Shown here piece by piece: positions 1-35,845 of a stretch of DNA of 35,845 nt. Each line of letters begins with the position of its first letter. Positions within the stretch are counted from its first letter, which is position 1. The stretch is from Candidatus Brocadiaceae bacterium (GTDB lineage: Bacteria > Planctomycetota > Brocadiia > Brocadiales > Brocadiaceae). The DNA lies in contig JANLHY010000767.1 of assembly GCA_024653795.1 (NCBI GenBank), positions 1 to 35,845 of the forward strand, in the 5' to 3' direction. The notes beneath the pieces were generated by a model. That model worked only from the letters and a program-made list of their open reading frames with translations. It had not been told where the DNA came from and did not search any database. A program made the translations under genes and the position numbers.

Positions 1-101
1 TAGTTAAATATTTGACAAAACATAAGATTTATGCAATGGCGATGACAGATGAGACGATGGATATAGTGAATTTTGAGTTGCTTAAAAAAGCAAAGAGATG
101 A
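1..101 (+). CDS. 3' end of an unidentified gene entering from upstream (partial)
   Basis: Reading frame 3 is open from the window edge to TGA at 99-101 (..VKYLTKHKIYAMAMTDETMDIVNFELLKKAKR*). Too short to assign a family. Confidence 0.2.
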   Translation, partial: VKYLTKHKIYAMAMTDETMDIVNFELLKKAKR

Positions 102-113
102 TGCGGTGTTTAA

Positions 114-149
114 ACTGGTGAGACTGGTGAGACTGGTGAGACTGGTGAG
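114..149 (+). repeat. Perfect 9-bp tandem repeat ACTGGTGAG x4, directly abutting the ATG at 150
   Basis: Counted directly: units at 114-122, 123-131, 132-140 and 141-149. Each unit carries a GGTGA Shine-Dalgarno-like core. An in-frame TAA at 111-113 precedes the array. Confidence 0.95.
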
Positions 150-308
150 ATGAAAGTATTATTTTTGACAGGGAATTTTGCAGAAGACCTTGCTGCATGG
201 CTGGATTCACATGGTGAAAAGGTTGTGTATAGACAGGATAAAATTTCAATTGAAGAGACAAAAGGGATAAACCCTGATTTTATAGTCAGTTACAATATAA
301 ATATATAG
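150..308 (+). pseudogene. N-terminal remnant (52 codons) of a formyltransferase-like gene of the kind found in nonulosonic-acid (pseudaminic-type) clusters
   Basis: Translation is MKVLFLTGNFAEDLAAWLDSHGEKVVYRQDKISIEETKGINPDFIVSYNINI*. The MK(I/V)LFLG..., ...NPDFI(I/V)SY pattern is typical of the first Rossmann strands of Fmt-like formyltransferase domains. It stops at TAG 306-308, long before a full-length domain, and I saw no continuation in other frames. Confidence 0.45.
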
Positions 309-484
309 CAATAAATAGGGACAGAAACTATTTTAATTGAGGATATTTGGAAAGAGTTAAATTCCCTGATTAATTAAATGGAATGATAATTGAGTAATGA
401 AGGTTTTGACCAAGCAATGTGCATTTATTCAAAATTTTTGTGCCTTTATTTCTCAGTTCTCAGTTGTACTATGTCAAATGTCAA

Positions 485-602
485 CAGGCTGTCCGAGAAT
501 GCGATTGGCCCAAACAAAGCATACCATATATTGTTTATCTGTAAGCAATTTGTCAATATATAGTATAGTGCCAGCCGTCCAAATACATTTTCGGACAGCC
601 TG
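485..602. repeat. 16-bp inverted repeat (15/16 match) enclosing 86 bp in the long leader upstream of the TA pair
   Basis: CAGGCTGTCCGAGAAT (485-500) versus the reverse complement of ATTTTCGGACAGCCTG (587-602). TGTCAA motifs recur around both arms. Confidence 0.7.
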
Positions 603-695
603 TCAAGACCTGACACCAGCTTCTCCTGTTAGGCAAGAAGGCATGTTGTGATATAAAAAGAGGAACACCAATGAGTTGGGAGTTTGTAGCATAAA

Positions 696-1139
696 ATGAG
701 CAGAGACGACTTAATCAAAAAACTAAAAGATTTCTTTAACAAAAATGCCGGTTTTTATGATATTGATATGGCGTTTCTTTATGGTTCATGGGCGAAGGGA
801 TTTCCAAAAGAGACATCTGATGTTGATATCGCCATCTTTTCTTATCCAGAGAAGGATTCTGAAGATGAAGAATTTAATATGATTACAGATATTTCTCTTC
901 AACTCTCAGAGATGATAAGAAAAGAAATAAATATTATTTCGATCCACACAGATTTCAGAAAACCCATGCTTTATTACAATGTAATCGTCTTAGGTCAACC
1001 AATTTATATTAAAAATACTGAGAGATATATTTCATTAAAGAATGAGGTAATTTATCAGATGGAGGACTTTAGCATCTTCGGGATTAATTGGCAGCTTATT
1101 GTTGCAAACAAGAATATGAGGAGGTTAAGAAATGCCTGA
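696..1139 (+). CDS. mntA: MntA-type nucleotidyltransferase antitoxin (type VII TA system)
   Basis: Minimal nucleotidyltransferase motif GSWAKGFPKETSDVDIAIF (G-S-x10-D-x-D). 147 aa. Overlaps the downstream HEPN gene by 8 nt. Confidence 0.85.
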   Translation: MSRDDLIKKLKDFFNKNAGFYDIDMAFLYGSWAKGFPKETSDVDIAIFSYPEKDSEDEEFNMITDISLQLSEMIRKEINIISIHTDFRKPMLYYNVIVLGQPIYIKNTERYISLKNEVIYQMEDFSIFGINWQLIVANKNMRRLRNA

Positions 1140-1578
1140 GTTCTATTATGCAAAGGGACGAATTAGTGAATCATTGGGATATATCTCAAAAGAGATGGAA
1201 GAGTTTGAATCTGATTATTCAAAAAAGACTTGGAGCGATTATCAGTCTGATAAGAAGCTTCAAAAACTCATGGATAGAACTGTTGAGAATATCCTAACTG
1301 CCTTGATAGAAATTTGCGGAACTGTTCTCACGCAGGAAGGAATAAGCTGTGAGAGTTATGGCGATGTCCTAAAACGAACCGGTGAACTGTTTAGTTTTTC
1401 AGATGATGAGCAAGGAACGCTGGCTAAATTAGCTATACAAAGAAATAGGCTTGCTCACAGGTATCTGAATTTTCGCTGGCAGGTAATGAAATTTTACAGC
1501 GATAACAAGACGCTGGTTCAAAGATTAGTATCTTTAATACTTGAAATGGAAGTTAAAAAACAAGAAGGGAATTCATAA
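1132..1578 (+). CDS. hepT: HepT-type HEPN-domain (DUF86) RNase toxin
   Basis: HEPN R-x4-H motif in AIQRNRLAHRY. AGGAGG RBS at 1119-1124. Size and pairing with an MNT gene are typical of MntA/HepT modules. Confidence 0.85.
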   Translation: MPEFYYAKGRISESLGYISKEMEEFESDYSKKTWSDYQSDKKLQKLMDRTVENILTALIEICGTVLTQEGISCESYGDVLKRTGELFSFSDDEQGTLAKLAIQRNRLAHRYLNFRWQVMKFYSDNKTLVQRLVSLILEMEVKKQEGNS

Positions 1579-1605
1579 TAACGCTCCCTTTTGCGAGTTT
1601 GTAAG

Positions 1606-1680
1606 ATGAAATCAGTATTTTTAGAAAGCAAAAATATATCCCTTCGTCCCTTGTCTAAGGAAGACGGCTTCTGGAATTAG
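1606..1680 (+). pseudogene. Duplicated 5' fragment (24 codons plus TAG) of the GNAT gene at 1923
   Basis: About 87% nucleotide identity by eye to 1923-1997, including an identical 27-nt run CGTCCCTTGTCTAAGGAAGACGGCTTC. Encodes MKSVFLESKNISLRPLSKEDGFWN* versus MRSVFLESRNIFLRPLSKEDGFGN... Confidence 0.8.
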
Positions 1681-1695
1681 GACAAGGAGGAAAAA

Positions 1696-1908
1696 ATGAG
1701 ATGTTTATTGTGTAATGGTGAAATGGAAAAGACATCTGTTGCTTATACAATCCACAGAAAGGGATACCATCTTTTTATTGAGAAAATTCCAGCCTATGTT
1801 TGTTCTCAATGTGGTGAAAAGTATTTTGAAGAAATGGAAATGAATGCAATTCAAGAGATGATTAAGGCTTTTGAAGAAAAATTGGAAAAAGTTTTAATGG
1901 TGGCATAA
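1696..1908 (+). CDS. YgiT-type zinc-finger protein (MqsA-like antitoxin N-terminal domain), orphan
   Basis: 70 aa with CxxC (CLLC) ... IPAYVCSQCGEKYF, the YgiT finger pattern. Strong AAGGAGG RBS. No partner toxin ORF seen. Confidence 0.7.
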   Translation: MRCLLCNGEMEKTSVAYTIHRKGYHLFIEKIPAYVCSQCGEKYFEEMEMNAIQEMIKAFEEKLEKVLMVA

Positions 1909-1922
1909 TAAGGGGCTTTAAA

Positions 1923-2465
1923 ATGCGATCGGTATTTTTAGAAAGCAGGAATATTTTTCTTCGTCCCTTGTCTAAGGAAGACGGCTTCGGGAATTATGCA
2001 AGCTGGTTAAACGATCAGGAGACAATGCTTTTTATGGGAAGCGGACGGTTTCCTTCAACCATAGAGGGATTGAAGGAACATATTGATTTCTATAATAAGA
2101 GTAAGGACGGTATGCTGTTAGGCATATTTTTAAAAAAATCTTCAAAACATATCGGCAATATAACACTGCATCAAATTAGCTGGAAGGATAGACACGCAGA
2201 GATCGGCATATTGATAGGTGATATTAAATCAAGGGGCAAAGGTTATGCGACAGAAGCTATAAGTTTAATTTCAGACCATGCATTTAATAAACTTAATCTT
2301 CGCAAGCTTTATACAGGCATGGTTAAAGGAAACGAGGCATCAAAGAGGGCTTTTGAAAAAATCGGTTTTAAAGTTGAAGGAATTTTAAGGGAACATTTTT
2401 ATCTCAACGGAGAGTACCTTGATTGCTACAGGATGGGACTTCTCAAAAACGAATCTAATCTGTAA
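1923..2465 (+). CDS. GNAT family N-acetyltransferase (RimJ/RimL-like; possibly a sugar N-acetyltransferase)
   Basis: 180 aa. LRPL...WLND N-terminus, HAEIGILIGD...RGKGYATEA (motif A), and NEASKRAFEKIGFKVEG typical of RimL-type GNATs. Confidence 0.85.
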   Translation: MRSVFLESRNIFLRPLSKEDGFGNYASWLNDQETMLFMGSGRFPSTIEGLKEHIDFYNKSKDGMLLGIFLKKSSKHIGNITLHQISWKDRHAEIGILIGDIKSRGKGYATEAISLISDHAFNKLNLRKLYTGMVKGNEASKRAFEKIGFKVEGILREHFYLNGEYLDCYRMGLLKNESNL

Positions 2466-2507
2466 TTAAGCTGCGGTTTTTTAGGAAGTCATTCTTATCA
2501 AATCAAT

Positions 2508-4403
2508 ATGAAAATAATTTTTGAATCTCCTAGTAATTGGCATAAGATATTTATAGTGCCTTATATTATGAGGGGTCTCTCGGTTTGGATCGTTGAACCT
2601 TTCAGGATGTATCATTATAAAAAGGGCATTACATTTTACCCTCCTCACTTGCCTCCATATATTGAAGAGCTGATACAGGGCAAAAAAATCTCAGTTTTGC
2701 TTGGTGAAATGATCCATGCCAAGGAGATATATCAGCTTGCTGCCGATAAAGCCGTTGAAGTGATTGAATCTGTTTACGCTGGATATCGTAATGAACATGA
2801 AGAACTGTTCGCATATGTTGCCGAAATATTAAAATCTCCCGTTGCTGAGAATGTTTTCCGAAAAAGTTTGTGCGACAGGCTGGCAGATTTTTATTCGCTT
2901 AATATTCTGCTGCATCGCATAGAAAGTCTTTTCCCTGATACTAAAATTATTTTCTTTACTGATGCAGATATTCGCTCATATCGTTATCTTAAGAAACTGC
3001 TTTCAAAAAATAACTGTGAGTTTTTTGAACATACAAACATCCGATTTTCACGGCTTTCTTATATCTCAAATGCATTGAGAAAACTGATGCAAAATCTGAA
3101 ACTTGTGTCAATGGTGTTTGCTCAGGCACTAATAAGCAGTATTTCCGGCAGGCTGTGGATATATGCAAATAAAAATAAAAAGACATTTGCTTACGGAGTA
3201 ACGATTATTGGACAACGACAATTATATGGAAACCAGCGCGGTGCTGAATTCATTATTGACAACAAAAAGATTTCAAAGCATGAAGTTGCATTTTTTACAT
3301 CAATGTCTTTATCATCTGAACAAAAAATGAAATTGATGCAGTTATCTGCTGATGTTTTTACTCTACCTCAGCCCAAAAGATTTTTTTCTAATCCATGTGA
3401 ATGGAGAAGACTTTTTTTGCTCGCCTTGAAACGTAATTTTTTAAATAATGCAGAGGAGTTGTATGCTGCTGCTGTTACTTTTTTTAATTATTTCAGATGG
3501 AAGAGGATTCTTGAGACGGTTGAAATCAAACATTTTATAACCCATGGTGATTGTGGAATAGACCAGATCGGAAGGAACCTTGCTCTTAATCAGGGAGGCG
3601 TTCAGACATGGTATTTCACTGACTCCATGAATCACTGCTGCAACTTGAAAACAGCAGCGGGTGCTTGTGGTATGCGTCATCCATTCTGGACATATCTCTA
3701 TTATGACCACTTTGTTACATGGGATGAACTCCTGGTGCAGTATTTTAAGGAACATCCCGGTTCTTTCAAACAAGCACATGTGGTTGGATGCCTCTGGAGT
3801 GGGCACGTAAAGAAAAGATACAACAGGAGTGAAAGCGACAGATTTACATTAGCATTTTTTGACTCTTCATATTCAAGAAATGGTATCACCTCTTATGCCG
3901 AAGGAGTGGCTTTTGCGGAACATATCCTGAAGGTGGCTGATGATTTTATAGATATACAGATTTTTTTAAAAGAAAAAAAACAAAGGGATATCCATAATTT
4001 ATCGGACCCCATTCTTGGTCCAGTGTTGTTAGATTTGTATAAGAGGATGGATATGCATCCAAGAATTAAACTCTATTCTGATGGAGCAGATTCGTCAGAT
4101 TTGATTTCGATTTCTGACATGATTGTTTCTTTCCCTTTTACATCTACTACCTTTGAGGCATTGAGTGTCAACAGACCGGCCATATGGCATGATCCAATGG
4201 GCTATTATAGGGATACCATGTATGGAAAGATTGATGGTGCAACCACGCACGGTTACGAAGATCTTAGGAAAATGGTCCTTAAGATAAAAGGAATGAAACT
4301 GGGCGAATATGAAAATCCCATACCGATTTATTCATCCCTGTTGGATCCTTTCAGAGACGGAAAAGCTGTTGATAGGTTCAGAGACCTTCTTGTATCCACT
4401 TGA
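2508..4403 (+). CDS. Polysaccharide biosynthesis PFTS-motif protein (function unknown, putative transferase)
   Basis: 631-aa uninterrupted ORF. C-terminal MIVSFPFTSTTFEAL contains the eponymous PFTS motif. Function call is from memory of the family name only. Confidence 0.55.
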   Translation: MKIIFESPSNWHKIFIVPYIMRGLSVWIVEPFRMYHYKKGITFYPPHLPPYIEELIQGKKISVLLGEMIHAKEIYQLAADKAVEVIESVYAGYRNEHEELFAYVAEILKSPVAENVFRKSLCDRLADFYSLNILLHRIESLFPDTKIIFFTDADIRSYRYLKKLLSKNNCEFFEHTNIRFSRLSYISNALRKLMQNLKLVSMVFAQALISSISGRLWIYANKNKKTFAYGVTIIGQRQLYGNQRGAEFIIDNKKISKHEVAFFTSMSLSSEQKMKLMQLSADVFTLPQPKRFFSNPCEWRRLFLLALKRNFLNNAEELYAAAVTFFNYFRWKRILETVEIKHFITHGDCGIDQIGRNLALNQGGVQTWYFTDSMNHCCNLKTAAGACGMRHPFWTYLYYDHFVTWDELLVQYFKEHPGSFKQAHVVGCLWSGHVKKRYNRSESDRFTLAFFDSSYSRNGITSYAEGVAFAEHILKVADDFIDIQIFLKEKKQRDIHNLSDPILGPVLLDLYKRMDMHPRIKLYSDGADSSDLISISDMIVSFPFTSTTFEALSVNRPAIWHDPMGYYRDTMYGKIDGATTHGYEDLRKMVLKIKGMKLGEYENPIPIYSSLLDPFRDGKAVDRFRDLLVST

Positions 4404-5875
4404 TGGCGAGTAAAGAAAAGCAAATTAAAAATAGCCTTATCTATCTTTTGCCGGTATTTATAGGAAATCTCATTCCTCTGGCGACGCTGTCTATTTTCAC
4501 CAGAATTCTGACAAAAGAGGATTACGGTGTTCTTGGGCTTGCACAGGTGTATGCTATTTTTGCGAGCGGTCTTGCTAATTTCGGTTTGACGGTGGGATAC
4601 GAGAGGAATTTTTTTCAATATGTAGAACTAAAAAAGTCTTCTGATCTATTATATTCTACATTAGCCTTTGTTATCAGCGGTTTTTTAGTTGTTGTTGTCT
4701 TAACATATCTGTTTAAATCACATCTTGCAAAATGGATTATCGGCTCGTCGGTTCATTCTGATATTTTGTTCTGGGCGCTCTGCTCTACAGGGATTATGGG
4801 CCTGAAGAATTATTACCTTATTTATTTTAAAAATACAGAAAATGCAAAGTCATTTGCATGGTACACAATAGACGAGAGCATACTTGGCGTTGTCATGTCC
4901 CTTTTTTTGGTGGTCTATCTTCGTACAGGAATAATTGGCCTTGTCTGTGGACAGTTATTTGCAAGTCTCACAATTTTTTTAATTCTTGGATTTAATTTTT
5001 TGAAGATTTATCCGGTAAGATTTAACTGGGGAATCCTGAAGGAATCTCTCAAACTTTCCTATCCACTCACGCCAAAGATTTTTCTCGGCGTAATTGGAAA
5101 TCAATTTGACAAATACATGATTGGTCTGCTGACAACGGTTGGCGGGGTGGGAATTTACAGCATAGGGCAAAAAGTGGCAGGTGTTGTCTTTACATTTATG
5201 GGTGCAATTCAGAATGTTTATTCTCCGCAGGTCTATAAAAGAATGTTTAACCTCGGGCAAAAAGGCGGTGAATCTGTGGGCAGGTATATGACCCCCTTTG
5301 CTTATATATCTATGGCTGTTGCATTGATTATCTCTCTTTTTTCTGAGGAGGTCATCAGTTTATTAACCCCAAAATCTTATCACGGTGCCATTGATATCGT
5401 GATTGTCTTGTCCATGTTTTATGGTTCCTGGTTTTTCGGCAAGCAGCCTCAGCTCATTTATGCAAAAAAGACACATATCAGTTCTCTGCTTTCAGTCGTA
5501 ATTATTGTTTTGAATGTGCTGATAAATATTCCCTTCATCATGAAATGGGGGGCAATCGGTGCTGCTTGGGGAACATTCTTGGCTGGATTGATTTCAGGTG
5601 GTATTGCATTTTGGGTTTCTCAGCATTATTACGAAATAAAGTGGGAATACAAAAAAATCGGAGCCATTTACCTTATATTCTTCTGCTCTTCCATTCTTAT
5701 GTTGCTTTTGAGAAATGCTCACGTAGGTTATGAAATAAGAGTCATAGCAAAATGTATTTGCCTTGCTTCTTATCTATATCTCGGTGTTAAGTTGGGAATA
5801 ATTAGTATGGAGAACTATTTTGTCATTAAACAAATGTTACCAATTCAAAGAATCATTTTTTTTCAGCGTAAATGA
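4403..5875 (+). CDS. wzx: Wzx-like oligosaccharide flippase (MOP superfamily)
   Basis: About 490 aa, hydrophobic throughout with many predicted TM segments. N-terminus LIPLATLSIFTRILTKEDYGVLGLA is typical of polysaccharide-biosynthesis flippases. The ATG at 4403 overlaps the upstream TGA (TGATG); the ORF track starts 3 nt earlier at a TTG. Confidence 0.8.
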   Translation: MASKEKQIKNSLIYLLPVFIGNLIPLATLSIFTRILTKEDYGVLGLAQVYAIFASGLANFGLTVGYERNFFQYVELKKSSDLLYSTLAFVISGFLVVVVLTYLFKSHLAKWIIGSSVHSDILFWALCSTGIMGLKNYYLIYFKNTENAKSFAWYTIDESILGVVMSLFLVVYLRTGIIGLVCGQLFASLTIFLILGFNFLKIYPVRFNWGILKESLKLSYPLTPKIFLGVIGNQFDKYMIGLLTTVGGVGIYSIGQKVAGVVFTFMGAIQNVYSPQVYKRMFNLGQKGGESVGRYMTPFAYISMAVALIISLFSEEVISLLTPKSYHGAIDIVIVLSMFYGSWFFGKQPQLIYAKKTHISSLLSVVIIVLNVLINIPFIMKWGAIGAAWGTFLAGLISGGIAFWVSQHYYEIKWEYKKIGAIYLIFFCSSILMLLLRNAHVGYEIRVIAKCICLASYLYLGVKLGIISMENYFVIKQMLPIQRIIFFQRK

Positions 5876-5887
5876 AGGATAGAGGAA

Positions 5888-6124
5888 ATGACTATAAGCG
5901 AATTTTTACAGTTAATGGATAACACACTCGTAGTGAATGAAAAACTTACACTGAATACAAAAAGAACCGATATTGAGGAGTGGGATTCAGTAGGGCAAAT
6001 TAGCATTTTATCGATGTTGAAAAATTTTTTTGGTGTTACACTGGAAATGGAGGAGCTAGTTACTTTGGAAACTATCCAGGATATTGTTAACATTTTAAGG
6101 TCAAGAAATATAAATCTGGATTAA
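5888..6124 (+). CDS. Acyl carrier protein
   Basis: 78 aa. Phosphopantetheine-attachment-like EEWDSVGQISIL (DS motif at helix 2). GAGGAA RBS. Confidence 0.75.
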   Translation: MTISEFLQLMDNTLVVNEKLTLNTKRTDIEEWDSVGQISILSMLKNFFGVTLEMEELVTLETIQDIVNILRSRNINLD

Positions 6125-6135
6125 TTGTATTTAAA

Positions 6136-7185
6136 ATGGCAACTTTAAGTCTTAATTGTGAAATATCAGATATTGCTTATTATTTGCCTTCAATGGTAAT
6201 AGATAATGCAGAGTTGGCTTCTCGATACAATGGATGGGATGAAAATAAAATATTTGAAAAAACTGGTATACGGAAAAGACACGTCGTTAATAGCAATGAG
6301 CATGTTTCAGATCTTGCAGTCAATGCAGCATTAAATTTATTTAAAAAAGGGTATATAAACCCTGTAGAAATAGAGACGCTAGTCTTATGTACACAAACTC
6401 CAGATTACGCTCTTCCGGGATCGTCTTATATAGTACATGAAAGGCTTGGTTTACCAAAAAGATGTATTACTTTTGACTTTAATCAGGGGTGTACGGGCTT
6501 TATTTATGGGCTTTTTATTGTAGGCAATATGATACATTCGGGCTGTTTGAAAAATGCCTTGCTAATTACTTCTGAGACATATTCAAGATGGTATCATCCT
6601 TTGGATAAAAGTGTTACTACCATATTTGGAGATGGCGCAGCGGCTATTTATATTCGTTCTGCAAAAGATACACCAGGAATAGGTCCTTTTATATTTGGAA
6701 CAGACGGCAAAGGTTTTAAGAACTTGACAGTACCATATAGTGGTTCACATAAATCGTCACATAAAAATGATGAATTAAAAGAGTTTATAGATGAAAGTGG
6801 AAATGTTAGGACACTAGCTAATTTATTTATGAATGGTCCAGAATTATTTCGTTTTGCTATTAGTACGGTTCCTTCTATGGTAGAAAATCTTTTGAGTATT
6901 TCTAAAGAGAGTATTGAGAAAATCGATAAATTTGTTTTTCACCAGGCGAATTCTTACATGTTAAAAAACATACAAAAAATATTGGATATACCAGACCATA
7001 AAATGATTTATGAAATCGAAAATATAGGAAATACTGTCTCCGCTTCTATTCCAATAGCTTTGAAGAGTGCTTATGATAAAGGCAATATATCAGTTGGAGA
7101 TAAACTATTATTAGCAGGATTTGGCGTGGGGTATTCATGGGCAGGAACTATTTTAACATGGAATCCAGCGGTATTAAGAGCATGA
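6136..7185 (+). CDS. 3-oxoacyl-ACP synthase III (FabH-like KAS III)
   Basis: Catalytic triad contexts NQGCTGFIYGL (Cys), FHQANSYML (His) and IGNTVSASIP (Asn). 349 aa. Confidence 0.85.
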   Translation: MATLSLNCEISDIAYYLPSMVIDNAELASRYNGWDENKIFEKTGIRKRHVVNSNEHVSDLAVNAALNLFKKGYINPVEIETLVLCTQTPDYALPGSSYIVHERLGLPKRCITFDFNQGCTGFIYGLFIVGNMIHSGCLKNALLITSETYSRWYHPLDKSVTTIFGDGAAAIYIRSAKDTPGIGPFIFGTDGKGFKNLTVPYSGSHKSSHKNDELKEFIDESGNVRTLANLFMNGPELFRFAISTVPSMVENLLSISKESIEKIDKFVFHQANSYMLKNIQKILDIPDHKMIYEIENIGNTVSASIPIALKSAYDKGNISVGDKLLLAGFGVGYSWAGTILTWNPAVLRA

Positions 7186-7931
7186 GATTTAAACATAAGA
7201 GAATAATTGTTACGGGAGCGAGTTCAGGCATTGGAAGAGCAATTTCAAAAAGACTGTCTGTTGAAGGCGCCGAGCTTTTAGTTATTGGAAGAAATGCTGA
7301 TCAGCTTAAAAATCTTTGTGAAGAAATTTCAACTGCCGGCGGATATGCAAAATTTTTAGTGTGTGATCTTTCAAAAGAAGAAAATAGAAAAACTCTTTGC
7401 GAATCGATATCTGAAATTTGGCATGATAAAATAGACATATTAATAAATGCTGCTGGCATTTATAGTATGGAAGCGATTCGTAATAACACCCCTGATTTAT
7501 GGTATCAGCTTATGGAAATTAATGTCATAGCGCCTGCAGATTTGCTAAGTAAATTAGTTCTTAAACTAGCTAAAGGGGCAGTTGTAGTTAATATCTCATC
7601 TGTAGCTGGAATTGTGGCCACCCCGGGAAGTTCGGTATATGCCTCAACCAAGGCTGCTATACTATCTTTTACGCGTTCTGCTGCAGCAGAATTAGCTAAA
7701 AGAGGAATCCGAGTTAATGCAATTTTACCGGGTATGGTTAAAACGCCTATGATGGAAACAATGTTTAGATTTTTTACAAAAGAGCAGCAAATAGAATTAG
7801 AGAAAAGACACCTGCTGGGATTTGGTACAGTTGAAGATATAGCTTCTGCAGTTTCATTTATTGCTTCGCATGAAGCTAAATGGATAACAGGATGCGCATT
7901 TGTTGTTGATGGCGGACTTTCGCTGTCATAA
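7182..7931 (+). CDS. SDR family oxidoreductase (FabG-like 3-oxoacyl reductase)
   Basis: TGASSGIGRAI cofactor motif, NISS, and YASTKAA (YxxxK). I chose the ATG at 7182 (ATGA overlap with the KAS III stop) over the track start at 7137, which would overlap 49 nt out of frame. Confidence 0.85.
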   Translation: MRFKHKRIIVTGASSGIGRAISKRLSVEGAELLVIGRNADQLKNLCEEISTAGGYAKFLVCDLSKEENRKTLCESISEIWHDKIDILINAAGIYSMEAIRNNTPDLWYQLMEINVIAPADLLSKLVLKLAKGAVVVNISSVAGIVATPGSSVYASTKAAILSFTRSAAAELAKRGIRVNAILPGMVKTPMMETMFRFFTKEQQIELEKRHLLGFGTVEDIASAVSFIASHEAKWITGCAFVVDGGLSLS

Positions 7932-7951
7932 TTGACAAGAGGATTGCACGA

Positions 7952-9094
7952 TTGATCTCCAAAGATATTATTAGTCCGCTCAGAGTAGAAGACTATGAGG
8001 CTGCTGCTGTTTTCCTTGAAAGGATTACCAATGAAGTGTTTAAGAAAGAGTTCTGGCTGGATCGTTTTGAGTACTGGTGGAATAGGAATCCTGCAATGAG
8101 TAAAGGAATTGACAGAGGATGGATTTTGCGCTGCAAAGATGGTGGAGTAGTGGGATTTGTGGGGAACATCCCTATTAGATATTATATAAAGGGACAGGAG
8201 AGAACTGCCTGTTGTATAACAAGTTGGTATGTTGGAGAGGAATACAGCAAAAGAAGCCTAGAGCTATTGATTCCTTTTATTAAGCAGAAGGTTCCCGCAT
8301 TATTATTGGATACTACTCCCATCGAAAAAGTCGTAAAGATACTGCTCCAACTCGGTTTTAGAAGTCTTGAAAAGAAATGGTTAAAGAGAGACGTTTTTTA
8401 TCCAACTGATATGGCTGAATTCTGGAACTTTCTTGCTGGGCGGTTTGGATCAAATAGAGTTATAACAGTTTTCTTTAAGTTAGCAGGACTGTTTGTAATT
8501 CCAGCGGTGAAGTTTTATCAGATAGTCTGCAAGTTTAGATTGCCTGCCATAAATAAAAAATACACATTTAGTGAAATCAAAAGATTTGATAAGTCATATG
8601 CATTATTGTGGGATAAACTGAAAGAAAAATATGACGTGCTTGCTGTGAGAAACGAGACGACGCTTAACTGGTTTTTTTTTGGATCAAACGATATTTCTTC
8701 CAGCAGGAAGGTAATAGAGTTTAGATGCGATGATGCATTGATAGGATATGTTGCTGTCAAGGAAATAAAACATAACTTGCATAATAGAATTTATTATTAT
8801 TTTGAAGTAGTAGATATGGTTATTCTCAACGGGGATGCTTTAGGCTACAATATTGCGATAGAGGGGCTTTTGTGGTTTGCAAAGAAAAACAAGAATAAAA
8901 TTATGCTTATTAAGCTGAATCCTTTTGATGAAAACATTGAAAATTTTTTATTTAAATTTGGATTTTTTTTGAGATTCGGAAAGTCAAGATTTTTATACAA
9001 GCATACAACAGAACATGAGTCTGCTATAGCAGACTATGCTTCTGACAGCTTTTATGCCACGCCGTTAGATGGGGATAGATGTTTTTTCCCGTAA
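7952..9094 (+). CDS. Large GNAT-like (two-domain) acyltransferase, putative
   Basis: 380 aa with a TTG start 9 nt after AAGAGG. The N-terminal region looks GNAT-fold-like, but the Q/RxxGxG/A motif is not clear. Architecture resembles the ORF at 15215. Assignment is weak. Confidence 0.4.
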   Translation: MISKDIISPLRVEDYEAAAVFLERITNEVFKKEFWLDRFEYWWNRNPAMSKGIDRGWILRCKDGGVVGFVGNIPIRYYIKGQERTACCITSWYVGEEYSKRSLELLIPFIKQKVPALLLDTTPIEKVVKILLQLGFRSLEKKWLKRDVFYPTDMAEFWNFLAGRFGSNRVITVFFKLAGLFVIPAVKFYQIVCKFRLPAINKKYTFSEIKRFDKSYALLWDKLKEKYDVLAVRNETTLNWFFFGSNDISSSRKVIEFRCDDALIGYVAVKEIKHNLHNRIYYYFEVVDMVILNGDALGYNIAIEGLLWFAKKNKNKIMLIKLNPFDENIENFLFKFGFFLRFGKSRFLYKHTTEHESAIADYASDSFYATPLDGDRCFFP

Positions 9095-10113
9095 AGATAA
9101 AAGCATATGTTAAAGAAAGGTTTGGACTCCCAGCAAGGAAGTTTTTAAAATTGTTCCTTAGCAATTCCGTAGGCTTGTTGTTTAGAATTGTTAATAATCT
9201 GTTTTTAGCGAAGACCCTGACAGTTTTTGTATACCATGATGTTTCAGATAATCCAAGTGAGTGTAGCCGTACCTATAATCTCAATGTTCCTCTTGAAGTT
9301 TTTAATTATCAGATTAATTTTATCAGGAAAAATTTTAATGTCATAAGTCCTGCTGATTTATTAGAAAGCAGAATTCCCTCAAAGGCTGCATTAATTACCT
9401 TTGATGATGGCTTCCAAAGTTATTTTAAAAATGCCCTGCCAATACTTGAAAAGCATAATGTCCCCTCAATAATATTTTTAAATATGGGACATATTAGAGG
9501 GACTGTTTTCTGGCCCGGACTTATAATTTATCTCTGTGAAAAAAGGAAGGATTTTAGAGAATATGTTAAAAATGCTATTCCTGTAAAGGATAATAAAATG
9601 AAACCGCTATTTCTCTATTGTAGTAGGAATCTTGTAGATTCGTATATTGAAAGGACAGGAGAGAGCTTTGAAGGAAATGTCGCGGAGTTCGTAGGAGAGA
9701 TCGCTACCGAAGAAGATTTGATCGGGGCCGCTGAAAATCCCATGGTCTTTTATGGGAATCATCTTTTAAATCATGATATCCCTGCATTAATGTCTGATGA
9801 GGAACTATTGAAATCTTATCTTCAAAACGCTGATTTTTTAAAAAGATATTTAAATTATAGAGATATGTTTTCTTTTCCGTTTGGACAGCCGGGAACTTGT
9901 TATAATGAGCCGCAGGTAAGACTGATTTTAGAAAGCGGAGCTAAAAAGGTTTTTAGTTCTACAGGGAGAATAAACCGGAATATATCATCATTATGTTTGG
10001 ATCGAATTGCTTTGACATCTTTTAATGAATCCCCTGCTAAAATATGGTTTCAAGTCTTCCGGAAATCATTCAGGAAGAGGCTTGGAATACTGAGCAAGGA
10101 ATTTAATGGGTAA
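9079..10113 (+). CDS. Polysaccharide deacetylase family protein (CE4 / NodB homology)
   Basis: ALITFDDGFQS (TFDDG motif 1) and GNHLLNHD (HxxxH-type motif). 344 aa. Confidence 0.75.
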   Translation: MFFPVKIKAYVKERFGLPARKFLKLFLSNSVGLLFRIVNNLFLAKTLTVFVYHDVSDNPSECSRTYNLNVPLEVFNYQINFIRKNFNVISPADLLESRIPSKAALITFDDGFQSYFKNALPILEKHNVPSIIFLNMGHIRGTVFWPGLIIYLCEKRKDFREYVKNAIPVKDNKMKPLFLYCSRNLVDSYIERTGESFEGNVAEFVGEIATEEDLIGAAENPMVFYGNHLLNHDIPALMSDEELLKSYLQNADFLKRYLNYRDMFSFPFGQPGTCYNEPQVRLILESGAKKVFSSTGRINRNISSLCLDRIALTSFNESPAKIWFQVFRKSFRKRLGILSKEFNG

Positions 10114-10870
10114 ACTGAAGGACAAATTAAGAAAAAAACAATTAAGTGTCGGTTCTTGGATGAGCCTTGGTCATCCTGCAATTGCCGAAATCATGGCAAA
10201 AGCTGGATTTGACTGGTTGGTTATTGATATGGAACATTCTGCTATTAGTGACGATCAATGTCAGGAACTTATAAGGGTTGTTGACCTTTGTGGAATATCT
10301 CCCATTGTTCGTGTTGGTGCAAACGACTCACTTTTAATCAAAAGGGCTATGGATGCAGGATCACATGGAGTCATAGTGCCAATGGTAAATAGTCGGGAAG
10401 ACGCTGAAAAAGTTGTTTCTGCAGTAAAATATCCTCCGTATGGAACGCGCGGTGTTGGTCTGTCACGCGCACAAGGCTACGGAACGTCGTTTAATGAATA
10501 TAAGAAATGGGTTGAAGAAGAAAGCGTCATAATAGTTCAAATCGAGCACATTCATGCTATAGAAAATCTTAAACAAATTTTAACTGTACAAGGGATTGAT
10601 GCATTTATTATAGGGCCTTATGATCTTTCAGGTTCTTTAGGTATTCCTGGGAATTTTGAAGATAAAAAAATGCTAAATGCGCTTGAAGAAGTAAAACGAG
10701 TGATCTCTGAAACCAATATCTCCGCAGGGTACCATGTTGTTCCTCCACAGCCAGAACTAGTTCAAGAGAAAATAAAAGAGGGTTATACTTTTATTGCTTA
10801 TAGTGTGGATTTTCTCTTTTTAGGAGAAAGTTGTCGTAACGGGCTTATGGAAATACAAGGTTTAAAATAA
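10106..10870 (+). CDS. HpcH/HpaI family class II (pyruvate-specific) aldolase
   Basis: LSVGSWMSLGHPAIAEIMAKAGFDWLVIDMEHS and VQIEHIHAIENL...IGPYDLS match the HpcH/HpaI aldolase TIM-barrel pattern. 254 aa. Confidence 0.85.
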   Translation: MGKLKDKLRKKQLSVGSWMSLGHPAIAEIMAKAGFDWLVIDMEHSAISDDQCQELIRVVDLCGISPIVRVGANDSLLIKRAMDAGSHGVIVPMVNSREDAEKVVSAVKYPPYGTRGVGLSRAQGYGTSFNEYKKWVEEESVIIVQIEHIHAIENLKQILTVQGIDAFIIGPYDLSGSLGIPGNFEDKKMLNALEEVKRVISETNISAGYHVVPPQPELVQEKIKEGYTFIAYSVDFLFLGESCRNGLMEIQGLK

Positions 10871-10942
10871 GTTCATACAAATAAAGTATAGAGCTATTTA
10901 GACTCTTATTTTATTATTTTTCATATTAAAACAAGAGTAAAG

Positions 10943-11983
10943 ATGAATAAAAAATTAAAAGTTGCTATTGCAGGACATGGAAAGATGGGCAAAATCAGAG
11001 CGGCATGTATAGAGGTGCATCCTGATTTGGAGCTTGTCGCTATTTGTGAAACCAACCCCCAAGATAATTCGTTCAGCATTCCAGTATGCCAGGATTATAA
11101 AATGCTTATGGAATATAGTCCAGATATTGTTTTTGCATGTACCCCTAATAAATACCTGCCAGAAATCGTTTCCTATTTTTTAAGCAATCAGGTGAATATT
11201 TTTTGTGAAAAGCCTCCTGGAAGAAGCAGGAAAGATGTTGAAATGATGCTTATGGCCGAAAAAAACAATCCTGCCGTTAAATTAAAGTTTGGTTTCAATC
11301 ATAGATATCATCAGGCAGTTCTTGATGCTAAATCTATAATTGACCAGGGACGCCTAGGCAAAATCCTCTGGTTAAGAGGGATTTATGGCAAGGCAGGAGG
11401 GAATCATTTTGAAGATGGCTGGAGAAATAAGAGAGAATTTTCTGGAGGGGGGGTATTAATAGACCAGGGAATTCATATGGTAGATTTATTCAGACTTTTT
11501 TGTGGTGAATTCGATGAGATAAAGTCTTTTGTTAATCAATCATACTGGCAAATGGAAGTGGAAGATAATGTTTTTGCTCTTCTTAGAAATAAACAAGGAC
11601 AGACTGCCATGCTGCATTCCTCTGCTACTCAATGGAAGCATAAGTTTTTACTGGATATATACCTGGAAAAAGGCTATATCACTATAACTGGGATATTATC
11701 TTCTTCCAGAACCTATGGTACGGAAACTTTGAAAATCGCAAGATGTGTTTATGATGAAGAAGGGTATCCTTTGCCAAATCCGGATGAGACAATAACTTAT
11801 TATGAAGATGACCACTCCTGGAAAATGGAAATTGACGAATTTGTTAACAGTATTACCAGGAATGTGCCTGTCCAAGTCGGCACCTGTTTGGAGGCATATA
11901 AAACAATGCTACTTATTGAAGAAATATACGCTGCAGATAAACAGGTAAATTTCACTAAAAGTTTTATTTTAAAGGAAAATTAA
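10943..11983 (+). CDS. Gfo/Idh/MocA family NAD(P)-dependent oxidoreductase
   Basis: N-terminal Rossmann KVAIAGHGKMGK, the EKP motif (FCEKPPG), and GFNHRYH. 346 aa. Confidence 0.85.
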   Translation: MNKKLKVAIAGHGKMGKIRAACIEVHPDLELVAICETNPQDNSFSIPVCQDYKMLMEYSPDIVFACTPNKYLPEIVSYFLSNQVNIFCEKPPGRSRKDVEMMLMAEKNNPAVKLKFGFNHRYHQAVLDAKSIIDQGRLGKILWLRGIYGKAGGNHFEDGWRNKREFSGGGVLIDQGIHMVDLFRLFCGEFDEIKSFVNQSYWQMEVEDNVFALLRNKQGQTAMLHSSATQWKHKFLLDIYLEKGYITITGILSSSRTYGTETLKIARCVYDEEGYPLPNPDETITYYEDDHSWKMEIDEFVNSITRNVPVQVGTCLEAYKTMLLIEEIYAADKQVNFTKSFILKEN

Positions 11984-11988
11984 TATCC

Positions 11989-12993
11989 ATGAGAAAAGTT
12001 GTTTTATTAAATGATTTAGTTACATCAGATATCACCTACGGCTATTTATATGAAGAATATAAAAGGCTCTTGGAAATTGATATTACGACTCACTTCATGG
12101 AGTCATCTTCTCTTGTAGATGTCGCCTGTCCCGGCTGCGGAAAGAAGGCAAATCAGGATATTTATAAAAAAATGAAAATGAACTTTAAGTTATGTTCTAA
12201 ATGTGGAACCTATTATGTCAGCCCAAGACCCGATCCGCAGTCATTGGAGAAATTTTATAGGCTTTCAAACGCATGTATATTTTGGCGCAAAGAAAGTCTC
12301 AATTTGCCCGAATCAAAATTAAACAATCTGTTTAGCCCGAGGATAAATTGGATATTAGAGCTTTCAGATGAATTTCTCCACGGTACATCACTTTTAATGG
12401 ACTTCGAGACAAAATACCCTTTTTTCATAAAACAGGTTCATAAACAAAAAATATTTAACTCTGTTATAACCTTCAAGCCTAAAGTATATGAGCAGAGTGC
12501 ACTATTACCAGATGGGATGTTAACAGAATACAATATTGAAAACTATTATGGTAGGACAAACGTAATAACAGCTTTTGAAAGTCTCGAAAGGATGTTTGAT
12601 CCTGGAGAGCTATTTTCGATTGCAAACAAGTGTTGTCCGCCTGGCGGCTTATTACTGATTACAACCGCGAGCGGTAGCGGATTTGAATACCAAGTTCTGG
12701 GTGAAAAGGCCCCCAATATTAATCCTATAAATCGAATGAATCTCTTATCCTTAGAAGTCCTGTCAGAGCGTGTTGAATCTGCTGGATTTGAAATTATTGA
12801 ATTGAGTACCCCCGGCAGACTGGATGTTGAAAGTGTCCGAAATGTGGTCAAAGAATCGGATGATGTGCAGATACATCCTTTCTGGAAGTATCTATTTAAA
12901 TATCGTACCGAAGAAACATGGCAAAGCTTGCAGGATTTTCTTCAGGTAAATCGGTTGAGTTCTCATATAAGGATTGCCGCACTAAAAAAATAG
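11989..12993 (+). CDS. Methyltransferase-like protein with an N-terminal CxxC...CxxC zinc ribbon; glycine-rich SAM motif I not evident
   Basis: CPGCGKK...CSKCGTYYVSPRP, and later AFESLERMFDPGELFSIANKCCPPGGLLLITT (class I MT motifs II/III-like). Where motif I is expected I read LLMDFETKY rather than DxGxG. Confidence 0.45.
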   Translation: MRKVVLLNDLVTSDITYGYLYEEYKRLLEIDITTHFMESSSLVDVACPGCGKKANQDIYKKMKMNFKLCSKCGTYYVSPRPDPQSLEKFYRLSNACIFWRKESLNLPESKLNNLFSPRINWILELSDEFLHGTSLLMDFETKYPFFIKQVHKQKIFNSVITFKPKVYEQSALLPDGMLTEYNIENYYGRTNVITAFESLERMFDPGELFSIANKCCPPGGLLLITTASGSGFEYQVLGEKAPNINPINRMNLLSLEVLSERVESAGFEIIELSTPGRLDVESVRNVVKESDDVQIHPFWKYLFKYRTEETWQSLQDFLQVNRLSSHIRIAALKK

Positions 12994-13143
12994 CCTTAAT
13001 TCTATCAAAATGTTAACGAGGCGGCACCTCAGGCCGATAAAATGAATATTTCAAACTTGACTCATTTGTAAAGATAAATTGCGTATAAAGTATTTAATGT
13101 GTTTGCGATTGTGCTTGAAAGCCCAAGGTTTAAGGAGGAGATA

Positions 13144-14100
13144 ATGATCGAAACTATAAATAAAAGAAAGAAATTAGCAGTTATGGCAGAGTATGTAGTT
13201 AGTCCGCCCTTTCCACGGGAGATTTTTATTGATCTCACTTCTTTCTGTAATCACGCATGTGTTTTCTGTTCTAATTCAAAATTGAAAAAGAGGCACACTA
13301 TGAAACCAGATATGGTAAAGCGGGTTTTACAGGAAGCGTATGAGAATGGAACGAGAGATGCTGGATTTTATGCAACAGGTGAGTCTTTTCTTGTTAATAA
13401 ATTGCATGAATATGTGGCTGAAGCCAAAAAAATCGGTTATGAATATCTTTTTATAACTACCAATGGAGCGCTTGCTACACCAGAACGGGCTAAACCTGTT
13501 TTGGATGCAGGGTTAAGCAGCATCAAATTCTCAATTAGTGCAGGCACACGAGAGAGCTATAAAAGAATCCATGGCAAAGACGATTTTGACAAGGTACTGC
13601 GAAATTTAAAATGGATTTCTGAATATCGGAAACAATCTGGTTTGGATTATCGGATTTATGTGACAATGGTATATACTGATTCAACGGAACAAGAGATTGA
13701 TTTAATTAGAGAAGTAGTACAACCTTATATTGATGAATGGGACCCTCACTTACTTACCAACCAATGTGGAAACAAATTCGATAATAATGAACTTGGGAAA
13801 ATCGAAGAATTAAATATCAGAGGACGAAGCAAGTCAAACATTTGTTTCCAACCATTTAAGGGTTTCACTGTTACCCCTGAGGGTTATGTTAGTGCCTGTG
13901 TTCTTGACTATCAAAAATATTTGATAGTCGGTGATTTAAACAAGACAACCTTAAAAGAAATTTGGACAAATAAAATTTATACTGTCTTTAGGGAACGACA
14001 CATAGAAAACAATATAAAAGGATTAATTTGCTATAACTGTATTAATAATACTGATGAAAATATAATACCGCTAATGCCTGAATATGCTGAGGCATTCTAA
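13144..14100 (+). CDS. Radical SAM protein with a C-terminal twitch/partial-SPASM cysteine cluster
   Basis: CNHACVFC (CxxxCxxC) near the N-terminus. C-terminal C-x12-G-x4-C (CFQPFKGFTVTPEGYVSAC) plus CYNC. The AAGGAGG RBS precedes the ATG at 13144; the track start at 13099 is a GTG without an RBS. Confidence 0.85.
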   Translation: MIETINKRKKLAVMAEYVVSPPFPREIFIDLTSFCNHACVFCSNSKLKKRHTMKPDMVKRVLQEAYENGTRDAGFYATGESFLVNKLHEYVAEAKKIGYEYLFITTNGALATPERAKPVLDAGLSSIKFSISAGTRESYKRIHGKDDFDKVLRNLKWISEYRKQSGLDYRIYVTMVYTDSTEQEIDLIREVVQPYIDEWDPHLLTNQCGNKFDNNELGKIEELNIRGRSKSNICFQPFKGFTVTPEGYVSACVLDYQKYLIVGDLNKTTLKEIWTNKIYTVFRERHIENNIKGLICYNCINNTDENIIPLMPEYAEAF

Positions 14101-14124
14101 AGTTAAAAACCACATTATGGAGAG

Positions 14125-15213
14125 ATGGAGATGAAAAAACATTTTAAGGGCCATATTAATAATTTAGTTCGATACCAAACTTCTTTAGGACGCGATTTAG
14201 ACAATGGATTGCGCTTAGACCGAAATGAGAAGATATCAGACTTTCCGCCTGAGGTAATCGCTGACATTTTCAACAAATTTAAGCCATATTCTTTAAGCGC
14301 TTCTCCTGAGACCGAGGCACTTTATCAAAAGATTGCAGGAAATTTAGGCATTCCGCAGGAGAAGATTTATATTACAGGCGGGATAACTGAAGGAATCAGA
14401 ATTCTGTTTGAATTGTTAACAAATCCGGGAGAAAATGTTATAGTGCTTGATCCTACTTATCCTATGTATTCAATTTATGCAAAGATACATCAAGTAGAAT
14501 ACAGGAAGTTCTGCTTTAAAGAAAATCTAAGTCCTGATTGGAATAGCTTATATCAAGGGATAGACGATAAAACAACAATGGTGATGATTCCGAATCCTAA
14601 TCTGCCGGTTGAATGCATGTTTAGTACAGAAGACATCCGTCGTATAGCTGAGAAATGCAGAGAGCATCAAGTAGTACTTGTCATTGACGAGGCGTATTAT
14701 TATTTTGGAGCACCATCAGTCCTTGAATTAATTGACGAGTATGACAATCTGGTTGTCATGCGAACATTCTCAAAGGCGTATGGACTGGCTGGAATCAGGT
14801 TAGGATTTATGATAAGTTCTGCTGAAAATATCCAGTATCTGTCAAAAACGAGGTCATTGGCTGAGTCCAATACACTGTCTATGCGTGTTGCTGAATACTT
14901 GTTAGATCATGTGGAATTGCGAGACGAGCATATCAAAGAAGTTAAAGAAGGTGGTCAGTATATTCAGGAAGAGTTAACAAAGCTGGGACTTAGATGGTTT
15001 GGCGGAAATGTCACAAACGGTATTTTGATTTTCTTAGAAAATGAAAAAGAAGCAAAAGACCTGGCTTTGTATTTAAAGGAGAAAAAGATTTATATAAGAG
15101 GGTCATTTGATCCACCTTTCAATGTGTGTGTTCGTGTGAGCATAGGACAGAAGAAAATAATGAAACTGTTCATTGAATCATTAAAGAATTGGTTAACACA
15201 AAAAAAGAAATAA
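14125..15213 (+). CDS. Class I/II PLP-dependent aminotransferase (HisC/histidinol-phosphate aminotransferase-like)
   Basis: PNPNLPV, DEAYYYF and FSKAYGLAGIRLGF (PLP lysine context). 362 aa. The ATG at 14131 is an alternative start. Confidence 0.85.
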   Translation: MEMKKHFKGHINNLVRYQTSLGRDLDNGLRLDRNEKISDFPPEVIADIFNKFKPYSLSASPETEALYQKIAGNLGIPQEKIYITGGITEGIRILFELLTNPGENVIVLDPTYPMYSIYAKIHQVEYRKFCFKENLSPDWNSLYQGIDDKTTMVMIPNPNLPVECMFSTEDIRRIAEKCREHQVVLVIDEAYYYFGAPSVLELIDEYDNLVVMRTFSKAYGLAGIRLGFMISSAENIQYLSKTRSLAESNTLSMRVAEYLLDHVELRDEHIKEVKEGGQYIQEELTKLGLRWFGGNVTNGILIFLENEKEAKDLALYLKEKKIYIRGSFDPPFNVCVRVSIGQKKIMKLFIESLKNWLTQKKK

Positions 15214-15214
15214 A

Positions 15215-16402
15215 TTGATTACTATACAACCATTCAGAAGCGAGTATTTAGCTTCAATCCTTAATTTGATTGAGAGGTCTGATTCGACTAATCGTTCCAT
15301 AGATACATGGTACTGGAATAATATGACTTCGGTTGTAGCATTTGATGATAACAAGCTTATTGGTGTGCTTCCACTTGAAAAACGTTTATTTTCTCTCGGA
15401 GGTGATAGATCCCTAAATATTCTTTGGGTTAGTGCTGCTCATGTAGAACCAGAGTATAGAAGTCAAGGGGTTGGAACAGCAATGGATAACAAGATTCAAG
15501 AATATTTCTTTCCAGATTTTAAGGCAGTATTTGTCTATCGTGGGGATGAAACAAGTAAGGCATATAGGTGGTATAATAAATTAGGTTATCATGAAATCTT
15601 ATCTGTTTTGTCATTTAAGAAGGATGTAAAGAGACTTGATGCAGCGATTGACTATATATTATTGTCAAACGAAGCGGAGATTAGACGGTGGGAAGATAAG
15701 CTGTTTGACTGTTTTAAACGCTACACTTGGTCATTGGGAGGTTTCCCCCTGAGACATCGCCGGTTCTGGTCAGATAAAATTAATGCTCATTATTACAAAG
15801 AGTTTTATACCTATAGCATATTGGCAATAACCAGTCAGGATAAAATATCAGGCTATGCATTTCTTGGCAAAACAGTTATGAAGGACGGAATTCCAAGAGT
15901 TGATATCCTTGAGTTTGTAGCACCTGATGAATCTGTTACTGGCATTAGAGATTGTCTTTATAATGCAATTATGAATTTTGTCTGTCAGCATGGATTAAAC
16001 GAGGTGCGCATTCAACTTTCTACTCAGGATCCACATTTACAATGGATAAAGTCATTGGGTTTTGTTAATCGCTGGAGATTTAATATAATGGGGAGACTTA
16101 TTGACCCTATCAGCTATTTTAGAGAATGTTTGTCGGAAAAAATAGATTTAGAGCGGGAATATCAGTTTATTATTCAAACACCAGCGCTTGGGGAGCATAC
16201 TATTGGTAAAGGTAAAAGCTCTATAAAATTATTTGCTCATGATAATCTGCTTAATGAAATTCTGTTGTGCCGAAGCAATATTAGCAATGCAGTTGAAGAA
16301 GGCAGGCTTGTGATTATCGATGGCGATAAAAATAATATAAAAGTCCTTGAAAGTCATTTCCCATTAAATAAGTGGCAATATTTTCATATAGATTACATAT
16401 AG
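15215..16402 (+). CDS. Large GNAT family acyltransferase (two-domain)
   Basis: VEPEYRSQGVGTAM (GNAT motif A, RxxGxG). 395 aa with a TTG start 2 nt after the upstream stop. Similar architecture to the ORF at 7952. Confidence 0.6.
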   Translation: MITIQPFRSEYLASILNLIERSDSTNRSIDTWYWNNMTSVVAFDDNKLIGVLPLEKRLFSLGGDRSLNILWVSAAHVEPEYRSQGVGTAMDNKIQEYFFPDFKAVFVYRGDETSKAYRWYNKLGYHEILSVLSFKKDVKRLDAAIDYILLSNEAEIRRWEDKLFDCFKRYTWSLGGFPLRHRRFWSDKINAHYYKEFYTYSILAITSQDKISGYAFLGKTVMKDGIPRVDILEFVAPDESVTGIRDCLYNAIMNFVCQHGLNEVRIQLSTQDPHLQWIKSLGFVNRWRFNIMGRLIDPISYFRECLSEKIDLEREYQFIIQTPALGEHTIGKGKSSIKLFAHDNLLNEILLCRSNISNAVEEGRLVIIDGDKNNIKVLESHFPLNKWQYFHIDYI

Positions 16403-16450
16403 TAAAAAGGTAGTTAATATCCGGCCTTGGACAAAATAAGGACTGTATAA

Positions 16451-16897
16451 ATGATTATTGACCAACTTAAGAATGCATCATTGTATTTTGATATAAGCAA
16501 GAACATTGGAGCTGCCCTCTGCTATCTTCGTGATACAGATCTGTTAAATATTAAACTGGGAAGATATGAGATTGATGGCTCAAATATCTATGCTATGATG
16601 CAGAAATATGAGACAAAGTCAAAAGAAAACGGGATTTGGGAGGCACATCGGCATTATATAGATGTCCAATATATCATTAAAGGTACTGAGCTTATCGGAT
16701 ATGCAAACATAGAGTATTTGAAAGCTGGCGAGTATGATGATGTTAAAGACATGCTTCCGCTTTATGGAGACGGAGTTTATTTTGAGGTCAATGCAGGAAC
16801 TTTTGTAATACTTATGCCTCAAGATGCCCATATGCCTGGTATTGCAGTGTCCACCACACAATCTGTCGAGAAAATCGTCTTAAAAGTTAGAGTTTAA
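16451..16897 (+). CDS. YhcH/YjgK/YiaL (DUF386) family protein, the family that includes the sialic-acid anomerase NanQ
   Basis: 148 aa with EAHRHYIDVQYIIKGTELIGY and the DAHMPG cupin-like motifs characteristic of this family. Confidence 0.8.
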   Translation: MIIDQLKNASLYFDISKNIGAALCYLRDTDLLNIKLGRYEIDGSNIYAMMQKYETKSKENGIWEAHRHYIDVQYIIKGTELIGYANIEYLKAGEYDDVKDMLPLYGDGVYFEVNAGTFVILMPQDAHMPGIAVSTTQSVEKIVLKVRV

Positions 16898-16998
16898 TAT
16901 AGAACAAAATACTCCGGATCTTTTGCACAAATTGTTGCCGGAAGAATAATGTGACAGTTAATTAAGGGTTAAAATTAAATTTTCAAAAGAGTATCATT

Positions 16999-17763
16999 AT
17001 GAAAGTTGTTGCTATCATACCCGCCAGAATGGGAAGCACACGATTTCATGGAAAACCATTAGCTAAAATTCATGGTCATTCTATGATTGAACATGTATAC
17101 CGCCGGGTATTATGCTCAAAATTGATCAATGAATTATATGTGGCTACCTGCGACAAAGAGATCGCTGATGAAGTAAAAAGGTTTAAAGGACGGGCAATTA
17201 TGACATCACCCCATCACTTGCGTGGAACAGATCGTGTTGCTGAGGCTATCGCAAAGATCGAAGCTGATATTGTAATTAATGTGCAAGGAGATGAGCCTAT
17301 GGTGGATCCAAATGTGTTGGATAAAGCTATTGCTTTCATAAACGAACAGGAAGATATCCAATGCGTGAACTTAATTTCACCTATTAATGAGTGGGATTGT
17401 TTTGTTAGTAAAGATGTAGTTAAGACAGTATTAGATAAAAATAACAAAGTGCTTTATTTTTCACGGCAGCCTATTCCTACCTGTAAACCGCAAAATTTTA
17501 AAAATGCATTTAAACAAATTGGAATTTATATTTTCCGCAAAGAATTTTTATTGCAATTTTCCCAGTGGCCAGAGACTTCGTTGGAACAGATGGAACAGGT
17601 AGATATGTTGAGAATCATTGAAAATGGTTTTCCCATATACACGTTCGAGTCTAATGATATGATTGGTGTGGACAAACCGGGAGAGGTGGCACTGGTTGAG
17701 CAAGCCTTGCTGAACGATCCTTTATATCAGAAACTTTTTACCACTAATTCTCCATCAGCCTGA
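16999..17763 (+). CDS. KdsB-family cytidylyltransferase (CMP-ulosonic acid synthetase)
   Basis: IIPARMGSTRFHGKPL, GTDRVAEA and NVQGDEP closely follow the 3-deoxy-manno-octulosonate cytidylyltransferase signature. 254 aa. Confidence 0.85.
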   Translation: MKVVAIIPARMGSTRFHGKPLAKIHGHSMIEHVYRRVLCSKLINELYVATCDKEIADEVKRFKGRAIMTSPHHLRGTDRVAEAIAKIEADIVINVQGDEPMVDPNVLDKAIAFINEQEDIQCVNLISPINEWDCFVSKDVVKTVLDKNNKVLYFSRQPIPTCKPQNFKNAFKQIGIYIFRKEFLLQFSQWPETSLEQMEQVDMLRIIENGFPIYTFESNDMIGVDKPGEVALVEQALLNDPLYQKLFTTNSPSA

Positions 17764-17766
17764 CAA

Positions 17767-19536
17767 TTGAAGGTCACTTTTAAAGATCAGATTCCTGACA
17801 ATGTAAATATACCATTTGGAATTTATCAATATGACGAGTCGCTGAGACTGAATTCTAATTACATTGATATAAGAGGAATTGTCAGAGAAAAAAACTCGAC
17901 TTGGCTGGATGAAATCCATTCATCTTTTGCAAATGTTTCTTCGGCATTTTTGCGATATTCACGATGGTGGTGGTTAACCGGTATGTCAAGGTTGGATATC
18001 AGGCCATGGGGACAGGAAGGTATTTTCAAACCCCTTCTTTTTGCAAAGGCTGTTTTAGAATGGAGAAAGTATCATACAAATATTAAGGAAATTCTTCTAA
18101 TAGGATGTGATCCCTTGGTTGCTGTTTATTTGAAAGAGTTTGATAACACGTTGATTTTGGAAGGAGAGATAGAAATTCCCCCCCCCTTTTTTTTTATATT
18201 TCATGCATTCAAAAAGTCTATATGGGCTGTGCTTAGATTGCTTAAGGTAGCTTATAGTATCTGTATAAATCATATTTTCAAACCCTCCGGCAAGATAAAT
18301 TATAATGTAATTGTTTTATATGATCCTGTGCCGGATGTGCCTGTAAAATCCGGATATAGATATTATTATGGGTCTTTATTTGATTCAATAAATGATATAA
18401 AAATAGACTCAATAGGTTACGCTTGTACAGGATATACAGGTTTTAATTCAAAGCAAGAAAGAAGAGAGTTTTCTAAAAATAGTTCAGTGTTTTTTCTGCT
18501 GGATCATATCAACACAGTATATCTGATGCAAAGCATATTTATTAATATTTATATTATGTTGCTAACCTGGGTTATTGCATTTCGGAAGCTCCCATGCTCG
18601 ATCAAAGGGAGCAACTCTTTTTTGTTCTGGAAAAATTATCTTTTTCATGAGTTGGATAGAGTTCCATGTTTAAGTAATATGTGCAATTATATGGCGTTAA
18701 AATCCATTTTTAAACAATCATCTCAATGCAAACTGGTCATATACCTGTATGAAGAAAAAGGTTTAGAAAGAGCCATTTTGTTAGCTTGCAAAGAACATGG
18801 TATACGCTCTATAGGGTATACCCCTAACCCACAGTACCGTACTGCGCTGTCTATGCGTGATGACCCCCGGCCAGCATCACCTAAGCCGTCAACTTATGCT
18901 GTTTGTGGACCGGAATATGTTGATTTCTTTGTTTCGTGGGGTAAGAAAGACAATGATTCTATCAGTGTCTGGGGGAGTGAAAAATCTTCAAAAAAATCAT
19001 TCAAGACCTGTGGAATAAATCGTTCTCATCCGAAAATTCTATTTTTACTTAGTCACCCCAATGAATTGAAAACATTTCATTCATGGCTTCGCGCCAATAG
19101 TCGTATTTCATGTTCTGTTACGTATCTGGTTCGCAGTTATAAGGCGGTGAATTATAAAGAATTTGAAAAGGTATTAACCCCAATGATGAACGAATTCAAT
19201 TGTGTTATGGAAAGTCATGGTGACTTAAATGAAGATTTAGAACAGTGTGATTTAACTGTTTTTTGTGCCACCAGCGCTGGACTTGTGTCTGTTAATTATG
19301 GATACCTGTCAATCTATTTAGACTTAAATGATTTCCTTGAAATAAATCCATGCTTTGATAATTTAGATGTCATGCTATATTGCAAGTCTCCTGCAGAATT
19401 TGCCGTTCGGTTAAACGAAATATGCAATATGAGCGCTGATTCAATAATGGAATTATACCAAAGGCAACTATCTTTGGTTGATAGAATTTTCAGCCCGATT
19501 CAAACATCTCTTATAGAAAAAGAATTATTATGTTGA
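17767..19536 (+). CDS. Large protein of unknown function; candidate glycosyl/ulosonyl transferase by position
   Basis: 589-aa open frame with a TTG start 4 nt after the cytidylyltransferase stop. I recognised no motif. Contains the C9T9 tract. Confidence 0.5.
   Translation: MKVTFKDQIPDNVNIPFGIYQYDESLRLNSNYIDIRGIVREKNSTWLDEIHSSFANVSSAFLRYSRWWWLTGMSRLDIRPWGQEGIFKPLLFAKAVLEWRKYHTNIKEILLIGCDPLVAVYLKEFDNTLILEGEIEIPPPFFFIFHAFKKSIWAVLRLLKVAYSICINHIFKPSGKINYNVIVLYDPVPDVPVKSGYRYYYGSLFDSINDIKIDSIGYACTGYTGFNSKQERREFSKNSSVFFLLDHINTVYLMQSIFINIYIMLLTWVIAFRKLPCSIKGSNSFLFWKNYLFHELDRVPCLSNMCNYMALKSIFKQSSQCKLVIYLYEEKGLERAILLACKEHGIRSIGYTPNPQYRTALSMRDDPRPASPKPSTYAVCGPEYVDFFVSWGKKDNDSISVWGSEKSSKKSFKTCGINRSHPKILFLLSHPNELKTFHSWLRANSRISCSVTYLVRSYKAVNYKEFEKVLTPMMNEFNCVMESHGDLNEDLEQCDLTVFCATSAGLVSVNYGYLSIYLDLNDFLEINPCFDNLDVMLYCKSPAEFAVRLNEICNMSADSIMELYQRQLSLVDRIFSPIQTSLIEKELLC
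18178..18195 (+). repeat. Homopolymer pair C9 followed by T9, codon-aligned inside the CDS (encodes PPPFFF)
   Basis: Counted directly: C at 18178-18186 and T at 18187-18195. 18178 minus 17767 is 411, so the tract begins on a codon boundary. Confidence 0.95.
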
Positions 19537-20378
19537 GTTATTTGAAAAAAACTTCTGTAGCACAGCGAATGAAAAACACTCGCGCAGCAAGTTTAGTAAT
19601 GCAGTCTGTGGGAGATTGGCGATACCCATTTATGCTCGGTTCATGGTGGTTATCTAGTGTGTTAGTCCCTCGGCGAAAAATTTCAGTCGGAGACGTCTCA
19701 TTTACGCTTTCGTGTACGAATTGGATAACTCATTTTCGCTGGTATCTGTTTAAAAGGAAAGAGCCCGAAGTGCGTTATTATATTGATAAATATGTAAAGG
19801 ATGGTGATATATTTTTTGATATAGGAGCGAATGTTGGCGTATTTTCGATTTATACTGCCATTCGTTATCCTAATATTTCTATATATTGTTTTGAACCCGA
19901 GTATTCGAATTTAAATGCATTAAAAGAGAATATTGTTTGCAATAAGATGATGCACAAGGCTAATATATATAGTGTTGCTATAAGCAATTTTATTGGCTTC
20001 AGCAAGCTTCATCTACAAGATATTACAACAGGTTCTGCCTGCCATACCGAAAGCAGAAAACCCATTAATCTAACCCATGAAGGATATCCTGTAGTTTGGA
20101 CAGAAGGGATTGTTTCCGTGACTTTAGACTATTTGTGCGAGCAGTTAGGCGTCATCCCCAATGCAATAAAAATTGATACAGATGGCAATGAAGATAAGGT
20201 GCTTGAAGGCGCTGTTAAAACATTATCTAACAGCAATCTAAGGAGCTTGGTAATTGAAATGCCTCATGAAAATAAAGGCAAGAGCGATCTCTGTTACGAA
20301 ATATTGAAATCTGCAGGGTTATATTTAGCATGGTCGAATAGGGAAAAAACCCGCAATGAAATTTGGATACGACAGTAA
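19530..20378 (+). CDS. FkbM family methyltransferase
   Basis: FFDIGANVGVFSIY (SAM motif) and IKIDTDGNEDKVLEGA (the KIDxEGxE-type FkbM signature). 282 aa. Confidence 0.8.
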   Translation: MLSYLKKTSVAQRMKNTRAASLVMQSVGDWRYPFMLGSWWLSSVLVPRRKISVGDVSFTLSCTNWITHFRWYLFKRKEPEVRYYIDKYVKDGDIFFDIGANVGVFSIYTAIRYPNISIYCFEPEYSNLNALKENIVCNKMMHKANIYSVAISNFIGFSKLHLQDITTGSACHTESRKPINLTHEGYPVVWTEGIVSVTLDYLCEQLGVIPNAIKIDTDGNEDKVLEGAVKTLSNSNLRSLVIEMPHENKGKSDLCYEILKSAGLYLAWSNREKTRNEIWIRQ

Positions 20379-20532
20379 ATGGACAAAACAACTTAATTGC
20401 AGGAGGCGATAGATGCAAGGATAAGGGCAGAGAAGAAGTTCAAGCGTGTGAAAGGTTACAGGGAAATACTAAAACTTGCAACTGCCTTGCAGCATAATTC
20501 CCTTGAAAGAAAGGAGGTTAGTCCAGAGGTAG

Positions 20533-20618
20533 GATAGACGAACAGGTTCGTCTATCACCCCAAATCTGGCATAAAAAGCGAACATTGGGTTCGTTTATGA
20601 ACGAGTTAGGCGAAATTG
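20533..20618 (+). repeat. Intergenic repeat family, copy A (right half conserved; left end replaced by a 24-nt palindrome)
   Basis: Shares GGTTCG..TCACCCCAAAT and the terminal GTTAGGCGAAATTG (20605-20618) with copy B. No GCCTAAC left end. Confidence 0.6.
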
Positions 20619-20645
20619 TGATGCTATATTTACGGAGGAATAATC

Positions 20646-21527
20646 ATGAATGAACAAAAAATTATGAACAAAACAATGGACTTAGAAGATATTAATGGGT
20701 CTGATGAAGCTTTAGCAGTAGTTGACGAACTAAATAGTCTGATTAAGCAGATAAAGGCCAGAAATTTGAAGATCAGTTCTTGGTATGGAGTATTTAATTT
20801 AACTGGAGATGCCAATTCATGTGAGTGGATTAACCGCGGTTATGGTTATGAGGGTATTGAGGGAGCAATTGATGATAAAAATTTTTCATGGTTTTTGTAT
20901 TGGGAGATAGTATGGATTGTTCTAAATAATGAATTCTATCCAGAACAGAAGGTTTTGGATTTAGGTGGAAGTTCCTCATTATTTTCATATTACTTAGCAT
21001 CAAAGGGAGTAGATGTAACGACTATAGATCTTCAAAAAGAATTAGTCGATAACGCAAACTTTGTGGCGAAACAGATGGGATGGAATCTAAAAAATTATGT
21101 TATGAACATGAGGGAATTAAACTTCGATTCGAAATTCGACCATATAACCTCAATATGTGTTTATGAACATTTACCAATGTACGATAGAGTAACCATAAAT
21201 AAAAATATAGAAGACTTACTAGTCGAAAGAGGAAAATTTAGTATCACCTTCGATTATAGAAACCCGTCTAGGTTTGCACAGATAAATTCTCCAAAAGATA
21301 TTTATGAACAATTTGTAAAACCTTCGGGTCTGAAAATAAGAGGAAATAAAGATTTTTTAGACAATGGCAAGAACTATTTATTAAATCCATTCTATTACAA
21401 ATACAAAAGAAGATTATGGAAATATATAATAAGCTCCATTAGGAGAAGACATCTTAGTCCATTGGAGCTCTTTAGGATCAAAGAGTCTAATGATTATACA
21501 TTTGGTGCATTATTCCTAGAGAAATAA
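20646..21527 (+). CDS. Class I SAM-dependent methyltransferase
   Basis: KVLDLGGSSSLFSYYLASKGVDVTTIDL (motif I plus the acidic end of beta-2) and ICVYEHL. GGAGG RBS. 293 aa. Confidence 0.7.
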   Translation: MNEQKIMNKTMDLEDINGSDEALAVVDELNSLIKQIKARNLKISSWYGVFNLTGDANSCEWINRGYGYEGIEGAIDDKNFSWFLYWEIVWIVLNNEFYPEQKVLDLGGSSSLFSYYLASKGVDVTTIDLQKELVDNANFVAKQMGWNLKNYVMNMRELNFDSKFDHITSICVYEHLPMYDRVTINKNIEDLLVERGKFSITFDYRNPSRFAQINSPKDIYEQFVKPSGLKIRGNKDFLDNGKNYLLNPFYYKYKRRLWKYIISSIRRRHLSPLELFRIKESNDYTFGALFLEK

Positions 21528-21548
21528 ATAGTAAATAAATATGGAAGC

Positions 21549-21645
21549 ATCACAACTACGCCTAACAGCGGATAAACGGTTCGGCGCTTGCAGAGCCTCA
21601 CCCAAATTGCCTTCGGCAACTTTTTTAAACCGTTAGGCGAAATTG
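21549..21645 (+). repeat. Intergenic repeat family, copy B (complete): CGCCTAAC ... GTTAGGCG ends, attC-like
   Basis: CGCCTAAC at 21559-21566 is the exact reverse complement of GTTAGGCG at 21632-21639. The left part aligns with copy C and the right part with copy A. Confidence 0.7.
21607..21626 (+). terminator. Weak hairpin plus T6 inside repeat copy B (possible intrinsic terminator)
   Basis: TTGCC-ttc-GGCAA followed by C and TTTTTT. The stem is only 5 bp with a 3-nt loop. Confidence 0.25.
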
Positions 21646-21675
21646 CATATTAACAACTAAGGAGAATTATTTATT

Positions 21676-23175
21676 ATGAAACTAAACCAACATAGAATTT
21701 TGCTTATAGAGCCTCCTCATTATAGGTTATTTAAAGATACATATTCGCTTGACAGATATCCTCTTTCTTTAGGTTATCTGGCTGGAACAATAAGAAAAGA
21801 AACAAATTGGAGTGTAATGGCTTACAACACTGACTTTTGTCCTCAAAGTGAATCGATTAAACACAGTTATTTAGCAAGTACGGGCTTTGATAATTATCTA
21901 AATAATCTGAAAGACTTATCAGGACAGGTTTGGAGAGAGGTCAAATCAACTATATCAGAGTATAAACCCACTGTTGTTGGAATTTCTGCCAAATCTCAAA
22001 ATTTTACATCAGCATGTATAGTGGCTAAATTCGTTAAGGAAGTCAACGATCAAACCATTGTAATAGTAGGTGGTCCTCATCCTTCCATGGTAGAATCAGA
22101 TGTGCTGAATTGTCCAGATATTGATGTAGGTGTCAGAGGTGAAGGTGAAAATACTATTGTTGAACTACTTAATGCGATAGAGGCCCGAAAGAAATTCGAT
22201 GATATACGAGGCATTGTCTATAGAAAAGACACCCAGATTGTTAAAAACGCTCCCAGAGAATTTTTAGAAGATTTAGATTCTCTATGTTTCCCTCATGAAA
22301 GTGCTCCGGAAGTATTAAAAGACTACGACCAATATCCGCTAACGGCATTTAGAAATATATTTGCAACAAGAGGATGTCCCTATAATTGTTTCTTTTGCGG
22401 GTCCCGTAAGATATGGAATCGCAGTGTAAGATTTCGTTCCCCCGAGAATGTTGTGAGGGAAATAAAAGGTCTTCAAAAGATGGGATTAAGATCAGCCCAT
22501 TTTGACGACGACACTTTCGGTGTAAATAAGAAATATATAAACGATCTATGCAATGCACTTATCATACATTGTCCAGGCCTAAAATGGAGTTCTGAAATCC
22601 ATGTAAAATTGGTTGATGAACAAACCATATCTCTTATGAAAACAGCAGGTTGTTTTTCAATCCTAATTGGTATTGAATCGGGTAATAATGAAATATTGAA
22701 AGAAATGAGGAAAAACATCACTATTGAAGAAGCCCTTTCTGCGTGTGAAATTATTAAGAAACATGGTATATTGTTGCAAGCGTTCTTTATCGTTGGCTTT
22801 CCTCAAGAAACTGAAGATACTTTAAATGATACTGTCGCAGTTATGAAAAAATTAAATGCGGATGATTTAATCTACAGCATATTTACTCCTTATCCGGGTA
22901 CAGAGGCATTTGAATTTTGTAAAGAAAGGGGGTTGATTAGTGACGAGTATGATGTCTCTTTGTACAATCATCAGAGTCCAGCCAACTGCTTTTGCATTAA
23001 CATAAGGCCAGAGAGATTTAGGAGATTGGTTTCTAAAATAGAGAAAATGATAGACAGAAAAAACTCGCTAAATAAGATAAAACAAGTATTTTCCTTTGAC
23101 ACATTTAGAAAAATACAAGAGTTGGGAATAGGTAAAAGTTTTCAAAAAGGTATAAGAGTATTCATTGGCAAATAA
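21676..23175 (+). CDS. B12-binding-domain radical SAM protein (class B rSAM) no. 1
   Basis: N-terminal VVGISA...IVIVGGPHPS...VRGEGENTIVELL (cobalamin-binding-domain pattern), then RGCPYNCFFCGS (CxxxCxxC). Paralogue of the ORF at 28754. Confidence 0.9.
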   Translation: MKLNQHRILLIEPPHYRLFKDTYSLDRYPLSLGYLAGTIRKETNWSVMAYNTDFCPQSESIKHSYLASTGFDNYLNNLKDLSGQVWREVKSTISEYKPTVVGISAKSQNFTSACIVAKFVKEVNDQTIVIVGGPHPSMVESDVLNCPDIDVGVRGEGENTIVELLNAIEARKKFDDIRGIVYRKDTQIVKNAPREFLEDLDSLCFPHESAPEVLKDYDQYPLTAFRNIFATRGCPYNCFFCGSRKIWNRSVRFRSPENVVREIKGLQKMGLRSAHFDDDTFGVNKKYINDLCNALIIHCPGLKWSSEIHVKLVDEQTISLMKTAGCFSILIGIESGNNEILKEMRKNITIEEALSACEIIKKHGILLQAFFIVGFPQETEDTLNDTVAVMKKLNADDLIYSIFTPYPGTEAFEFCKERGLISDEYDVSLYNHQSPANCFCINIRPERFRRLVSKIEKMIDRKNSLNKIKQVFSFDTFRKIQELGIGKSFQKGIRVFIGK

Positions 23176-23200
23176 CGATTTGTAGGAAATGAAATGGGCT

Positions 23201-23272
23201 ATTGCAACCTCGCCTAACACAAAATAAAAGGTTCGTGCCTAATGGCACTCACTCAAATTTTTCTTCGCAAAA
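23201..23272 (+). repeat. Intergenic repeat family, copy C (left part only, truncated)
   Basis: ATTGCAACCTCGCCTAACA...AGGTTCGTGCC...CTCACTCAAATT aligns with copy B (ATCACAACTACGCCTAACA...CGGTTCGGCGC...CTCACCCAAATT). It lacks the GTTAGGCG end and abuts the FkbM fragment. Confidence 0.65.
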
Positions 23273-23552
23273 ACTATCCTAATGTTTCTGTAACTTTAGA
23301 CTATTTATGTGAGCAGTTAGGCATAATTCCAAATGCAATAAAAATTGATACGGATGGCAATGAAGATACGGTGCTTGAAGGTGCCGTTAAAAACTATCTA
23401 ATACTCGTTTGAGAAGTCTAGTGATTGAAATGCCACATGAGGATACGAGGAAAAGCAATTACTGCTATAAGCTGCTTGAGTCTGCAGGATTCTCTCTGGT
23501 GTGGTCAGATAAGAAAAAAACCAGAAACGAAATTTGGGCGCGTCGTAAATAA
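23273..23552 (+). pseudogene. 3' fragment of an FkbM methyltransferase gene, frameshifted (diverged duplicate of about 20110-20378)
   Basis: Translates to VSVTLDYLCEQLGIIPNAIKIDTDGNEDTVLEGAVK, then after a 1-nt deletion (GTTAAAAACTATCT versus GTTAAAACATTATCT) to LSNTRLRSLVIEMPHE...TRNEIWARRK*. This parallels the C-terminus of the 19530 gene. No N-terminal SAM-binding part is present. Confidence 0.85.
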
Positions 23553-23585
23553 AATATGACGTAGGTCCACTGAAAAGGAGGTAAA

Positions 23586-25058
23586 ATGGAAAACAATATT
23601 ATAGATAAGATGGTTAATCAGCTCAAAGTAATGCTAATTAACCCACCACAAAGATATTTTAACCAATCTCTGGGCTTTAATGTATACTTCCCATTAGGTT
23701 TATTAGGCATCGCTTCTATGATCAGAGATATATGTGTTGTGAAGATATTCGATTGCCTCATAACGGATTTTGAGGTTAAAAAAACAGGGGACTATACTTT
23801 ATACGGGACACCGCTTGAAAAAGTTAAGGAGGCCATTGAAAATTACAATCCTGATATTGTTGGAATTACTACACCATTTTCCTCTCAAGCAGAAAATGCC
23901 AAGGCAATAAGTCGTATCTGCAGAGACATCAATCCCAAAATAACAATAGTTTTTGGAGGGCCTCATGCTTCTGTCAGATATAAACAGTTGTTGGAAGAAG
24001 GCTTCTGTGATTATTGTGTTGTAGGAGAAGGTGAGGCGATTTTTAGGGAATTTATACAGAGAGTTATTTCTAAGTCAGATATTTTTGACATCGGAGGGTT
24101 GGCATATATAAAAGACAATGCTGTAAAATACATGTCACGAAAATTCATGGTCAACTTAGATGATCTACCCTTCCCTGCTTATGACTTAATAGATTTCAAT
24201 GCTTACCTTGATAGTCCATATTTATATAAAAGTAGAAGCGCAATACCCGAGAAATCAATTTCTATGATAACAAGTAGGGGATGTCCCTTCGATTGCACCT
24301 TTTGTTCTATTGAATTGCACATGGGTAAAAGATTCAGGTATCATTCTCCCGATTATGTTATACGCCATCTACGGTTTTGCATTGAGAAAATGGGCATTAG
24401 AAAATTTCATTTTGAAGATGACAACATGTCCCAAAATAAAAAAAGATTTGAAGCGATTCTGGATAAGATAATCGAGAATAATCTTGAGATAAACTGGGAT
24501 ACGCCGAATGGAATTCGTGCCGATACATTGGATTTTAATATTCTAAAAAAAATTAAGCAGTCGGGTTGCATAAGCCTGCAACTCGCAATAGAATCCGGGA
24601 ATCAGCGTATATTAAATGACGTTATTAAAAAGCAGTCTTCTTTAGATTACATTTTTAAGATAATAGAATATTGTTATGAATTAGAAATAAAATTAGCCGC
24701 TTTTTTCGTCATAGGATTTCCTGGAGAGACAATAAATGATATAAAAGAAACCATTGCTTTAGCTGTAAGATTATATAAATCCTACAATGTGCTTCCCATA
24801 CTATTATTTGCAACACCTTTATATGGAACAGAGTTATATAAAATTTGTATGGAGAAAGGGTTTGTAGATAAAAATTTTACAGACGATGACCTTGCTACCG
24901 CAACACAATTTTTTGGGAATCCTTTAATCTCGACAGAAGATTTTAACAAGGACGATCTAAAAAAAATTGCAACTGACTTTGAATTGGAAATGAATAAACT
25001 TGTAGGTAAAGGTTCGTTTCGCAAGATATTAACTGACAAAAAAGCTATTTTTGGTTGA
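23586..25058 (+). CDS. B12-binding-domain radical SAM protein (class B rSAM) no. 2
   Basis: IVGITT...TIVFGGPHAS...VVGEGEAIF, then RGCPFDCTFCS. AAGGAGG RBS. 490 aa. Confidence 0.9.
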   Translation: MENNIIDKMVNQLKVMLINPPQRYFNQSLGFNVYFPLGLLGIASMIRDICVVKIFDCLITDFEVKKTGDYTLYGTPLEKVKEAIENYNPDIVGITTPFSSQAENAKAISRICRDINPKITIVFGGPHASVRYKQLLEEGFCDYCVVGEGEAIFREFIQRVISKSDIFDIGGLAYIKDNAVKYMSRKFMVNLDDLPFPAYDLIDFNAYLDSPYLYKSRSAIPEKSISMITSRGCPFDCTFCSIELHMGKRFRYHSPDYVIRHLRFCIEKMGIRKFHFEDDNMSQNKKRFEAILDKIIENNLEINWDTPNGIRADTLDFNILKKIKQSGCISLQLAIESGNQRILNDVIKKQSSLDYIFKIIEYCYELEIKLAAFFVIGFPGETINDIKETIALAVRLYKSYNVLPILLFATPLYGTELYKICMEKGFVDKNFTDDDLATATQFFGNPLISTEDFNKDDLKKIATDFELEMNKLVGKGSFRKILTDKKAIFG

Positions 25059-25089
25059 AGGTAGAATCTATAAGATTAATAGAGATGAT

Positions 25090-25728
25090 ATGAACAACGT
25101 TGAGCAAATGTTTGATGAGAATAATGATATACAACAATTTTCTAAGAATTATTTTAGGTATCTATTTAAATTGTTAAATGATGTTGATGTAACTGCAATA
25201 GCAGCATTTGCTATGGAAATGGAAAAGGCTCGGAAAGGGCATAACACAGTATTTTTTATTGGAAATGGAGGATCAGCTGCCACTGCTTCGCACATGGCTA
25301 ATGATTTCGGCATGGACATTTTAAAGAAAACCGGCGGTGATCTCCCCTTCCGTGCTATGGCATTGACGGATAATGCCGCTGTTATGCTGGCTATTGCCAA
25401 TGATGAGGGTTATGACCGTTTGTTCGTTAACCAACTCCGTATTCATTACCGCCCGGGAGATAAACTCGTGGCCATTTCTGCAAGCGGCAACTCTCCCAAT
25501 GTGGTTGCAGCGGCGGAATGGGTAAAAGACCGGGGAGGCAAGGTAATCTCGCTTGTTGGGTTCGATGGGGGAAAATTAAAAGATATTTCAGATATAATAA
25601 TTCACGCAAAATCAGAAAAGGGTGAATACGGCCCTGTTGAGGATGTTCATATGATTATGGATCACTTGATTACCAATTGGTTACAATATAAGATGCTGTC
25701 GGAACAGGACGGAGTTAGGAAAATATGA
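25090..25728 (+). CDS. SIS-domain sugar-phosphate isomerase (GmhA/phosphoheptose-isomerase-like)
   Basis: VFFIGNGGSAATASHMANDF and AISASGNSPNV are the GmhA-type SIS signatures. The ATG at 25090 is preferred over the in-frame TTG at 25051 from the ORF track, but the start is uncertain. Confidence 0.75.
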   Translation: MNNVEQMFDENNDIQQFSKNYFRYLFKLLNDVDVTAIAAFAMEMEKARKGHNTVFFIGNGGSAATASHMANDFGMDILKKTGGDLPFRAMALTDNAAVMLAIANDEGYDRLFVNQLRIHYRPGDKLVAISASGNSPNVVAAAEWVKDRGGKVISLVGFDGGKLKDISDIIIHAKSEKGEYGPVEDVHMIMDHLITNWLQYKMLSEQDGVRKI

Positions 25729-26660
25729 ATGCGTTAACCGGGAGTAAAATCTTACTGGGGCCTTCTACTTTTGCTGCTCAGGACCCATCGCCTATCGAAA
25801 GGCTTGCAGCGGCAGGTTGTGAGATCATCAAAAATCCGTTTGGCAGAAAATTGACCAAGCAGGAGCTTATTGAACTGTTGCCTGGAGTAAAGGGACTAAT
25901 CGCCGGGCTTGAGACTTTAGACGAAGATGTGATGCGCAAGTCGGAACTCAAAGTTATTTCAAGGTGCGGTTCAGGAATATCAAATATTGATATGGAAGCA
26001 GCAAAAAAAAAAGGTATTAAAGTTTTTTTTACTCCATATGGTCCGACTACTGCAGTGGCCGAGCTTACACTGGGGGCTATGTTAAATCTGCTCAGGATGG
26101 TCTCCCTTATGGACAGGGATATGCATGAAGGTAAATGGACTAAAAAAGTCGGCGCTCAACTCGAGGGCAAAACAGTAGTAGTTATTGGCCTTGGCAGAAT
26201 TGGCAGAAAAGTTGTTTCACTGCTAAAACCATTCAATGTGAGGCTGCTTGCTGTAGATCCTAATGTTAGAGAAAAAATAGACAGGGTAGAAATCCTTCCA
26301 CTTGGTAAAGCGCTTACAGAAGCGGATATAATCACCATTCACTCAAGTGGCGAACAGCAGATTATAGGCGACGATGAATTTAGACTTATTAAGAGAGGGA
26401 CATTTTTACTGAATGCTGCCAGGGGCGGCTTGATTAATGAAATCGCACTGATTAATGCAATTGAGAGCGGTAAGATAGCAGGTGCATGGCTTGACACATT
26501 CAGTGTTGAACCATATGCAGGTCCCTTAAGTAAATATCCTCAAGTCTTATTGACCCCTCATGTGGGTTCGTATACCCAGGAATGTCGGATATCTATGGAG
26601 ACGGAAGCTGTTGAAAATTTAATAACAGCTTTTGAAAAGATAAAGCAAGATGAAGGATAA
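25725..26660 (+). CDS. D-isomer-specific 2-hydroxyacid dehydrogenase (SerA/phosphoglycerate dehydrogenase-like)
   Basis: VVVIGLGRIGRKV (GxGxxG), NAARGGLI and LLTPHVGS (catalytic His context). ATGA overlap with the upstream gene. Confidence 0.85.
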   Translation: MNALTGSKILLGPSTFAAQDPSPIERLAAAGCEIIKNPFGRKLTKQELIELLPGVKGLIAGLETLDEDVMRKSELKVISRCGSGISNIDMEAAKKKGIKVFFTPYGPTTAVAELTLGAMLNLLRMVSLMDRDMHEGKWTKKVGAQLEGKTVVVIGLGRIGRKVVSLLKPFNVRLLAVDPNVREKIDRVEILPLGKALTEADIITIHSSGEQQIIGDDEFRLIKRGTFLLNAARGGLINEIALINAIESGKIAGAWLDTFSVEPYAGPLSKYPQVLLTPHVGSYTQECRISMETEAVENLITAFEKIKQDEG

Positions 26661-27405
26661 TGATGCATCTCAGTGGTTATCAGTGGCTGGCGAGGCTGCG
26701 CGGAGAGCCGGTGCATCTCTATTGCATTCCACACAAAATGGCCGAAATATTATCACTGATAAAGAAAGAGATGTAAAAATAGCTGCTGATGGGAATTCTG
26801 AAAGCATTATCTTGAATTATCTCCAGGAGCACTCTGCTTTTTCTATTCTTTCCGAAGAGAGGGGATTAGTCGAGCGGAATTACCGTAGCATGGTGTGGAT
26901 CGTCGATCCTTTGGATGGTAGCTTGAACTATTCCCGCGGTATCCCGTTTTGTTGTGTATCTATCGGACTTTGGGAAGAGAATCGACCGGTACTGGGTGTT
27001 ATATATGATTTTCACCGCGCTGAATTTTATTCCGGAATTGCCGGGGAAGGAGCGTGGTGCAATGAGCGTGAAATTAAGGCAAGCGATGTGAACAGAAAGG
27101 AGAATGCGGTACTCTGTACCGGGTTTCCTGTTAATACAGATTTTTCAGCCGAAAGTTTGATGACCTTTATTCAAAAAATCCAACAATATAAAAAAATACG
27201 ACTTCTTGGCTCAGCAGCCCTCTCTCTTGCGTACGTCGCCTCTGGAAGAGCAGACGCATACATGGAAGACGATATTATGATCTGGGATGTCGCGGCAGGT
27301 CTGGCAATTGCGAGTGGTTCTGGGTGTTTATTGAATATAAATAACGGAACCAAATCAAATTCACTTCACGTCGCCGCTTCCAATGGAAATCTTCAATTAA
27401 CATAA
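26650..27405 (+). CDS. Inositol monophosphatase family phosphatase
   Basis: WIVDPLDGSLNY and WDVAAG are the two IMPase-family signatures. 251 aa. Confidence 0.85.
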   Translation: MKDNDASQWLSVAGEAARRAGASLLHSTQNGRNIITDKERDVKIAADGNSESIILNYLQEHSAFSILSEERGLVERNYRSMVWIVDPLDGSLNYSRGIPFCCVSIGLWEENRPVLGVIYDFHRAEFYSGIAGEGAWCNEREIKASDVNRKENAVLCTGFPVNTDFSAESLMTFIQKIQQYKKIRLLGSAALSLAYVASGRADAYMEDDIMIWDVAAGLAIASGSGCLLNINNGTKSNSLHVAASNGNLQLT

Positions 27406-27406
27406 A

Positions 27407-27594
27407 ACCTAAATTCTGCAATCGTATTTTATTCGATAATGGCTAAAACAAGCATTTATCAGAGTTTACGTAATATTTATATGAATTCCTTATTCACTTA
27501 AAAAGTGAATGTTTAACCTTGTAAAAAATGCTATAAAGCCAATAAATACAATGGTTTTTAAGGTTTTCATTAAATATGATTGCAGAATTTAGGT
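27407..27594. repeat. 188-bp MITE-like element or long hairpin with perfect 17-bp terminal inverted repeats
   Basis: ACCTAAATTCTGCAATC (27407-27423) is the exact reverse complement of GATTGCAGAATTTAGGT (27578-27594). Nested hairpin ATTCACTT-aaa-AAGTGAAT at 27492-27510. AT-rich interior with no ORF. Confidence 0.6.
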
Positions 27595-27629
27595 AAAAGT
27601 TTATATATGGATACAAGGAGTTAGTTTAG

Positions 27630-28790
27630 ATGGCGGATCCCTTAGTAACTGTCTTAATGACCGTGCACAACGGTGGGGAATACCTCAAGGAATCGGTCCG
27701 GAGCGTTCTCAGTCAAATATTCGAGGATTTTGAATTCCTGATCATCAATGATTGCAGTACAGATGATTCGGTAAAGATTATTGAGTCTTTTAATGATGAA
27801 CGTATTGTTATTCATCATAATGAAAAGAATTTAGGGCAAACGAAATCTTTGAATATAGGTTTAAGGCTCGCAAGAGGTAAATATGTCGCGAGAATGGATG
27901 CAGATGATATGGCTTTCCCAATGTGGCTGGAGAAACTTGTAAGTTTTGCTGAATCTCATCGGGAATATGTGGTGGTCAGCGCTGCTGCCGCAGTTATGAA
28001 TGCATCGGGAAAATTTAAAAAAATCCAGCGGACTCCGACAACATTTGAAGGGGCAATCTTCCATATCTTTATCGGAAATGCTATAAATCATGTTGGCTCA
28101 CTTTTCAATAAAGAGATTATTTTAAAAAATGGAGGATATAATGAAGAATTCAAGATATCGCAGGACTATGAACTGTGGTCATTTCTGATAAGAAATAATT
28201 ATCGTTTGGTTAATATAGACGATATGCTGGTTGCAGTCAGGGTACACGAAAGTTCCCGCAGCTATGTTGCTGAAAAAGACAGAGGACTTCAGGAGGTTGC
28301 AGAGACAATTTATCGGAATGTGAGTTCTTTAACGAAGCTAAAAATATCTTATGATGATGCTATTAAACTAAGATTATTTTATCGTTTTCCTCATCAATTA
28401 ACAAACGAAGAATTTAGGGACACACAGGATTTGTATTCTAAAATATTCCATAGTTTAAAAGAGGAATTCAAATTAGAGCCAAGTATTCTTAAACAAAAAT
28501 TAAAAAAACAAATGGTAATTCCTTACTATAAACGAGCTATGTTTGAAATTGAAAATAGCAGATCTAAATCTGCGCGTAAAATATTATTAAATTACCATAC
28601 TCTATATGGGTTTCATATTATACTATTTTTGATATTCTTAGTGACATTTTTAGATAATGCCAAAGTGAAAAGGTTACTAAATATTTATGAGAGCCTGATG
28701 GAAAGGATTATTACACGTTTCATCTTATCTCCGAGAGAAAGCAGGGAGGAAACATGGATCCAAAAGCTAAGAATAAAATTCTACTTATAG
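27630..28790 (+). CDS. Family 2 glycosyltransferase (GT2) with a C-terminal membrane segment
   Basis: VTVLMTVHNGGEYLKESVRSVLSQ..FEFLIINDCSTDDS and ARMDADD (DxD). AAGGAG RBS. 386 aa. Confidence 0.85.
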   Translation: MADPLVTVLMTVHNGGEYLKESVRSVLSQIFEDFEFLIINDCSTDDSVKIIESFNDERIVIHHNEKNLGQTKSLNIGLRLARGKYVARMDADDMAFPMWLEKLVSFAESHREYVVVSAAAAVMNASGKFKKIQRTPTTFEGAIFHIFIGNAINHVGSLFNKEIILKNGGYNEEFKISQDYELWSFLIRNNYRLVNIDDMLVAVRVHESSRSYVAEKDRGLQEVAETIYRNVSSLTKLKISYDDAIKLRLFYRFPHQLTNEEFRDTQDLYSKIFHSLKEEFKLEPSILKQKLKKQMVIPYYKRAMFEIENSRSKSARKILLNYHTLYGFHIILFLIFLVTFLDNAKVKRLLNIYESLMERIITRFILSPRESREETWIQKLRIKFYL

Positions 28791-30271
28791 AGCCACCCTT
28801 TTATCGATTATTTCATGATAAATATTCACTTGATAAATATCCCTTATCATTGGGATATCTAGCAGGAACAATCAAGAAGTGCACAGATTGGGATGTAATG
28901 GCCTATAATGCAGATTTTAATCCGAAAAGTATTGCAAAGCACATTTCTTATTTATCTGGAGTTGGGTTTACAAACTACAGGAACAATTTAAAACATTTAT
29001 CAGCAAGCATCTGGAATGAGGTTAAATCGACTATACTTGAATTCAAACCAACAGTAGTAGGTATAACGTCCAAAACTCCAAACTTTGAGTCAGCAAGTAT
29101 AGTGGCAAGAATTGCCAAAGAAATAGATGATAAGATAATCGTGATAATTGGTGGACCTCATCCTTCGCTGATTAGTTCCGATATTATTAACAGGAAAGAG
29201 TTTGATGTCGGGGTTAGAGGAGAAGGTGAAGAGACTATTGTGGAGTTATTGAATAATATTCAATATAAGTCAGAATGGAGACACATCGCAGGGATATATT
29301 ATCGTGAGAACGATGAGGTAATAGATACTGGACAAAGACAGCTTATTAATGATGTAGACTCATTATGTTTTCCAAACGAGTTTACGGAACAAGTTTTAAA
29401 GGATTACAAAAAGTATCCAAAAAGCGCTTTCAAGTATATCTTTGCAATTAGGGGCTGTCCATATAATTGTTGGTTCTGTGGTTCTCGGTACATCTGGAGC
29501 AGAAAAGCTAGGTTTCGTTCAGCACAAAATATTGTTGAAGAAATTAAACTATTAGGTAAAAAAGGAATACATTCCGTCCAATTTGATGATGATACATTCG
29601 GAGTAAACAGAAAATACATTATTGATCTGTGTAATCATATTTCAAGATATGCTCCGGAAACGAGGTGGAGTTGTGAAATGCATATCAAATTGATTGAGGA
29701 TGATCTTATCAGACTGATGAAGGAGAGCGGTTGTGAATCTATACTAGTAGGTATAGAATCAGGGAATAATGAAATTCTCGAAAAAATACGAAAAGGGCTA
29801 ACCATAGAGGAAGCTATAGAAGCATGCAATGTAATTAAAAGACATAAGATTGGCTTAGGTGCTTTTTTTATGGTTGGTTTTCCATGGGAGACAGAGGAAA
29901 CACTTAGAGACACGATTGATGCTATCAAGAAAATTAAGGCAGATGATACTCTCTATAGTATTTTCATGCCCTATCCTGGAACGGAAGCTTTCGAATATTG
30001 TAAAGAAAAAGGATTAGTTTCTAAAAACTTTGATCCTTCTTCCTATAACCACCAGAGCCCTGAAAATTGTTTTTGCTTAAATATAGAACATGAGCGATTC
30101 AGATGGCTTGTTTCTAAAATTGAAGAAGAGACTGATATCGTAAATTTCAAAAATAGGCGGAAATATATATTTAATAAAATAAAAAATACTTCAATGAGCG
30201 AGATAATCACAAAGATAAGGGAATTTGGAGTGTTGAAGTGTATAAGACGGCTTATCACAGATTTTCAGTAG
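28754..30271 (+). CDS. B12-binding-domain radical SAM protein (class B rSAM) no. 3
   Basis: VVGITS...IVIIGGPHPS...VRGEGEETIVELL, then RGCPYNCWFCGS. GGGAGG RBS. Close paralogue of the ORF at 21676. Confidence 0.9.
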   Translation: MDPKAKNKILLIEPPFYRLFHDKYSLDKYPLSLGYLAGTIKKCTDWDVMAYNADFNPKSIAKHISYLSGVGFTNYRNNLKHLSASIWNEVKSTILEFKPTVVGITSKTPNFESASIVARIAKEIDDKIIVIIGGPHPSLISSDIINRKEFDVGVRGEGEETIVELLNNIQYKSEWRHIAGIYYRENDEVIDTGQRQLINDVDSLCFPNEFTEQVLKDYKKYPKSAFKYIFAIRGCPYNCWFCGSRYIWSRKARFRSAQNIVEEIKLLGKKGIHSVQFDDDTFGVNRKYIIDLCNHISRYAPETRWSCEMHIKLIEDDLIRLMKESGCESILVGIESGNNEILEKIRKGLTIEEAIEACNVIKRHKIGLGAFFMVGFPWETEETLRDTIDAIKKIKADDTLYSIFMPYPGTEAFEYCKEKGLVSKNFDPSSYNHQSPENCFCLNIEHERFRWLVSKIEEETDIVNFKNRRKYIFNKIKNTSMSEIITKIREFGVLKCIRRLITDFQ

Positions 30272-30281
30272 ATAAGTAAAT

Positions 30282-31805
30282 ATGGTGATAAAAGGGAAAA
30301 AAGTCTTATTAGTATTTCCAGATATTTCTGAAAGGTCATGGCATAAGGGTTATTTCCATTATGGTTTAGCTCATATTTCATCATATCTTAAAGAAAAAAT
30401 TAAGAATATTGAAATATCGTTGTTATCTGTTCGTGATAAGAATTATAATCAGACTGATTTTGTTAATGAGATAAAGAAATTTCAACCGGATATAATTGGT
30501 TTTACTTCTACAACGCACAGTTTTCCTATAGTTCAGAAAATCTCAAAATGGGTGAAAAATTTAAGCAATGATATTTTAACAGTTTGTGGAGGTATTCATG
30601 TAACTATAAATCCACAAGAAGCATTATTGTCCTCAGAGCTTGATGTTGTTATTTGTGGAGATGGGGAATATCCTATGGAAGCAATAGTAAATGAATGGGT
30701 CGATTATGGCACAATACCGGATAAAAATGGTATATGGTATCGGAAAGAAAATTGTATAGTTAATAATAGTCTTGCTAAAGTGGATAATTTGGATTTGCTA
30801 CCCGATCCTGATTGGGAGCTTTTTGACTATATGAACCTAGATGATGGCTCTCAAGGTATTGGCGGATTGATGCTTTCAAGGGGATGTCCATACCAATGTA
30901 CTTATTGTTGTAATCATAAAATTGCGAATATTTATAGAGAAAATAATACAAGTTATGTTCGTTTTAAGAGCGTTGGAAAATCAATATCGGAGATTAAAAA
31001 CTTTATCAAAAAGTTTCCAAAGATACATACTTTGTATTTTGATGATGATATTTTACCATTAAACAAATCTTGGTTTTTTGATTTTGCTGCGAGATATAAA
31101 AAAGAGATAAATATGCCTTACTGGTGTAATGTCAGGCCTAATTTAGTTAATGAGGAAATAGTAGAGGCATTTGTTGATTCTGGGTGTGTTCGCGCAGGCA
31201 TTGGAATAGAGAGCGGTAACGAAAATATAAGAAATAAAGTCTTAAAAAGAAATATTTCAGAGCAGTCCCTTATCAATGCGGTATCACTATTGAAAAAGAA
31301 AAATATTTATGTATACACTTATAACATGGTTGGAATACCCACAGAAACGAGAGAAGAATTATTAGATACGATACGTTTAAATAGCAGGTTAAATGTTGAT
31401 AAAATGCAATGTTCGATCTTTTATCCATACAAGCATACAGCCTTGCATGATTTTGTTCTTAAAGAAGGGCTGTCTATAAGTGAAGGATCATTGATTGAAT
31501 ATACACAGAAAAGTATTTTAAAGTTTAGTTTTGCTCAAATTAACCGAATATACTTTACAGTACTAACAATAGAACTAGTTTCAAAAATTTATAAAGCTCT
31601 TCCTAGATTTGCATCCGAAGTATTTTTAAGAATACTTTATTCCGCTCCATCATCAGTTTTCTTTCTTCCAATTGCCAATATTCTAATGAGAAAAATATTA
31701 GCCTCGAAAAAACTCGCTAGTAAGATTAGAAAGATGTTGAGATTAATTATTCCTCCACCTCCTACGGTAATAGCTAAACACATTGGTAGGATTAAGGAAA
31801 CGTAA
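30282..31805 (+). CDS. B12-binding-domain radical SAM protein (class B rSAM) no. 4
   Basis: IIGFTS...TVCGGIHVT...ICGDGE, then RGCPYQCTYCCNHK. Hydrophobic C-terminal tail. 507 aa. Confidence 0.9.
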   Translation: MVIKGKKVLLVFPDISERSWHKGYFHYGLAHISSYLKEKIKNIEISLLSVRDKNYNQTDFVNEIKKFQPDIIGFTSTTHSFPIVQKISKWVKNLSNDILTVCGGIHVTINPQEALLSSELDVVICGDGEYPMEAIVNEWVDYGTIPDKNGIWYRKENCIVNNSLAKVDNLDLLPDPDWELFDYMNLDDGSQGIGGLMLSRGCPYQCTYCCNHKIANIYRENNTSYVRFKSVGKSISEIKNFIKKFPKIHTLYFDDDILPLNKSWFFDFAARYKKEINMPYWCNVRPNLVNEEIVEAFVDSGCVRAGIGIESGNENIRNKVLKRNISEQSLINAVSLLKKKNIYVYTYNMVGIPTETREELLDTIRLNSRLNVDKMQCSIFYPYKHTALHDFVLKEGLSISEGSLIEYTQKSILKFSFAQINRIYFTVLTIELVSKIYKALPRFASEVFLRILYSAPSSVFFLPIANILMRKILASKKLASKIRKMLRLIIPPPPTVIAKHIGRIKET

Positions 31806-31806
31806 A

Positions 31807-33255
31807 ATGAAAAAAATAACCTTTGTTATTTCTGAAGTAAAGTTGCACGAACATCTTTCTGTTATGGCTCTAAGCGCTTCTTTAAAGAATTCAGGACATG
31901 AAACCTCTCTGGTATTCATTCAAAATGACCCTTTAAATAAAAATAAAATTCTAAAGGCGCTTAAGAATGAAAACCCAGATTTTATAGCATTTAGTTTTAT
32001 GTCTGGGGTAAAGAATCAGTATTTCGATCTAGGGACTTACATTAAGCGGCATATGGATATTCCCATCATTATTGGTGGTCCTGCTGCAACATTTGATCAA
32101 AGTTTAAGTAATATTAAAGATAACCCATTTGATGCGGTTTGTATCGGCGAGGGTGATTTGTCTATTATTGAATTTGTGAATAAATATAATCAAGGGAAGA
32201 ATCTAACAGCAATAAACAATTTTATTATAGAATCTGGGAATGGCAATCAATTAAAAGGTGATTTACTAAATCTTGTTGAGCCTTTGAATCAACTCCCATT
32301 TCCCGATAGGAAAATTTTGTACGATAAAGATGATTTTCTCAGAAATTCTAAAATTAAAATGTTTATTTCTGGTAGAGGTTGCCCATATCAATGTACTTAC
32401 TGCTTCAATCATAAATATAATAGTATGTATAAAGGGAAAGGGAAGATTATCCGGCATAAATCAGTAGACTATTTTTTGGAAGAAATATGCAAGACAAAAA
32501 AGGAATATCCTTTGGAAGGTATCATTTTTGAAGATGATATTTTTATTATTGATAAGGAATGGTTATCAGAGTTTGCCGAAAAATATCCAAAACGAATCGG
32601 GCTTCCTTACATGTGTTATGTTCGTCCAAATCTCGTTACTAAAGAACTTGCTAGATTACTGAAAGTATCTGGATGTTATTCTGTCCGGGTTGCTATAGAA
32701 TGCGGTAATGAAGTTCTTCGGAATAAAATTCTTAAAAGGAATCTCAGTAATGAGCAAATCCTGAAAAGTTGCCAAATTCTTCAAGATGAAAACATTAAAA
32801 TTGGAACAATTAACATTCTGGGATTACCCACAGAGACGATTACCAATATGAGAGAAACCCTCGAATTGAATAGAGCTTGTAAGCCTGATCATGTTTCTGC
32901 AAATATGTTTATACCACTTCCGGGGGTAGATTTGACTTTATTTGCTGTTCAAAAAGGTTTGCTGGACGAAGAATTTAACTCACCTAAATCAACACATCAT
33001 ATCAGTGATATGAAATATCCGGATGACGTAAAAAGATTCCTGTATCCATTTAAGGCGCTTTTTCCACTTATGGTGCTAAAAAAAAACATTGAAACAATTA
33101 CCCCTCTGTTAATGAAATTACCAGGGCCGCTCCTGAAAATGATCGATAGCGGTTATAGACTATATCGTAATGCCAAATTCTATCCACCGGTTCGATTTAG
33201 TATTCGTGAAAAATGGGAAGCCTTACGTCGCTTTCTTACTATAGTATCACGATGA
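31807..33255 (+). CDS. B12-binding-domain radical SAM protein (class B rSAM) no. 5
   Basis: FIAFSF...IIIGGPAAT...CIGEGD, then RGCPYQCTYCFNHK. Paralogue of the ORF at 30282. The ATG at 31807 (after AAGGAA) is preferred over the in-frame TTG at 31783. Confidence 0.9.
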   Translation: MKKITFVISEVKLHEHLSVMALSASLKNSGHETSLVFIQNDPLNKNKILKALKNENPDFIAFSFMSGVKNQYFDLGTYIKRHMDIPIIIGGPAATFDQSLSNIKDNPFDAVCIGEGDLSIIEFVNKYNQGKNLTAINNFIIESGNGNQLKGDLLNLVEPLNQLPFPDRKILYDKDDFLRNSKIKMFISGRGCPYQCTYCFNHKYNSMYKGKGKIIRHKSVDYFLEEICKTKKEYPLEGIIFEDDIFIIDKEWLSEFAEKYPKRIGLPYMCYVRPNLVTKELARLLKVSGCYSVRVAIECGNEVLRNKILKRNLSNEQILKSCQILQDENIKIGTINILGLPTETITNMRETLELNRACKPDHVSANMFIPLPGVDLTLFAVQKGLLDEEFNSPKSTHHISDMKYPDDVKRFLYPFKALFPLMVLKKNIETITPLLMKLPGPLLKMIDSGYRLYRNAKFYPPVRFSIREKWEALRRFLTIVSR

Positions 33256-33291
33256 AGCTTGAGAAAATGCACACTCTGTAGAATTCACGCC

Positions 33292-34635
33292 ATGAAAAAA
33301 ATAGCACATATAAAATCAACCGACATATTGATTGGTATTACATTTGTATTAATTTATTTCCAGGTATACTGGCATTACTGGCTTGTAAAATTATTGAATG
33401 GTTATGTTATAAACACTCTCTTGCCTATAATCTTTCTGTTCTGTCTTTTTTTATTCAGAGAATTAGTATCCCATAAAACCAGCTTTACGAAAAGAAGGGC
33501 ATATAGTGTAATTCTTCCGTTAATTTTTTATGCCTTTTTTGCCACAATTTCGATAGTACTCAATGCAGAGGGGTTCGGGGAAATTAAAAGCTTTCTTATT
33601 TATATCTATTCTCCTTTATTAATATTTATCAGTATCGTACGGCTTCATAAATTCAGACAGAATGATAGCGTGAAATCCATTCTTTTGCTTCTTTTTATTG
33701 CTGGTATTATTTTTTCAATTTATGTAGCGATTATATTCTCAGTAGACCCACAGGGTTTGCTTGCAATGCCAGATATAGAAACTAATCGAGGAGTGATTAG
33801 TACGACATACGGAGGGGCCTATGGAGTGGGGGACCTGGAAGCTGTCAGATATAGTATTCCAGGAATAAGTTCAACGACATACGGACCTATATTGGTTCCA
33901 CTAATGTTTGTAGGGTTTTACTTCAAAAAGTATACAAAGGGTAAACTTATGCATTTCATTTATACAGTACTCATTCTATTTTTAATATTCTGTGTTTTAA
34001 AGACCGTGTCGCGTGGGCCGTTAATTGCGATGTTTGCTGGCATAACATATCTTGGTTGGAGAAACTTGCTGAAAACAAAAGAAATAGTCTTTATCGCTTC
34101 TGTGCTTGTAATTTCGTTTCTCACTTTTGCAAAGCTTGCATTGTTAAGGTTGATCATAACACTAGCCATATTTATACCTTTTGATATTCCGTTCCTGGAT
34201 GCAGCTATAGATATAACAGATCTTCTCAAAGATCCGAGGGTAGAAGTGGCGCCCGAGACCTTCTCTCAGATATTGGCGCATCCTTTTATGGGAATGGGCA
34301 TGACAAATCTGATCAATCTTCAGGAGCTGTCATATGGAAAAGATCACAACAACTACTTAAGTATTGCCGCATCGTTCGGAAGTCTGACCCTCGTTTTTTA
34401 CCTGTTGTTTTTATTTCTGCTTTTTATTATGACTCAGAAAGCAATTAAGAGACTTTCATGGAATCCGACAAGCAAAGACCTGGGTATTGTCTTGAGTGCT
34501 GGATTATTGGCTTTAATAGTTTATCTGAATTTTGCCCCTGCTGAATTACATTTTATTTGGATCTGGTTTGGCCTTACCGCGGCGTGGTTACGGAATGCCG
34601 AAAAAGAAATTTATTTAAAAGAAGGTTTCAATTAA
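33292..34635 (+). CDS. O-antigen ligase/polymerase family (Wzy-like) integral membrane protein
   Basis: About 447 aa and highly hydrophobic with many TM segments. VSRGPLIAMFAG resembles the Wzy_C/O-antigen-ligase loop motif. The ATG at 33292 is preferred over the TTG at 33259. Confidence 0.7.
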   Translation: MKKIAHIKSTDILIGITFVLIYFQVYWHYWLVKLLNGYVINTLLPIIFLFCLFLFRELVSHKTSFTKRRAYSVILPLIFYAFFATISIVLNAEGFGEIKSFLIYIYSPLLIFISIVRLHKFRQNDSVKSILLLLFIAGIIFSIYVAIIFSVDPQGLLAMPDIETNRGVISTTYGGAYGVGDLEAVRYSIPGISSTTYGPILVPLMFVGFYFKKYTKGKLMHFIYTVLILFLIFCVLKTVSRGPLIAMFAGITYLGWRNLLKTKEIVFIASVLVISFLTFAKLALLRLIITLAIFIPFDIPFLDAAIDITDLLKDPRVEVAPETFSQILAHPFMGMGMTNLINLQELSYGKDHNNYLSIAASFGSLTLVFYLLFLFLLFIMTQKAIKRLSWNPTSKDLGIVLSAGLLALIVYLNFAPAELHFIWIWFGLTAAWLRNAEKEIYLKEGFN

Positions 34636-34658
34636 TTGAAAGGAAGATATAAAAGGGT

Positions 34659-35845
34659 ATGAATATCCTGATAATCGAGCCGCCTGCTGTTTCTAAGTTT
34701 GGTAATCAGAGAATATTTGGCGGAAATGGAAGCAATAAAAGCGACTTCAGAAAGCCTCCGCTTGATTTAATGATGATTTCCGGTTATTTGAGAAAAGAGG
34801 GATACGATAATAATCTCATTGATGCAAATTCTTCACGAAGAACAATAGATGACGTAGAGGGGATCATTAAAAAAAACTTTCCTGATGTCCTTTTCTTTTC
34901 TACTTCCACGTGCACCATTTATAAGGATCTGCTTGTTGCAAAGGTCGCTAAAAAAATAAACCCTTCGATTATTACTGCTGCTATCGGGACTCATGTAATG
35001 GCATTACCTCTTGAAACATTTCAGGAATCGCAATATCTTGACATTATTGTATATTCGAGTGAATGGGAGCAGGCATCATTAAATATAGTGAGAAATTTAT
35101 CAAATTTAGAAAATGCAAAAGGAATATTTTTCAAGAAACCTGATGGAACAATTGTAAAGACAGATTTGCAGCCGCCTTTGCAAAATCTTGATGACTTGGG
35201 GTTCCCATCCCATGATAAGCTTGAAAAAGAACTTTACGGAGATCCTACCTCTAAAGGATCTCCAAAAACAATGGTTATGGGACAGAAGGCATGTATTAAC
35301 AACTGCAGCTTTTGCTGCCAGCCGGCTTTCTTTGGCGCCCCTGTAATCAGAAAGCGTTCTGTTGAGCATTTCATTTCTGAATTGAAGTGGGTTCAGCATC
35401 TCGGTTTTAAAGAGGTTATGTTCAATGATGCTACATTGACTGCAGATACGGAGTGGGCAACTGCATTATTTGAGGGTGTGATAGAGAACAATATCGATAT
35501 TACTTGGAACTGCTCTACAAGAGCTGAACGGGTTAATGATTCGATATTAAAGTTAATGAAGAAGGCAGGATGCCATACTATTGCACTTGGAATGGAAAGT
35601 ACTGATCCCGTAGTGCTGAAGAATATTAGAAAAAATGTTGCCCCAGAACAGTTAAGAGAGTCGGTATCACTAATAAGAAAAAATGGAATGAATACGGTAG
35701 TATTCTGTGTGGTAGGTTTCCCGGGAGAGACCAGGGGAAGCATAGAAAAAACTATATCTTTCCTGAAGACTCTTGATACAACCTATATTACTCTTGGAAT
35801 AGCAGTCCCGGCGCCAGGCACGGATTTCTATAAGTATGTTGAAGA
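34659..35845 (+). CDS. B12-binding-domain radical SAM protein (class B rSAM) no. 6, 3'-truncated by the window end
   Basis: Not in the ORF track because it has no stop. I translated it by hand from the ATG at 34659 and found no stop through 35845: MNILIIEPPAV...VLFFSTST...AAIGTHVM...GQKACINNCSFCCQP (CxxxCxxC)...GMESTDPVVLKNIRK...VVGFPGET. Confidence 0.85.
   Translation, partial: MNILIIEPPAVSKFGNQRIFGGNGSNKSDFRKPPLDLMMISGYLRKEGYDNNLIDANSSRRTIDDVEGIIKKNFPDVLFFSTSTCTIYKDLLVAKVAKKINPSIITAAIGTHVMALPLETFQESQYLDIIVYSSEWEQASLNIVRNLSNLENAKGIFFKKPDGTIVKTDLQPPLQNLDDLGFPSHDKLEKELYGDPTSKGSPKTMVMGQKACINNCSFCCQPAFFGAPVIRKRSVEHFISELKWVQHLGFKEVMFNDATLTADTEWATALFEGVIENNIDITWNCSTRAERVNDSILKLMKKAGCHTIALGMESTDPVVLKNIRKNVAPEQLRESVSLIRKNGMNTVVFCVVGFPGETRGSIEKTISFLKTLDTTYITLGIAVPAPGTDFYKYVE

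Follow-up and report, generated by a model that had tools for sequence, protein, structure and literature searches.

A candidate aldolase-based route to a CMP-activated ulosonic acid in the surface-glycan cluster of a Brocadiaceae bacterium

Gene content of the locus

The window (the whole stretch of DNA analysed, 35.8 kb) is an entire contig, and its cluster comprises the surface-glycan genes of a groundwater bacterium. Every open reading frame named in the initial annotation was recovered in its place on the + strand with a strong family match. That gene list, accurate as far as it went, missed a methyltransferase (11989-12993), a D-2-hydroxyacid dehydrogenase (2HADH, 25725-26660) and a 589-aa protein (17767-19536), and where it had counted a single radical SAM enzyme the window holds five B12-radical SAM genes. 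The genes are listed below; those from ACP to CE4 (5888-10113) form an acyl-supply/modification group 5' of the aldolase, and their order is repeated in the related locus L001.

2508-4403, + strand: PFTS-motif polysaccharide protein (TIGR04417, 125 bits, cutoff 100); glycan assembly/export
4400-5875, + strand: Wzx-type flippase (PF13440 and PF01943); glycan assembly/export
5888-6124, + strand: ACP (family assignment)
6136-7185, + strand: FabH-like KAS III (family assignment)
7137-7931, + strand: FabG-like SDR (family assignment)
7952-9094, + strand: 380-aa protein of unknown family
9079-10113, + strand: CE4 deacetylase-like protein (PF01522, 37.9 bits; the weakest of the family calls)
10106-10870, + strand: HpcH/HpaI class II aldolase (PF03328, E 1.8e-37)
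10943-11983, + strand: Gfo/Idh/MocA NAD(P) oxidoreductase (Pfam; found in variants B and C of the module)
11989-12993, + strand: zinc-ribbon and class I SAM methyltransferase (PF13489, YnfU-type zinc ribbon)
13099-14100, + strand: radical SAM/SPASM protein (family assignment)
14125-15213, + strand: HisC-like aminotransferase (TIGR01141, 227 bits, below the cutoff of 277)
15215-16402, + strand: GNAT-domain protein (family assignment)
16451-16897, + strand: YhcH/DUF386 protein, NanQ-like (PF04074, E 8e-41; NanQ model 94 bits, cutoff 160)
16999-17763, + strand: KdsB/KpsU-type CMP-sugar-acid synthetase, CTP_transf_3 (NF009905, 287 bits, cutoff 255)
17767-19536, + strand: 589-aa protein with predicted GT-B fold, following the cytidylyltransferase
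19530-20378, + strand: FkbM methyltransferase (methylation block 19530-25058)
20646-21527, + strand: class I methyltransferase (same block)
21676-23175 and 23586-25058, + strand: two B12-binding radical SAM proteins (same block; the second overlaps the start of the SIS gene)
25051-25728, + strand: SIS_2, GmhA-like isomerase (PF13580)
25725-26660, + strand: PGDH-like, NAD-type 2HADH (PF02826 and PF00389), between the SIS and IMPase genes
26650-27405, + strand: IMPase/FBPase-family phosphatase (PF00459, E 3e-50)
27630-28790, + strand: GT2 glycosyltransferase (family assignment)
28754-33255, + strand: three more B12-radical SAM proteins (family assignment)
33259-34635, + strand: Wzy-type polymerase/ligase (family assignment)

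A conserved aldolase-cytidylyltransferase module

Orthologues of the aldolase, with 51-88% identity, occur in 84 related loci from about 20 bacterial phyla, the CPR and archaea. Among the carriers is a cultivable strain, Syntrophomonas wolfei subsp. methylbutyratica JCM 14075 (L081). Where the flanking sequence is long enough, the aldolase gene has a CTP_transf_3 gene no more than about 3 kb away (one was called in 78 of the 84 fetched stretches), and the 79 copies comprise about 52 of the KdsB type and about 25 of a short PseF-like type. The reciprocal search, starting from the family of the 589-aa protein and sampling metagenome loci of at least 12 kb, found the aldolase together with a KdsB-type gene in 22 of 25. 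Some loci are minimal, with only the aldolase, the cytidylyltransferase and an extended SDR (L031, L048 and L051), and the first two are thus the core of the module, which is always surrounded by flippases, glycosyltransferases and methyltransferases. The window carries variant B of this widespread module of six to eight genes, here split by insertions. Conservation of the neighbourhood across domains joins the aldolase, the KdsB-type gene, Gfo/Idh/MocA, SIS and IMPase in one module, just as they had been grouped from the window alone, and this conserved linkage gives strong comparative support to an aldolase-based route.

The cytidylyltransferase of the window also passes TIGR00466 (162 bits, cutoff 155), scores just 32 bits on the PseF model and has as its best PDB match 1GQ9, the capsule CMP-Kdo synthetase; every characterised CTP_transf_3 member known to us activates an ulosonic acid at its anomeric hydroxyl. 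The 589-aa protein encoded next to it matched no family in Pfam or NCBIfam. Its AF2 model (pLDDT 90.7) groups in Foldseek with the GT-B enzymes BshA, MshA, OtsA and TagF, and its family is present in at least 24 of the 84 loci and has 196 members in the representative library at E<=1e-30. We propose that it may be a dedicated transferase for the CMP-sugar.

The module exists in three mutually exclusive variants, which carry a HAD phosphatase (27 loci), an IMPase (11 of the 84 loci, the state of the window) or an AroB-like TIGR04425 protein (14 loci; 440 bits, cutoff 400, for the one representative scored), with no overlaps among them. This exclusivity implies a phosphorylated, ulosonate-like intermediate. 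DAHP, the natural substrate of AroB, is itself a 3-deoxy-2-ulosonate omega-phosphate, the class of product expected from the aldolase. The KdsC-like role suggested earlier for the IMPase fits this pattern, in which a HAD phosphatase or an AroB-like phospholyase can take its place. The KdsD-like role suggested for the SIS protein is not supported, as the protein is GmhA-like (SIS_2), has no CBS domain, scores 95 bits on TIGR00441 (gmhA), under cutoff, and finds its best PDB matches among phosphoheptose isomerases; a sister cluster that also has HddA/HddC-like genes carries no SIS_2 gene but this one in the 21 kb fetched. Gfo/Idh/MocA is found in 33 of the 84 loci and in 24 of the 25 SIS loci. 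The 2HADH was overlooked and given no place in the earlier scheme, although its presence in 57 of the 84 loci makes it the partner conserved best, second only to the cytidylyltransferase; it scores 205 bits on TIGR01327, under cutoff, and its best PDB matches are short PGDHs.

The aldolase and the proposed pathway

The catalytic and metal-binding residues of the aldolase (D41, E43, H44, R69, E147 and D173) are all kept, and H210, Y172 and Y125 are invariant in 83 of 83 orthologues. The models for HpaI, RhmA and GarL were also tried, and on each the protein scores far under the cutoff for an equivalog. The KAS III (6136-7185) and the B12-radical SAM methylases also form C-C bonds, so that the aldolase is not the only such candidate in the window, as had been stated, but it is the sole candidate for the sugar-acid skeleton, and we propose it as the skeleton-forming enzyme of the module. 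H210 aligns with L216 of YfaU and L212 of HpaI, placing a histidine where those enzymes have a leucine that lines the acceptor cleft (PMC8560999). A phenylalanine in place of this leucine in SwHKA promotes the use of hydroxypyruvate (PMC10099721), F210 of SwHKA being equated with the H210 site through the wording of that paper rather than through a residue-level alignment.

We consider it about an even chance (roughly 0.5) that the product of the variant B module is a 2-ulosonic (alpha-keto) sugar acid activated with CMP, and that the class II HpcH-type aldolase replaces the PEP-dependent KdsA or NeuB in its synthesis. The GmhA-like isomerase would convert a ketose phosphate to an aldose phosphate, and the aldolase would join a 2-oxo acid, as its Mg/Mn-bound enolate, to this aldehyde, yielding a 2-ulosonate omega-phosphate; the donor would be either pyruvate or hydroxypyruvate, the latter made by the neighbouring NAD-type 2HADH. 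The phosphate would be removed by the IMPase (in other lineages by the HAD phosphatase or the AroB-like phospholyase), the KdsB-type enzyme would form the CMP-sugar and the 589-aa GT-B-fold protein would move the sugar onto the glycan, with the Gfo/Idh/MocA enzyme and the methyltransferases acting in sugar tailoring. What the sequences show is which genes are present, how they are linked and that the three variants exclude one another; we infer all of these chemical steps, the identity and chain length of the sugar, the choice of donor and the roles of 2HADH, Gfo/Idh/MocA and SIS. The scheme gives Gfo/Idh/MocA no defined step, and the part given here to 2HADH is conjectural.

Alternative origins of the activated acid

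One point against the aldolase route is that the reactions of class II pyruvate aldolases run easily in reverse. It is possible, although unlikely, that the ulosonic acid arises by oxidation without C-C bond formation. The aldose phosphate from SIS would then be oxidised at C1 by Gfo/Idh/MocA to an aldonate phosphate (in variant A by the extended SDR, with a PF04199 hydrolase as lactonase), and 2HADH would oxidise C2 to a 2-keto-aldonate phosphate ahead of dephosphorylation and CMP activation; the aldolase would act only on the 3-hydroxy-2-oxo acid, either epimerising C3/C4, by enolisation or retro-aldol/re-aldol, or exchanging the aldehyde part. Such a route gives five of the six genes of the cassette a role, whichever of the three variants is considered, and it explains why Gfo/Idh/MocA with SIS and the epimerase-SDR with the cyclase are largely alternative: Gfo/Idh/MocA and the extended epimerase-SDR are found in 34 and 44 loci separately, vs 9 together. 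The order of 2HADH followed by the IMPase, HAD or AroB-like gene fits a 2-keto acid phosphate made by the dehydrogenase equally well, seven-carbon phosphates are suggested by the GmhA-like SIS as well as by the AroB-like enzyme, and 2HADH carries the Asp typical of NAD-specific enzymes but not the phosphate-site Arg of PHGDH, its family carrying an invariant Gly at the position that we take to be R54 of human PHGDH. However, the aldolase and the cytidylyltransferase form the one universal pair, and the best conserved, the loci with these two and an SDR have no dehydrogenase, isomerase or phosphatase, a cassette without the aldolase was not found in the reciprocal sample, and an HpcH aldolase that serves biosynthesis as an epimerase would, as far as we know, be without precedent.

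Somewhat less probable still is that the substrate of the cytidylyltransferase is a canonical Kdo or nonulosonic acid, produced by a KdsA or NeuB encoded elsewhere in the genome, while the aldolase, dehydrogenase and phosphatase serve other ends, such as a glycerate- or lactate-type substituent of the same glycan or the recycling of sugar acids. The match to the curated KdsB models speaks for this, as does the origin of the window, a single contig from an uncultured organism that is probably diderm; if that organism is a Bdellovibrionota-like diderm, its genome will have a housekeeping Kdo pathway elsewhere. As first reported, the window has no KdsA or NeuB: neither Pfam, which covered the + strand ORFs of at least 140 aa and five shorter ones (two of these on the - strand), nor six-frame tblastn, with KdsA of E. 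coli and a pair of NeuB proteins as queries, gave a match. No synthase lies in the 10 kb that follow Wzy, past the right-hand end of the cluster, in a sister contig. None of the 84 loci has a KdsA match less than 10 kb from the aldolase, and none of the 159 related loci has one in its fetched stretch, which reaches at most 10 kb to each side of the matched gene. NeuB is found at that distance in just 18-19 of the 84 loci, about a fifth, and six of 16 clustered NeuB loci have one cytidylyltransferase only in the fetched stretch, which speaks for a canonical acid; yet NeuB loci usually carry a second, PseF/NeuA-type cytidylyltransferase alongside NeuB (e.g., L024). Moreover, in Archaea, Saccharibacteria, Dehalococcoidia and Clostridia, groups not known to make LPS, the aldolase and cytidylyltransferase genes are neighbours, and the stop codon of one often overlaps the start codon of the other.

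It is very improbable that the AroB-like variant, and perhaps others, makes a quinate- or cyclitol-like carbocyclic acid, or a CMP conjugate of some other non-glycosyl kind, for transfer by the GT-B protein as a phosphodiester or ester: the AroB-like protein does score 289 bits on the true aroB model and is named by NCBI a putative cyclising phospholyase, and TagF-type phosphotransferases are among the Foldseek matches above, but the window has an IMPase and no AroB-like gene, the characterised CTP_transf_3 enzymes known to us act on ulosonic acids, and the three phosphate-handling options look interchangeable in an otherwise constant module.

Lineage-specific tailoring and the wider module

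Methylation recurs around the module, with the zinc-ribbon methyltransferase in 35 of the 84 loci, usually adjoining the aldolase or the cytidylyltransferase, B12-radical SAM genes in 20 and FkbM genes in eight. In the lineage of the window, the HisC-like, GNAT, FabH/ACP, radical SAM/SPASM and B12-radical SAM proteins may add amino, acyl and methyl groups. The block at 13099-16402 (radical SAM/SPASM, HisC-like and GNAT) is, within the 84 loci, common only to the closest relative, L005. The sequence of oxidation, transamination and N-acylation once envisaged is therefore a local elaboration rather than the logic of the module, CE4, radical SAM/SPASM, HisC-like and GNAT genes being confined to its own lineage (L001 and L005). 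YhcH, which had been taken as evidence for an ulosonic acid, occurs elsewhere in a single one of the 84 loci (L059) and in one sister cluster (L162), and so is not core evidence. Nor is the locus Kdo8N-like, as had been suggested for comparison: Kdo8N loci have an Fe-ADH (KdnB), which is absent here.

Of the initial annotation, what survives is the aldolase and KdsB-type module without KdsA or NeuB, while the parts given to YhcH, to tailoring and to a KdsD-like enzyme are weakened or not supported. No paper describing the pathway was found in the literature that could be searched, and we regard the module as real and, as a candidate form of CMP-ulosonic acid biosynthesis, probably new.

Gene content of the glycan cluster

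The window corresponds to one contig of 35.8 kb whose DNA matches groundwater metagenomes; its G+C content is low (0.31-0.43), and nearly all long ORFs from 397 to 34635 lie on the forward strand. Pfam and NCBIfam searches recovered, at the same positions, the genes from which the initial annotation had drawn an aldolase-based route to an aminated and acylated CMP-ulosonic acid. It had overlooked a zinc-ribbon methyltransferase, a 589-aa protein, a 2-hydroxyacid dehydrogenase between the SIS and IMPase genes and, having described a single radical SAM enzyme, five B12-binding radical SAM genes.

Genes of the module and its surroundings in the window
9079-10113, forward strand: CE4-like protein (Pfam/NCBIfam)
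10106-10870, forward strand: HpcH/HpaI aldolase (PF03328)
10943-11983, forward strand: Gfo/Idh/MocA oxidoreductase (Pfam/NCBIfam)
11989-12993, forward strand: zinc-ribbon methyltransferase
13099-14100, forward strand: radical SAM/SPASM enzyme (Pfam/NCBIfam)
14125-15213, forward strand: HisC-like aminotransferase, class I/II (Pfam/NCBIfam)
15215-16402, forward strand: GNAT-domain protein (Pfam/NCBIfam)
16451-16897, forward strand: YhcH/DUF386 protein (Pfam/NCBIfam)
16999-17763, forward strand: KdsB-type cytidylyltransferase (exceeds the curated cutoffs of three KdsB models)
17767-19536, forward strand: 589-aa protein, no family
25051-25728, forward strand: SIS_2 isomerase (Pfam/NCBIfam)
25725-26660, forward strand: PGDH-like 2-hydroxyacid dehydrogenase
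26650-27405, forward strand: IMPase (PF00459)

The SIS, dehydrogenase and IMPase genes overlap one another, the SIS gene also overlapping the B12-radical SAM gene upstream, and this block (25001-27000) has a G+C content of 0.42-0.43 against 0.31-0.39 elsewhere in the contig; it may have been acquired separately or be under a different constraint. The five B12-binding radical SAM paralogues lie at 21676-25058 and 28754-33255, and two of them (21676-23175 and 28754-30271) are nearly identical over an N-terminal stretch, which suggests a recent duplication. The paralogues score best with BchE, HpnJ and PhpK-like models, in every case far under the cutoff (172 and 196 bits for the PhpK models against 600 and 575). 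Phosphonate biosynthesis, considered on account of the PhpK-like matches, the PGDH homologue and the CMP chemistry, was dropped because no window ORF matched the PEP_mutase/ICL family. The recurrence of B12-radical SAM genes in 20 of 84 related loci suggests C-methylation of the sugar or of its acyl groups.

Several other genes of the contig deserve mention. At the start of the cluster (696-1578), adjacent and overlapping genes for an MNT-type nucleotidyltransferase (PF18765/PF01909) and a HepT-like HEPN RNase form a typical type VII toxin-antitoxin pair. A 631-aa "PFTS motif" polysaccharide family protein (TIGR04417/PF27878; 2508-4403) adjoins the Wzx flippase gene and has relatives in the related loci L001 (2454-4376) and L079. 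The 380-aa ORF at 7952-9094 has no family match, yet it is conserved in L001 (56% identity), and two small ORFs without family match lie on the reverse strand at the contig end (35106-35743).

A distinct clade of HpcH/HpaI aldolases

The aldolase belongs to the HpcH/HpaI class II family (PF03328, 129 bits against a gathering score of 25) and keeps the metal ligands and the catalytic Arg and His, with D41, E43, H44, R69, E147 and D173 invariant in 83/83 orthologues. Its nearest solved structures are YfaU (2VWS, 152 bits) and then the HpaI entries, and an exact-sequence lookup returned no record. Hundreds of metagenomic proteins from unrelated phyla fall in the same clade (370-543 bits, 62-96% identity). 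Judged from its sequence, the enzyme represents a distinct and very conserved clade, outside the characterized equivalogs of the family.

All 83 orthologues examined also conserve three further residues, H210, Y172 and Y125, and the GPxDL motif of the clade contains an invariant Tyr. H210 aligns with L216 of YfaU and L212 of E. coli HpaI, a leucine that lines the aldehyde cleft (PMC8560999); in SwHKA, Phe210 replaces this conserved leucine and underlies the use of hydroxypyruvate as donor (PMC10099721). The correspondence of H210 with SwHKA F210 was placed from the wording of PMC10099721 and from the alignments to YfaU and HpaI. The invariant histidine at the cleft-leucine site thus gives the clade a more polar pocket beside the donor C3 and the acceptor carbonyl.

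The aldolase shares its Pfam family, catalytic Arg and His and all metal ligands with HpaI, YfaU (RhmA), GarL and SwHKA, but, unlike HpaI, YfaU and GarL, it is found in a biosynthetic glycan-cluster context and not in aromatic or sugar-acid catabolism. A place among the catabolic equivalogs, which would speak against the initial annotation, is contradicted by scores that all lie far under the HpaI, RhmA and GarL cutoffs (187 against 369, 161 against 441 and 156 against 393 bits) and by His210 in place of leucine. A second, more divergent HpcH clade (28-37% identity to the window aldolase) was observed in six loci (L134, L136, L142, L143, L152 and L161), linked to a KdsB-type gene and a Gfo/Idh/MocA gene and, in most of the six, to SIS as well; the association of aldolase and cytidylyltransferase may be older and broader than the sampled clade.

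The cytidylyltransferase and its putative transferase

The cytidylyltransferase exceeds the cutoffs of NF009905 (287 vs 255 bits), NF003952 (267 vs 193) and TIGR00466 (162 vs 155), and only KdsB or KpsU structures are among its top PDB matches. Aligned with E. coli KdsB, it shows the common motifs IIPAR, QGDEP and YFSR..IP, which are general to the family. These matches assign the enzyme to the KdsB-type CMP-Kdo synthetase family, and not to the NeuA/PseF/LegF type (32 bits for the PseF model against a cutoff of 205.7). About 52 aldolase-linked cytidylyltransferases are likewise KdsB-type, 40-53% identical to that of the window, and about 25 other loci carry a short PseF-like enzyme that scores 75-92 bits, still under the PseF cutoff.

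The 589-aa protein encoded next to it has no Pfam or NCBIfam match. Its AF2 model (pLDDT 90.7, pTM 0.90) shows the two Rossmann-like domains and interdomain cleft of the GT-B fold, and Foldseek relates it with a probability of 1.0 to BshA, MshA, OtsA, PglA and TagF, at TM-scores of only 0.3-0.6. The family is sizeable: a threshold of E<=1e-30 gives 196 representative clusters, and one of E<=1e-10 gives 661. A reciprocal scan of metagenome contigs starting from this family found the aldolase and a KdsB-type gene in 22 of 25 loci (>=12 kb), and KdsA in none of the 25, so that the link between aldolase and 589-aa family holds from both directions. With its modelled fold, the protein is likely the dedicated transferase of the module. 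In L023 (8591-9778), L013 (8592-9989) and 9 other loci an unrelated protein of 395-465 aa without Pfam or NCBIfam family occurs, often between the short PseF-like cytidylyltransferase and the aldolase (L013, L019, L023), and it may be a counterpart of the GT-B transferase.

Conserved neighbourhood and variants

Scanning one genome per GTDB species yielded at least 570 aldolase relatives, the best 80 of which, together with four loci found earlier, make up the 84-locus set; the window is excluded from the counts. The bacterial loci belong to Omnitrophota, Nitrospirota, Acidobacteriota, Chloroflexota (Dehalococcoidia), Desulfobacterota, Planctomycetota, Bacillota, Bacteroidota, Pseudomonadota, Bdellovibrionota, Saccharibacteria and other CPR, and the archaeal loci to Hadarchaeia, Methanoperedens, Methanomicrobiales, Micrarchaeota and Woesearchaeota. 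Neighbourhood families were obtained by all-against-all clustering of ORFs. A CTP_transf_3 gene, the family of the KdsB-type enzyme, is present in 78/84 loci, and 79/103 copies lie at most 3 kb from the aldolase gene, often abutting it. No such ORF was called in six loci; in four the aldolase is no more than about 900 bp from a contig end, and in L032 and L047 tblastn shows a KdsB-type gene 0.7-1.7 kb downstream.

Other gene families accompanying the aldolase (loci out of 84)
2-hydroxyacid dehydrogenase: 57/84
Extended SDR ("Epimerase"): 44/84
Zinc-ribbon methyltransferase: 35/84
Gfo/Idh/MocA: 33/84
HAD phosphatase: 27/84
SIS_2: 25/84
589-aa family: at least 24/84
PF04199 hydrolase: 21/84
B12-radical SAM: 20/84
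AroB-like protein: 14/84
IMPase: 11/84

Three gene orders recur. In variant A the aldolase is followed by the cytidylyltransferase, (methyltransferase), 2-hydroxyacid dehydrogenase, (PF04199 hydrolase), HAD phosphatase, Epimerase and 589-aa protein; in variant B by (methyltransferase), cytidylyltransferase, Gfo/Idh/MocA, SIS, 2-hydroxyacid dehydrogenase, IMPase and 589-aa protein; and variant C is variant B with a FabG-like SDR and an AroB-like gene in place of the IMPase. The window is a variant B operon opened by insertions, namely the radical SAM/SPASM, HisC-like, GNAT and YhcH genes between methyltransferase and cytidylyltransferase, and methyltransferases and two B12-radical SAM genes between the 589-aa gene and SIS. 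This arrangement is kept in its closest relatives: L005 (a Pseudobdellovibrionaceae MAG, 66-82% identity), L001, L087 (eight module proteins 66-96% identical) and L089/L162, which lie on one 75.8-kb contig. The minimal loci L031, L048 and L051, with only aldolase, cytidylyltransferase and SDR, indicate that the first two form the core.

The HAD, IMPase and AroB-like genes are mutually exclusive (0 overlaps). One representative AroB-like protein (L013, 13516-14598) scores 440 bits, against a cutoff of 400, with TIGR04425, the NCBI "AroB-related putative sugar phosphate phospholyase" (cyclizing), and 289 bits with true aroB; NCBI curators flag the family as a hypothetical equivalog. Loci with this gene have a FabG-like SDR in 14/14 cases, directly upstream in the orders inspected, and the AroB-like gene takes the place of the phosphatase. 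The existence of three alternative enzymes for the disposal of a phosphate, among them a relative of a DAHP-acting enzyme, points to a 2-ulosonate omega-phosphate intermediate. It is the strongest indirect support for a KdsC-like step, the role that the initial annotation had given to the IMPase, and for a product of the aldolase that belongs to the Kdo8P/DAHP class.

The genes on which that annotation had relied for amination and acylation carry less weight. The CE4, radical SAM/SPASM, HisC-like and GNAT genes are restricted to close relatives of the window, like the ACP/FabH/FabG genes, and YhcH, also cited for the pathway, occurs elsewhere only in L059 and the homologous sister cluster (L162). 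These lineage-specific genes would elaborate the module sugar or a neighbouring sugar and are no evidence for the core pathway.

Relation to known pathways

No scanned window ORF has a Pfam match to KdsA (DAHP_synth_1) or NeuB (PF03102), and tblastn found neither E. coli KdsA in the six-frame window or in 159 related loci nor, with two NeuB proteins, any NeuB in the window; both methods thus bear out the absence of these synthases from the window. A canonical synthase just outside it could account for the cytidylyltransferase substrate; on the right-hand side, the 10 kb beyond the Wzy gene of the sister contig hold none, and contain B12-radical SAM genes, glycosyltransferases, an HddC/GmhB-like fusion, an HddA-like kinase, an epimerase and an initiating phosphoglycosyl transferase. 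NeuB lies within 10 kb of the aldolase in 18-19/84 loci, which usually have their own PseF/NeuA-type cytidylyltransferase (e.g., L024).

Compared with the canonical CMP-Kdo pathway (KdsD, KdsA, KdsC, KdsB), the module has a similar overall logic, with a sugar-phosphate isomerase, a proposed condensation to a 2-ulosonate phosphate, a phosphatase, KdsB-type activation with CMP and a putative GT-B transferase. Where KdsA would stand, however, there is a class II HpcH aldolase, from a family that uses a 2-oxo acid enolate and not PEP; the isomerase is a GmhA-like SIS_2 protein without the CBS domains of KdsD, an SIS plus CBS arabinose-5-P isomerase; and the phosphatase is of the PF00459 IMPase type in the window and HAD or AroB-like elsewhere, whereas KdsC is HAD-IIIA. 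The module also adds a 2-hydroxyacid dehydrogenase, a Gfo/Idh/MocA enzyme and methyltransferases, and it is found in archaea and monoderm bacteria. With the nonulosonic acid pathways (NeuB/PseI/LegI with NeuA/PseF/LegF) it would share the activation with CMP of an alpha-keto sugar acid destined for surface glycans, and it does share aminotransferases, N-acyltransferases and methyltransferases in the clusters, and the two systems are often neighbours in one locus; it differs in having no NeuB in the window, a KdsB-type cytidylyltransferase and a condensation enzyme of an unrelated fold family. The module, then, resembles the Kdo pathway but departs from it at KdsA, and from nonulosonic acid synthesis at NeuB. 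An aminated Kdo-like end product, as in Kdo8N, is possible in the window lineage. Kdo8N is made from Kdo by KdnB, an Fe-alcohol dehydrogenase, and the aminotransferase KdnA, whereas the window aminotransferase is HisC-like and confined to the closest relatives; a Kdo8N locus was dropped, with no Fe-ADH/KdnB domain in any window ORF scanned.

Proposed chemistry

Of the readings considered, the evidence best supports a CMP-ulosonic acid built by the aldolase. The SIS isomerase would provide an aldose phosphate, which the aldolase would condense with a 2-oxo acid; the IMPase would remove the phosphate from the product, the KdsB-type enzyme would activate the sugar acid with CMP, and the GT-B protein would transfer it. 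Conjecturally, the 2-hydroxyacid dehydrogenase would supply hydroxypyruvate as donor, the product then being a 3-hydroxylated ulosonic acid, because the enzyme is PGDH/glycerate-dehydrogenase-like, of the NAD type and without the phosphate-site Arg of PHGDH, and because it is often encoded adjacent to an aldolase with an altered donor/acceptor pocket. 3-PG as its substrate is disfavoured by a Gly at the position that we take to be human PHGDH R54.

The main rival is an oxidative route from aldose phosphate via aldonate phosphate to 2-keto-aldonate phosphate, catalyzed by the Gfo/Idh/MocA enzyme (or by SDR and lactonase) and followed by the 2-hydroxyacid dehydrogenase. This route gives a better account of the accessory genes and of their order, but it assigns no clear role to the universal aldolase and does not explain the minimal loci L031, L048 and L051.

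For the aldolase-built acid, chain length may be approached by analogy, the GmhA-like and AroB-like relatives suggesting C7 phosphates and the likeness to KdsB a Kdo-sized, eight-carbon sugar. Downstream of the homologous cluster in L162 (Ga0214473_10000254), an NTP_transferase+HAD fusion (HddC/GmhB-like) and a GHMP kinase (HddA-like) at 17226-19495 represent three of the four activities for GDP-glycero-manno-heptose synthesis. The GmhA-like SIS_2 of the module is the only one in the 21 kb retrieved for this cluster and, beside these genes, it may be a true sedoheptulose-7-P isomerase. The IMPase also matches the HisN histidinol-phosphatase model (103 bits), and one may speculate that it and the HisC-like enzyme would fit an amination next to a phosphate ester.

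Significance

To our knowledge, all CMP-activated ulosonic acids (Kdo, sialic, pseudaminic and legionaminic acids and their relatives) come from PEP-dependent KdsA/NeuB-type synthases, and genome mining for such acids relies on KdsA/NeuB-type markers. A full-text search, with most subscription journals outside its reach, found no publication on the module or tying an HpcH aldolase to a CMP-sugar. We rate the module as a probable form of CMP-ulosonic acid biosynthesis that employs another synthase; it occurs widely and is amenable to experiment. Tentatively, with a probability of about 0.4, the class II HpcH aldolase would be a third type of ulosonic-acid synthase, of independent evolutionary origin and using pyruvate or hydroxypyruvate, for a chemically undescribed CMP-sugar acid, possibly heptulosonic or 3-hydroxylated and often heavily methylated, which, with its own Pfam-less GT-B family, would decorate cell surfaces across many bacterial phyla, CPR and archaea.

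Minimal cassettes are of a size that permits direct reconstitution. One is that of L009, whose six genes encode the cytidylyltransferase, aldolase, 2-hydroxyacid dehydrogenase, SIS, IMPase and Gfo/Idh/MocA enzymes; another, in Syntrophomonas wolfei (L081), which can be cultivated, comprises seven contiguous module genes plus the 589-aa-family gene. If the reading is true, a natural, biosynthetically directed class II aldolase would be at hand for biocatalysis, the sizeable orphan GT-B family (196 representative clusters at E<=1e-30) would gain a function, the KdsB-like genes of archaea, CPR bacteria and monoderm bacteria would be explained, and a whole class of surface sugar acids would prove to be invisible to present surveys.

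What the first reader, a model, noticed from the sequence alone, without database searches (positions are those of the whole stretch)
21676..35845. Six class-B (cobalamin-domain) radical SAM genes embedded in a Wzx/Wzy polysaccharide locus
Six ORFs combine an N-terminal B12-binding-type Rossmann region (GGPHxS-like and GEGE/GDGE motifs) with a CxxxCxxC radical SAM core. They lie at 21676-23175, 23586-25058, 28754-30271, 30282-31805, 31807-33255 and 34659 to the window end. The cores read CPYNCFFC, CPFDCTFC, CPYNCWFC, CPYQCTYC twice, and CINNCSFC. The genes are interleaved with a GT2, a Wzy/O-antigen-ligase-family protein, methyltransferases and sugar-modifying enzymes, all co-directional and tightly packed. 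Characterised class B rSAMs methylate or otherwise functionalise unactivated carbon or phosphorus centres, for example on aminoglycoside sugars, hopanoids and phosphonates. Six of them, in at least two paralogue pairs plus two singletons, is far beyond what ordinary O-antigen or capsule loci carry. This suggests a glycan, or a lipid-linked intermediate, that receives multiple radical C-methylations or C-C bond-forming modifications. I regard this as the best candidate for an undescribed system in the window. An alternative worth testing is that the ACP/KASIII/SDR cassette upstream supplies an acyl chain that is the actual rSAM substrate.
Basis: partly seen in the sequence, partly recalled or inferred. 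Interest (0 to 1): 0.8.

Follow-up and report, generated by a model that had tools for sequence, protein, structure and literature searches.

The report
Six B12-type radical SAM glycan-tailoring genes
A surface-polysaccharide gene cluster from an uncultured, probably anaerobic microbe carries six genuine cobalamin-domain radical SAM enzymes of uncharacterised subfamilies that recur, and move between genomes, inside sugar-polymer loci across bacteria and archaea, which points to an unstudied kind of radical chemistry on cell-surface glycans.

Summary
All six ORFs pass Pfam's curated cut-offs for both the B12-binding domain and the radical SAM core. Each has one CxxxCxxC motif, and none reaches the cut-off of any curated NCBIfam family (BchE, HpnJ, PhpK, AprD4, lipid enzymes). 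They sit in a co-directional Wzx/Wzy polysaccharide locus.

What the comparisons add:
- The six fall into five subfamilies. R1 and R3 are 59% identical; R4 and R5 are a distant pair at 32%.
- Each subfamily recurs in glycan loci (GT2/GT4, Wzy, Wzx, NDP-sugar enzymes) of many phyla, including archaea.
- The array is modular. Related metagenomic loci share a core of SIS-2HADH-IMPase-GT2-R4-R5-Wzy-R6.
- R1 (with a methyltransferase) and R3 are insertions. The R1 insertion is flanked by a 256-bp duplication of the FkbM gene's 3' end.
- R1 alone is 95% nucleotide-identical to a gene in an unrelated context, so it behaves as a single-gene cassette.
- Among 121 loci fetched by similarity to R1/R3, R2, R4 or R6, nearly all of which hold a class B gene, the maximum elsewhere is five; the window has six. 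Synteny predicts a seventh beyond its end.

The best reading is accessory cytoplasmic glycan-tailoring enzymes. C-methylation is plausible but unproven. The closest solved structure is AprD4, a sugar dehydratase. The ACP/KASIII alternative is not supported. I found no literature on such systems.

The parts
21676..23175 (+). R1, class B radical SAM (499 aa, CPYNCFFC). Behaves as a single-gene mobile cassette.
   Evidence: PF02310 scores 50.8 bits and PF04055 89 bits. The best NCBIfam hit is BchE at 215 bits against a cut-off of 481. Homologues are 65-92% identical across Nitrospirota, Peptococcaceae, Chloroflexota, Omnitrophota, Woesearchaeota and others. The AF2 model has pLDDT 83, and Foldseek places it with AprD4, MgmA, TsrM, OxsB, CysS and TokK. 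Locus L122 is 95% nucleotide-identical to window 21628-23259 only, with unrelated flanks.
23586..25058 (+). R2, class B radical SAM (490 aa, CPFDCTFC). An accessory gene, present in L084 but without an orthologue in L096.
   Evidence: PF02310 scores 68.3 bits and PF04055 77.6 bits. The best NCBIfam hit is the Sden_1168 P-methyltransferase family at 196 bits against a cut-off of 575. It belongs to a large family (4396 hits at E<=1e-30 among the 8000 candidates scored), with relatives 50-90% identical in DPANN archaea, Omnitrophota, Firmicutes, Acidobacteriota and marine Rhodospirillaceae. Contexts are given.
28754..30271 (+). R3, class B radical SAM (505 aa, CPYNCWFC). Paralogue of R1 at 59% identity.
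   Evidence: Domain scores and identity are. It lies inside window 28556-30287, which has no counterpart in L084 or L096.
30282..31805 (+). R4, class B radical SAM (507 aa, CPYQCTYC). First gene of a conserved R4-R5 dyad.
   Evidence: Domain scores are. The family is smaller, with 121 hits at E<=1e-30. The R4-R5 adjacency is seen in L084, L085 and L096. The C-terminal 90 aa are strongly basic, with 16 K/R against 3 D/E.
31807..33255 (+). R5, class B radical SAM (482 aa from the ATG at 31807; an upstream TTG at 31783 is also possible; CPYQCTYC).
   Evidence: Domain scores and ORF coordinates are. It is 32% identical to R4. Orthologues of 74-91% identity are in L084, L085, L096 and L109.
34659..35845 (+). 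R6, class B radical SAM, truncated by the window end (395 aa of about 484; CINNCSFC). Part of the conserved Wzy-R6 pair.
   Evidence: PF02310 scores 42.8 bits and PF04055 81.3 bits. The best hits are HpnJ at 187 bits against a cut-off of 578, and the AprD4 structure 6fd2. Orthologues of 73-82% identity occur in 17 metagenomic loci, and three more are 55% identical. Where flanks are available, most lie directly after a Wzy-like gene that is itself only 25-60% identical.
20367..23282 (+). Insertion 1 relative to L084 and L096. It carries the class I methyltransferase g21 (20646-21527) plus R1.
   Evidence: DNA collinearity: L084 1-4990 matches window 15376-20366, and L084 4735-8860 matches window 23283-27407.
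20111..20366 (+). Left copy of the roughly 256-bp direct repeat. This is the 3' end of the intact FkbM methyltransferase gene (19530-20378).
   Evidence: The repeat is reported (89% identity over 110 nt). Both copies match L084 4735-4990.
23283..23537 (+). Right copy of the repeat. It is a frame-broken remnant of an FkbM 3' end (small ORFs at 23242-23412 and 23409-23552) lying in the 410-nt gap before R2.
   Evidence: The small ORFs are listed. The remnant is 72% aa-identical to FkbM residues 195-282.
28556..30287 (+). Insertion or replacement 2 relative to L084 and L096. It covers the 3' end of the GT2 gene plus R3.
   Evidence: L084 8856-9817 matches window 27594-28555, and L084 10001-12244 matches window 30288-32531. 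The same break points are seen in L096.
25051..27405 (+). Trio of a GmhA-like SIS isomerase, a PGDH-like 2-hydroxyacid dehydrogenase and an IMPase-family phosphatase. It is a conserved companion of the GT2-Wzy-R6 core.
   Evidence: Pfam and NCBIfam assignments are. The trio co-occurs with R6 orthologues in L096, L098, L102, L104 and L105, and is also present in L084.
27630..28790 (+). GT2 glycosyltransferase.
   Evidence: PF00535 scores 113 bits. Homologues sit upstream of Wzy/R6 in related loci.
33259..34635 (+). Wzy / O-antigen-polymerase-family membrane protein.
   Evidence: PF04932 scores 44.7 bits against a cut-off of 31.7. A crude hydropathy scan finds 9 hydrophobic segments.
19530..20378 (+). 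FkbM-type SAM-dependent methyltransferase.
   Evidence: PF05050 scores 36.2 bits against a cut-off of 22.7. It is 89% identical to the L096 homologue.
16999..19536 (+). KdsB-type CMP-ulosonic acid synthetase (16999-17763) followed by g19 (17767-19536), an unassigned family with a GT-B fold.
   Evidence: For the synthetase, NF009905 scores 287 bits (cut-off 255) and TIGR00466 scores 162 bits (cut-off 155). g19 has no Pfam, NCBIfam or PDB sequence hit. Its AF2 model has pLDDT 92.7 and matches GT-B glycosyltransferases. A g19 homologue lies next to an R2 homologue in L089/L090.
2508..5875 (+). PFTS-motif polysaccharide biosynthesis protein (2508-4403) and Wzx-type flippase (4400-5875).
   Evidence: TIGR04417 scores 125 bits against a cut-off of 100. 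PF13440 and PF01943 match the flippase. L001 shows a similar arrangement, a large unannotated protein followed by Polysacc_synt, near an R1 orthologue.
5888..7931 (+). ACP - KASIII - SDR cassette. It probably supplies a short hydroxyacyl group for N-acylation of an amino sugar (inference). It is not linked to the rSAM genes.
   Evidence: Pfam assignments are. No co-occurrence with the rSAM families was found.
13099..14100 (+). Seventh radical SAM gene of the locus. It is SPASM/twitch-type, not class B.
   Evidence: PF04055 scores 80.6 bits and PF13186 47.2 bits. No NCBIfam cut-off is reached.

Best explanation
The six genes encode real class B (cobalamin-domain) radical SAM enzymes of five uncharacterised subfamilies. 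They act as cytoplasmic tailoring enzymes for a Wzx/Wzy-assembled surface heteropolysaccharide.

The locus also makes a CMP-activated Kdo-like ulosonic acid and N-acylated, O-methylated sugars.

Proposed mechanism (inferred, not shown):
1. Each enzyme reductively cleaves SAM at its [4Fe-4S] cluster. The resulting 5'-deoxyadenosyl radical abstracts a hydrogen from an unactivated sugar carbon.
2. The substrate is a nucleotide-activated sugar or the undecaprenyl-diphosphate-linked repeat unit, before Wzx flips it.
3. The substrate radical is then most often quenched by methyl transfer from methylcobalamin, giving a C-methyl sugar. For some of the six the outcome could instead be dehydration, deoxygenation or rearrangement.

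The set is combinatorial:
- The core is GT2-R4-R5-Wzy-R6 with the SIS/2HADH/IMPase trio.
- R2 travels with a GT-B transferase (g19), next to a nucleotidyltransferase in both contexts seen.
- R1 and R3 are recently acquired single-gene decorators, analogous to serotype-converting O-acetyl- or methyltransferases.
- The locus probably continues past the window with GT4 - DUF218 - a seventh class B enzyme and a GDP-heptose-type pathway.
For: Shown by tool results:
- Both domains are above curated cut-offs in all six, each with one CxxxCxxC.
- The R1 model folds like solved class B enzymes and AprD4.
- None of the six has a predicted transmembrane segment of note.
- R1 orthologues (46-78% identical) in about 37 genomes have GT4/GT1 within four genes in 19 loci, GT2 in 8, NDP-sugar epimerase/dehydratase in 6 and class I methyltransferases in at least 8.
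- Individual contexts show Wzx, Wzy, Bac_transf, WecG, Wzz and ArnT-like genes.
- R6 orthologues (73-82% identical) mostly follow a Wzy-like gene that is only 25-60% identical.
- Modularity: L084 (backbone 86-94% nucleotide-identical) lacks g21+R1 and R3. L096 also lacks an R2 orthologue.
- The R1 insertion is flanked by a duplicated FkbM 3' end.
- R1 alone is 95% nucleotide-identical to a gene in unrelated flanks.
- Arrays of 2-5 class B genes recur in glycoconjugate contexts in Nitrospirota (lipid A acyltransferases, GT9), Pacearchaeota and Patescibacteria.

From established knowledge (my own, not tested here):
- Class B enzymes already act on sugars or cytidylylated substrates: GenK, GenD1, Fom3 on CMP-HEP, HpnJ and OxsB.
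- SAM, the reductant and cobalamin are cytoplasmic, so tailoring must precede flipping.
Against: - No substrate or product is known for any member of the five subfamilies.
- No score reaches any curated family cut-off.
- Cobalamin binding cannot be tested here, and no cobalamin or SAM riboswitch is present.
- The closest solved structure to R1 and R6 is AprD4. It has this architecture but is a 1,2-diol dehydratase, and to my knowledge it does not use cobalamin.
- R6 lacks both N-terminal motifs.
- An R2 relative in marine Rhodospirillaceae sits beside phosphonate-binding transporter genes rather than a classical glycan locus.
- No initiating phosphoglycosyltransferase is present in the window.
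- Gene neighbourhood is circumstantial evidence.
Confidence: 0.6

Rival explanations
1. The enzymes tailor the glycan but are mostly not methyltransferases. Under this reading they carry out cobalamin-independent or non-methylating radical reactions on sugars. Examples are 1,2-diol dehydration leading to deoxygenation (AprD4-like), ring contraction to a carbocycle or oxetane (HpnJ- or OxsB-like), epimerisation and oxidation.
For: - AprD4 (6fd2) is the top sequence and structure match in the PDB for R1 and R6.
- HpnJ is the best or second-best NCBIfam hit for all six.
- R6 lacks the GGxH and GEGE motifs and has the weakest B12-domain score.
- The locus already has three ordinary SAM methyltransferases.
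Against: - The AprD4 sequence matches cover mainly the radical SAM core (R1 223-433, R6 161-392). The matches to the cobalamin-binding enzymes TokK and OxsB extend into the N-terminal domain (R1 97-398 and 89-400).
- All scores to the AprD4 and HpnJ models are far below their cut-offs.
Confidence: 0.25
2. The true substrates are lipids or acyl chains rather than sugars. Candidates are the product of the ACP/KASIII/SDR cassette, lipid A acyl chains or the polyprenyl carrier.
For: - An ACP-KASIII-SDR cassette is present upstream.
- Lipid-modifying class B models (TIGR04072, and HpnR, which acts on a hopanoid lipid) give weak hits.
- In Nitrospirota locus L044, a four-gene class B array is flanked by two lipid A acyltransferase-family genes.
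- R4 and R5 have basic C-terminal tails that could bind a membrane.
Against: - A KASIII homologue was found in only 1 of about 125 fetched loci, on the opposite strand.
- L085, L096 and the other R4/R5/R6 loci lack the cassette within the stretch fetched, yet keep the rSAM genes next to GT2 and Wzy.
- TIGR04072 scores at most 135 bits against a cut-off of 360.
- KASIII+ACP+SDR cassettes in glycan loci are, to my knowledge, usually suppliers of 3-hydroxybutyryl N-acyl groups.
Confidence: 0.08
3. R2, and possibly others, is a P- or C-methyltransferase for a phosphonate or phosphinate substituent that is attached to the glycan through a cytidylylated intermediate.
For: - R2's best curated match is the Sden_1168 family of B12 radical SAM P-methyltransferases, over nearly its full length (196 bits).
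- A 54%-identical homologue in marine Rhodospirillaceae lies next to a nucleotidyltransferase, a g19-like GT-B protein and phosphonate-binding ABC transporter genes.
- To my knowledge, Fom3 methylates a CMP-activated phosphonate.
Against: - The score is one third of the family cut-off of 575.
- No PEP mutase, phosphonopyruvate decarboxylase or other phosphonate-forming gene is in the window.
- Another R2 homologue, in L091, is in an ordinary GT2/GT4 locus.
Confidence: 0.05
4. The genes have nothing to do with the glycan. They would be peptide or protein (RiPP-type, S-layer) or cofactor-modifying enzymes that merely lie in a variable genomic island.
For: RiPP-type class B models (ApyD, rSAM_ocin_1) give moderate hits. 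The locus is clearly a recombination hot spot.
Against: - No precursor-peptide-like ORF, protease or exporter of RiPP type was noticed.
- The genes are translationally packed between GT2 and Wzy (junctions -37 to +23 nt).
- The same subfamilies lie in glycan loci in dozens of unrelated genomes.
Confidence: 0.03

Closest known systems
GenK / GenD1 (gentamicin) and related class B radical SAM C-methyltransferases of aminoglycoside pathways
   Same: They have the same two-domain architecture (B12-binding domain plus radical SAM core). They act on unactivated sugar carbons as accessory tailoring steps. This rests on my own knowledge, and the 2026 review cites gentamicin and carbohydrates as substrates.
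   Different: Those enzymes work on small secreted antibiotics in actinomycete secondary-metabolite clusters. The genes here lie in Wzx/Wzy surface-polysaccharide loci of uncultured bacteria and archaea. Sequence relatedness was not tested directly because no GenK or GenD1 model was on hand. Related curated methylase models score far below their cut-offs.
AprD4 (apramycin), radical SAM 1,2-diol dehydratase, PDB 6fd2
   Same: It is the closest solved structure to R1 and R6 by sequence (95 bits) and by fold (TM 0.72 normalised to AprD4). Its substrate is a sugar, paromamine.
   Different: Identity is only about 18%. The NF033070 model scores 95-114 bits against a cut-off of 500. The sequence matches cover mainly the radical SAM core. 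To my knowledge AprD4 does not bind cobalamin.
HpnJ (hopanoid cyclitol ether formation) and BchE (anaerobic Mg-protoporphyrin cyclase)
   Same: These are the highest-scoring curated families for most of the six (103-215 bits). To my knowledge HpnJ acts on a glucosamine moiety installed by a GT2 enzyme and freed by a deacetylase. That gene trio is echoed by the deacetylase-GT2-Wzy-R6 arrangement in L098, L104 and L105.
   Different: Scores are 20-45% of the equivalog cut-offs of 481 and 578. No hopanoid or bacteriochlorophyll genes are present.
Fom3 (fosfomycin) acting on cytidylylated 2-hydroxyethylphosphonate
   Same: It is a precedent for a class B enzyme whose substrate is CMP-activated (my own knowledge). 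R2 sits three genes from a KdsB-type cytidylyltransferase. Its homologue in L089 sits two genes from a nucleotidyltransferase, the g19-like gene lying between them.
   Different: No phosphonate genes are present here. Relatedness to Fom3 was not tested.
Serotype-converting glycan decorators (O-acetyltransferases, glucosyltransferases, O-methyltransferases) in O-antigen and capsule loci
   Same: They show the same genetic behaviour: single genes gained or lost between otherwise near-identical loci, with recombination scars.
   Different: Those enzymes use polar chemistry at hydroxyl groups. Radical SAM chemistry at carbon has not, to my knowledge or in the searchable literature, been described for surface polysaccharides.

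Membership tests
Class B (cobalamin-binding-domain) radical SAM enzymes | An N-terminal Rossmann-type B12-binding domain (PF02310) scoring above the curated cut-off. | tested here: met
   All six score 42.8-68.3 bits against a cut-off of 32.1.
Class B (cobalamin-binding-domain) radical SAM enzymes | A radical SAM core (PF04055) with a CxxxCxxC cluster motif. | tested here: met
   All six score 63.7-89 bits against a cut-off of 29.5. Each has one CxxxCxxC.
Class B (cobalamin-binding-domain) radical SAM enzymes | An overall fold like that of solved members (TokK, TsrM, OxsB, MgmA, CysS). | tested here: met
   Tested for R1 only. The AF2 model has pLDDT 83.4. Foldseek gives E-values of 1e-16 to 1e-21 against these structures.
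Class B (cobalamin-binding-domain) radical SAM enzymes | Actual binding and catalytic use of cobalamin. | not testable with these tools
   This needs reconstituted protein. AprD4 shows that the architecture alone does not prove cobalamin use. No cobalamin riboswitch is present, and the host genome is not available.
BchE (TIGR02026) | The equivalog score cut-off of 481 bits. | tested here: not met
   The best score is 215 bits, for R1.
HpnJ (TIGR03471) | The equivalog score cut-off of 578 bits. | tested here: not met
   The best scores are 188 bits (R1) and 187 bits (R6).
PhpK / Sden_1168 P-methyltransferases (TIGR04479, NF038361) | Score cut-offs of 600 and 575 bits. | tested here: not met
   The best scores are 172 bits (R1) and 196 bits (R2).
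AprD4 diol dehydratase (NF033070) | The equivalog score cut-off of 500 bits. | tested here: not met
   The best score is 114 bits, for R6.
Lipid-modifying class B enzymes (TIGR04072 lipid biosynthesis protein, HpnR) | Score cut-offs of 360 and 650 bits. | tested here: not met
   The best scores are 135 and 110 bits. The Tes model (NF045702) did not appear among the listed matches of the six. It gave only a 28-bit hit, to the SPASM-type enzyme g14.
GenK / GenD1 / Fom3 sugar or phosphonate C-methyltransferases | Sequence membership in those clades. | not tested
The related KedN5 family model scores at most 91 bits against a cut-off of 700.
Wzx/Wzy-dependent polysaccharide locus | A Wzx-type flippase and a Wzy-type polymerase. 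| tested here: met
   PF13440 and PF01943 match the ORF at 4400-5875. PF04932 matches the ORF at 33259-34635.
Wzx/Wzy-dependent polysaccharide locus | An initiating phosphoglycosyltransferase and a chain-length regulator. | tested here: not met
   Neither was found among the window's ORFs. They may lie outside the window. Related loci L001 and L088 carry Bac_transf, and L088 also carries Wzz.

The most novel reading that the evidence does not exclude
Bacteria and archaea of anoxic habitats share a horizontally mobile toolkit of dozens of class B radical SAM 'glycan editors'. In my sample of fetched loci, the class B genes fall into 76 clusters at 45% identity or more. These enzymes would install carbon-centred modifications (C-methyl or longer alkyl branches, deoxygenations, ring rearrangements) on surface polysaccharide repeat units. 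This locus would stack six or seven such edits on one glycan. Under this reading, radical chemistry is a major, so far unseen source of cell-surface glycan diversity and a large hidden sink for corrinoids.
Probability: 0.4. Interest if true: 0.8.

Novelty: new variant of a known kind. Interest (0 to 1): 0.62.

Why it matters
Class B radical SAM enzymes are one of the largest blocks of enzymes with unknown function. Nearly all characterised members come from antibiotic, cofactor or lipid pathways.

If these subfamilies do edit surface polysaccharides, three things follow:
- They would define a new substrate class for radical SAM chemistry.
- They would predict sugar structures (C-branched, deoxygenated or rearranged residues) that standard glycan analysis of cultured aerobes has not revealed.
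- They would tie cell-envelope diversity in uncultured anaerobes, CPR bacteria and DPANN archaea to corrinoid availability.

The natural variants found here differ only by R1+g21 and R3 (window versus L084), and additionally by R2 (versus L096). They offer ready-made comparisons for assigning each enzyme's product.

Tried and rejected
- **Source contig.** An exact-match look-up of R1 to find the source contig found nothing on record. The organism stays unknown, and the best cultured relative of R1 is Pelotomaculum propionicicum at 78%.
- **RNA elements.** An Rfam scan for cobalamin or SAM riboswitches gave no hits.
- **Promoters and terminators.** The scan gave numbers equal to the shuffled expectation, so no operon boundaries can be claimed.
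- **Viral contigs.** Only 24-31% identical relatives turned up, so there is no sign that these are phage genes.
- **Literature.** Ten full-text searches were run. Seven combined B12/radical SAM terms with polysaccharide, O-antigen, flippase, nucleotide sugar or cell surface terms. They gave 0-3 irrelevant papers. One search was too broad to be useful. The 2026 review of B12 radical SAM enzymes does not mention polysaccharide, glycan or capsule.
- **MT25-R1 as a fixed pair.** Rejected. The nearest R1 relative (L122) shares only the R1 gene, and no g21 homologue is adjacent to R1 orthologues.
- **g05 and g19 as paralogues.** Rejected, because BLASTP finds no similarity.
- **Profile search of the PDB with the g19 family.** No sequence hit. 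Only the fold comparison identified it as GT-B.
- **Separating methylases from dehydratases by fold.** The Foldseek ranking does not discriminate between them.

Full report
**1. The observation**

The window is about 36% G+C and carries some 32 co-directional genes on the + strand. I call them R1 to R6.

| Name | Coordinates | CxxxCxxC motif |
|---|---|---|
| R1 | 21676-23175 | CPYNCFFC |
| R2 | 23586-25058 | CPFDCTFC |
| R3 | 28754-30271 | CPYNCWFC |
| R4 | 30282-31805 | CPYQCTYC |
| R5 | 31807-33255 | CPYQCTYC |
| R6 | 34659 to window end | CINNCSFC |

- Each passes Pfam's gathering scores for both the B12-binding domain (PF02310, 42.8-68.3 bits) and the radical SAM core (PF04055, 63.7-89 bits).
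- The GGPHxS and GEGE motifs are intact in R1-R3, altered in R4 and R5, and absent in R6.
- R1 and R3 are 59% identical. R4 and R5 are 32% identical. All other pairs are 22-29%.
- An AlphaFold model of R1 (pLDDT 83) superposes on AprD4, MgmA, TsrM, OxsB, CysS and TokK.

So the six are class B radical SAM proteins by architecture and, for R1, by predicted fold. Whether they bind cobalamin cannot be decided in silico.

**2. The surroundings**

The locus is a Wzx/Wzy-type polysaccharide cluster. In gene order it contains:
- An MNT/HEPN toxin-antitoxin pair and a GNAT acetyltransferase.
- A PFTS-motif polysaccharide protein (TIGR04417) and a Wzx flippase.
- ACP-KASIII-SDR.
- An unassigned 380-aa protein with no family match (7952-9094).
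- A polysaccharide deacetylase, an HpcH/HpaI-type aldolase, a GFO oxidoreductase and a methyltransferase.
- A SPASM-type radical SAM enzyme.
- A HisC-like aminotransferase, a GNAT and a DUF386 protein.
- A KdsB-type cytidylyltransferase that passes NCBIfam cut-offs.
- A 589-aa protein, g19.
- An FkbM methyltransferase and a second class I methyltransferase.
- R1 and R2.
- A trio of a GmhA-like SIS isomerase, a PGDH-like dehydrogenase and an IMPase-type phosphatase.
- GT2, R3, R4, R5, Wzy, R6.

g19 has no Pfam, NCBIfam or PDB sequence match. A confident model (pLDDT 92.7) has a GT-B glycosyltransferase fold. No riboswitch or other Rfam element is present.

**3. Relatives elsewhere**

*R1.* R1 belongs to a very large family whose members are 65-92% identical across Nitrospirota, Peptococcaceae, Chloroflexota, Omnitrophota, Latescibacterota, Woesearchaeota and Methanobacterium.
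- In about 37 genome loci with an R1 orthologue, the recurrent neighbours within four genes are GT4/GT1 (19 loci), GT2 (8), NDP-sugar epimerase/dehydratase (6) and class I methyltransferases.
- Individual contexts show Wzx, Wzy, Bac_transf and ArnT-like genes.
- R1 orthologues are usually the only class B gene in their locus.

*R4.* R4 belongs to a smaller family that again lies in glycan loci (GT2, Wzy, WecG, Wzz, dTDP-sugar genes). An R5-type gene follows it in the three closest relatives (L084, L085, L096), but not in L086-L088.

*R2.* R2's family is large.
- It occurs in a GT2/GT4 locus (L091).
- In marine Rhodospirillaceae it occurs next to a g19-like protein, a nucleotidyltransferase and phosphonate-binding transporter genes.

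*R6.* R6 orthologues (73-82% identical) were found in 17 metagenomic loci, and three more loci hold 55% relatives.
- Where flanks are available, most lie directly after a Wzy-like gene that is only 25-60% identical.
- Several also carry the SIS/2HADH/IMPase trio.
- Downstream of R6, related loci carry a GT, a DUF218 protein and a further class B enzyme of its own subfamily. In L096 GT2 and a GDP-heptose-type pathway then follow.
- The window therefore probably stops one class B gene short.

*How unusual six is.* Among the 121 loci fetched by that point, the number of class B ORFs per locus is 0 (4 loci), 1 (78), 2 (25), 3 (8), 4 (5) and 5 (1, the syntenic L096). The window has 6. The 183 class B ORFs in all the sequence scanned, the window's own six included, form 76 clusters at 45% identity or more. 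The window's six occupy five of them.

**4. Modularity and recent exchange**

- L084 is a Logan contig whose backbone is 86-94% nucleotide-identical to the window. It has the order GNAT-DUF386-KdsB-g19-FkbM-R2-SIS-2HADH-IMPase-GT2-R4-R5, without g21+R1 and without R3.
- L096, from Hainich groundwater, has FkbM-SIS-2HADH-IMPase-GT2-R4-R5-Wzy-R6 and lacks orthologues of R1, R2 and R3.
- Window 20367-23282 (g21+R1) is an insertion bounded by two copies of the last roughly 256 bp of the FkbM gene. The right-hand copy (23283-23537) is a frame-broken remnant lying in the otherwise unexplained 410-nt gap before R2.
- Window 28556-30287 (the GT2 3' end plus R3) is a second replacement.
- A contig from another sample (L122) is 95% nucleotide-identical to window 21628-23259, which is just R1 with 48 nt upstream and 84 nt downstream. 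It is unrelated on both sides.

R1 thus behaves as a single-gene cassette. A single-gene cassette fits an enzyme that decorates an existing structure better than one that makes a new precursor needing its own transferase. That last step is my inference.

**5. What it most likely does**

The best-supported reading is that the six are accessory, cytoplasmic glycan-tailoring enzymes.
- The array consists of a conserved core (R4-R5, Wzy-R6) plus add-ons (R2, R1, R3).
- The mechanism proposed is hydrogen abstraction from a sugar carbon of a nucleotide-activated or undecaprenyl-linked intermediate, followed by methyl transfer from methylcobalamin. This follows from what class B enzymes are known to do, not from any test here.
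- The main rival is non-methylating chemistry. AprD4, a sugar 1,2-diol dehydratase, is the closest solved relative of R1 and R6. HpnJ is a top curated hit for all six. R6 lacks the N-terminal motifs.
- On the other side, the sequence matches to AprD4 cover mainly the radical SAM core. The matches to the cobalamin-binding enzymes TokK and OxsB extend into the N-terminal domain.

- KASIII homologues are absent from 124 of about 125 fetched loci that hold class B genes.
- The rSAM genes keep their GT2/Wzy neighbours in loci that lack the cassette.

A phosphonate-related role for R2 is possible but weak, because the window has no phosphonate-forming genes.

**6. Comparison with what is known**

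None of the six reaches the curated cut-off of BchE, HpnJ, PhpK, Sden_1168, ApyD, MgmA, BzaD, HpnR, AprD4, KedN5, TsrM-type or the lipid enzymes. The closest functional analogues are the class B sugar tailoring enzymes of aminoglycoside pathways and AprD4. The closest genetic analogues are serotype-converting decorators of O-antigen loci.

I found no paper that links B12-type radical SAM enzymes to surface polysaccharide loci.
- Seven targeted full-text searches returned nothing relevant.
- A 2026 review of the enzyme class does not use the words polysaccharide, glycan or capsule.
- One metagenomic paper notes in passing a huge virus with 15 radical SAM genes alongside viral O-antigen genes, without connecting the two.

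This is absence of evidence within an open-access library, not proof of novelty.

**7. Verdict**

The feature is real, and the family assignment is correct at the superfamily level. The glycan context is robust and recurrent. The density is the highest I sampled. The evidence of module gain and loss is direct. The specific chemistry, the substrates and cobalamin dependence remain inferred.

I rate it a new variant of a known kind: class B radical SAM tailoring applied to Wzx/Wzy surface polysaccharides, by uncharacterised subfamilies. The interest score is about 0.6.

Noticed in passing
window 23242-23552: The 410-nt 'intergenic' gap between R1 and R2 holds a frame-broken remnant of the 3' end of an FkbM methyltransferase gene. 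It is 72% aa-identical to residues 195-282 of the intact copy at 19530-20378. It marks the right border of the g21+R1 insertion.
   Followed up: yes
window 17767-19536: g19 is a 589-aa protein with no Pfam, NCBIfam or PDB sequence match. It belongs to a family of about 234 representative clusters. It is confidently predicted (pLDDT 92.7) to have a GT-B glycosyltransferase fold. It follows the KdsB-type cytidylyltransferase, so it is a candidate transferase for the CMP-activated ulosonic acid. A homologue lies next to an R2 homologue in a marine Rhodospirillaceae genome.
   Followed up: partly
window 10106-10870, 16999-17763, 25051-27405: The locus has a KdsB-type CMP-Kdo synthetase but no KdsA-type synthase. 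It carries instead an HpcH/HpaI-type pyruvate aldolase, a GmhA-like SIS isomerase, a PGDH-like dehydrogenase and an IMPase-type phosphatase. Together these could form an unconventional route to a 3-deoxy-2-ulosonic acid.
   Followed up: no
window 13099-14100: The locus holds a seventh radical SAM gene of the SPASM/twitch type. It lies between a methyltransferase and a HisC-like aminotransferase and reaches no curated family cut-off. Similar SPASM genes sit beside class B genes in L054, L076 and L086.
   Followed up: no
L096 11397-19772; L104 11443-16029; L105 10541-17994: Downstream of R6 orthologues there is a recurrent block: a GT (GT4 or GT2), a DUF218 protein and a further class B radical SAM gene of its own subfamily. 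In L096 a GT2 and a GDP-heptose-type pathway follow (an NTP-transferase/HAD fusion, a GHMP kinase, GmhA and an epimerase). The window probably continues in the same way.
   Followed up: partly
L044 9031-18071 (Nitrospirota MAG): Four consecutive class B radical SAM genes are flanked on both sides by lipid A acyltransferase-family genes, with a GT9 heptosyltransferase downstream and a methyltransferase and a phosphodiesterase upstream. This is an LPS core or lipid A context rather than an O-antigen one.
   Followed up: no
L089/L090 8001-16252 (marine Rhodospirillaceae): An R2 homologue (54% identical) is followed by a g19-like protein and then an HTH-nucleotidyltransferase fusion. Phosphonate-binding ABC transporter genes follow, and sulfatase-family genes lie upstream. 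This hints at a link to phosphonate or sulfated compounds.
   Followed up: no
window 31535-31805 and 32985-33255: The C-terminal ~90 residues of R4 and R5 are strongly basic and partly hydrophobic (16 K/R against 3 D/E, and 18 against 7). They could be membrane-association tails, which would fit action on lipid-linked intermediates.
   Followed up: no
window 21607-21677: A terminator-like hairpin (21607-21619) and a promoter-like site (21650-21677) lie just before R1. The promoter-like site is inside the 48 nt that travel with the R1 cassette. Counts of such sites in the region are no higher than in shuffled sequence.
   Followed up: no
window 696-1578: An MNT-type nucleotidyltransferase and a HEPN/HepT-like RNase form a toxin-antitoxin pair at the upstream edge of the polysaccharide locus. 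A similar pair lies near the R1 orthologue in L012.
   Followed up: no
window 2508-4403: A 631-aa 'PFTS motif' polysaccharide biosynthesis protein (TIGR04417) lies directly upstream of Wzx. Large unannotated proteins also occur near R1 orthologues: 698 aa directly before Polysacc_synt in L001, and 717 aa directly before the R1 orthologue in L002.
   Followed up: no
paper PMC9723712: A metagenomic study of viruses of methanogens and methanotrophic archaea mentions a huge virus that encodes 15 radical SAM enzymes, as well as viral O-antigen genes. My scan of viral contigs found only distant (24-31% identical) relatives of R1.
   Followed up: partly
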